This document shows positions 1-47,282 of a DNA stretch of 47,282 nucleotides, piece after piece. The stretch spans positions 1 to 47,282 of the forward strand of contig JAWXBX010000195.1 in the NCBI GenBank assembly GCA_034440415.1, read 5' to 3'. The stretch comes from Gemmatimonadota bacterium. GTDB taxonomy: Bacteria; Gemmatimonadota; Gemmatimonadetes; Gemmatimonadales; GWC2-71-9. A program made the position numbers and the translations under genes. Position 1 is the first letter of the stretch. Each line of letters starts with the position of its first letter. The notes under the pieces are model-generated. The model ran no database searches, had not been told where the DNA came from, and saw nothing but the letters and a program-made list of their open reading frames with translations.

Positions 1-29
1 GCCCGGCGCCGGGCCCGGTCGCCATCGGC

Positions 30-701
30 GTGATCCTCCGCGGTTTCGCGCTGACCTACGCCACGCTGTCGCTCGTCGCCGCGCTGATCGCGATCCTGCT
101 GTTCTGCATCCTCGAGCTGCTCCCCGAGTCACGCGCCACCTGGACCCGGAGCGCGAAGTGGAGTGAGATCCGCCCCGGCATGACGCCGCAGGAGGTCATC
201 GACCTCCTCGGGGAGCCGTTCCAGCGAAGCACTGCAGGGGATTCCTCCACCGGTTCGAAAGTTCAATTTGGTTATCAGCTCCACCCTCTCGACTTGCGCG
301 ATGGAGCAGCGGTCATCTTCCAGGCAGTATCGGGTGCGACCATGACGGCGACCCTCAAGTCACCCGACGACGAGAGTCTGGCACGGATCACTGGGGACTG
401 GATTCCCGGTGGCTACACCGGATCCCGGTACCGTGGCACCATCATGGATACGGCGTACATTCTCTCGTTTGTCGGTATCATGCTCCTGGCTGGGCTCACG
501 ATGCTGCCGTTCGGTGCTCGCGCCGGGGCCTCCTCCTGGACCCTCTACATTCCGCTGCTCGCGCTGGTCCTGGGGCTGATCTACGAAGCGCGCGGCCCCC
601 GCGGCTGGCGCTACGACCTGATGCTCCTCTATCCGCTCTACGCCATCATCCTGATCGGGTGGATGGTCCGGCTGATCCCGCTGCTCCGGGGCCGGGCGTA
701 A
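30..701 (+). CDS. Membrane protein with SmpA/BamE-like soluble segment
   Basis: 223 aa, GTG start; N-terminal TM, WSEIRPGMTPQEVIDLLGEP motif, three C-terminal TMs. Confidence 0.6.
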   Translation: MILRGFALTYATLSLVAALIAILLFCILELLPESRATWTRSAKWSEIRPGMTPQEVIDLLGEPFQRSTAGDSSTGSKVQFGYQLHPLDLRDGAAVIFQAVSGATMTATLKSPDDESLARITGDWIPGGYTGSRYRGTIMDTAYILSFVGIMLLAGLTMLPFGARAGASSWTLYIPLLALVLGLIYEARGPRGWRYDLMLLYPLYAIILIGWMVRLIPLLRGRA

Positions 702-809
702 CACGCTGCATCTCATGGGAGGTGGTCGCCGGACCGCTGGTGCTGCTGATACTATTCCCGTCGTCCTACGGTAGACCGAGTCCCTTCTCTCTCATCAGCC
801 GAGCACCTG

Positions 810-1898
810 ATGTCCCGTCACACTCTTGCTGCCGTTGTCGCCCTTGGCTCGCTGGCCTGCTACGGCCCGTACCGCGAACCCTCGCTCCCCCCGCCGCCCC
901 TGGCCACTCTGCCGCCGGTCCGACTGTCGCCCTCCGGCGTCACGCTGCAGGACCAGGTCTCCGGCACCACCGCGCGGCTCCAGGCCATCAGCGTCGTCAA
1001 TGACAAGATCGTGTGGGCGAGTGGCACCGGTGGCGCGTTCGTGGTGACCACGAATGGCGGTCTGAGCTGGCGGGCGGGCACGGTCGCTGGTGCGGACAGT
1101 CTGGAGTTCCGTGACGTGCACGGCGTCGATGCGCGGACCGCATGGCTGCTCGCCTCCGGGCCCGGGACCAAGTCACGGATCTACCATACCATCGACGGCG
1201 GCCAGAACTGGCAGATCCAGTTCATCAACCGCACGCCGGAAGCGTTCTACGACTGCTTCGCGTTCTGGGACCGGAAGAACGGCATTGCCTGGAGCGACAA
1301 CGTGGGGGGCCGGTTCCCCTATCTCGTCACCGCCGACACCGGCCAGACCTGGGAGCAGCGCTATCTCGACGGGGCTACCGAGGGCGAAGGCGCCTTTGCC
1401 GCAAGCGGCACCTGCGTGATCACACAGGGCAGCCAGATGGCGTGGGTGGCGACGGGCGCAGGGAAGGAAGCGCGGCTGTTTTCAACGGCCGACCGGGGCA
1501 AGAGCTGGACCCATGTGTCCACGCCGATCGTGCAGGGCAGCAGCACCACCGGCCACACCTCGATCGCCTTTCGTTCACCGAAGGATGGCATCGCAGTCGG
1601 TGGTGATATCGGTGTGGCCGACAGCTGGACCGACAATGTCGTCGTCACCCACGATGGCGGCCTCACCTGGAAACCCGGCACGCGACCGACCTTTCCCGGC
1701 GCAGTCTACGGCGCCGCGCCGGTGGCGGGCAGCCCGCGATTCGTCGCCGTCGGCCCGAAGGGCGCCGCCGTCACCGCCGATGATGGGACGACCTGGCAGC
1801 CGCTCGATACCCTCAGCTATTGGAGCGCCGGTTTCGCCACACCGCAGGCGGGATGGCTGGTCGGGCCAGAGGGACGGATCACGCAGGTGCGGTTCTAG
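810..1898 (+). CDS. BNR/Asp-box repeat beta-propeller lipoprotein (Ycf48/sialidase-like)
   Basis: Repeated TxDGGxxW motifs (TTNGGLSW, TIDGGQNW, TADRGKSW, THDGGLTW, TADDGTTW); lipobox-like SLAC. Confidence 0.85.
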   Translation: MSRHTLAAVVALGSLACYGPYREPSLPPPPLATLPPVRLSPSGVTLQDQVSGTTARLQAISVVNDKIVWASGTGGAFVVTTNGGLSWRAGTVAGADSLEFRDVHGVDARTAWLLASGPGTKSRIYHTIDGGQNWQIQFINRTPEAFYDCFAFWDRKNGIAWSDNVGGRFPYLVTADTGQTWEQRYLDGATEGEGAFAASGTCVITQGSQMAWVATGAGKEARLFSTADRGKSWTHVSTPIVQGSSTTGHTSIAFRSPKDGIAVGGDIGVADSWTDNVVVTHDGGLTWKPGTRPTFPGAVYGAAPVAGSPRFVAVGPKGAAVTADDGTTWQPLDTLSYWSAGFATPQAGWLVGPEGRITQVRF

Positions 1899-1901
1899 GC
1901 G

Positions 1902-2387
1902 ATGGGAGTGGGCAACTGGGGCGATAGGCGGTGGGCGCTGGGCGGAATTGGATTCGCGCTCGCCCTGCTCCTGCTTTCCCGCTCGACGATCCAGGCCCAG
2001 GCTGCGCCCGCCGCCGCCGCCGCCGACTCCGCGTCGCTTATCGTAGTGCGCAGCTACTTCGCCGCCTACAACAGCCACGATGTCGACGCGGTGCTGCGGC
2101 ACATCGCCCCCGAGTTCGTCTGGCTCAACCTGGCCGGAGATTCCATCACCGTCGAATTGCGCGGCGCCGACGCGGTTCGCTCCGGACTGATCGACTACTT
2201 CCGCCGGCTCCCCACGGCGCGCTCCGACATCGAAGCGATCAGCGCACTCGGTCCGTGGGTGTCGGTCCGGGAGCGGGCCCGCTGGGCAGGAGCGAATGGT
2301 CCCCGCTCCCAAGCCGCGCTTTCGGTGTACGAAGTGCGCGGCGGCCTGTTGCGGCGGGTCTGGTACTATCCCGAAGTGCGCGAATAA
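1902..2387 (+). CDS. SnoaL-like/NTF2-fold exported protein
   Basis: VVRSYFAAYNSHDVDAV...RGADAVR...YEVRGGLLRRVW pattern; signal-peptide-like N-terminus; exact start uncertain. Confidence 0.8.
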   Translation: MGVGNWGDRRWALGGIGFALALLLLSRSTIQAQAAPAAAAADSASLIVVRSYFAAYNSHDVDAVLRHIAPEFVWLNLAGDSITVELRGADAVRSGLIDYFRRLPTARSDIEAISALGPWVSVRERARWAGANGPRSQAALSVYEVRGGLLRRVWYYPEVRE

Positions 2388-2404
2388 CCCACACCCTGAA
2401 TCAC

Positions 2405-2923
2405 ATGGTTCCCCGTCAGCCCTGGTTCGCACGGAAGTTCTCGTTCGATTACCCCGTGAGCGCCGCCGCCGGCCTGGTGGAGCGCCTGCGCGGTACACCG
2501 GCGCGTCTCGTCGATCGCCTCAAGGATCTCGCGCCCGCCCAGCTCACCCTGCGTCGGGGCGACCAGTGGTCCATCCAGGAGAATGTCGGTCACCTCTGGG
2601 ATCTCGAGCCGCTCTGGCTCGCGCGCATCGAGGATATCGCCGTTGGCCGCCTGACACTCCAGGAAGCGGATCTCGAGAACCGGCGGACCTGGGGGGCGCA
2701 CCACAACGATCGCCCGTTGAGTGATCTGCTCACGGGCTTCGAGACCGCGCGGCGCCTCCTCGTCCGGCAGCTCGATGACGCCGACGAGGCCGACTGGCTC
2801 CGTTCCGCCCGCCATCCCCGGCTCGAGGTCAGCATGCGGCTGGTGGATCTGGCGATCTTCGTCGCGGAACATGACGACCATCATCTCGCGACGATCAGTG
2901 AGCAGTTGCGGGGGAGGCTCTAG
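2405..2923 (+). CDS. DinB family protein
   Basis: ATG at 2405 inside ORF 1931-2923; WSIQENVGHLWDLE and AEHDDHHL His motifs. Confidence 0.88.
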   Translation: MVPRQPWFARKFSFDYPVSAAAGLVERLRGTPARLVDRLKDLAPAQLTLRRGDQWSIQENVGHLWDLEPLWLARIEDIAVGRLTLQEADLENRRTWGAHHNDRPLSDLLTGFETARRLLVRQLDDADEADWLRSARHPRLEVSMRLVDLAIFVAEHDDHHLATISEQLRGRL

Positions 2924-2957
2924 GCGGTTGGGCGGTTGGGTGGTTGGTTGGGCGAGG
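2921..2957 (+). repeat. Degenerate GGCGGTTG-type short tandem repeat
   Basis: TAGGCGGTTGGGCGGTTGGGTGGTTGGTTGGGCG starting at the DinB stop. Confidence 0.6.
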
Positions 2958-3002
2958 CGAAGGTATTCGGTTCTTACCAACGGCCAATGGTCCACCGCCC
3001 TC

Positions 3003-3027
3003 GGCTGACGGCTGACGGCTGATGGCT
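3003..3027 (+). repeat. Heptamer tandem repeat (GGCTGAY)x3.5
   Basis: GGCTGAC GGCTGAC GGCTGAT GGCT. Confidence 0.8.
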
Positions 3028-3052
3028 TTTCCCTAACCGGATTTCCGTCTCA

Positions 3053-3520
3053 GTGATCATCGTCCCGTTCCACCCCGACCTGGCCCCCGCCTTCACCCGG
3101 CTCAATCGCGAATGGATTGAGCGGCTCTTCCGGCTGGAACCCGCCGACCTGAAGACGCTGGAGAACCCGGTGGCATCCATCATCGCGCCCGGCGGCCAGA
3201 TCTTCTTCGCGCTGGATGGTGCCGAACCGGTGGGTACCGTCGCGGCGGTGCGGGAGTCAGCCGACCGTTTCGAACTGGCCAAGATGGCGGTGCGGCCCTC
3301 GCACCAGGGACAGGGAGTCGGGCGACTGCTCGGTGAAGCGGTGGTTCAGTTCGCGCGTGAGGCGGACGCACAGAGCGTGTTCCTGCTGACCAACAGCAGT
3401 CTCGCCGGCGCAATCCGACTCTACGAACGGCTCGGCTTCCGGCATGGGCCGCTGCCGCCCAGCACGGGGTATGCGCGGGCGGATGTGTGTATGGAGCTCG
3501 ACCTGAAGCGCGGGAGGTAA
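3053..3520 (+). CDS. GNAT family N-acetyltransferase
   Basis: FTRLNREWIE, ELAKMAVRPSHQGQGVGRLL acetyl-CoA motif, AIRLYERLGF. Confidence 0.92.
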   Translation: MIIVPFHPDLAPAFTRLNREWIERLFRLEPADLKTLENPVASIIAPGGQIFFALDGAEPVGTVAAVRESADRFELAKMAVRPSHQGQGVGRLLGEAVVQFAREADAQSVFLLTNSSLAGAIRLYERLGFRHGPLPPSTGYARADVCMELDLKRGR

Positions 3521-3524
3521 GCAA

Positions 3525-3641
3525 GAGGTGGCAGAGGACAGGTGGCAGGTGGCAGGGCAGAAAAAAGATGGCAAGTAGATCGCGTGATCCGCGACCCACT
3601 TGCCGCCCTCTCCCTGCCACCTGCTCCCTGCCACCTGCTCC
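3525..3641. repeat. Inverted GGTGGCA/TGCCACC heptamer arrays between convergent genes
   Basis: GAGGTGGCAG..CAGGTGGCAGGTGGCAGG on the left; CCCTGCCACCTGCTCCCTGCCACCTGCTCCC on the right. Confidence 0.7.
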
Positions 3642-4337
3642 CTACTTGAAATCCAGTAACTCCACCTCGAACACCAGCGTGGCATTCGGCGGGATACGCG
3701 GCGGCGAACCCTGCGGGCCATAGCCCAGGTCACCGGGAATCCAGAACTGGTACTTGGCGCCCTTGGTCATGAGCTGTATCCCCTCGGTCCAGCCGCTGAC
3801 GACCTGATTCAGCGGTGTGGTGTACGGCTGGCCGCGCCGCACCGAGCTGTCGAACTCCGTGCCGTCGAGCAGGGTGCCGACGTAGTGCACCGTGACAATG
3901 CTCGTCGCCTTGGGGTGGGCCCCGGTGCCTTCCTTCAGCACCTTGTACTGCAAGCCGCTCGCAGTGGTCTTCACGCCGTCCTTGCCCTTGTTGTCGGCGA
4001 GGAACTTGTCGGCCTCGCGCTTGTTGTCGATTGAGGCGATGGAATCCTTCTGGTGCTGGATACCCATCATCCGCACCTGGAAGCCCATCATCGTCGCCTG
4101 CATCACCGAGTCCGGCATCGTCGCCGGGCTGCCGGCCATCGCCTGACGGAGACCCTGGAAGATCACTTCCGGCTTCACCGGCACGGACTGCTGCTTCAGA
4201 TTTTCGCCCATCTTGTAGCCCAGGATGTAGCTGACGCTGTCGTCCTGGGTGGCGAGCTTGCTGCTTCCACCGCCCGCGCCCGCCTGACCGCAGCCCAGCA
4301 GGGCGCCAGCCAGGGCCGCGATGACCATCGTACGCAT
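3642..4337 (-). CDS. FKBP-type peptidyl-prolyl cis-trans isomerase (FkpA/Mip-like lipoprotein)
   Basis: ATG 4337 after GGAG; LLGC lipobox; SYILG, TASGLQYKVL, VHYVGTLLDGTEFDSS, IPPNATLVFEVELL. Confidence 0.95.
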   Translation of the reverse strand: MRTMVIAALAGALLGCGQAGAGGGSSKLATQDDSVSYILGYKMGENLKQQSVPVKPEVIFQGLRQAMAGSPATMPDSVMQATMMGFQVRMMGIQHQKDSIASIDNKREADKFLADNKGKDGVKTTASGLQYKVLKEGTGAHPKATSIVTVHYVGTLLDGTEFDSSVRRGQPYTTPLNQVVSGWTEGIQLMTKGAKYQFWIPGDLGYGPQGSPPRIPPNATLVFEVELLDFK

Positions 4338-4579
4338 GAACACTCCGGAATTGGGGACCAGGGGACTGCTTTCTGACGGGCGGGAATATAGCAGGAGGGC
4401 GACCGGGCGCAGCCCCGAGCCTCCGGTGCCTGGCTTGGCGGCCCCTGACCCGGCCAAGGGGTATCCGGCGTCGCCAGGCTGGATGGGCCCGGAGCGCGGG
4501 GTCGGGCCCATCGGGCCACAGGACCCCGATAGCGGGGCGTGGCCGCCTGTTGGCTGCCAAGCCGCCAGCGGCCGACGGT

Positions 4580-5040
4580 TCATACGATCCGCAGACCGGC
4601 CTTTTCCCCTGCCAGCGGCTCCCCTGCCAGCACGTGCGCGATCTCCTCACAACGGTTGCAGAGCGTCGACCGGTGGGCCCCATGCTCATAGGTGGTGAGG
4701 CGGGCAGTCGGCAGGACGGCAACGACCCTCCGTACCCGCGCTGTTGGCGCAGTGATGTCCCGCTCGCCGTAGAACAGCCGCAGCGGTATGCAGATCTCGT
4801 CCAGGCGAATATCGAACTCGCGCACATCGAGGGCCATGTCCCAGGCCGTGCCTCTCGTCCCCTGCCGCAGGGAATCGCGCCTCAGCCAGTCAGACGACAT
4901 AGCACCGGAGAGGGTCGCTCCCTCCAGGCAATCCGTCACCCACAAACACCGTCCGCGATGCAGCGTCTTCCGAACCCTTCAGGGATCGCAAACCAGGACG
5001 GTCAATTTGAACTCCCCAAGCAAGGGGCAAGCATCGCTGG
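4580..5040 (-). pseudogene. Decayed alpha/beta hydrolase remnant
   Basis: C-terminal SLRQG..WD..LDEI.IP..LFYGERD...GAH in ORF 4580-4945; IDRPG motif upstream in another frame; no GxSxG nucleophile region; left boundary approximate. Confidence 0.6.
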
Positions 5041-5053
5041 AGCGGGCGGGCGT

Positions 5054-5797
5054 TCATCGCCAGATGGACGCCGCTGCTGCGTCGGCCTGCTCCTTCCATC
5101 GTTGTTCGTTCACCCCGAACACGAGGAGCCACAGGACCAGCGATGCTGCCCCGACAGCAGCGGCAGCCAGGATGTAGGGGAGGAGACGAGCTGCGAGCGG
5201 CTCGTACAGATAGGTCAGCCAGCCCAACCCTCCGACAACCTCGAACACACCCAGGATTCGAGGCAGGAAGGTGGACTTGAACACCAGATAGCCCTTCACG
5301 AGGGCATAGAGACCGAAGAACACCACGGCGATTGTCTCGGCCTGGTGGTTGATGTGGAGGAAGAGGAGTGCCAGCGCCTGCAATTGCTGCGTGTCGAATA
5401 CAGTCAGGTAGTGCGCCCCTCCCAGGACGAGCAAGGGAGCGAAGAAGAAGAGGCGACTGAGGATCTTGATGGTGCAGCCGATGAGGCCGAAGATCGCCGC
5501 CAGCATGGAGCCACTCCGGCTCACCGGCTTGAGCAGGTCGTAGAAGAGCGCCGTCATCGTGACCTGGCACGCCATTTCGATGAGGTAGACCGCGAAGCCA
5601 AGCCGAAAGAGCGCCTCATGCGCCAGGATGTTGGTCGCCGTAGCTGCGGCGTCGCCGGATACAACGAGCCTCTCGCTCACAACGCCCTGGGCGACCACTC
5701 CCATGGCAATGGTGAGCAGATAGAAGACACCGGCGATCCTGGCTTTAGCCCGCGGCGACGTTTCTCCAATCCGTTCCGGCACGACAGCTGTGCTCAT
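5054..5797 (-). CDS. DUF4386 family membrane protein
   Basis: ARIAGVFYL, GDAAATATNI, KSTFLPRILG; AAGGAG RBS. Confidence 0.85.
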   Translation of the reverse strand: MSTAVVPERIGETSPRAKARIAGVFYLLTIAMGVVAQGVVSERLVVSGDAAATATNILAHEALFRLGFAVYLIEMACQVTMTALFYDLLKPVSRSGSMLAAIFGLIGCTIKILSRLFFFAPLLVLGGAHYLTVFDTQQLQALALLFLHINHQAETIAVVFFGLYALVKGYLVFKSTFLPRILGVFEVVGGLGWLTYLYEPLAARLLPYILAAAAVGAASLVLWLLVFGVNEQRWKEQADAAAASIWR

Positions 5798-6020
5798 GAC
5801 CGCTCCTTCTTGTTCGTGCCACTCTGACGTCAGTCTACGGGAGGATCACAACCCTCGGGAATCATGGGGCCACGGTGTTTGGGTCCGGCGACCCGTCCGC
5901 TTGAGCCGGTGAAGCTGTCGGCGGCCGGTCGAAGGATGCCGCGTTGCCCGAAAGGATCGGATGGCTTCGCTGCCCCAGTCCTCGCGGGAGACGCGCAGCA
6001 GGACTGTGCGTCTGTTCCGC

Positions 6021-6695
6021 CTATCGTGGTGCCGGCGCGGCGACGCCCTTGATGAGCAGCCAGATCGCCAGCGTCACCTCGTACACCAGCATCGGCAGCC
6101 ACATGAACAGGGTGACCGGGCCGTCGAGGAATCCGGCGAGCCGGAGGGGAAGGCACGCCACGAGCAGGCCGGAAGCGATTACGCCGAGCCAGGCGAGTGA
6201 GATGGGGATCAGCCGACCCCGGAGAAACAGGAAGGAGAAGAGCGTGCTGCCCACGGCGAAGAAGGTCGCGCTGGTGAGCGAGGTCCATCCTCCCACCTCG
6301 CGCAGGAACGCGCCGAGCGCATGCGCCGCCGCTGTGTCGGGGGCATCCGCACCGGTGGCTGTCGCGAGCCAGACCAGTCCCAGGGATGTCGGGATGCCTA
6401 TGCCGATGAGCCCCTCGCCGACCCGGCAGGTCAGGCCCAGCATGGCAAGATCGGGGTCCTCCTCGCGGGTGAGCGCATAGGTCGTCACGGCCAGCACCAG
6501 CGCCGCAACGGACTGCAGCAGCCCGGACAGAGTGACCACGCCCATGGCTGTCGTGTGCTGGCCGATGCTCGCGAGCTTTTCCGCGATCCCGGCTCCACCG
6601 GACGCGCGACCGGACAGCACCATGCTGGTGAGGCCGACCGCGATGTAGAAAAGGTAGGTGACGCCGGCGATTCTGGCGTTCGTGGTGCGAGTCAT
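6021..6695 (-). CDS. DUF4386 family membrane protein
   Basis: ARIAGVTYLFYI, LRGRLIPISLAWLG, WLLIKGV; GGAG RBS. Confidence 0.8.
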   Translation of the reverse strand: MTRTTNARIAGVTYLFYIAVGLTSMVLSGRASGGAGIAEKLASIGQHTTAMGVVTLSGLLQSVAALVLAVTTYALTREEDPDLAMLGLTCRVGEGLIGIGIPTSLGLVWLATATGADAPDTAAAHALGAFLREVGGWTSLTSATFFAVGSTLFSFLFLRGRLIPISLAWLGVIASGLLVACLPLRLAGFLDGPVTLFMWLPMLVYEVTLAIWLLIKGVAAPAPR

Positions 6696-6723
6696 GGGTG
6701 CTCCGGGAAGACCGGCGGGCTGC

Positions 6724-7008
6724 TCATGCGCTCCCTGCCAGGCTCGCCTGCTCCTTCCATCGTTGCTCGTTCACTCCCCTCAGCAGGAGCCGGAGGGTCA
6801 GGCATCCTTGTCCGACAATCCCGGGAAACAGGTTGTAGGGGAACAGGTCGCTGGCAAACGACGCTGACAGAAAGGTCAACCAGCCCAGGCCGCCGAACGC
6901 CAACAGCACACCCAGGGTTCGTGGCAGGAAGGTGGAACGGAGAATGAAGAGGGCCAATGATCCGGTCAGGAAAGTGACCAGGTTGCAACCACCGGCTATC
7001 CTGGCCAT
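6724..7008 (-). pseudogene. Internally deleted DUF4386 paralogue
   Basis: ARIAG joined almost directly to RSTFLPRTLG..GGLGWLT..GVNEQRWKEQA, matching the C-terminus of 5054-5797. Confidence 0.7.
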
Positions 7009-7015
7009 GGTCGTG

Positions 7016-9693
<2,678 letters not shown>

Positions 9694-9697
<4 letters not shown>

Positions 9698-10038
9698 GGC
9701 GCCTCCCGTCGCGGTGCGAGAAAGGCGGCGATGAGATCGGCGGTGCGATGCCATTCCCGGGCTTCGCGCGCCAGTTGCCGGCGCCCCGCGGCAGTGAGCG
9801 TGTAGTACTTGGCGCGGCGATTGTTCTCGGACTGGCCCCACGCGGCGGTGACAAAACCTTCCTGTTCGAGCTTGAGGAGCGCGGGGTACAGCGTGCCATA
9901 GTTGAGTGTGAGGCGATGCTTGCTCGTTTCCTCGATGCGGCGACAGACGCCGTAGCCATGCAGCGGCCCGAGGACCTCGAGGGTCTTGAGAATCATCAGG
10001 GCAAGGGTGCCCTGCTGCACGTCCAGCTTTTCCGCCAT
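9694..10038 (-). CDS. PadR family transcriptional regulator (acidobacterial-type)
   Basis: QGTLALMILKTL..GPLHGYG, GTLYPALLKLE, SENNRRAKYY. Confidence 0.95.
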
Positions 10039-10311
10039 CGTTCCGTCCTATGGGAATCCAATACGACGGTAACGTCCGGGGCCGGATCACGCAATAGATG
10101 TCTCGTCGGGATGTTTCAATCGTTGCAAGTCAATGGCTGCGTTCTAGCTCGCCTCTTCTGGGATTGGGATGAAACCCTGCGACGCGCGCAGCCGTCCCGG
10201 TGCTGAGACCGTCCAGCGTTTGACGATCCGTTCTTGGAATGGATGGTGGTTCCGTGCGGACTGGGCGATGGGGCGAGCGCTCGGCCTCACCGACTATTGG
10301 AAAGGCGTCAC

Positions 10312-11508
10312 ATGCGCTTTGCGACCATGTTCAGAGCAGCCGCGGGATTGGCTCTCTCCGGCGCATTCTCGGTGGCGCTCCAGGCGCAATCGCCGGTATT
10401 CCCGACAAATGCGCCCCTCGACAGTCTGATCACGCAGTAGATGGCTGATGCGGGCATCATGGGGCTCGGTGCCGCCGTGATCATCAACCGTCAGGTCGTG
10501 TGGATGCAGGGGTATGGCTTCGCCGATCAGCCGCGCACGCGGCCGTTCACCCCGCACACGATCATGAACGTCGGCTCGATCGCCAAGCCCTTCACCGGCG
10601 TGGCAATGATGCGCGCGGTCCATGAGGGGAAGCTCTCGCTCGACGAGGACATCAACACCTACCTGCCGTTCCGGGTAGTGAACCCGCACCACCCGGGCGA
10701 GAAAATCACACTTCGGCACCTCGCGACGCACACCTCCGGGATTACGGACCGGTGGGAAGTCTACTCGGGGACCTACCACTACGGTGGCGACTCACCCGTG
10801 CCCCTCGGTCAGTTCCTCGAGCAGTACTTCGCACCTGACGGCAAGAATTACTCGCGCGAGAACTTCCTGAACGCCAGGCCGGAGACGCAACGCGACTACT
10901 CCAACATCGGGGCAGGTCTCGCAGGTTATATCGTCGAGCGCGCCTTCGGTGAACCCCTCAACGCCTACACGCGCAAGCACATCTTTGCGCCGTTGCGGAT
11001 GACGCGCACCGGGTGGTTCCTGTCCGAGATCGATCTCGCGAACCACTCCACGCTCTTCGTCTCGCAGAATGGCCACATCATTCCCATCCCGCTCTACGGC
11101 GGCACGACCTACCCCGACGGAGGAGTCCGCACCTCGGTCGCGGATCTCTCCAGGTTCTTCATCGCCCTGCTGAATGGGGGAGAGTATCAGGGGACGCGCA
11201 TCCTGGACGCCAGAATGGCGGCGGAGATGCAGCGCTTCCAGTTCACCGATGCGAATCGGCCGGAGAATTTCCCAGCCCAGGAAGGGAACTCAGGCCTCTT
11301 CTGGCGGACGAAGTTCAGTGGCACGCGGGTCGGCCATGGCGGCAACGATCCGGGGCTGCAGACGGAGATGCTCTCGGATCTCGCCAGAGAGGTCGGCGTC
11401 ATCCTTTTCATGAACACCTCGGTCAGCGGGCCCGATCAACGTGCGGCTTCCGTCATCTTTGATGCGCTGTGGAAGTACGCCGAATCGTTGCGGGCAGGCG
11501 GGAGGTAG
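10312..11508 (+). pseudogene. Serine hydrolase (class C beta-lactamase-like) with in-frame TAG after its signal peptide
   Basis: MRFATM..ALQAQ..LDSLITQ-TAG(10438-10440)-MADAGIMG; intact SIAK, YSN and HGG motifs; could still be translated from ATG 10441. Confidence 0.8.
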
Positions 11509-11583
11509 TCGCAACTGGCTGGCCGATGGAGATCCGCCAGATCAGGCGACTGCCCCCGCATCACCTGCGTGGCGCATGCGTGG

Positions 11584-12084
11584 TCAGTGCGCGCCTTCAC
11601 ACGGCAGGCGTGTCGGGCCGGGGCGCGACGCGCCGCGGCGGACCGCCTCCGGCGACCCGAGAACGTAGCGCTCGCCTCTGAGATAGCGCACCACATCCCA
11701 CGCATCCAGCGCGAGACAAACGGTCAGGCAGGCCAGCAGGATGTACAGGTAGCCGGCAAGGAAGGGCTCGACGGCAAGCGTGACGGCTGGCCCCACGAGT
11801 TCGGAGGATAGCCGGAGGGCGATATAGACCAGCAAAGGGGCCCAGGGCACCAGGTGTGCAACGCCCAGGAGCCGTGTAAGCCCGCGCTGTCTGACCATGA
11901 GCCATGCGAGCAAGGGGCCGGAAGCAGCGTAGGCGAGCAGAATCCATCGGGCCGCGGGGTCCGCCGCAAATGCGAACGCGGCGAGGAAGACGGCGTTCAG
12001 AAAGAAGAGCCAGCACTTCACCCACGGTTTCAGCGACAGCCACGAAGCGGCAATGTGCTGGAACGTGCTACGGGAATCTGACAT
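11584..12084 (-). CDS. Hypothetical multi-pass membrane protein
   Basis: Four to five hydrophobic segments, GLTRLLGVAHLVPW; ATG 12084 chosen as start. Confidence 0.7.
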   Translation of the reverse strand: MSDSRSTFQHIAASWLSLKPWVKCWLFFLNAVFLAAFAFAADPAARWILLAYAASGPLLAWLMVRQRGLTRLLGVAHLVPWAPLLVYIALRLSSELVGPAVTLAVEPFLAGYLYILLACLTVCLALDAWDVVRYLRGERYVLGSPEAVRRGASRPGPTRLPCEGAH

Positions 12085-12127
12085 CAAGAGACCTTTCAAG
12101 GAAACGATCCACCGGGCGGCGGGACGA

Positions 12128-12574
12128 TCACGGACTCCGCGGCTTCAACTCCCACAGCACATTGACGATACGCCACTCCCCGTTCCAGCGCGCCATCTGC
12201 TTGCAATCGATCCAGCCTGCCATTGTCGCCCGCACGCTGGCCACGTTGCCGTAGATGTCGAGGATCACCACATCCTTCTGCTGCTGGGCCTTCGGGGTCT
12301 GCTTGCCGTAGCCCGCTTCCGCCCCCTTGATCAGTCGCGCGGCATCCATCTGTTCCAGCCGCGAATGGCCGGCGCTATCGGTGTGGACGATTCGCTTGAC
12401 CAGTTCCGGGTGCAGGGCCCGCGTCATCCGTTGAGCGTTCCCTTCGTACCAGCCCTCCACATAGTTGAGCGCCGTGACTCGGATCGCGGCGCTGTCCGCG
12501 GCTGACTGGGCAGCGGCGGGAGCGACGGGAAGCAACAGGATGAACGTCGTGAGCAACGGAAGGGCGGCGCGCAT
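12128..12574 (-). CDS. NTF2-like putative lumazine-binding protein, exported
   Basis: Signal peptide ending AAAQ; ALNYVEGWYEG..RALHPELVKR, GEWRIVNVLW. Confidence 0.85.
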   Translation of the reverse strand: MRAALPLLTTFILLLPVAPAAAQSAADSAAIRVTALNYVEGWYEGNAQRMTRALHPELVKRIVHTDSAGHSRLEQMDAARLIKGAEAGYGKQTPKAQQQKDVVILDIYGNVASVRATMAGWIDCKQMARWNGEWRIVNVLWELKPRSP

Positions 12575-12716
12575 CAGGAGGCTCCGGATGGGGATGCGCC
12601 TCCGACGGATATCGGCGGGGGCCGGTTTCGAGCCGCCTATTTGAGTGGCGACAAGGGGTATCCTTGCCGCCAACCTGCAGGGCCCTGCTTATCACACTGT
12701 TGGGCAGCTCGTCCTG

Positions 12717-13336
12717 CTACCGCCGCATCAGCCGCAGGGCGAAGTCCCGCCCCAACCCCTGGGGATAGGCCAGCGTGATCCAGAAGAGCGCCAGCGATTC
12801 GAGCTGCCGGGCCCGGGAGAGCGGGCCCAGGTCGACCATGTCGAACCCCAGCCCCTCCCCCAGCTGGCGAACCACCGCCTTGCCCGGAGCATCGTCGCCG
12901 CAGTACGGCATCATGGCGGCACCGTCCGGGTAGGCCGGGGTGAGGTAGTTGTTGGCTCCCGTGGTATTGAAGCACTTGACCACAAGGGCGCCGGGCGCGG
13001 CGCGCTGGATCTCCTCCGCCCCGGAGGTCTCACTCCCCACGGCGAGGCCGGCAAGATTTGGCAGCAGCGGATTGGTCGCGTCGACCACCACCTTTCCCCG
13101 CAGCTCCAGTCCGTGCACCGTGGCCAACGTGACATCCCATGGTGTCGCCAGCACTACGACTTCGGCGCCCTGCACCGCCTGGGCAACCGGCAGCGCTGTC
13201 GCCCCGGTTTCCGTGAGCAGAGCGGCAAGCTTGGCGCTCCCGGGCTCCCGCGCCCCGAAGCAGGTGTGACCCTGCCGGCAAACCCGCGGCCGAGATTGCC
13301 GCCAACCGACCCCGCCCCGATAATGGTGATGCGCAT
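12717..13336 (-). pseudogene. NADP oxidoreductase (F420-dependent-like) with 1-nt frameshift
   Basis: MRITIIGAGSVGGNLG Rossmann motif in one frame; VVLATPW, VVDATNP, VVKCFNT in the next; one base missing near 13267-13268. Confidence 0.85.
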
Positions 13337-13389
13337 CGCGGCTGCTCCAGCGAGTGTGAGAAGAGATCGCTGCTGATGCAGCCGTCAGC

Positions 13390-13450
13390 TGCCACCTGCT
13401 ACCTGCCACCTGCCACCTGCTACCTGCTACCTGCTACCTGCCACCTGCTA
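13390..13450. repeat. Heptamer tandem repeat (TGCYACC)x8 plus partial
   Basis: TGCCACC and TGCTACC units read directly; overlaps the DJ-1 stop codon. Confidence 0.92.
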
Positions 13451-14188
13451 CACCCCCAGCGCCTCGATGACCAGCCGGGCCACGGCGGCACCCGAGTACT
13501 GCTGCTGCCCCGTCACCAGGCGGCCGTCGCGAAAGGCAAACTCACGCCAAGCCGGCGCGGTGATAAAGTTGACACCCAGCTTCTTGGCCGCATCCTCGAT
13601 CCGGAAGGGCATGACCTTCTGCCCCACCATCGCGTCGGCCAGGTCCTCCTCGCTGTTGGCGAAGCCGGTGATGGTCCGTCCCCGGATCAGCGGCGTGCCA
13701 TCCGCCAGCTTCACGTAGAGCAGTGCCGCCACGCCGTGACAGAGTGCCGCGGTCACCTTGCCGGCGGTGTAGAAACCCGCCAGCAGCGCGTGAAGCGCCG
13801 GCTCGGTGGGAAAGGTGAACATCGGCGACTGGCCGCCACACACGACCACGGCATCATAGTCCTCGACGCGACAGTCGGCGACGCGGCGGGTGTCAGCCAG
13901 CAGTGCGGCGTGGGTCGGAGAGGCGAGAAAGCCCAGGCTCAGCAGATCGTCCGCGGAGTAGCCGCTGGCGTCGCGCGGATCGCTGTAGCCGTCCAGCTCG
14001 ATGCGGCCCCCCTTGGGACTGGCCAGCGTGACACTGTACCCGGTCGCGGTGAACGTCACCCAGGGATGGATCAGCTCGGAGGCCCAGAATCCGACGGGCC
14101 AGCCGAGCGTGGTGGAGACGGCGGGATTGGCGGCGACCATCAGGATGCGCTTCGGCGCAGCGGTCGCAGTATTGATCGTGGCGCTCAT
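13448..14188 (-). CDS. DJ-1/PfpI (type 1 glutamine amidotransferase-like) protein
   Basis: GFWASELIHP, ASPKGG, VCGG, ALCHG, DGRLVTGQ; GGAG RBS. Confidence 0.92.
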   Translation of the reverse strand: MSATINTATAAPKRILMVAANPAVSTTLGWPVGFWASELIHPWVTFTATGYSVTLASPKGGRIELDGYSDPRDASGYSADDLLSLGFLASPTHAALLADTRRVADCRVEDYDAVVVCGGQSPMFTFPTEPALHALLAGFYTAGKVTAALCHGVAALLYVKLADGTPLIRGRTITGFANSEEDLADAMVGQKVMPFRIEDAAKKLGVNFITAPAWREFAFRDGRLVTGQQQYSGAAVARLVIEALGV

Positions 14189-14261
14189 GGGTGCTCCGGA
14201 ATGTCAGCAACGGGTGGTCTGGACAGCGGACCCACGACTGTAGATGCTGTACACTCCTGCC

Positions 14262-14294
14262 GGCAAGTAGATACCGGTCAGTGCCATACTTACC
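14262..14294. promoter_or_regulatory. Putative HxlR-family operator (inverted repeat)
   Basis: GGCAAGTA-N17-TACTTACC (7/8 arm match) in the divergent DJ-1/HxlR intergenic region. Confidence 0.5.
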
Positions 14295-14305
14295 TCGGAG
14301 TGCCC

Positions 14306-14683
14306 ATGGCTCCCGTGAAAGGGGCAAAAGCCCGGCCGTTCGCCGGCATCCCCGGCAGCCAGTTGCTGCTGGGCCTGCTGGCGGACAAGTGGACGATCCC
14401 CGTCATCCATGTGCTGGCACGCGGCACGCGGCGGTTCGGCGAGCTGCACCGCTAGCTGGGTACGGTGTCGCAGAAGATGCTGACCCAGTGTCTCCGGCGC
14501 CTGGAATAGCATGGCATCGTGGAGCGCACGGTCTACCCCGTCATCCCGCCTCATGTGGATTACGCCCTGACCCCACTGGGCCGGAGACTCAATGAACCGC
14601 TGGCGGGACTGTGCAGCTGGGTGGAGAAGCACGGGCGGGGCCTGGTCCGCTGCACCCGGAAGGAAACTGCCGCCGCCGAGTGA
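14306..14683 (+). pseudogene. HxlR family winged-helix regulator with two in-frame TAG codons
   Basis: Manual translation: ..LADKWT..RRFGELHR*LGTVSQKMLTQCLRRLE*HGIVERTVYPVIPPHVDYALTPLG..; TAG at 14453-14455 and 14507-14509; GGAG RBS. Confidence 0.9.
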
Positions 14684-14754
14684 GGCCGGGCAGGAAAGGA
14701 AACGGCGCGGGCATCCTCAGGATGTCCGCGCCGTTCTGCCTAGCCGTTCGTGGA

Positions 14755-15672
14755 TCAGACCGGCCCAGCTGTCCGCACGACCGTAAAGGCGCCGCAGGCG
14801 GTGAACAGCACATCCACAGTCGACTCCACGCCATTCCGGGTCACCATCAGCATCACCTGACCGGCATCAATCCTCGGCTCGACGGTGCAGGCGGGATTGT
14901 AGTGCATCGGGGTGATGGTGCTGGTCACCACCGACCAGGAACGGTTGCCCCGCGCCCAGGTGCCGGTCCCGTTGACGGCCCAATTGCCGGCGGGCAGCGG
15001 GAAGCCCAGCACGATGGACCCGGCAAGATCCGCGGTGAAGTGACCCACCCAGTCGCGGGTATGCGTGGTCGAGCGGCCCAGCGGGTGGGTCCGGACGGTC
15101 ACGAAGTTGGTGAGGGTATGGCCCAGCGTGTCACTGCTCGCGCCCCACTCGCGGGTGCCGTTGTCCACCGCACCGAAGCTCCGGGCCGGAAAGGGCACGT
15201 TGGTGCGGCTGCGGCCGAAGTTGGTGAAGACGTGGCGCACACCAAGGCTGGCAACTGTCGGCTGGGCATCGAGGAAATCGATCGTCCCGCTGAGCGAGTC
15301 GATGATGTTGCCGTTGGCCCGGGTGAAGACGCAGTCGGCATAGTCGAACCGTACCGAGTCGGGCACGATGTCGGCATCGGAGCTGATCGGCGCCGCGGGA
15401 CTGATGGTGACGCAGGGGGACTGGGGCGGCGAATTGACCGAGACACCACCAACGGAGGCGGTGCTGAGGCTCAAGCCGGACAGGGCATCAAAGGCGGAGG
15501 CGTCGGCCAGCCCGGTGAAGTCATCGGCCGCATCGTCGGCCAGGGACTGGGCTTCTGTGGATGTCATCAGGTTGCTGCTGGCGGAGGGGCTGTTGCTGTC
15601 GCTGCAGCCGGCGAGCACCAGGGTCAGCGCCAGGCCGGTTGCGGCGCCCAGCGGGCGGAGGCGAGTCAACAT
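14755..15672 (-). CDS. Hypothetical beta-rich lipoprotein
   Basis: LAGC lipobox, AAGGAG RBS, Thr/Ser/Gly-rich, 305 aa. Confidence 0.8.
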   Translation of the reverse strand: MLTRLRPLGAATGLALTLVLAGCSDSNSPSASSNLMTSTEAQSLADDAADDFTGLADASAFDALSGLSLSTASVGGVSVNSPPQSPCVTISPAAPISSDADIVPDSVRFDYADCVFTRANGNIIDSLSGTIDFLDAQPTVASLGVRHVFTNFGRSRTNVPFPARSFGAVDNGTREWGASSDTLGHTLTNFVTVRTHPLGRSTTHTRDWVGHFTADLAGSIVLGFPLPAGNWAVNGTGTWARGNRSWSVVTSTITPMHYNPACTVEPRIDAGQVMLMVTRNGVESTVDVLFTACGAFTVVRTAGPV

Positions 15673-15846
15673 GGGAAAGCTCCTTCTTGAGTTGTGTCAC
15701 GAGGGGTCGGCCAGCTTCACCGCCACAGACGACACCTCCCTCCGGTTGTTAAGGTGTGATTTGGCTCACAGGTCGTTGGGCGGTGGCGGGGCAGGCTCGA
15801 CACTCCGAGGCGGTATCAACGCCCACGGTCTCACCGGACCGGACTT

Positions 15847-16215
15847 CTACCCCTGGCCCATCTGGAGCAGCAGTCGCCTGGAGGCGACCAGGCGATACCC
15901 ATCGGTCAGGAGCTCGCCCAGCTCCCGCCAGTCGGGCTTGTCATCGAGCCAAACACCGACCCAGCCGCTCGGGCCGACATACGCAGGCACGAAAAACCGG
16001 TGCGGTGCCGCCCGGATCATCAACCCCTGGTTGCCCGGGGCGGCCTTCAACCAGACCGCCGCGCGCCCGTCGCCATGATGATTGCCAGCCGCGGCGTACA
16101 TCGCGAACATCTTGTTGCGCACCCGGAAGGTGGGAGCTTCCCAAGCCTCCACCTCATGCGCCTCCGGCAGGCTGAGACACAGCTTCCGGAGGCGCGTGAG
16201 TGGGGCTGGGGGCAT
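15847..16215 (-). CDS. MmcQ/YjbR family protein
   Basis: CLSLPEAHE, PTFRVRNKMFA, FFVPAYVGPSGWVGV. Confidence 0.9.
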   Translation of the reverse strand: MPPAPLTRLRKLCLSLPEAHEVEAWEAPTFRVRNKMFAMYAAAGNHHGDGRAAVWLKAAPGNQGLMIRAAPHRFFVPAYVGPSGWVGVWLDDKPDWRELGELLTDGYRLVASRRLLLQMGQG

Positions 16216-16228
16216 GCGGGTCTCCCTG

Positions 16229-17290
16229 CTACTTGAGCCCCGCGACGACTCCGCGGATCCGCCCCTTCTGCGCCTCGGGCGCGAGCTCCAGCGCCTTCTG
16301 GTACAGGGTCAGCGCTTCCTTCTTGTTGCCCTGCGCCGCAAGCGCTTCCCCGAGGCTGTCGTACACATTCCATGACTTGGGGTAGTCACGCACGTTCTTG
16401 CGGAACAGCGCGATCGCTTCGTCCTTCTTGCCCTCCCCCAGCAGCTGGTAGCCCACCGCATTCACATCCGCCTCCGTGGCAACCGCCATCGCTCGCTCCC
16501 GCAGCGCCGCTGCGCCAGCGGTATTACCCTGCCGCGCCATGATGTTCGACTGGAGCCGCAGGTTGGCAAAGGTGGGTGCGATCTGCACCGCACTGTCGGC
16601 CCACGCTGCCGCCAGGTCAAGCCGTGTGTTATGCATCAGGGCCCACCGCCCCGCTTCGGCCCAGATCTGGGGCCAGAAGCGCGGCAGCCCGCGAATCTGC
16701 TGCTGGATGCTATCGATGACGACGTCGTTGGTCGCGACGGTGATGGGAATAATGACCGCCAGCTTCTCCCAGTGCAGCGCCAGCGTCACCGAGGTGTCGG
16801 ACATTTCATCCATGGTGTACTGCAGCCGATCGATGTAGTCGGCCGGCCGGGTCGGCACGGTGACTCGCGCCGCGTCCTCGGATGGCCTGTAGGAAAAGCT
16901 GCCCCAGGCGTTCGACTCCCGGCTCAGGATCAGGGTCCAGGTCGAGCTGGTGGGGATCATGTGCAGACCATAGCGCCCGGCCGGGAGCCGGGTGGTGCCG
17001 ATCCGGAACGGCGAAGTCACCGCAAGCACGGTGTTCTCGTTGGCACCGGCGCGCCAGACGCTGTCCATCGGGACCAGGCCGCCCCAGATCTTTCTCCCCT
17101 TCACCGCCGGCCGGTCATACGACAGGCTGATGGTGCTCAGCCCGACCGTCTGCGACACCGTCGCACGCGGGCTTTCCTTCGGGGTGACGAGGACCGGTGC
17201 CCCCGCCTGGGCATGAAGGACGACTGGGACGGCGGGCAGGAGCGCCAGCAGCAGGGCAAGCGCGCCGTTCAGCGCACGAGAATGCAACAT
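16229..17290 (-). CDS. DUF2911 domain plus TPR exported protein
   Basis: SPRATVSQTVG, YDRPAVKGRKIWG, WRAGANENT, LPAGRYGL; C-terminal TPR (NVYDSLGEAL); GGAGG RBS. Confidence 0.9.
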   Translation of the reverse strand: MLHSRALNGALALLLALLPAVPVVLHAQAGAPVLVTPKESPRATVSQTVGLSTISLSYDRPAVKGRKIWGGLVPMDSVWRAGANENTVLAVTSPFRIGTTRLPAGRYGLHMIPTSSTWTLILSRESNAWGSFSYRPSEDAARVTVPTRPADYIDRLQYTMDEMSDTSVTLALHWEKLAVIIPITVATNDVVIDSIQQQIRGLPRFWPQIWAEAGRWALMHNTRLDLAAAWADSAVQIAPTFANLRLQSNIMARQGNTAGAAALRERAMAVATEADVNAVGYQLLGEGKKDEAIALFRKNVRDYPKSWNVYDSLGEALAAQGNKKEALTLYQKALELAPEAQKGRIRGVVAGLK

Positions 17291-17520
17291 GCAACCTCCG
17301 AGAGGGATGGGGCGGTAATGGCAAGCAACCGGGTCTGTACGGGCCTCAGCCGGAAGAGGTTACGCGTTTCAGATCGAGTCGCCCGACGCCCCGGAGATGG
17401 GGCCCGCCCGGGGTCGCTGGGAGCGGGGACTTCACCAGAAGCCGGGAGGTGATCGCGGAGTCATGGGGAGGTGGACCCGATCCCTACCTACACTGAGCGG
17501 TAACGGCGGGAGACGCTGGA

Positions 17521-18426
17521 CTACCCCCGGTCGCTGTAGCGGCTCTTCGCATCAAACTCGTCAATCCGTAGCTGCGGGATGCTCCCGCCATAAACATTTT
17601 CGGCGAGCCACTCGAGTTCGGCCGCCTGCCCTGCCATTCGCAGCTCACAATACCACGCCTTCGGGCGGCCGTCCTTGCCGTCGTTCCACTTGTAGCGACG
17701 ATTCCTGAGAGCATCCTTATAGGCAAACGATGCCTGCTCCGCCCAGATCCGCACCGACTTCTGCCGCGCGGAAACGAGCAGCTGCTGCATCGGGAGCGCG
17801 CCCCCCTCCAGCGGTGTTGCCAGCAGGTGGATCAGCGCCACGCAGTCGTGATCCGCCTGATGCGCGCCGTAGAACATCCCGCACTGCTTCATCAGCAGGA
17901 ATTCGAGCGCCCCCGAGCGGCTCCCCGCCCCGCGCCACGGCACGTCCTGCTGCGAGCAGGCCCAGTGCTTCTCCTTGAACAGCGGCATGCGCCGCTCCAT
18001 GAAGCCCCGGTCGAACCGCGCGTTATGCGCGATGATCAGCGCGGCAGGCCCGACGAAGCGCTCCACCGCGGCGTCATCGATCCGCTTCCCTTTCACATCG
18101 GCATCGGTGATGCCGGTGAGGGCGACCACCTCGGCGGGAATCGGCCGGCCAGGATCCTCGAGGAAGGTGAGCGGAGTGCCCACGCCATAGATGGCGCCGG
18201 ATTCGGGGGCAAACTCGAAGGGTACGAGCGCAAGCTGGATGATTGCGTCGCGCCCAGACTCGAGCCCAGTGGTCTCGACATCGAGCGCAACGGCGGTCTT
18301 GGTGGGGGTGCCGTCGGCGGCGTGGTAGGAACGGACCGGCTGGAGCCGGCGCAGCACCCGATAGTCGCCGGTGGCTTCGAGGGCGGCGGCGAGCTTTTCG
18401 GGGTCGGACCCAGGAGAGTGCGTCAT
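17521..18426 (-). CDS. DEDDh 3'-5' exonuclease (DNA Pol III epsilon-like)
   Basis: LDVETTG, IIAHNARFD, HQADHDC motifs. Confidence 0.92.
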   Translation of the reverse strand: MTHSPGSDPEKLAAALEATGDYRVLRRLQPVRSYHAADGTPTKTAVALDVETTGLESGRDAIIQLALVPFEFAPESGAIYGVGTPLTFLEDPGRPIPAEVVALTGITDADVKGKRIDDAAVERFVGPAALIIAHNARFDRGFMERRMPLFKEKHWACSQQDVPWRGAGSRSGALEFLLMKQCGMFYGAHQADHDCVALIHLLATPLEGGALPMQQLLVSARQKSVRIWAEQASFAYKDALRNRRYKWNDGKDGRPKAWYCELRMAGQAAELEWLAENVYGGSIPQLRIDEFDAKSRYSDRG

Positions 18427-18472
18427 CGCCAGCCGGGGTGCGGGATGAGGCGCGGAAAAGCGATGCGACGCC

Positions 18473-18865
18473 TCAGTGCGCGTCGAACCAGAGATCGATG
18501 TCGTAATGAATCGTGATCTCCTCGCCCTCGGCGATCGGACGGAGCGCCGCGAGGATCATGCACTGGCGTTCGTAGTCGGGCCAGACGCCGGCGTTGGCGG
18601 TTTCGGCGTGATTCACCAGGCTCACCAGCCCGAATGCCACGGCACCCCGCCAGTCCTCGTCCCCATCCCAGTGGAAGTAGTGATGGCCGAGCGGCGTCTC
18701 TTCGAGCAGCGAGGCCTGCGCGGCGTCGATGATGGCGACGGGAGCCATCTCGATCACTTCGTCCTCCGCGATGGCCCGGGCGGCGAAGAGCCCACGTCCC
18801 TTGATGGCATCGTTGCGGACGACCACCGGGGCGGACTCGGGCGAGACGATCACAGCGAGGGACAT
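18473..18865 (-). CDS. SET domain protein-lysine methyltransferase-like protein
   Basis: KGRGLFAARAI, SLVNHA..AN, ALRPIAEGEEITIHY. Confidence 0.9.
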   Translation of the reverse strand: MSLAVIVSPESAPVVVRNDAIKGRGLFAARAIAEDEVIEMAPVAIIDAAQASLLEETPLGHHYFHWDGDEDWRGAVAFGLVSLVNHAETANAGVWPDYERQCMILAALRPIAEGEEITIHYDIDLWFDAH

Positions 18866-19262
18866 GGGACCGCGGTGGTGAGGGCAGGGAGCTTATTTGC
18901 GCCAGGCAGTCGCCAGGCGCAGCGTCGCAGAACAGGGCGTCAAGCTAATCCGGCCGCGTACTCTTGTCATGACGTCGATGCCGCCTGGCCATGCGGTGCC
19001 ACACGGTAGAGCGCCTCAAGTAGCTCTGGATATTGAGGATGCTCAGCGTGCGGTTGCTGATGATGATGATGATGATCCTGGTGGCGATGACGCTCGGCGT
19101 GCGGTAGATGCTGCTGATGCCCCTGTTCCTGCCGCCGTGGGTGCTCGCGCCGTCGATGATCTCCATCAGCTCTCCCGCATGGGGCGGCAGCGCCCGACGG
19201 TGAGAGGTTTCGCCTCCCGCTTCAGCGCTGTGGAGTGCCGGTCCTGAATCCCACAGGACGGC

Positions 19263-19312
19263 TTGCAAATCGGCGGATCGGCAGGTATTTTCGCTTTTCG
19301 CGAAACGCGAAA
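19263..19312 (+). promoter_or_regulatory. Sigma70-like promoter with overlapping 24-bp palindromic operator
   Basis: TTGCAA(19263)-N17-TATTTT(19286); TTTCGCTTTTCG|CGAAACGCGAAA at 19289-19312 (11/12 match). Confidence 0.6.
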
Positions 19313-19333
19313 CACCTTATCGGACATGGAGAT

Positions 19334-19861
19334 ATGAGGCAAGTCGTCCTTCGACCCCACGACGTCGCCGTTGCCCTGGAGCTGGCGTTACGGCCCGAGG
19401 AGGGTTTCGTGCCACTGGCCGACGCGGTCGGCGTGAGCCTGAGTGAGGCACATGGCGCGGTGAAACGACTGACCCAGGCAGGATTGCTGAGCCAGGAGCG
19501 GCGCCGAGTAGTACCCTCGGCGCTCCTGGATTTCATCGCATCAGGAATCCCGCGCGCATTTCCGGCGTCGGTGGGTGCGGAGACCCGAGGCGTCCCAACC
19601 GCGACCTCCGGCCCGAGTCTGGCCATGGAGTTTCCGAAGGCACAGCGATACGTCTGGCCGAGTTCGGAGGGCCACGCCCGCGGTCAAAGCCTGACCCCGC
19701 TCTACCCAAAGGCCACGAAAGTTGGGGTCAGGCGTGACGATCTCTATACGCTGCTGACCCTCGTCGACGCCGTCCGAGTAGGGCAGGCGCGGGAGCGCGA
19801 GCGGGCGCGGGAGTTGATCGGCGAGCGTCTCATCAGGGCGAATCCGGAACGACCGGCGTGA
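19334..19861 (+). CDS. HTH protein, putative AbiEi-like antitoxin/regulator
   Basis: ATG 19334; LADAVGVSLSEAHGAVKRL HTH; RGVPTA, VWP, PLY, LVDAVRVGQARER; GTGA overlap with the next gene. Confidence 0.7.
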   Translation: MRQVVLRPHDVAVALELALRPEEGFVPLADAVGVSLSEAHGAVKRLTQAGLLSQERRRVVPSALLDFIASGIPRAFPASVGAETRGVPTATSGPSLAMEFPKAQRYVWPSSEGHARGQSLTPLYPKATKVGVRRDDLYTLLTLVDAVRVGQARERERARELIGERLIRANPERPA

Positions 19862-20581
19862 GTAACGGTCCCAATCGCGGTCAGCTGGAAAGGGTGGTCC
19901 GCCAGCTGGGCTCACTGCTTGAGGAGGTTGTGATCGTCGGTGGACAGGTGGCCGAACTGCTCGTGACGGACCCGGCGGCAACCCGAGTCCGACCGACGGA
20001 TGATGTGGATGTCGTGGTCGCGGCCACGACCCGCACGGCGTACAATGCGGTAGGAGAGAGGTTGCGTGGCCTGGGATTCCGGGAAGACGTACGACCTGGG
20101 GCCCCACTCTGCCGATGGCAGGCAGCGGGCGAGCTCGTGCTAGACGTGATGCCGATCAGTGAGGAGATTTCTGGGATTCTCGAACCCATGGTATCAAGAG
20201 GTGCTGGACACCGCGACGCGATACCCGCTGACGACGGATCTCTCGATTCGGATCGCGGCTGCCCCAGCATACCTGGCCACAAAATGGGCGGCATTCGATG
20301 GCCGTGGTCGTGGTGACCACGTCGGCAGCCACGACATCGAAGATATCATCACGGTCGTGGCGGGCCGCGAGGAAATCCTGGACGAAATCGAACGGTCGTC
20401 GGTGCGTCTGATCGATTTTCTGGCCAAACGAACGCGTGCTTTCCTCACTCACCCCGATGGGGCCGACGCGATCGAAGGCGCGCTGCCAGACGCCCGCTTC
20501 GACCCAACACTGGTGGGTCGAGTTCGCGGCCGGCTTGAGGCGATTGGTCGCATGTCCGTCCGCTTGTCCAGGCCAGGCTGA
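19858..20581 (+). pseudogene. Nucleotidyltransferase (AbiEii-like) with +1 frameshift
   Basis: VIVGG, RPTDDVDVVV, LDVMP; extra T at 20168-20170; continues LGFSNPWY, ATKWAAF..RG, SHDIEDI. Confidence 0.78.
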
Positions 20582-20629
20582 ACTCAACCAGGCGTGACCC
20601 TCCCAGCCAGGGAGTGTTCTCCGGTACAC

Positions 20630-20649
20630 AGTGGCTGGGGAGGGAATTG
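20630..20649 (-). repeat. 20-bp direct copy of the tRNA-Phe 3' end (att-like)
   Basis: CAATTCCCTCCCCAGCCACT (minus strand) at both 20727-20746 and 20630-20649. Confidence 0.85.
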
Positions 20650-20688
20650 GCCCGGGCCACTGGCCGGCGAGGGCGCACTCCTGGAGAC

Positions 20689-20715
20689 AGAAAACCCTCC
20701 CCATGCAGGAGGGTT
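20689..20715 (-). terminator. Intrinsic terminator-like hairpin downstream of tRNA-Phe
   Basis: AACCCTCC-TGCATGG-GGAGGGTT followed by TTCT on the minus strand. Confidence 0.55.
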
Positions 20716-20728
20716 CCGCACAACAGAG

Positions 20729-20801
<73 letters not shown>

Positions 20802-20884
20802 GGGAAGGGGGCGGAATATAAGCCGGGACCGGCGTGCGGGGAAACCGGCGGTCAGCTGTCAGCCGCCCGGCTCCGGCCTGCAGG

Positions 20885-20910
20885 GATTCCTCGCTGCGCT
20901 CGGAATGACA
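20885..20910. repeat. TGTC/CGTC-type REP-like palindrome
   Basis: GATTCCTCGCTGCGCTCGGAATGACA with ATTCC/GGAAT stem and terminal GACA. Confidence 0.55.
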
Positions 20911-21009
20911 GGCGCTCCCGACCGCCTACTCCCCACCGCCCCGCGCCCGCTCCACCGAACCATTCCTCCGCCCGCGTCGTTCTACCGTTGACCCGACCGG
21001 AGCCACCCC

Positions 21010-21639
21010 ATGTTCCTCAAGCCGTCCCTCGCCCTCGTCATCGCCCTTGCCGGCGGCACCGTCGCCCTGACCACGCTGAACATCGTGGCCCAGGATGGGG
21101 CCTCCGCCCTGCTCCGCCCCCGATCCCACATCCAGCGCAGCGATCCCGGCCTTGGCACCGGCCATGCCGCCCCCGCCTGGCGCAACACCAGCTGGCTCAA
21201 CACCCAGGATGGCAAGCCGCTCACGGTCGCCAGTCTCAAGGGCCGAGTCGTCCTGCTCAACTTCTGGACCTTCACCTGCTACAACTGCCGCGGCGCACTG
21301 CCCTCGATGGTGGCGTTCGACCAGCAGTACCGCAGTCAGGGCCTCACCGTCATCGGGATCCACAGCCCGGAGTTCCCGCCCTACGGTGGGGAGCACGACA
21401 GGAAAAATGTCGCCGACGCGCTGACCCGCCACGAGATCGGCTACGCCAACGCGCAGGACAACGACCACGCCACCTGGAATCTCTACAACATCCAGTACTG
21501 GCCGAGCTACGTACTCATCGATCGGACCGGGAAGATCCGCTGGGAAGGGTACGGCGAGTTCCACCTGGGCGACGGCAACCATCGCGACGTCGACAGCCGC
21601 ATCCGCACCCTGCTCGCGGAGACAGTTCCGGCGAGCTGA
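21010..21639 (+). CDS. TlpA/DipZ-like redoxin (thioredoxin fold), exported
   Basis: LKGRVVLLNFWTFTCYNC, VIGIHSPEF, YWPSYVLIDRTG; GGAG RBS. Confidence 0.92.
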   Translation: MFLKPSLALVIALAGGTVALTTLNIVAQDGASALLRPRSHIQRSDPGLGTGHAAPAWRNTSWLNTQDGKPLTVASLKGRVVLLNFWTFTCYNCRGALPSMVAFDQQYRSQGLTVIGIHSPEFPPYGGEHDRKNVADALTRHEIGYANAQDNDHATWNLYNIQYWPSYVLIDRTGKIRWEGYGEFHLGDGNHRDVDSRIRTLLAETVPAS

Positions 21640-21657
21640 CCCCGGAATTCGCCACCC

Positions 21658-22785
21658 ATGCTCGTCCTTCTGCTCCTGGCCATCGGCTTCCTGGCCTGGT
21701 CCAACGGCGCCAACGACAACTTCAAGGGTGTCGCCAGTCTGTTCGGCAGCGGCACGATGGGGTATTGGGCCGCGCTGGCGTGGGCAACGGTGACGACGTT
21801 CGCCGGCTCTATCGCCTCGGTCTTTCTCGCCGTAGAGCTGCTGAAGACCTTTTCCGGCAAGGGGCTCGTCCCCGACACGCTCGCTGTCTCCGGTGACTAC
21901 GTCCTCGCCGTGGCGCTCGGTGCCGGCCTCACGGTGATCCTCGCCACCCGGCTCGGCTTTCCCGTCTCGACCACGCATGCGCTTACCGGTGCCATGATCG
22001 GCGCCGGCTGGGCGGCCGTCGGACCGGCGGTGCAGCTCGGGGTTCTCGGCAAGCTCATCCTGCTGCCGCTGCTGCTGAGCCCGCTCCTCGCGATGGCGAT
22101 CGGATCGGGGATCTATCTTGCCACCCGCGCCGGGTGCCAGCAACTCGGGATCACCGGGGAGTGGTGCCTCTGCGTGGGAGCGGAACGGCTGCTGGTCCCG
22201 ATCAGCCCGTCCGCCGCGGCGCTCGCGGCGTCGCCCCCGGCCGGATCCACCCCGACGAGCATCACCACCGGTACCATCGGTGAGTGCACCCGGCGCTATG
22301 CCGGACAATTCCTCGGCGTAAGCGCGCAATCAGTGGTCGATGCCGCACACATCACCAGCGCCGGCATCGTCAGCTTCGCCCGCGGACTCAACGACACGCC
22401 CAAGATGGCGGCGCTGCTCCTCGTCCTCCCGGCGCTTTCGATCCCGGCGGGCATGCTCACCATTGCGCTGGCGATCATGGTTGGCGGCCTGCTCGGTGGG
22501 CGGCGGGTGGCGGAGACGATGAGCCACAAGCTCACCTCCCTCACCCCGGGTCAGGGACTCGCGGCCAATCTCGCCACCGGCATGCTGGTCCTCGCGGCCA
22601 GCCTGTTCGGTCTCCCGGTCTCCACCACGCACGTCTCGGTCGGCTCGATCGTCGGGGTCGGAGTCACCAACCGTTCCGCCAACCTCGCCGTCGTCCGCCA
22701 GGTGCTGCTCTCCTGGGTGGTGACGCTTCCCTGCGCCGCCCTGGCTGGTGGCGCGGGCTACTGGCTCGCCGGGCGACTCCAGTGA
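21658..22785 (+). CDS. Inorganic phosphate transporter (PiT) family protein
   Basis: GANDNFKG and GLNDTPK repeats; two PVSTTH motifs. Confidence 0.92.
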   Translation: MLVLLLLAIGFLAWSNGANDNFKGVASLFGSGTMGYWAALAWATVTTFAGSIASVFLAVELLKTFSGKGLVPDTLAVSGDYVLAVALGAGLTVILATRLGFPVSTTHALTGAMIGAGWAAVGPAVQLGVLGKLILLPLLLSPLLAMAIGSGIYLATRAGCQQLGITGEWCLCVGAERLLVPISPSAAALAASPPAGSTPTSITTGTIGECTRRYAGQFLGVSAQSVVDAAHITSAGIVSFARGLNDTPKMAALLLVLPALSIPAGMLTIALAIMVGGLLGGRRVAETMSHKLTSLTPGQGLAANLATGMLVLAASLFGLPVSTTHVSVGSIVGVGVTNRSANLAVVRQVLLSWVVTLPCAALAGGAGYWLAGRLQ

Positions 22786-22844
22786 TTCCGGAGCGGAGCG
22801 GACGGGGTACATTCCTCCAGTCCCCTGTCGCTGGAGTGGTGTCG

Positions 22845-23240
22845 ATGAGCGTGAGTCCCACCTTCAAGACCTTCGTGCTGGAACAGCTCGGCCGCGTGGC
22901 TGGCGATGTCCGCGCCCGCAGCATGTTCGGCGGGGTCGGCATCTATTCCGGCCAGCTCTTCTTTGCGCTGATCGACGATGACATCCTCTATCTCAAGGTG
23001 GACGACACCAACCGTCCCGACTTCGAGGCTCGCGGGCTCGGACCGTTCCAGCCCTTCGGCGACGGCGGCGAAGTGATGCAGTACTACGCGCTCTCGGCCG
23101 ACCTGCTGGAGGACGCCGAGTCGCTGGAGGAGTGGGTGGAAAAGGCGATCGCGGTGGCGCAGCGCAAGAAGAGCCGGAAGCCGTCGCCAAAGCGGAGCGC
23201 GGCACCCGCCGAGGCACCGAAGAAGAAGCCCCGCGCGTGA
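22845..23240 (+). CDS. TfoX/Sxy N-terminal domain protein
   Basis: ATG 22845 after GGAG; RSMFGGVGIY, FALIDDDILYLKVD, MQYY. Confidence 0.9.
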   Translation: MSVSPTFKTFVLEQLGRVAGDVRARSMFGGVGIYSGQLFFALIDDDILYLKVDDTNRPDFEARGLGPFQPFGDGGEVMQYYALSADLLEDAESLEEWVEKAIAVAQRKKSRKPSPKRSAAPAEAPKKKPRA

Positions 23241-23593
23241 ACCGCTCGATCTGGCTGCCTTTTCTTGCCCTGCTCTCCCTGGCCTGCGCGACCGGCGCAC
23301 CAGCCAAACGGGTGCTGGTGCGGGCGGAGCAGGTCGCCGAGGGAGATTCCATCAGGTTGCGACTGGTGCCGGTGGCGGGGGCGCGAATCAACGCGCAGCT
23401 GCTCCCGGCATTCACCCGGCGGGATGGTGTGCTGTTCCGGCTCGACTCTCCCGATCGGGATGCCGACGGGAGCTATTTCACCTCACCGCCCTCGGTGCTG
23501 CTGGATGCGCCGGCGCGGGGCACGATTCTGTCCAGCGTCTGCCCGGACAAGGAAGCAGTGTGTCTGCCGGTGGAGGTGAGGGTTGGGGATTAG
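23237..23593 (+). CDS. Hypothetical lipoprotein with C-terminal Cys pair
   Basis: GTGA overlap with TfoX; SLAC lipobox-like; VCPDKEAVCLP. Confidence 0.7.
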   Translation: MNRSIWLPFLALLSLACATGAPAKRVLVRAEQVAEGDSIRLRLVPVAGARINAQLLPAFTRRDGVLFRLDSPDRDADGSYFTSPPSVLLDAPARGTILSSVCPDKEAVCLPVEVRVGD

Positions 23594-23627
23594 GCGGTGG
23601 GGCGGTGGGGCGCGGATGCGGGCGGTA

Positions 23628-23655
23628 GTAGGGGCCGCATGCATGCGGCCCCTAC
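23628..23655. repeat. GTAG-type REP-like palindrome at the symmetry axis
   Basis: GTAGGGGCCGCATGCATGCGGCCCCTAC centred on 23641/23642. Confidence 0.7.
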
Positions 23656-23689
23656 TACCGCCCGCATCCGCGCCCCACCGCCCCACCGC

Positions 23690-24046
23690 CTAATCCCCAA
23701 CCCTCACCTCCACCGGCAGACACACTGCTTCCTTGTCCGGGCAGACGCTGGACAGAATCGTGCCCCGCGCCGGCGCATCCAGCAGCACCGAGGGCGGTGA
23801 GGTGAAATAGCTCCCGTCGGCATCCCGATCGGGAGAGTCGAGCCGGAACAGCACACCATCCCGCCGGGTGAATGCCGGGAGCAGCTGCGCGTTGATTCGC
23901 GCCCCCGCCACCGGCACCAGTCGCAACCTGATGGAATCTCCCTCGGCGACCTGCTCCGCCCGCACCAGCACCCGTTTGGCTGGTGCGCCGGTCGCGCAGG
24001 CCAGGGAGAGCAGGGCAAGAAAAGGCAGCCAGATCGAGCGGTTCAC
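23690..24046 (-). CDS. Hypothetical lipoprotein (mirror copy)
   Basis: Mirror of 23237-23593. Confidence 0.6.
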   Translation of the reverse strand: MNRSIWLPFLALLSLACATGAPAKRVLVRAEQVAEGDSIRLRLVPVAGARINAQLLPAFTRRDGVLFRLDSPDRDADGSYFTSPPSVLLDAPARGTILSSVCPDKEAVCLPVEVRVGD

Positions 24047-24438
24047 GCGCGGGGCTTCTTCTTCGGTGCCTCGGCGGGTGCCGCGCTCCGCTTTGGCGAC
24101 GGCTTCCGGCTCTTCTTGCGCTGCGCCACCGCGATCGCCTTTTCCACCCACTCCTCCAGCGACTCGGCGTCCTCCAGCAGGTCGGCCGAGAGCGCGTAGT
24201 ACTGCATCACTTCGCCGCCGTCGCCGAAGGGCTGGAACGGTCCGAGCCCGCGAGCCTCGAAGTCGGGACGGTTGGTGTCGTCCACCTTGAGATAGAGGAT
24301 GTCATCGTCGATCAGCGCAAAGAAGAGCTGGCCGGAATAGATGCCGACCCCGCCGAACATGCTGCGGGCGCGGACATCGCCAGCCACGCGGCCGAGCTGT
24401 TCCAGCACGAAGGTCTTGAAGGTGGGACTCACGCTCAT
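24043..24438 (-). CDS. TfoX/Sxy domain protein (mirror copy)
   Basis: Mirror of 22845-23240. Confidence 0.8.
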   Translation of the reverse strand: MSVSPTFKTFVLEQLGRVAGDVRARSMFGGVGIYSGQLFFALIDDDILYLKVDDTNRPDFEARGLGPFQPFGDGGEVMQYYALSADLLEDAESLEEWVEKAIAVAQRKKSRKPSPKRSAAPAEAPKKKPRA

Positions 24439-24497
24439 CGACACCACTCCAGCGACAGGGGACTGGAGGAATGTACCCCGTCCGCTCCGCTCCGGAA

Positions 24498-25625
24498 TCA
24501 CTGGAGTCGCCCGGCGAGCCAGTAGCCCGCGCCACCAGCCAGGGCGGCGCAGGGAAGCGTCACCACCCAGGAGAGCAGCACCTGGCGGACGACGGCGAGG
24601 TTGGCGGAACGGTTGGTGACTCCGACCCCGACGATCGAGCCGACCGAGACGTGCGTGGTGGAGACCGGGAGACCGAACAGGCTGGCCGCGAGGACCAGCA
24701 TGCCGGTGGCGAGATTGGCCGCGAGTCCCTGACCCGGGGTGAGGGAGGTGAGCTTGTGGCTCATCGTCTCCGCCACCCGCCGCCCACCGAGCAGGCCGCC
24801 AACCATGATCGCCAGCGCAATGGTGAGCATGCCCGCCGGGATCGAAAGCGCCGGGAGGACGAGGAGCAGCGCCGCCATCTTGGGCGTGTCGTTGAGTCCG
24901 CGGGCGAAGCTGACGATGCCGGCGCTGGTGATGTGTGCGGCATCGACCACTGATTGCGCGCTTACGCCGAGGAATTGTCCGGCATAGCGCCGGGTGCACT
25001 CACCGATGGTACCGGTGGTGATGCTCGTCGGGGTGGATCCGGCCGGGGGCGACGCCGCGAGCGCCGCGGCGGACGGGCTGATCGGGACCAGCAGCCGTTC
25101 CGCTCCCACGCAGAGGCACCACTCCCCGGTGATCCCGAGTTGCTGGCACCCGGCGCGGGTGGCAAGATAGATCCCCGATCCGATCGCCATCGCGAGGAGC
25201 GGGCTCAGCAGCAGCGGCAGCAGGATGAGCTTGCCGAGAACCCCGAGCTGCACCGCCGGTCCGACGGCCGCCCAGCCGGCGCCGATCATGGCACCGGTAA
25301 GCGCATGCGTGGTCGAGACGGGAAAGCCGAGCCGGGTGGCGAGGATCACCGTGAGGCCGGCACCGAGCGCCACGGCGAGGACGTAGTCACCGGAGACAGC
25401 GAGCGTGTCGGGGACGAGCCCCTTGCCGGAAAAGGTCTTCAGCAGCTCTACGGCGAGAAAGACCGAGGCGATAGAGCCGGCGAACGTCGTCACCGTTGCC
25501 CACGCCAGCGCGGCCCAATACCCCATCGTGCCGCTGCCGAACAGACTGGCGACACCCTTGAAGTTGTCGTTGGCGCCGTTGGACCAGGCCAGGAAGCCGA
25601 TGGCCAGGAGCAGAAGGACGAGCAT
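24498..25625 (-). CDS. PiT phosphate transporter (mirror copy)
   Basis: Mirror of 21658-22785. Confidence 0.85.
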   Translation of the reverse strand: MLVLLLLAIGFLAWSNGANDNFKGVASLFGSGTMGYWAALAWATVTTFAGSIASVFLAVELLKTFSGKGLVPDTLAVSGDYVLAVALGAGLTVILATRLGFPVSTTHALTGAMIGAGWAAVGPAVQLGVLGKLILLPLLLSPLLAMAIGSGIYLATRAGCQQLGITGEWCLCVGAERLLVPISPSAAALAASPPAGSTPTSITTGTIGECTRRYAGQFLGVSAQSVVDAAHITSAGIVSFARGLNDTPKMAALLLVLPALSIPAGMLTIALAIMVGGLLGGRRVAETMSHKLTSLTPGQGLAANLATGMLVLAASLFGLPVSTTHVSVGSIVGVGVTNRSANLAVVRQVLLSWVVTLPCAALAGGAGYWLAGRLQ

Positions 25626-25643
25626 GGGTGGCGAATTCCGGGG

Positions 25644-26273
25644 TCAGCTCGCCGGAACTGTCTCCGCGAGCAGGGTGCGGATGCGGCTGTCGACGTCGCG
25701 ATGGTTGCCGTCGCCCAGGTGGAACTCGCCGTACCCTTCCCAGCGGATCTTCCCGGTCCGATCGATGAGTACGTAGCTCGGCCAGTACTGGATGTTGTAG
25801 AGATTCCAGGTGGCGTGGTCGTTGTCCTGCGCGTTGGCGTAGCCGATCTCGTGGCGGGTCAGCGCGTCGGCGACATTTTTCCTGTCGTGCTCCCCACCGT
25901 AGGGCGGGAACTCCGGGCTGTGGATCCCGATGACGGTGAGGCCCTGACTGCGGTACTGCTGGTCGAACGCCACCATCGAGGGCAGTGCGCCGCGGCAGTT
26001 GTAGCAGGTGAAGGTCCAGAAGTTGAGCAGGACGACTCGGCCCTTGAGACTGGCGACCGTGAGCGGCTTGCCATCCTGGGTGTTGAGCCAGCTGGTGTTG
26101 CGCCAGGCGGGGGCGGCATGGCCGGTGCCAAGGCCGGGATCGCTGCGCTGGATGTGGGATCGGGGGCGGAGCAGGGCGGAGGCCCCATCCTGGGCCACGA
26201 TGTTCAGCGTGGTCAGGGCGACGGTGCCGCCGGCAAGGGCGATGACGAGGGCGAGGGACGGCTTGAGGAACAT
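25644..26273 (-). CDS. TlpA-like redoxin (mirror copy)
   Basis: Mirror of 21010-21639. Confidence 0.85.
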   Translation of the reverse strand: MFLKPSLALVIALAGGTVALTTLNIVAQDGASALLRPRSHIQRSDPGLGTGHAAPAWRNTSWLNTQDGKPLTVASLKGRVVLLNFWTFTCYNCRGALPSMVAFDQQYRSQGLTVIGIHSPEFPPYGGEHDRKNVADALTRHEIGYANAQDNDHATWNLYNIQYWPSYVLIDRTGKIRWEGYGEFHLGDGNHRDVDSRIRTLLAETVPAS

Positions 26274-26481
26274 GGGGTGGCTCCGGTCGGGTCAACGGTA
26301 GAACGACGCGGGCGGAGGAATGGTTCGGTGGAGCGGGCGCGGGGCGGTGGGGAGTAGGCGGTCGGGAGCGCCTGTCATTCCGAGCGCAGCGAGGAATCCC
26401 TGCAGGCCGGAGCCGGGCGGCTGACAGCTGACCGCCGGTTTCCCCGCACGCCGGTCCCGGCTTATATTCCGCCCCCTTCCC

Positions 26482-26554
<73 letters not shown>

Positions 26555-26701
26555 CTCTGTTGTGCGGAACCCTCCTGCATGGGGAGGGTTTTCTGTCTCC
26601 AGGAGTGCGCCCTCGCCGGCCAGTGGCCCGGGCCAATTCCCTCCCCAGCCACTGTGTACCGGAGAACACTCCCTGGCTGGGAGGGTCACGCCTGGTTGAG
26701 T

Positions 26702-27425
26702 TCAGCCTGGCCTGGACAAGCGGACGGACATGCGACCAATCGCCTCAAGCCGGCCGCGAACTCGACCCACCAGTGTTGGGTCGAAGCGGGCGTCTGGCAG
26801 CGCGCCTTCGATCGCGTCGGCCCCATCGGGGTGAGTGAGGAAAGCACGCGTTCGTTTGGCCAGAAAATCGATCAGACGCACCGACGACCGTTCGATTTCG
26901 TCCAGGATTTCCTCGCGGCCCGCCACGACCGTGATGATATCTTCGATGTCGTGGCTGCCGACGTGGTCACCACGACCACGGCCATCGAATGCCGCCCATT
27001 TTGTGGCCAGGTATGCTGGGGCAGCCGCGATCCGAATCGAGAGATCCGTCGTCAGCGGGTATCGCGTCGCGGTGTCCAGCACCTCTTGATACCATGGGTT
27101 CGAGAATCCCAGAAATCTCCTCACTGATCGGCATCACGTCTAGCACGAGCTCGCCCGCTGCCTGCCATCGGCAGAGTGGGGCCCCAGGTCGTACGTCTTC
27201 CCGGAATCCCAGGCCACGCAACCTCTCTCCTACCGCATTGTACGCCGTGCGGGTCGTGGCCGCGACCACGACATCCACATCATCCGTCGGTCGGACTCGG
27301 GTTGCCGCCGGGTCCGTCACGAGCAGTTCGGCCACCTGTCCACCGACGATCACAACCTCCTCAAGCAGTGAGCCCAGCTGGCGGACCACCCTTTCCAGCT
27401 GACCGCGATTGGGACCGTTACTCAC
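26702..27425 (-). pseudogene. AbiEii-like nucleotidyltransferase, frameshifted (mirror copy)
   Basis: Mirror of 19858-20581, same frameshift. Confidence 0.7.
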
Positions 27426-27949
27426 GCCGGTCGTTCCGGATTCGCCCTGATGAGACGCTCGCCGATCAACTCCCGCGCCCGCTCGCGCTCCCGCGCCTGC
27501 CCTACTCGGACGGCGTCGACGAGGGTCAGCAGCGTATAGAGATCGTCACGCCTGACCCCAACTTTCGTGGCCTTTGGGTAGAGCGGGGTCAGGCTTTGAC
27601 CGCGGGCGTGGCCCTCCGAACTCGGCCAGACGTATCGCTGTGCCTTCGGAAACTCCATGGCCAGACTCGGGCCGGAGGTCGCGGTTGGGACGCCTCGGGT
27701 CTCCGCACCCACCGACGCCGGAAATGCGCGCGGGATTCCTGATGCGATGAAATCCAGGAGCGCCGAGGGTACTACTCGGCGCCGCTCCTGGCTCAGCAAT
27801 CCTGCCTGGGTCAGTCGTTTCACCGCGCCATGTGCCTCACTCAGGCTCACGCCGACCGCGTCGGCCAGTGGCACGAAACCCTCCTCGGGCCGTAACGCCA
27901 GCTCCAGGGCAACGGCGACGTCGTGGGGTCGAAGGACGACTTGCCTCAT
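27422..27949 (-). CDS. HTH/AbiEi-like protein (mirror copy)
   Basis: Mirror of 19334-19861. Confidence 0.65.
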   Translation of the reverse strand: MRQVVLRPHDVAVALELALRPEEGFVPLADAVGVSLSEAHGAVKRLTQAGLLSQERRRVVPSALLDFIASGIPRAFPASVGAETRGVPTATSGPSLAMEFPKAQRYVWPSSEGHARGQSLTPLYPKATKVGVRRDDLYTLLTLVDAVRVGQARERERARELIGERLIRANPERPA

Positions 27950-28417
27950 ATCTCCATGTCCGATAAGGTGTTTCGCGTTTCGCGAAAAGCGAAAATACCT
28001 GCCGATCCGCCGATTTGCAAGCCGTCCTGTGGGATTCAGGACCGGCACTCCACAGCGCTGAAGCGGGAGGCGAAACCTCTCACCGTCGGGCGCTGCCGCC
28101 CCATGCGGGAGAGCTGATGGAGATCATCGACGGCGCGAGCACCCACGGCGGCAGGAACAGGGGCATCAGCAGCATCTACCGCACGCCGAGCGTCATCGCC
28201 ACCAGGATCATCATCATCATCATCAGCAACCGCACGCTGAGCATCCTCAATATCCAGAGCTACTTGAGGCGCTCTACCGTGTGGCACCGCATGGCCAGGC
28301 GGCATCGACGTCATGACAAGAGTACGCGGCCGGATTAGCTTGACGCCCTGTTCTGCGACGCTGCGCCTGGCGACTGCCTGGCGCAAATAAGCTCCCTGCC
28401 CTCACCACCGCGGTCCC

Positions 28418-28810
28418 ATGTCCCTCGCTGTGATCGTCTCGCCCGAGTCCGCCCCGGTGGTCGTCCGCAACGATGCCATCAAGGGACGTGGGCTCTTCGC
28501 CGCCCGGGCCATCGCGGAGGACGAAGTGATCGAGATGGCTCCCGTCGCCATCATCGACGCCGCGCAGGCCTCGCTGCTCGAAGAGACGCCGCTCGGCCAT
28601 CACTACTTCCACTGGGATGGGGACGAGGACTGGCGGGGTGCCGTGGCATTCGGGCTGGTGAGCCTGGTGAATCACGCCGAAACCGCCAACGCCGGCGTCT
28701 GGCCCGACTACGAACGCCAGTGCATGATCCTCGCGGCGCTCCGTCCGATCGCCGAGGGCGAGGAGATCACGATTCATTACGACATCGATCTCTGGTTCGA
28801 CGCGCACTGA
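28418..28810 (+). CDS. SET domain protein (mirror copy)
   Basis: Mirror of 18473-18865. Confidence 0.85.
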   Translation: MSLAVIVSPESAPVVVRNDAIKGRGLFAARAIAEDEVIEMAPVAIIDAAQASLLEETPLGHHYFHWDGDEDWRGAVAFGLVSLVNHAETANAGVWPDYERQCMILAALRPIAEGEEITIHYDIDLWFDAH

Positions 28811-28856
28811 GGCGTCGCATCGCTTTTCCGCGCCTCATCCCGCACCCCGGCTGGCG

Positions 28857-29762
28857 ATGACGCACTCTCCTGGGTCCGACCCCGAAAAGCTCGCCGCCGC
28901 CCTCGAAGCCACCGGCGACTATCGGGTGCTGCGCCGGCTCCAGCCGGTCCGTTCCTACCACGCCGCCGACGGCACCCCCACCAAGACCGCCGTTGCGCTC
29001 GATGTCGAGACCACTGGGCTCGAGTCTGGGCGCGACGCAATCATCCAGCTTGCGCTCGTACCCTTCGAGTTTGCCCCCGAATCCGGCGCCATCTATGGCG
29101 TGGGCACTCCGCTCACCTTCCTCGAGGATCCTGGCCGGCCGATTCCCGCCGAGGTGGTCGCCCTCACCGGCATCACCGATGCCGATGTGAAAGGGAAGCG
29201 GATCGATGACGCCGCGGTGGAGCGCTTCGTCGGGCCTGCCGCGCTGATCATCGCGCATAACGCGCGGTTCGACCGGGGCTTCATGGAGCGGCGCATGCCG
29301 CTGTTCAAGGAGAAGCACTGGGCCTGCTCGCAGCAGGACGTGCCGTGGCGCGGGGCGGGGAGCCGCTCGGGGGCGCTCGAATTCCTGCTGATGAAGCAGT
29401 GCGGGATGTTCTACGGCGCGCATCAGGCGGATCACGACTGCGTGGCGCTGATCCACCTGCTGGCAACACCGCTGGAGGGGGGCGCGCTCCCGATGCAGCA
29501 GCTGCTCGTTTCCGCGCGGCAGAAGTCGGTGCGGATCTGGGCGGAGCAGGCATCGTTTGCCTATAAGGATGCTCTCAGGAATCGTCGCTACAAGTGGAAC
29601 GACGGCAAGGACGGCCGCCCGAAGGCGTGGTATTGTGAGCTGCGAATGGCAGGGCAGGCGGCCGAACTCGAGTGGCTCGCCGAAAATGTTTATGGCGGGA
29701 GCATCCCGCAGCTACGGATTGACGAGTTTGATGCGAAGAGCCGCTACAGCGACCGGGGGTAG
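28857..29762 (+). CDS. DEDDh 3'-5' exonuclease (mirror copy)
   Basis: Mirror of 17521-18426. Confidence 0.85.
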   Translation: MTHSPGSDPEKLAAALEATGDYRVLRRLQPVRSYHAADGTPTKTAVALDVETTGLESGRDAIIQLALVPFEFAPESGAIYGVGTPLTFLEDPGRPIPAEVVALTGITDADVKGKRIDDAAVERFVGPAALIIAHNARFDRGFMERRMPLFKEKHWACSQQDVPWRGAGSRSGALEFLLMKQCGMFYGAHQADHDCVALIHLLATPLEGGALPMQQLLVSARQKSVRIWAEQASFAYKDALRNRRYKWNDGKDGRPKAWYCELRMAGQAAELEWLAENVYGGSIPQLRIDEFDAKSRYSDRG

Positions 29763-29992
29763 TCCAGCGTCTCCCGCCGTTACCGCTCAGTGTAGGTAGG
29801 GATCGGGTCCACCTCCCCATGACTCCGCGATCACCTCCCGGCTTCTGGTGAAGTCCCCGCTCCCAGCGACCCCGGGCGGGCCCCATCTCCGGGGCGTCGG
29901 GCGACTCGATCTGAAACGCGTAACCTCTTCCGGCTGAGGCCCGTACAGACCCGGTTGCTTGCCATTACCGCCCCATCCCTCTCGGAGGTTGC

Positions 29993-31054
29993 ATGTTGCA
30001 TTCTCGTGCGCTGAACGGCGCGCTTGCCCTGCTGCTGGCGCTCCTGCCCGCCGTCCCAGTCGTCCTTCATGCCCAGGCGGGGGCACCGGTCCTCGTCACC
30101 CCGAAGGAAAGCCCGCGTGCGACGGTGTCGCAGACGGTCGGGCTGAGCACCATCAGCCTGTCGTATGACCGGCCGGCGGTGAAGGGGAGAAAGATCTGGG
30201 GCGGCCTGGTCCCGATGGACAGCGTCTGGCGCGCCGGTGCCAACGAGAACACCGTGCTTGCGGTGACTTCGCCGTTCCGGATCGGCACCACCCGGCTCCC
30301 GGCCGGGCGCTATGGTCTGCACATGATCCCCACCAGCTCGACCTGGACCCTGATCCTGAGCCGGGAGTCGAACGCCTGGGGCAGCTTTTCCTACAGGCCA
30401 TCCGAGGACGCGGCGCGAGTCACCGTGCCGACCCGGCCGGCCGACTACATCGATCGGCTGCAGTACACCATGGATGAAATGTCCGACACCTCGGTGACGC
30501 TGGCGCTGCACTGGGAGAAGCTGGCGGTCATTATTCCCATCACCGTCGCGACCAACGACGTCGTCATCGATAGCATCCAGCAGCAGATTCGCGGGCTGCC
30601 GCGCTTCTGGCCCCAGATCTGGGCCGAAGCGGGGCGGTGGGCCCTGATGCATAACACACGGCTTGACCTGGCGGCAGCGTGGGCCGACAGTGCGGTGCAG
30701 ATCGCACCCACCTTTGCCAACCTGCGGCTCCAGTCGAACATCATGGCGCGGCAGGGTAATACCGCTGGCGCAGCGGCGCTGCGGGAGCGAGCGATGGCGG
30801 TTGCCACGGAGGCGGATGTGAATGCGGTGGGCTACCAGCTGCTGGGGGAGGGCAAGAAGGACGAAGCGATCGCGCTGTTCCGCAAGAACGTGCGTGACTA
30901 CCCCAAGTCATGGAATGTGTACGACAGCCTCGGGGAAGCGCTTGCGGCGCAGGGCAACAAGAAGGAAGCGCTGACCCTGTACCAGAAGGCGCTGGAGCTC
31001 GCGCCCGAGGCGCAGAAGGGGCGGATCCGCGGAGTCGTCGCGGGGCTCAAGTAG
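29993..31054 (+). CDS. DUF2911-TPR protein (mirror copy)
   Basis: Mirror of 16229-17290. Confidence 0.85.
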   Translation: MLHSRALNGALALLLALLPAVPVVLHAQAGAPVLVTPKESPRATVSQTVGLSTISLSYDRPAVKGRKIWGGLVPMDSVWRAGANENTVLAVTSPFRIGTTRLPAGRYGLHMIPTSSTWTLILSRESNAWGSFSYRPSEDAARVTVPTRPADYIDRLQYTMDEMSDTSVTLALHWEKLAVIIPITVATNDVVIDSIQQQIRGLPRFWPQIWAEAGRWALMHNTRLDLAAAWADSAVQIAPTFANLRLQSNIMARQGNTAGAAALRERAMAVATEADVNAVGYQLLGEGKKDEAIALFRKNVRDYPKSWNVYDSLGEALAAQGNKKEALTLYQKALELAPEAQKGRIRGVVAGLK

Positions 31055-31067
31055 CAGGGAGACCCGC

Positions 31068-31436
31068 ATGCCCCCAGCCCCACTCACGCGCCTCCGGAAG
31101 CTGTGTCTCAGCCTGCCGGAGGCGCATGAGGTGGAGGCTTGGGAAGCTCCCACCTTCCGGGTGCGCAACAAGATGTTCGCGATGTACGCCGCGGCTGGCA
31201 ATCATCATGGCGACGGGCGCGCGGCGGTCTGGTTGAAGGCCGCCCCGGGCAACCAGGGGTTGATGATCCGGGCGGCACCGCACCGGTTTTTCGTGCCTGC
31301 GTATGTCGGCCCGAGCGGCTGGGTCGGTGTTTGGCTCGATGACAAGCCCGACTGGCGGGAGCTGGGCGAGCTCCTGACCGATGGGTATCGCCTGGTCGCC
31401 TCCAGGCGACTGCTGCTCCAGATGGGCCAGGGGTAG
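31068..31436 (+). CDS. MmcQ/YjbR family protein (mirror copy)
   Basis: Mirror of 15847-16215. Confidence 0.85.
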   Translation: MPPAPLTRLRKLCLSLPEAHEVEAWEAPTFRVRNKMFAMYAAAGNHHGDGRAAVWLKAAPGNQGLMIRAAPHRFFVPAYVGPSGWVGVWLDDKPDWRELGELLTDGYRLVASRRLLLQMGQG

Positions 31437-31610
31437 AAGTCCGGTCCGGTGAGACCGTGGGCGTTGATACCGCCTCGGAGTGTCGAGCCTGCCCCGCCAC
31501 CGCCCAACGACCTGTGAGCCAAATCACACCTTAACAACCGGAGGGAGGTGTCGTCTGTGGCGGTGAAGCTGGCCGACCCCTCGTGACACAACTCAAGAAG
31601 GAGCTTTCCC

Positions 31611-32528
31611 ATGTTGACTCGCCTCCGCCCGCTGGGCGCCGCAACCGGCCTGGCGCTGACCCTGGTGCTCGCCGGCTGCAGCGACAGCAACAGCCCCTCC
31701 GCCAGCAGCAACCTGATGACATCCACAGAAGCCCAGTCCCTGGCCGACGATGCGGCCGATGACTTCACCGGGCTGGCCGACGCCTCCGCCTTTGATGCCC
31801 TGTCCGGCTTGAGCCTCAGCACCGCCTCCGTTGGTGGTGTCTCGGTCAATTCGCCGCCCCAGTCCCCCTGCGTCACCATCAGTCCCGCGGCGCCGATCAG
31901 CTCCGATGCCGACATCGTGCCCGACTCGGTACGGTTCGACTATGCCGACTGCGTCTTCACCCGGGCCAACGGCAACATCATCGACTCGCTCAGCGGGACG
32001 ATCGATTTCCTCGATGCCCAGCCGACAGTTGCCAGCCTTGGTGTGCGCCACGTCTTCACCAACTTCGGCCGCAGCCGCACCAACGTGCCCTTTCCGGCCC
32101 GGAGCTTCGGTGCGGTGGACAACGGCACCCGCGAGTGGGGCGCGAGCAGTGACACGCTGGGCCATACCCTCACCAACTTCGTGACCGTCCGGACCCACCC
32201 GCTGGGCCGCTCGACCACGCATACCCGCGACTGGGTGGGTCACTTCACCGCGGATCTTGCCGGGTCCATCGTGCTGGGCTTCCCGCTGCCCGCCGGCAAT
32301 TGGGCCGTCAACGGGACCGGCACCTGGGCGCGGGGCAACCGTTCCTGGTCGGTGGTGACCAGCACCATCACCCCGATGCACTACAATCCCGCCTGCACCG
32401 TCGAGCCGAGGATTGATGCCGGTCAGGTGATGCTGATGGTGACCCGGAATGGCGTGGAGTCGACTGTGGATGTGCTGTTCACCGCCTGCGGCGCCTTTAC
32501 GGTCGTGCGGACAGCTGGGCCGGTCTGA
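31611..32528 (+). CDS. Hypothetical lipoprotein (mirror copy)
   Basis: Mirror of 14755-15672. Confidence 0.75.
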   Translation: MLTRLRPLGAATGLALTLVLAGCSDSNSPSASSNLMTSTEAQSLADDAADDFTGLADASAFDALSGLSLSTASVGGVSVNSPPQSPCVTISPAAPISSDADIVPDSVRFDYADCVFTRANGNIIDSLSGTIDFLDAQPTVASLGVRHVFTNFGRSRTNVPFPARSFGAVDNGTREWGASSDTLGHTLTNFVTVRTHPLGRSTTHTRDWVGHFTADLAGSIVLGFPLPAGNWAVNGTGTWARGNRSWSVVTSTITPMHYNPACTVEPRIDAGQVMLMVTRNGVESTVDVLFTACGAFTVVRTAGPV

Positions 32529-32599
32529 TCCACGAACGGCTAGGCAGAACGGCGCGGACATCCTGAGGATGCCCGCGCCGTTTCCTTTCCTGCCCGGCC

Positions 32600-32977
32600 T
32601 CACTCGGCGGCGGCAGTTTCCTTCCGGGTGCAGCGGACCAGGCCCCGCCCGTGCTTCTCCACCCAGCTGCACAGTCCCGCCAGCGGTTCATTGAGTCTCC
32701 GGCCCAGTGGGGTCAGGGCGTAATCCACATGAGGCGGGATGACGGGGTAGACCGTGCGCTCCACGATGCCATGCTATTCCAGGCGCCGGAGACACTGGGT
32801 CAGCATCTTCTGCGACACCGTACCCAGCTAGCGGTGCAGCTCGCCGAACCGCCGCGTGCCGCGTGCCAGCACATGGATGACGGGGATCGTCCACTTGTCC
32901 GCCAGCAGGCCCAGCAGCAACTGGCTGCCGGGGATGCCGGCGAACGGCCGGGCTTTTGCCCCTTTCACGGGAGCCAT
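32600..32977 (-). pseudogene. HxlR regulator with two in-frame TAG codons (mirror copy)
   Basis: Mirror of 14306-14683. Confidence 0.8.
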
Positions 32978-33094
32978 GGGCACTCCGAGGTAAGTATGGC
33001 ACTGACCGGTATCTACTTGCCGGCAGGAGTGTACAGCATCTACAGTCGTGGGTCCGCTGTCCAGACCACCCGTTGCTGACATTCCGGAGCACCC

Positions 33095-33835
33095 ATGAGC
33101 GCCACGATCAATACTGCGACCGCTGCGCCGAAGCGCATCCTGATGGTCGCCGCCAATCCCGCCGTCTCCACCACGCTCGGCTGGCCCGTCGGATTCTGGG
33201 CCTCCGAGCTGATCCATCCCTGGGTGACGTTCACCGCGACCGGGTACAGTGTCACGCTGGCCAGTCCCAAGGGGGGCCGCATCGAGCTGGACGGCTACAG
33301 CGATCCGCGCGACGCCAGCGGCTACTCCGCGGACGATCTGCTGAGCCTGGGCTTTCTCGCCTCTCCGACCCACGCCGCACTGCTGGCTGACACCCGCCGC
33401 GTCGCCGACTGTCGCGTCGAGGACTATGATGCCGTGGTCGTGTGTGGCGGCCAGTCGCCGATGTTCACCTTTCCCACCGAGCCGGCGCTTCACGCGCTGC
33501 TGGCGGGTTTCTACACCGCCGGCAAGGTGACCGCGGCACTCTGTCACGGCGTGGCGGCACTGCTCTACGTGAAGCTGGCGGATGGCACGCCGCTGATCCG
33601 GGGACGGACCATCACCGGCTTCGCCAACAGCGAGGAGGACCTGGCCGACGCGATGGTGGGGCAGAAGGTCATGCCCTTCCGGATCGAGGATGCGGCCAAG
33701 AAGCTGGGTGTCAACTTTATCACCGCGCCGGCTTGGCGTGAGTTTGCCTTTCGCGACGGCCGCCTGGTGACGGGGCAGCAGCAGTACTCGGGTGCCGCCG
33801 TGGCCCGGCTGGTCATCGAGGCGCTGGGGGTGTAG
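33095..33835 (+). CDS. DJ-1/PfpI protein (mirror copy)
   Basis: Mirror of 13448-14188. Confidence 0.85.
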   Translation: MSATINTATAAPKRILMVAANPAVSTTLGWPVGFWASELIHPWVTFTATGYSVTLASPKGGRIELDGYSDPRDASGYSADDLLSLGFLASPTHAALLADTRRVADCRVEDYDAVVVCGGQSPMFTFPTEPALHALLAGFYTAGKVTAALCHGVAALLYVKLADGTPLIRGRTITGFANSEEDLADAMVGQKVMPFRIEDAAKKLGVNFITAPAWREFAFRDGRLVTGQQQYSGAAVARLVIEALGV

Positions 33836-33893
33836 CAGGTGGCAGGTAGCAGGTAGCAGGTAGCAGGTGGCAGGTGGCAGGTAGCAGGTGGCA
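33833..33893. repeat. Heptamer tandem repeat (mirror copy)
   Basis: Mirror of 13390-13450. Confidence 0.85.
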
Positions 33894-33946
33894 GCTGACG
33901 GCTGCATCAGCAGCGATCTCTTCTCACACTCGCTGGAGCAGCCGCG

Positions 33947-34566
33947 ATGCGCATCACCATTATCGGGGCGGGGTCGGTTGGCGGCAATCTCGGCCGCGGG
34001 TTTGCCGGCAGGGTCACACCTGCTTCGGGGCGCGGGAGCCCGGGAGCGCCAAGCTTGCCGCTCTGCTCACGGAAACCGGGGCGACAGCGCTGCCGGTTGC
34101 CCAGGCGGTGCAGGGCGCCGAAGTCGTAGTGCTGGCGACACCATGGGATGTCACGTTGGCCACGGTGCACGGACTGGAGCTGCGGGGAAAGGTGGTGGTC
34201 GACGCGACCAATCCGCTGCTGCCAAATCTTGCCGGCCTCGCCGTGGGGAGTGAGACCTCCGGGGCGGAGGAGATCCAGCGCGCCGCGCCCGGCGCCCTTG
34301 TGGTCAAGTGCTTCAATACCACGGGAGCCAACAACTACCTCACCCCGGCCTACCCGGACGGTGCCGCCATGATGCCGTACTGCGGCGACGATGCTCCGGG
34401 CAAGGCGGTGGTTCGCCAGCTGGGGGAGGGGCTGGGGTTCGACATGGTCGACCTGGGCCCGCTCTCCCGGGCCCGGCAGCTCGAATCGCTGGCGCTCTTC
34501 TGGATCACGCTGGCCTATCCCCAGGGGTTGGGGCGGGACTTCGCCCTGCGGCTGATGCGGCGGTAG
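33947..34566 (+). pseudogene. NADP oxidoreductase, frameshifted (mirror copy)
   Basis: Mirror of 12717-13336. Confidence 0.8.
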
Positions 34567-34708
34567 CAGGACGAGCTGCCCAACAGTGTGATAAGCAGGG
34601 CCCTGCAGGTTGGCGGCAAGGATACCCCTTGTCGCCACTCAAATAGGCGGCTCGAAACCGGCCCCCGCCGATATCCGTCGGAGGCGCATCCCCATCCGGA
34701 GCCTCCTG

Positions 34709-35155
34709 ATGCGCGCCGCCCTTCCGTTGCTCACGACGTTCATCCTGTTGCTTCCCGTCGCTCCCGCCGCTGCCCAGTCAGCCGCGGACAGCGCCGCGAT
34801 CCGAGTCACGGCGCTCAACTATGTGGAGGGCTGGTACGAAGGGAACGCTCAACGGATGACGCGGGCCCTGCACCCGGAACTGGTCAAGCGAATCGTCCAC
34901 ACCGATAGCGCCGGCCATTCGCGGCTGGAACAGATGGATGCCGCGCGACTGATCAAGGGGGCGGAAGCGGGCTACGGCAAGCAGACCCCGAAGGCCCAGC
35001 AGCAGAAGGATGTGGTGATCCTCGACATCTACGGCAACGTGGCCAGCGTGCGGGCGACAATGGCAGGCTGGATCGATTGCAAGCAGATGGCGCGCTGGAA
35101 CGGGGAGTGGCGTATCGTCAATGTGCTGTGGGAGTTGAAGCCGCGGAGTCCGTGA
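34709..35155 (+). CDS. NTF2-like lumazine-binding protein (mirror copy)
   Basis: Mirror of 12128-12574. Confidence 0.8.
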   Translation: MRAALPLLTTFILLLPVAPAAAQSAADSAAIRVTALNYVEGWYEGNAQRMTRALHPELVKRIVHTDSAGHSRLEQMDAARLIKGAEAGYGKQTPKAQQQKDVVILDIYGNVASVRATMAGWIDCKQMARWNGEWRIVNVLWELKPRSP

Positions 35156-35198
35156 TCGTCCCGCCGCCCGGTGGATCGTTTCCTTGAAAGGTCTCTTG

Positions 35199-35699
35199 AT
35201 GTCAGATTCCCGTAGCACGTTCCAGCACATTGCCGCTTCGTGGCTGTCGCTGAAACCGTGGGTGAAGTGCTGGCTCTTCTTTCTGAACGCCGTCTTCCTC
35301 GCCGCGTTCGCATTTGCGGCGGACCCCGCGGCCCGATGGATTCTGCTCGCCTACGCTGCTTCCGGCCCCTTGCTCGCATGGCTCATGGTCAGACAGCGCG
35401 GGCTTACACGGCTCCTGGGCGTTGCACACCTGGTGCCCTGGGCCCCTTTGCTGGTCTATATCGCCCTCCGGCTATCCTCCGAACTCGTGGGGCCAGCCGT
35501 CACGCTTGCCGTCGAGCCCTTCCTTGCCGGCTACCTGTACATCCTGCTGGCCTGCCTGACCGTTTGTCTCGCGCTGGATGCGTGGGATGTGGTGCGCTAT
35601 CTCAGAGGCGAGCGCTACGTTCTCGGGTCGCCGGAGGCGGTCCGCCGCGGCGCGTCGCGCCCCGGCCCGACACGCCTGCCGTGTGAAGGCGCGCACTGA
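35199..35699 (+). CDS. Hypothetical membrane protein (mirror copy)
   Basis: Mirror of 11584-12084. Confidence 0.65.
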   Translation: MSDSRSTFQHIAASWLSLKPWVKCWLFFLNAVFLAAFAFAADPAARWILLAYAASGPLLAWLMVRQRGLTRLLGVAHLVPWAPLLVYIALRLSSELVGPAVTLAVEPFLAGYLYILLACLTVCLALDAWDVVRYLRGERYVLGSPEAVRRGASRPGPTRLPCEGAH

Positions 35700-35774
35700 C
35701 CACGCATGCGCCACGCAGGTGATGCGGGGGCAGTCGCCTGATCTGGCGGATCTCCATCGGCCAGCCAGTTGCGA

Positions 35775-36971
35775 CTACCTCCCGCCTGCCCGCAACGATT
35801 CGGCGTACTTCCACAGCGCATCAAAGATGACGGAAGCCGCACGTTGATCGGGCCCGCTGACCGAGGTGTTCATGAAAAGGATGACGCCGACCTCTCTGGC
35901 GAGATCCGAGAGCATCTCCGTCTGCAGCCCCGGATCGTTGCCGCCATGGCCGACCCGCGTGCCACTGAACTTCGTCCGCCAGAAGAGGCCTGAGTTCCCT
36001 TCCTGGGCTGGGAAATTCTCCGGCCGATTCGCATCGGTGAACTGGAAGCGCTGCATCTCCGCCGCCATTCTGGCGTCCAGGATGCGCGTCCCCTGATACT
36101 CTCCCCCATTCAGCAGGGCGATGAAGAACCTGGAGAGATCCGCGACCGAGGTGCGGACTCCTCCGTCGGGGTAGGTCGTGCCGCCGTAGAGCGGGATGGG
36201 AATGATGTGGCCATTCTGCGAGACGAAGAGCGTGGAGTGGTTCGCGAGATCGATCTCGGACAGGAACCACCCGGTGCGCGTCATCCGCAACGGCGCAAAG
36301 ATGTGCTTGCGCGTGTAGGCGTTGAGGGGTTCACCGAAGGCGCGCTCGACGATATAACCTGCGAGACCTGCCCCGATGTTGGAGTAGTCGCGTTGCGTCT
36401 CCGGCCTGGCGTTCAGGAAGTTCTCGCGCGAGTAATTCTTGCCGTCAGGTGCGAAGTACTGCTCGAGGAACTGACCGAGGGGCACGGGTGAGTCGCCACC
36501 GTAGTGGTAGGTCCCCGAGTAGACTTCCCACCGGTCCGTAATCCCGGAGGTGTGCGTCGCGAGGTGCCGAAGTGTGATTTTCTCGCCCGGGTGGTGCGGG
36601 TTCACTACCCGGAACGGCAGGTAGGTGTTGATGTCCTCGTCGAGCGAGAGCTTCCCCTCATGGACCGCGCGCATCATTGCCACGCCGGTGAAGGGCTTGG
36701 CGATCGAGCCGACGTTCATGATCGTGTGCGGGGTGAACGGCCGCGTGCGCGGCTGATCGGCGAAGCCATACCCCTGCATCCACACGACCTGACGGTTGAT
36801 GATCACGGCGGCACCGAGCCCCATGATGCCCGCATCAGCCATCTACTGCGTGATCAGACTGTCGAGGGGCGCATTTGTCGGGAATACCGGCGATTGCGCC
36901 TGGAGCGCCACCGAGAATGCGCCGGAGAGAGCCAATCCCGCGGCTGCTCTGAACATGGTCGCAAAGCGCAT
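35775..36971 (-). pseudogene. Serine hydrolase with in-frame TAG (mirror copy)
   Basis: Mirror of 10312-11508. Confidence 0.75.
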
Positions 36972-37244
36972 GTGACGCCTTTCCAATAGTCGGTGAGGCC
37001 GAGCGCTCGCCCCATCGCCCAGTCCGCACGGAACCACCATCCATTCCAAGAACGGATCGTCAAACGCTGGACGGTCTCAGCACCGGGACGGCTGCGCGCG
37101 TCGCAGGGTTTCATCCCAATCCCAGAAGAGGCGAGCTAGAACGCAGCCATTGACTTGCAACGATTGAAACATCCCGACGAGACATCTATTGCGTGATCCG
37201 GCCCCGGACGTTACCGTCGTATTGGATTCCCATAGGACGGAACG

Positions 37245-37585
37245 ATGGCGGAAAAGCTGGACGTGCAGCAGGGCACCCTTGCCCTGATGATTCTCAAGAC
37301 CCTCGAGGTCCTCGGGCCGCTGCATGGCTACGGCGTCTGTCGCCGCATCGAGGAAACGAGCAAGCATCGCCTCACACTCAACTATGGCACGCTGTACCCC
37401 GCGCTCCTCAAGCTCGAACAGGAAGGTTTTGTCACCGCCGCGTGGGGCCAGTCCGAGAACAATCGCCGCGCCAAGTACTACACGCTCACTGCCGCGGGGC
37501 GCCGGCAACTGGCGCGCGAAGCCCGGGAATGGCATCGCACCGCCGATCTCATCGCCGCCTTTCTCGCACCGCGACGGGAGGCGCC

Positions 37586-37589
<4 letters not shown>
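37245..37589 (+). CDS. PadR regulator (mirror copy)
   Basis: Mirror of 9694-10038. Confidence 0.88.
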
Positions 37590-40267
<2,678 letters not shown>

Positions 40268-40274
40268 CACGACC

Positions 40275-40559
40275 ATGGCCAGGATAGCCGGTGGTTGCAA
40301 CCTGGTCACTTTCCTGACCGGATCATTGGCCCTCTTCATTCTCCGTTCCACCTTCCTGCCACGAACCCTGGGTGTGCTGTTGGCGTTCGGCGGCCTGGGC
40401 TGGTTGACCTTTCTGTCAGCGTCGTTTGCCAGCGACCTGTTCCCCTACAACCTGTTTCCCGGGATTGTCGGACAAGGATGCCTGACCCTCCGGCTCCTGC
40501 TGAGGGGAGTGAACGAGCAACGATGGAAGGAGCAGGCGAGCCTGGCAGGGAGCGCATGA
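40275..40559 (+). pseudogene. Internally deleted DUF4386 (mirror copy)
   Basis: Mirror of 6724-7008. Confidence 0.65.
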
Positions 40560-40587
40560 GCAGCCCGCCGGTCTTCCCGGAGCACCC

Positions 40588-41262
40588 ATGACTCGCACCA
40601 CGAACGCCAGAATCGCCGGCGTCACCTACCTTTTCTACATCGCGGTCGGCCTCACCAGCATGGTGCTGTCCGGTCGCGCGTCCGGTGGAGCCGGGATCGC
40701 GGAAAAGCTCGCGAGCATCGGCCAGCACACGACAGCCATGGGCGTGGTCACTCTGTCCGGGCTGCTGCAGTCCGTTGCGGCGCTGGTGCTGGCCGTGACG
40801 ACCTATGCGCTCACCCGCGAGGAGGACCCCGATCTTGCCATGCTGGGCCTGACCTGCCGGGTCGGCGAGGGGCTCATCGGCATAGGCATCCCGACATCCC
40901 TGGGACTGGTCTGGCTCGCGACAGCCACCGGTGCGGATGCCCCCGACACAGCGGCGGCGCATGCGCTCGGCGCGTTCCTGCGCGAGGTGGGAGGATGGAC
41001 CTCGCTCACCAGCGCGACCTTCTTCGCCGTGGGCAGCACGCTCTTCTCCTTCCTGTTTCTCCGGGGTCGGCTGATCCCCATCTCACTCGCCTGGCTCGGC
41101 GTAATCGCTTCCGGCCTGCTCGTGGCGTGCCTTCCCCTCCGGCTCGCCGGATTCCTCGACGGCCCGGTCACCCTGTTCATGTGGCTGCCGATGCTGGTGT
41201 ACGAGGTGACGCTGGCGATCTGGCTGCTCATCAAGGGCGTCGCCGCGCCGGCACCACGATAG
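40588..41262 (+). CDS. DUF4386 protein (mirror copy)
   Basis: Mirror of 6021-6695. Confidence 0.75.
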   Translation: MTRTTNARIAGVTYLFYIAVGLTSMVLSGRASGGAGIAEKLASIGQHTTAMGVVTLSGLLQSVAALVLAVTTYALTREEDPDLAMLGLTCRVGEGLIGIGIPTSLGLVWLATATGADAPDTAAAHALGAFLREVGGWTSLTSATFFAVGSTLFSFLFLRGRLIPISLAWLGVIASGLLVACLPLRLAGFLDGPVTLFMWLPMLVYEVTLAIWLLIKGVAAPAPR

Positions 41263-41485
41263 GCGGAACAGACGCACAGTCCTGCTGCGCGTCTCCCGCG
41301 AGGACTGGGGCAGCGAAGCCATCCGATCCTTTCGGGCAACGCGGCATCCTTCGACCGGCCGCCGACAGCTTCACCGGCTCAAGCGGACGGGTCGCCGGAC
41401 CCAAACACCGTGGCCCCATGATTCCCGAGGGTTGTGATCCTCCCGTAGACTGACGTCAGAGTGGCACGAACAAGAAGGAGCGGTC

Positions 41486-42229
41486 ATGAGCACAGCTGTC
41501 GTGCCGGAACGGATTGGAGAAACGTCGCCGCGGGCTAAAGCCAGGATCGCCGGTGTCTTCTATCTGCTCACCATTGCCATGGGAGTGGTCGCCCAGGGCG
41601 TTGTGAGCGAGAGGCTCGTTGTATCCGGCGACGCCGCAGCTACGGCGACCAACATCCTGGCGCATGAGGCGCTCTTTCGGCTTGGCTTCGCGGTCTACCT
41701 CATCGAAATGGCGTGCCAGGTCACGATGACGGCGCTCTTCTACGACCTGCTCAAGCCGGTGAGCCGGAGTGGCTCCATGCTGGCGGCGATCTTCGGCCTC
41801 ATCGGCTGCACCATCAAGATCCTCAGTCGCCTCTTCTTCTTCGCTCCCTTGCTCGTCCTGGGAGGGGCGCACTACCTGACTGTATTCGACACGCAGCAAT
41901 TGCAGGCGCTGGCACTCCTCTTCCTCCACATCAACCACCAGGCCGAGACAATCGCCGTGGTGTTCTTCGGTCTCTATGCCCTCGTGAAGGGCTATCTGGT
42001 GTTCAAGTCCACCTTCCTGCCTCGAATCCTGGGTGTGTTCGAGGTTGTCGGAGGGTTGGGCTGGCTGACCTATCTGTACGAGCCGCTCGCAGCTCGTCTC
42101 CTCCCCTACATCCTGGCTGCCGCTGCTGTCGGGGCAGCATCGCTGGTCCTGTGGCTCCTCGTGTTCGGGGTGAACGAACAACGATGGAAGGAGCAGGCCG
42201 ACGCAGCAGCGGCGTCCATCTGGCGATGA
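41486..42229 (+). CDS. DUF4386 protein (mirror copy)
   Basis: Mirror of 5054-5797. Confidence 0.8.
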   Translation: MSTAVVPERIGETSPRAKARIAGVFYLLTIAMGVVAQGVVSERLVVSGDAAATATNILAHEALFRLGFAVYLIEMACQVTMTALFYDLLKPVSRSGSMLAAIFGLIGCTIKILSRLFFFAPLLVLGGAHYLTVFDTQQLQALALLFLHINHQAETIAVVFFGLYALVKGYLVFKSTFLPRILGVFEVVGGLGWLTYLYEPLAARLLPYILAAAAVGAASLVLWLLVFGVNEQRWKEQADAAAASIWR

Positions 42230-42242
42230 ACGCCCGCCCGCT

Positions 42243-42703
42243 CCAGCGATGCTTGCCCCTTGCTTGGGGAGTTCAAATTGACCGTCCTGGTTTGCGATCC
42301 CTGAAGGGTTCGGAAGACGCTGCATCGCGGACGGTGTTTGTGGGTGACGGATTGCCTGGAGGGAGCGACCCTCTCCGGTGCTATGTCGTCTGACTGGCTG
42401 AGGCGCGATTCCCTGCGGCAGGGGACGAGAGGCACGGCCTGGGACATGGCCCTCGATGTGCGCGAGTTCGATATTCGCCTGGACGAGATCTGCATACCGC
42501 TGCGGCTGTTCTACGGCGAGCGGGACATCACTGCGCCAACAGCGCGGGTACGGAGGGTCGTTGCCGTCCTGCCGACTGCCCGCCTCACCACCTATGAGCA
42601 TGGGGCCCACCGGTCGACGCTCTGCAACCGTTGTGAGGAGATCGCGCACGTGCTGGCAGGGGAGCCGCTGGCAGGGGAAAAGGCCGGTCTGCGGATCGTA
42701 TGA
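42243..42703 (+). pseudogene. Alpha/beta hydrolase remnant (mirror copy)
   Basis: Mirror of 4580-5040. Confidence 0.55.
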
Positions 42704-42945
42704 ACCGTCGGCCGCTGGCGGCTTGGCAGCCAACAGGCGGCCACGCCCCGCTATCGGGGTCCTGTGGCCCGATGGGCCCGACCCCGCGCTCCGGGCCCAT
42801 CCAGCCTGGCGACGCCGGATACCCCTTGGCCGGGTCAGGGGCCGCCAAGCCAGGCACCGGAGGCTCGGGGCTGCGCCCGGTCGCCCTCCTGCTATATTCC
42901 CGCCCGTCAGAAAGCAGTCCCCTGGTCCCCAATTCCGGAGTGTTC

Positions 42946-43641
42946 ATGCGTACGATGGTCATCGCGGCCCTGGCTGGCGCCCTGCTGGGCTGCGGTCAGG
43001 CGGGCGCGGGCGGTGGAAGCAGCAAGCTCGCCACCCAGGACGACAGCGTCAGCTACATCCTGGGCTACAAGATGGGCGAAAATCTGAAGCAGCAGTCCGT
43101 GCCGGTGAAGCCGGAAGTGATCTTCCAGGGTCTCCGTCAGGCGATGGCCGGCAGCCCGGCGACGATGCCGGACTCGGTGATGCAGGCGACGATGATGGGC
43201 TTCCAGGTGCGGATGATGGGTATCCAGCACCAGAAGGATTCCATCGCCTCAATCGACAACAAGCGCGAGGCCGACAAGTTCCTCGCCGACAACAAGGGCA
43301 AGGACGGCGTGAAGACCACTGCGAGCGGCTTGCAGTACAAGGTGCTGAAGGAAGGCACCGGGGCCCACCCCAAGGCGACGAGCATTGTCACGGTGCACTA
43401 CGTCGGCACCCTGCTCGACGGCACGGAGTTCGACAGCTCGGTGCGGCGCGGCCAGCCGTACACCACACCGCTGAATCAGGTCGTCAGCGGCTGGACCGAG
43501 GGGATACAGCTCATGACCAAGGGCGCCAAGTACCAGTTCTGGATTCCCGGTGACCTGGGCTATGGCCCGCAGGGTTCGCCGCCGCGTATCCCGCCGAATG
43601 CCACGCTGGTGTTCGAGGTGGAGTTACTGGATTTCAAGTAG
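42946..43641 (+). CDS. FKBP-type PPIase (mirror copy)
   Basis: Mirror of 3642-4337. Confidence 0.9.
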   Translation: MRTMVIAALAGALLGCGQAGAGGGSSKLATQDDSVSYILGYKMGENLKQQSVPVKPEVIFQGLRQAMAGSPATMPDSVMQATMMGFQVRMMGIQHQKDSIASIDNKREADKFLADNKGKDGVKTTASGLQYKVLKEGTGAHPKATSIVTVHYVGTLLDGTEFDSSVRRGQPYTTPLNQVVSGWTEGIQLMTKGAKYQFWIPGDLGYGPQGSPPRIPPNATLVFEVELLDFK

Positions 43642-43762
43642 GGAGCAGGTGGCAGGGAGCAGGTGGCAGGGAGAGGGCGGCAAGTGGGTCGCGGATCACG
43701 CGATCTACTTGCCATCTTTTTTCTGCCCTGCCACCTGCCACCTGTCCTCTGCCACCTCTTGC

Positions 43763-44230
43763 TTACCTCCCGCGCTTCAGGTCGAGCTCCATACACACAT
43801 CCGCCCGCGCATACCCCGTGCTGGGCGGCAGCGGCCCATGCCGGAAGCCGAGCCGTTCGTAGAGTCGGATTGCGCCGGCGAGACTGCTGTTGGTCAGCAG
43901 GAACACGCTCTGTGCGTCCGCCTCACGCGCGAACTGAACCACCGCTTCACCGAGCAGTCGCCCGACTCCCTGTCCCTGGTGCGAGGGCCGCACCGCCATC
44001 TTGGCCAGTTCGAAACGGTCGGCTGACTCCCGCACCGCCGCGACGGTACCCACCGGTTCGGCACCATCCAGCGCGAAGAAGATCTGGCCGCCGGGCGCGA
44101 TGATGGATGCCACCGGGTTCTCCAGCGTCTTCAGGTCGGCGGGTTCCAGCCGGAAGAGCCGCTCAATCCATTCGCGATTGAGCCGGGTGAAGGCGGGGGC
44201 CAGGTCGGGGTGGAACGGGACGATGATCAC
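43763..44230 (-). CDS. GNAT acetyltransferase (mirror copy)
   Basis: Mirror of 3053-3520. Confidence 0.85.
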   Translation of the reverse strand: MIIVPFHPDLAPAFTRLNREWIERLFRLEPADLKTLENPVASIIAPGGQIFFALDGAEPVGTVAAVRESADRFELAKMAVRPSHQGQGVGRLLGEAVVQFAREADAQSVFLLTNSSLAGAIRLYERLGFRHGPLPPSTGYARADVCMELDLKRGR

Positions 44231-44359
44231 TGAGACGGAAATCCGGTTAGGGAAAAGCCATCAGCCGTCAGCCGTCAGCCGAGGGCGGTGGACCATTGGC
44301 CGTTGGTAAGAACCGAATACCTTCGCCTCGCCCAACCAACCACCCAACCGCCCAACCGC

Positions 44360-44878
44360 CTAGAGCCTCCCCCGCAACTGCTCACTGATCGTCGCGAGAT
44401 GATGGTCGTCATGTTCCGCGACGAAGATCGCCAGATCCACCAGCCGCATGCTGACCTCGAGCCGGGGATGGCGGGCGGAACGGAGCCAGTCGGCCTCGTC
44501 GGCGTCATCGAGCTGCCGGACGAGGAGGCGCCGCGCGGTCTCGAAGCCCGTGAGCAGATCACTCAACGGGCGATCGTTGTGGTGCGCCCCCCAGGTCCGC
44601 CGGTTCTCGAGATCCGCTTCCTGGAGTGTCAGGCGGCCAACGGCGATATCCTCGATGCGCGCGAGCCAGAGCGGCTCGAGATCCCAGAGGTGACCGACAT
44701 TCTCCTGGATGGACCACTGGTCGCCCCGACGCAGGGTGAGCTGGGCGGGCGCGAGATCCTTGAGGCGATCGACGAGACGCGCCGGTGTACCGCGCAGGCG
44801 CTCCACCAGGCCGGCGGCGGCGCTCACGGGGTAATCGAACGAGAACTTCCGTGCGAACCAGGGCTGACGGGGAACCAT
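44360..44878 (-). CDS. DinB family protein (mirror copy)
   Basis: Mirror of 2405-2923. Confidence 0.82.
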   Translation of the reverse strand: MVPRQPWFARKFSFDYPVSAAAGLVERLRGTPARLVDRLKDLAPAQLTLRRGDQWSIQENVGHLWDLEPLWLARIEDIAVGRLTLQEADLENRRTWGAHHNDRPLSDLLTGFETARRLLVRQLDDADEADWLRSARHPRLEVSMRLVDLAIFVAEHDDHHLATISEQLRGRL

Positions 44879-44895
44879 GTGATTCAGGGTGTGGG

Positions 44896-45381
44896 TTATT
44901 CGCGCACTTCGGGATAGTACCAGACCCGCCGCAACAGGCCGCCGCGCACTTCGTACACCGAAAGCGCGGCTTGGGAGCGGGGACCATTCGCTCCTGCCCA
45001 GCGGGCCCGCTCCCGGACCGACACCCACGGACCGAGTGCGCTGATCGCTTCGATGTCGGAGCGCGCCGTGGGGAGCCGGCGGAAGTAGTCGATCAGTCCG
45101 GAGCGAACCGCGTCGGCGCCGCGCAATTCGACGGTGATGGAATCTCCGGCCAGGTTGAGCCAGACGAACTCGGGGGCGATGTGCCGCAGCACCGCGTCGA
45201 CATCGTGGCTGTTGTAGGCGGCGAAGTAGCTGCGCACTACGATAAGCGACGCGGAGTCGGCGGCGGCGGCGGCGGGCGCAGCCTGGGCCTGGATCGTCGA
45301 GCGGGAAAGCAGGAGCAGGGCGAGCGCGAATCCAATTCCGCCCAGCGCCCACCGCCTATCGCCCCAGTTGCCCACTCCCAT
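44896..45381 (-). CDS. SnoaL-like protein (mirror copy)
   Basis: Mirror of 1902-2387. Confidence 0.75.
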   Translation of the reverse strand: MGVGNWGDRRWALGGIGFALALLLLSRSTIQAQAAPAAAAADSASLIVVRSYFAAYNSHDVDAVLRHIAPEFVWLNLAGDSITVELRGADAVRSGLIDYFRRLPTARSDIEAISALGPWVSVRERARWAGANGPRSQAALSVYEVRGGLLRRVWYYPEVRE

Positions 45382-45384
45382 CGC

Positions 45385-46473
45385 CTAGAACCGCACCTGC
45401 GTGATCCGTCCCTCTGGCCCGACCAGCCATCCCGCCTGCGGTGTGGCGAAACCGGCGCTCCAATAGCTGAGGGTATCGAGCGGCTGCCAGGTCGTCCCAT
45501 CATCGGCGGTGACGGCGGCGCCCTTCGGGCCGACGGCGACGAATCGCGGGCTGCCCGCCACCGGCGCGGCGCCGTAGACTGCGCCGGGAAAGGTCGGTCG
45601 CGTGCCGGGTTTCCAGGTGAGGCCGCCATCGTGGGTGACGACGACATTGTCGGTCCAGCTGTCGGCCACACCGATATCACCACCGACTGCGATGCCATCC
45701 TTCGGTGAACGAAAGGCGATCGAGGTGTGGCCGGTGGTGCTGCTGCCCTGCACGATCGGCGTGGACACATGGGTCCAGCTCTTGCCCCGGTCGGCCGTTG
45801 AAAACAGCCGCGCTTCCTTCCCTGCGCCCGTCGCCACCCACGCCATCTGGCTGCCCTGTGTGATCACGCAGGTGCCGCTTGCGGCAAAGGCGCCTTCGCC
45901 CTCGGTAGCCCCGTCGAGATAGCGCTGCTCCCAGGTCTGGCCGGTGTCGGCGGTGACGAGATAGGGGAACCGGCCCCCCACGTTGTCGCTCCAGGCAATG
46001 CCGTTCTTCCGGTCCCAGAACGCGAAGCAGTCGTAGAACGCTTCCGGCGTGCGGTTGATGAACTGGATCTGCCAGTTCTGGCCGCCGTCGATGGTATGGT
46101 AGATCCGTGACTTGGTCCCGGGCCCGGAGGCGAGCAGCCATGCGGTCCGCGCATCGACGCCGTGCACGTCACGGAACTCCAGACTGTCCGCACCAGCGAC
46201 CGTGCCCGCCCGCCAGCTCAGACCGCCATTCGTGGTCACCACGAACGCGCCACCGGTGCCACTCGCCCACACGATCTTGTCATTGACGACGCTGATGGCC
46301 TGGAGCCGCGCGGTGGTGCCGGAGACCTGGTCCTGCAGCGTGACGCCGGAGGGCGACAGTCGGACCGGCGGCAGAGTGGCCAGGGGCGGCGGGGGGAGCG
46401 AGGGTTCGCGGTACGGGCCGTAGCAGGCCAGCGAGCCAAGGGCGACAACGGCAGCAAGAGTGTGACGGGACAT
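45385..46473 (-). CDS. BNR-repeat lipoprotein (mirror copy)
   Basis: Mirror of 810-1898. Confidence 0.8.
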   Translation of the reverse strand: MSRHTLAAVVALGSLACYGPYREPSLPPPPLATLPPVRLSPSGVTLQDQVSGTTARLQAISVVNDKIVWASGTGGAFVVTTNGGLSWRAGTVAGADSLEFRDVHGVDARTAWLLASGPGTKSRIYHTIDGGQNWQIQFINRTPEAFYDCFAFWDRKNGIAWSDNVGGRFPYLVTADTGQTWEQRYLDGATEGEGAFAASGTCVITQGSQMAWVATGAGKEARLFSTADRGKSWTHVSTPIVQGSSTTGHTSIAFRSPKDGIAVGGDIGVADSWTDNVVVTHDGGLTWKPGTRPTFPGAVYGAAPVAGSPRFVAVGPKGAAVTADDGTTWQPLDTLSYWSAGFATPQAGWLVGPEGRITQVRF

Positions 46474-46581
46474 CAGGTGCTCGGCTGATGAGAGAGAAGG
46501 GACTCGGTCTACCGTAGGACGACGGGAATAGTATCAGCAGCACCAGCGGTCCGGCGACCACCTCCCATGAGATGCAGCGTG

Positions 46582-47253
46582 TTACGCCCGGCCCCGGAGC
46601 AGCGGGATCAGCCGGACCATCCACCCGATCAGGATGATGGCGTAGAGCGGATAGAGGAGCATCAGGTCGTAGCGCCAGCCGCGGGGGCCGCGCGCTTCGT
46701 AGATCAGCCCCAGGACCAGCGCGAGCAGCGGAATGTAGAGGGTCCAGGAGGAGGCCCCGGCGCGAGCACCGAACGGCAGCATCGTGAGCCCAGCCAGGAG
46801 CATGATACCGACAAACGAGAGAATGTACGCCGTATCCATGATGGTGCCACGGTACCGGGATCCGGTGTAGCCACCGGGAATCCAGTCCCCAGTGATCCGT
46901 GCCAGACTCTCGTCGTCGGGTGACTTGAGGGTCGCCGTCATGGTCGCACCCGATACTGCCTGGAAGATGACCGCTGCTCCATCGCGCAAGTCGAGAGGGT
47001 GGAGCTGATAACCAAATTGAACTTTCGAACCGGTGGAGGAATCCCCTGCAGTGCTTCGCTGGAACGGCTCCCCGAGGAGGTCGATGACCTCCTGCGGCGT
47101 CATGCCGGGGCGGATCTCACTCCACTTCGCGCTCCGGGTCCAGGTGGCGCGTGACTCGGGGAGCAGCTCGAGGATGCAGAACAGCAGGATCGCGATCAGC
47201 GCGGCGACGAGCGACAGCGTGGCGTAGGTCAGCGCGAAACCGCGGAGGATCAC
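46582..47253 (-). CDS. Membrane protein with SmpA/BamE-like segment (mirror copy)
   Basis: Mirror of 30-701. Confidence 0.55.
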   Translation of the reverse strand: MILRGFALTYATLSLVAALIAILLFCILELLPESRATWTRSAKWSEIRPGMTPQEVIDLLGEPFQRSTAGDSSTGSKVQFGYQLHPLDLRDGAAVIFQAVSGATMTATLKSPDDESLARITGDWIPGGYTGSRYRGTIMDTAYILSFVGIMLLAGLTMLPFGARAGASSWTLYIPLLALVLGLIYEARGPRGWRYDLMLLYPLYAIILIGWMVRLIPLLRGRA

Positions 47254-47282
47254 GCCGATGGCGACCGGGCCCGGCGCCGGGC

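What the first reader, a model, noticed from the sequence alone, without database searches (positions are those of the whole stretch)
1..47282. The whole window is a spacerless 47-kb palindrome
Seen: 1-23641 is the reverse complement of 23642-47282. All ORFs mirror at 47283-x, and even the frameshifts and internal stops are mirrored. Known: long perfect palindromes are unstable in bacteria, but they arise readily from fold-back reads, MDA chimeras or graph reflection, and from sequencing around a hairpin telomere. Inference: most likely an artefact, so only 23.6 kb is real. A real hairpin end or fresh inverted amplification would be remarkable.
Basis: partly seen in the sequence, partly recalled or inferred. 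Interest (0 to 1): 0.75.

Follow-up and report, generated by a model that had tools for sequence, protein, structure and literature searches.

The report
Mirrored contig made by assembly fold-back
The 47-kb perfect palindrome is almost certainly an assembly error that joined a 23.6-kb stretch of a Gemmatimonadales genome to its own reverse complement at a short natural hairpin repeat, so only one half is real.

Summary
The window equals its own reverse complement with 0 mismatches in 47,282 bases, with the axis at 23641/23642. It is a whole contig, C195, of a 403-contig bin.

The interpretation as an artefact is strongly supported.
- A second contig of the bin, C234 (60,600 nt), is also a perfect whole-contig palindrome. 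Three more contigs carry spacerless terminal fold-backs.
- The axis is the centre of a dispersed palindromic repeat with a 28-nt core. It has 23 copies in the bin, 8 of them at contig ends.
- In k=31 contigs of 3 of 4 public runs, sequence leaves the centre 22 nt past the axis. That leaves a natural 44-nt palindrome, 23620-23663.
- The departing sequence is the upstream region of upp. upp follows the same lipoprotein gene in 2 of 3 relatives.
- Relatives likewise run through the axes of C234, C116 and C323.
- No telomere resolvase was found, and the arm carries ordinary chromosomal genes.

Raw reads were not examined, so a rare real fold-back molecule is not formally excluded. Only 1-23663 should be kept.

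The parts
1..23641 (+). Real arm: ordinary chromosomal sequence of a Gemmatimonadales genome, 66% G+C. Genes include a BNR-repeat protein, SnoaL-like, DinB, GNAT, FKBP, two DUF4386 paralogues, a 1,024-aa MacB/FtsX permease, a beta-lactamase-fold protein, DJ-1/PfpI, DUF2911-TPR, an RNase T-like exonuclease, SET, AhpC/TSA, PHO4 and TfoX_N.
   Evidence: Pfam scan of 30 ORFs. Logan contigs of 4 of 4 runs cover 18000-23649 or 18000-23654 at 95-100% identity. Relative G009:C151 is collinear with 20597-23578 at 83.6%.
23664..47282 (.). Mirrored copy of 1-23619, the artefactual half. It duplicates every gene of the arm in inverted order.
   Evidence: Exact reverse complement. Sequence seen in other assemblies and in relatives departs from it after 23663.
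23620..23663 (.). Natural 44-nt perfect palindrome: a 20-bp stem with a 4-nt loop. It lies between the lipoprotein gene and upp, and the fold-back turns at its centre.
   Evidence: Loose ends leave the reference at 23663, mirrored at 23620, in X1, X2 and X6. As single-stranded DNA the hairpin has a centroid energy of -28.8 kcal/mol, z = -6.6, and 0 of 200 shuffles fold as well.
23628..23655 (.). 28-nt core of a dispersed REP-like palindromic repeat.
   Evidence: There are 23 hits with at most 2 substitutions in G000, 8 of them within 150 nt of a contig end, where 2.9% would be expected by length. The exact 22-mer occurs at 13 places and the 18-mer at 17.
23237..23593 (+). Small putative lipoprotein gene of 118 aa with a GTG start and a signal peptide carrying a Cys lipobox-like motif. 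It is the last gene before the axis, and its stop lies 48 nt before the axis.
   Evidence: ORF listing and sequence. No Pfam family. Orthologues at 77-90% aa identity in 3 of 3 relatives.
22845..23240 (+). TfoX_N-domain gene.
   Evidence: Pfam PF04993, E = 9.9e-27. Orthologues at 91-96% in 3 of 3 relatives.
21658..22785 (+). PHO4-family phosphate transporter gene.
   Evidence: Pfam PF01384, E = 2.1e-63. 82% aa identity in G009.
20728..20801 (-). tRNA-Phe (GAA). Its mirrored copy at 26482-26555 (+) is spurious.
   Evidence: ARAGORN. It explains the depth spike and the many short contigs at 20716-20909.

Best explanation
The contig is an assembly fold-back. The true genome reads arm (1-23619), then a natural 44-nt hairpin-forming palindrome (23620-23663, one copy of a dispersed REP-like repeat), then about 28 nt, then the upp gene. 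After roughly 1.1 kb that is missing from the bin it reaches the 3' end of contig C331. At the palindrome the assembly path turned round and ran back along the opposite strand of the same sequence to its other end. The output is therefore arm plus reverse-complemented arm.

Shown: the perfect symmetry; the repeat at the axis; recurrence of fold-backs in the same assembly; the departing sequence in other assemblies; and the synteny in relatives.

Inferred: the step that seeded the turn. One candidate is reflection of the de Bruijn graph at a palindromic (k+1)-mer at small k, which is possible for a 44-nt palindrome. The other is fold-back chimeric reads made when single strands snap back at a short palindrome during library preparation. 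The second is favoured for the other fold-backs, whose natural palindromes are only about 13-18 nt.
For: 1. Recurrence. 2 of 403 contigs are perfect whole-contig palindromes: C195, and C234 (60,600 nt, the longest contig). Another 3 of 403 have spacerless terminal fold-backs: C116 1-100, C323 1-69, C376 7364-7445.

2. The axis lies on a repeat. Window 23628-23655 is a 28-nt palindrome with 23 copies (at most 2 substitutions) in the bin. 8 of these lie within 150 nt of a contig end, where 2.9% would be expected. The axis of C376's terminal fold-back is the centre of another copy.

3. Independent k=31 contigs. Arm contigs stop at 23649 (X1, X2, X6) or 23654 (X3). That is short of 23656, where by my reasoning a branch-free hairpin turn would end a k=31 unitig, so the graph branches inside the centre. 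In 3 of 4 runs a contig matches the reference to 23663 (mirrored at 23620) and then runs for at least 255 nt into different sequence.

4. That 30-nt departure ends in ...CATCTTCTCCCCCAT. It aligns with the segment immediately upstream of the upp start codon in relatives G009 and G031. There upp follows the orthologous lipoprotein gene directly, with a 57-nt spacer in G031. This order is seen in 2 of 3 relatives examined.

5. G009:C151 is collinear with the arm (20597-23578, 83.6%). It then runs through upp and an MBL-fold gene into sequence 89.5% identical to G000:C331:8493-14650, which ends exactly at C331's contig end.

6. upp is absent from the bin by tblastn, and the departing 30-mer is absent too. 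This is as expected if the roughly 1.1-kb linking contig fell below the bin's 2.5-kb minimum contig length.

7. The same pattern holds at the other fold-backs.
- C234's axis cuts a RidA-like gene at profile position about 110 of 121. G009:C164 continues that gene to its stop and, about 1.55 kb later, matches G000:C74 from its base 3.
- For C116 and C323, homology in 3 of 3 relatives starts 7 and 6 nt before the axis and their contigs run on.

8. No ResT/TelK catalytic domain in a 94.4%-complete genome. The arm genes are ordinary chromosomal genes.

9. Literature.
- Whole-contig palindromes were reported as assembly errors in SPAdes assemblies, 81 contigs (PMC9455707; passages read).
- They were also reported in single-cell assemblies (bioRxiv 10.1101/2023.06.06.543983; passage read).
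- Palindromic maximal unitigs are a property of doubled de Bruijn graphs, and SPAdes and MEGAHIT output them whole (PMC9528984; passages read).
- Chimeric reads arise at inverted repeats and palindromes during library preparation (PMC10908179; abstract read).
Against: - No raw reads were examined.
- At k=31, Logan contigs cannot bridge a 44-nt palindrome. No single contig was shown that joins arm-unique sequence to upp. The link rests on the shared 44-mer plus synteny.
- The runs laid may include the sample the bin came from, so they are an independent assembly method but not necessarily independent data.
- In X3 no departure at 23663 was among the rows shown (91 loose ends were not shown).
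- The relatives are only 80-85% identical in DNA here.
- 1 of 3 relatives (G032) has unrelated low-G+C sequence after the lipoprotein gene, so the spot is variable.
- Arm depth was not compared with the rest of the genome, so a true two-fold copy number is not excluded by measurement.
- The assembler and its k values are unknown. A 44-nt palindrome cannot by itself reflect a graph at k of 55 or more.
Confidence: 0.95

Rival explanations
1. A real giant inverted duplication (palindromic amplification) exists in some cells of the population. It would form when a broken end snapped back at the 44-nt hairpin and was copied, and the assembler reported it faithfully.
For: The 44-nt palindrome is a strong hairpin as single-stranded DNA. 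From general knowledge, short inverted repeats nucleate large palindromes in several organisms. No read-level data here exclude a minority form.
Against: - Four other fold-backs occur in the same assembly, at unrelated places. One lies inside a RidA-like coding sequence. Natural palindromes at three of them are only about 13-18 nt.
- The ordinary continuation into upp is present in 3 of 4 runs.
- Both outer ends of the contig are the same point, as expected from walking one unitig twice.
- From general knowledge, long perfect palindromes are not maintained in bacteria with SbcCD-type nucleases.
Confidence: 0.03
2. The axis is a covalently closed hairpin telomere of a linear chromosome or plasmid. 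Sequencing round the tip would give a perfect palindrome.
For: Reading round a hairpin end gives exactly a spacerless perfect palindrome (general knowledge). The axis is intergenic.
Against: - No ResT/TelK catalytic domain in the 94.4%-complete genome.
- The axis sequence is a repeat present 23 times, mostly inside contigs.
- Sequence continues beyond the centre in other assemblies and in 2 of 3 relatives.
- A second palindromic contig has its axis inside a gene.
- No plasmid or phage genes were seen in the arm.
Confidence: 0.01
3. This is a sub-question within the artefact reading. The turn was made purely by the de Bruijn graph, at a palindromic (k+1)-mer at small k with the true branch pruned. 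No chimeric molecule existed in the library.
For: The natural palindrome is 44 nt, enough for palindromic edges at k up to 43. Palindromic unitigs are inherent to doubled graphs and are output whole by SPAdes and MEGAHIT (PMC9528984). The repeat also ends 8 contigs.
Against: The other fold-backs in the same assembly turn at natural palindromes of about 18 nt (C234), 14 nt (C116) and 13 nt (C323). These are too short for any usual k. That points to a common cause at read level, such as snap-back chimeras (PMC10908179, abstract).
Confidence: 0.4

Closest known systems
Palindromic (mirror) contigs or unitigs of de Bruijn graph assemblers
   Same: The whole contig is sequence plus its exact reverse complement, with no spacer and no mismatch. 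It turns at a natural short palindrome and recurs within one assembly. Such contigs have been reported and removed as errors in SPAdes assemblies (PMC9455707) and in single-cell assemblies (10.1101/2023.06.06.543983). The theory of palindromic maximal unitigs is in PMC9528984.
   Different: Nothing essential differs. Here the turning point is a copy of a dispersed repeat. The true neighbour could be inferred from relatives and from other assemblies.
Hairpin telomeres of linear replicons (Borrelia, the Agrobacterium linear chromosome, N15-type prophages; recalled)
   Same: Sequence read round the tip is a perfect spacerless palindrome.
   Different: No resolvase was found. The axis sequence is a multi-copy repeat. 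Sequence continues past the axis.
REP/BIME-type repetitive extragenic palindromes
   Same: It is a short G+C-rich palindrome with many dispersed copies. Some copies are arrays of half-units. The window's copy lies between two genes, just after a stop codon.
   Different: No Y1 (RAYT-type) transposase domain was found in the bin. The position of the other copies relative to genes was not examined.
Fold-back chimeric reads from library preparation or amplification
   Same: Inverted joins form at short inverted repeats or palindromes (PMC10908179, abstract). The terminal fold-backs of 69-100 nt at three contig ends have read-like lengths.
   Different: No reads were inspected here, so this origin is inferred.

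Membership tests
Palindromic-contig assembly artefact | The whole contig equals its own reverse complement, with no spacer and no mismatches | tested here: met
   0 mismatches in 47,282 positions. The window is the whole contig.
Palindromic-contig assembly artefact | The turn lies at a short natural palindrome | tested here: met
   A 44-nt natural palindrome at 23620-23663, delimited by departing contigs. Its core is a 23-copy repeat.
Palindromic-contig assembly artefact | It recurs at unrelated places in the same assembly | tested here: met
   C234 is a whole-contig palindrome. C116, C323 and C376 have terminal fold-backs. That is 5 of 403 contigs in all.
Palindromic-contig assembly artefact | The real genome continues past the axis into other sequence | tested here: met
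   The evidence is indirect. A departure after 23663 is seen in 3 of 4 runs. It is homologous to the region upstream of upp, which follows the same gene in 2 of 3 relatives. No single contig bridges arm-unique sequence to upp.
Palindromic-contig assembly artefact | Arm read depth equals single-copy depth, and no or few reads turn at the axis | not testable with these tools
Hairpin telomere of a linear replicon | A telomere resolvase (ResT/TelK/TelA) is encoded | tested here: not met
   PF16684 gave 0 matches in G000, which is 94.4% complete.
Hairpin telomere of a linear replicon | The sequence ends at the axis, with nothing beyond | tested here: not met
   Contigs leave the centre into novel sequence. 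Relatives run through the equivalent point.
Hairpin telomere of a linear replicon | The telomere sequence is specific to replicon ends | tested here: not met
   The core has 23 copies, and 15 of them lie more than 150 nt from any contig end.
REP/BIME elements | A short G+C-rich palindrome present in many dispersed copies | tested here: met
   The 22-mer occurs at 13 places, the 18-mer at 17, and the 28-mer (at most 2 substitutions) at 23.
REP/BIME elements | Extragenic location | tested here: inconclusive
   The window's copy lies 27 nt after a stop codon and before upp. C70's copy abuts the lptG stop. The other copies were not checked.
REP/BIME elements | An associated RAYT (Y1 transposase) | tested here: not met
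   PF01797 gave 0 matches in G000. The bin is incomplete.

The most novel reading that the evidence does not exclude
A minority of cells in the mat really carry a 47-kb spacerless inverted duplication. It would be formed by snap-back at the 44-nt REP-like hairpin after a break, and the assembler captured it. That would make dispersed REP-like hairpins natural seeds of giant palindromes in an uncultured Gemmatimonadales population.
Probability: 0.02. Interest if true: 0.7.

Novelty: not a real feature. Interest (0 to 1): 0.07.

Why it matters
The value is practical, for quality control.
- The two mirrored contigs are the longest and third-longest of the bin.
- Together they add 53,941 spurious bases, 1.29% of the bin.
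- They duplicate every gene on them, including a tRNA-Phe. This inflates N50, gene counts and apparent paralogy or contamination.
- They could be mistaken for hairpin-ended or inverted-repeat-bearing mobile elements.

A one-line test, sequence equals its own reverse complement, finds them. The contig should be cut to 1-23663.

The case also shows that a short dispersed hairpin repeat fragments this genome's assembly. It shows too that the true neighbours (upp, then C331) can be recovered from relatives.

Tried and rejected
- I tested whether the two palindromic contigs share one centre, which would make them the two mis-paired sides of a single palindrome. They share 0 bases outward from the axis.
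- I searched the bin for a contig overlapping the arm or axis. None was found beyond short repeats.
- I first took C70 (lptG/lptF) as the true neighbour, because one loose end (reference to 23658) is C70:34-63. I rejected this. C70 simply starts with its own copy of the repeat, sharing 31 nt, and in relatives lptG lies on other contigs than the arm genes.
- The other loose-end 30-mer is not in the bin.
- Logan contigs cannot bridge the 44-nt palindrome at k=31, so they neither show nor exclude a turn. The raised depth in bin 23626-23800 (2.5-4.5 times the bin before it) is uninformative. The mirrored reference lets contigs lie twice there, and other repeat copies also pile up.
- G032 was uninformative for the neighbour. 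It has low-G+C unrelated sequence after the lipoprotein gene, up to the contig end.
- The earlier-findings index returned nothing for these words (after a failed).
- The assembler and its k could not be identified. Contig-end overlaps of 101-188 nt fit no single k.
Full report
**Observation**

The window is identical to its own reverse complement: 0 mismatches in 47,282 positions, axis between 23641 and 23642, no spacer. It is the complete contig C195 of a 403-contig, 4.17-Mb bin. The bin has N50 14.9 kb, a shortest contig of 2.5 kb, 94.4% completeness and 2.47% contamination. Record titles of relatives place the organism in Gemmatimonadales.

**Content of the arm**

A Pfam scan of 30 ORFs in 1-23641 finds ordinary chromosomal genes. 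Examples are a MacB/FtsX permease of 1,024 aa, a beta-lactamase-fold protein, DinB, GNAT, FKBP, DJ-1/PfpI, DUF2911-TPR, AhpC/TSA, PHO4 and TfoX_N. There is also a tRNA-Phe at 20728-20801. I saw no phage, plasmid or telomere functions. The ResT/TelK catalytic domain has no match anywhere in the bin.

The last gene before the axis is a 118-aa putative lipoprotein at 23237-23593. The axis lies 48 nt after its stop codon.

**The fold-back is not unique in this assembly**

- 2 of 403 contigs are perfect whole-contig palindromes. They are C195 and C234 (60,600 nt), the third-longest and the longest contigs. Their centres are unrelated.
- Three more contigs have spacerless fold-backs at an end: C116 1-100, C323 1-69 (one central mismatch, odd length) and C376 7364-7445.

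**What sits at the axis**

Window 23628-23655 is a 28-nt perfect palindrome that is a dispersed repeat.
- The central 22-mer occurs at 13 places and the 18-mer at 17.
- The 28-mer with at most 2 substitutions occurs at 23 places. 8 of them are within 150 nt of a contig end, although only 2.9% of the assembly lies that close to an end.
- Some copies are arrays of half-units.
- The axis of C376's terminal fold-back is the centre of another copy.
- Internal copies are short palindromes flanked by unrelated sequence on the two sides.

So the repeat both breaks this assembly and is where paths turn round. No Y1/RAYT transposase domain was found, so I call it REP-like by form only.

**Other assemblies of the same DNA**

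Seventeen public runs hold part of 19000-23641, and eleven hold at least half of its sampled words. All eleven are microbial-mat metagenomes. I laid Logan's k=31 contigs of four of them on 18000-23800.

- The arm is covered in 4 of 4 runs.
- The arm contigs stop at 23649 (X1, X2, X6) or 23654 (X3). By my reasoning, a branch-free hairpin turn would let a k=31 unitig run to 23656. Stopping earlier means the graph branches inside the centre.
- Three departures are listed:
  - after 23658 (X1, X6; mirrored at 23625 in X2);
  - after 23663 (X2; mirrored at 23620 in X1 and X6);
  - after 23655 (X6).
- The first departure is the start of contig C70. That contig simply begins with its own copy of the repeat, downstream of lptG. 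It is not the neighbour.
- The second departure is absent from the bin. It defines a natural 44-nt palindrome, 23620-23663. As single-stranded DNA this folds into a 20-bp stem with a 4-nt loop (centroid -28.8 kcal/mol, z = -6.6).

**Relatives identify the true continuation**

- The closest relative among 30 searched is G009 (LptG 99%, PHO4 82% aa identity).
- Its contig C151 is collinear with the arm (20597-23578, 83.6%). It then continues through an intergenic stretch, upp (PF14681, E = 9e-78) and an MBL-fold gene. After that it enters sequence 89.5% identical to G000:C331:8493-14650, which is exactly the end of contig C331.
- In a second relative, G031, the order is TfoX, lipoprotein, 57 nt, upp.
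- The 30 nt that leave the window's centre after 23663 align with the segment directly upstream of the upp start codon in both relatives. The last bases of the natural palindrome (CCCTAC..CGCCC) are also conserved there.
- A third relative, G032, has unrelated low-G+C sequence after the lipoprotein gene and is uninformative.
- upp has no tblastn match in the bin. About 1.1 kb (upp plus the 5' part of the MBL-fold gene) is missing. That fits a linking contig below the 2.5-kb cut-off.

**The other fold-backs behave the same way**

- C234's axis lies inside a RidA-like ORF. The Ribonuc_L-PSP match ends at profile position 113 of 121, three residues past the axis.
- G009:C164 is collinear with that arm up to base 30309 (89.4%) and continues the gene to its stop. 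About 1.55 kb further on it matches G000:C74 from base 3. The natural palindrome there is about 18 nt.
- For C116 and C323, homology in 3 of 3 relatives begins 7 and 6 nt before the axis and their contigs run on. The natural palindromes are about 14 and 13 nt, and the rest is mirror.

**Mechanism**

The contig is the arm walked twice, out and back, after a turn at the 44-nt palindrome. Two seeds are possible.
- *Graph reflection.* A 44-nt palindrome yields palindromic edges at any k up to 43. In a doubled de Bruijn graph the maximal unitig through such an edge is itself a palindrome, which SPAdes and MEGAHIT output whole (PMC9528984, passages read).
- *Chimeric molecules.* The other turns in this assembly occur at palindromes of 13-18 nt, too short for usual k. 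That suggests snap-back chimeric molecules formed at short palindromes during library preparation (PMC10908179, abstract read).

I cannot decide between these without reads. Either way it is an artefact. Whole-contig palindromes have been reported and discarded as assembly errors before. One study found 81 such contigs in SPAdes assemblies of Mycobacterium bovis (PMC9455707, passages read). Another found them in single-cell assemblies of hot-spring cyanobacteria (bioRxiv 10.1101/2023.06.06.543983, passage read).

**Limits**

- No raw reads were seen.
- No contig joins arm-unique sequence to upp, because k=31 cannot cross 44 nt of palindrome.
- The runs may include the source sample.
- Arm depth was not compared with the rest of the genome.
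- One of three relatives differs at this spot.

These leave a few per cent for a real minority fold-back molecule, and about one per cent for a hairpin telomere.

**Verdict**

This is not a real feature. Keep 1-23663 and discard the mirror. The likely true order is arm, 44-nt hairpin, upp (about 1.1 kb unbinned), then reverse-complemented C331.

Noticed in passing
G000:C234:1-60600 (axis 30300/30301; L002 3001): A second perfect whole-contig palindrome, and the longest contig of the bin. Its axis lies inside a RidA-like gene downstream of an SDR gene. Relative G009:C164 completes the gene and, about 1.55 kb later, matches the start of G000:C74. This is also an artefact.
   Followed up: yes
G000:C116:1-100, C323:1-69, C376:7364-7445: Spacerless terminal fold-backs at three contig ends. 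For C116 and C323, 3 of 3 relatives show natural palindromes of only about 14 and 13 nt, with ordinary continuation beyond. C376's fold-back is centred on a copy of the REP-like repeat and could be partly natural, as an array of half-units.
   Followed up: partly
window 23628-23655 and 22 other places in G000 (e.g. C32:26164-26194, C66:3781-3808, C286:3224-3251, C331:8293-8320): A dispersed 28-nt G+C-rich perfect palindrome, sometimes with tandem half-units (TAGGGGCCGC). 8 of 23 copies lie at contig ends. No Y1/RAYT transposase domain is in the bin. The three relative loci inspected around the homologous spot lack it.
   Followed up: partly
L004 (G009:C151) 7240-7345 and L007 (G009:C164) about 6651-6720: In relative G009, both axis-equivalent intergenic regions carry tandem decamer repeats of the type CCGTCCGACC, instead of the palindromic repeat of G000. 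This looks like a different simple-repeat family at the same kind of site.
   Followed up: no
L088 (G032:C303) 1-900: Relative G032 has markedly low-G+C sequence directly after the orthologous lipoprotein gene, where G009 and G031 have upp. It may be an inserted foreign segment, and the contig ends inside it.
   Followed up: no
G000 whole bin: upp (uracil phosphoribosyltransferase) has no tblastn match in the 94.4%-complete bin. It probably lies on a roughly 1.1-kb contig excluded by the 2.5-kb length cut-off, between the window's arm and the end of C331.
   Followed up: partly
window 5054-5797 (-) and 6021-6695 (-): Two adjacent DUF4386 paralogues with 72.9% nucleotide identity over 192 nt.
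   Followed up: no
G000 contig ends: C17/C387, C24/C264, C159/C396, C249/C162, C253/C178, C313/C348: Pairs of contigs share 101-188 nt at 97-99% identity at their ends. They are probably joinable neighbours or strain variants. C223's 3' end after its repeat copy is the reverse complement of the sequence before C226's terminal copy.
   Followed up: no
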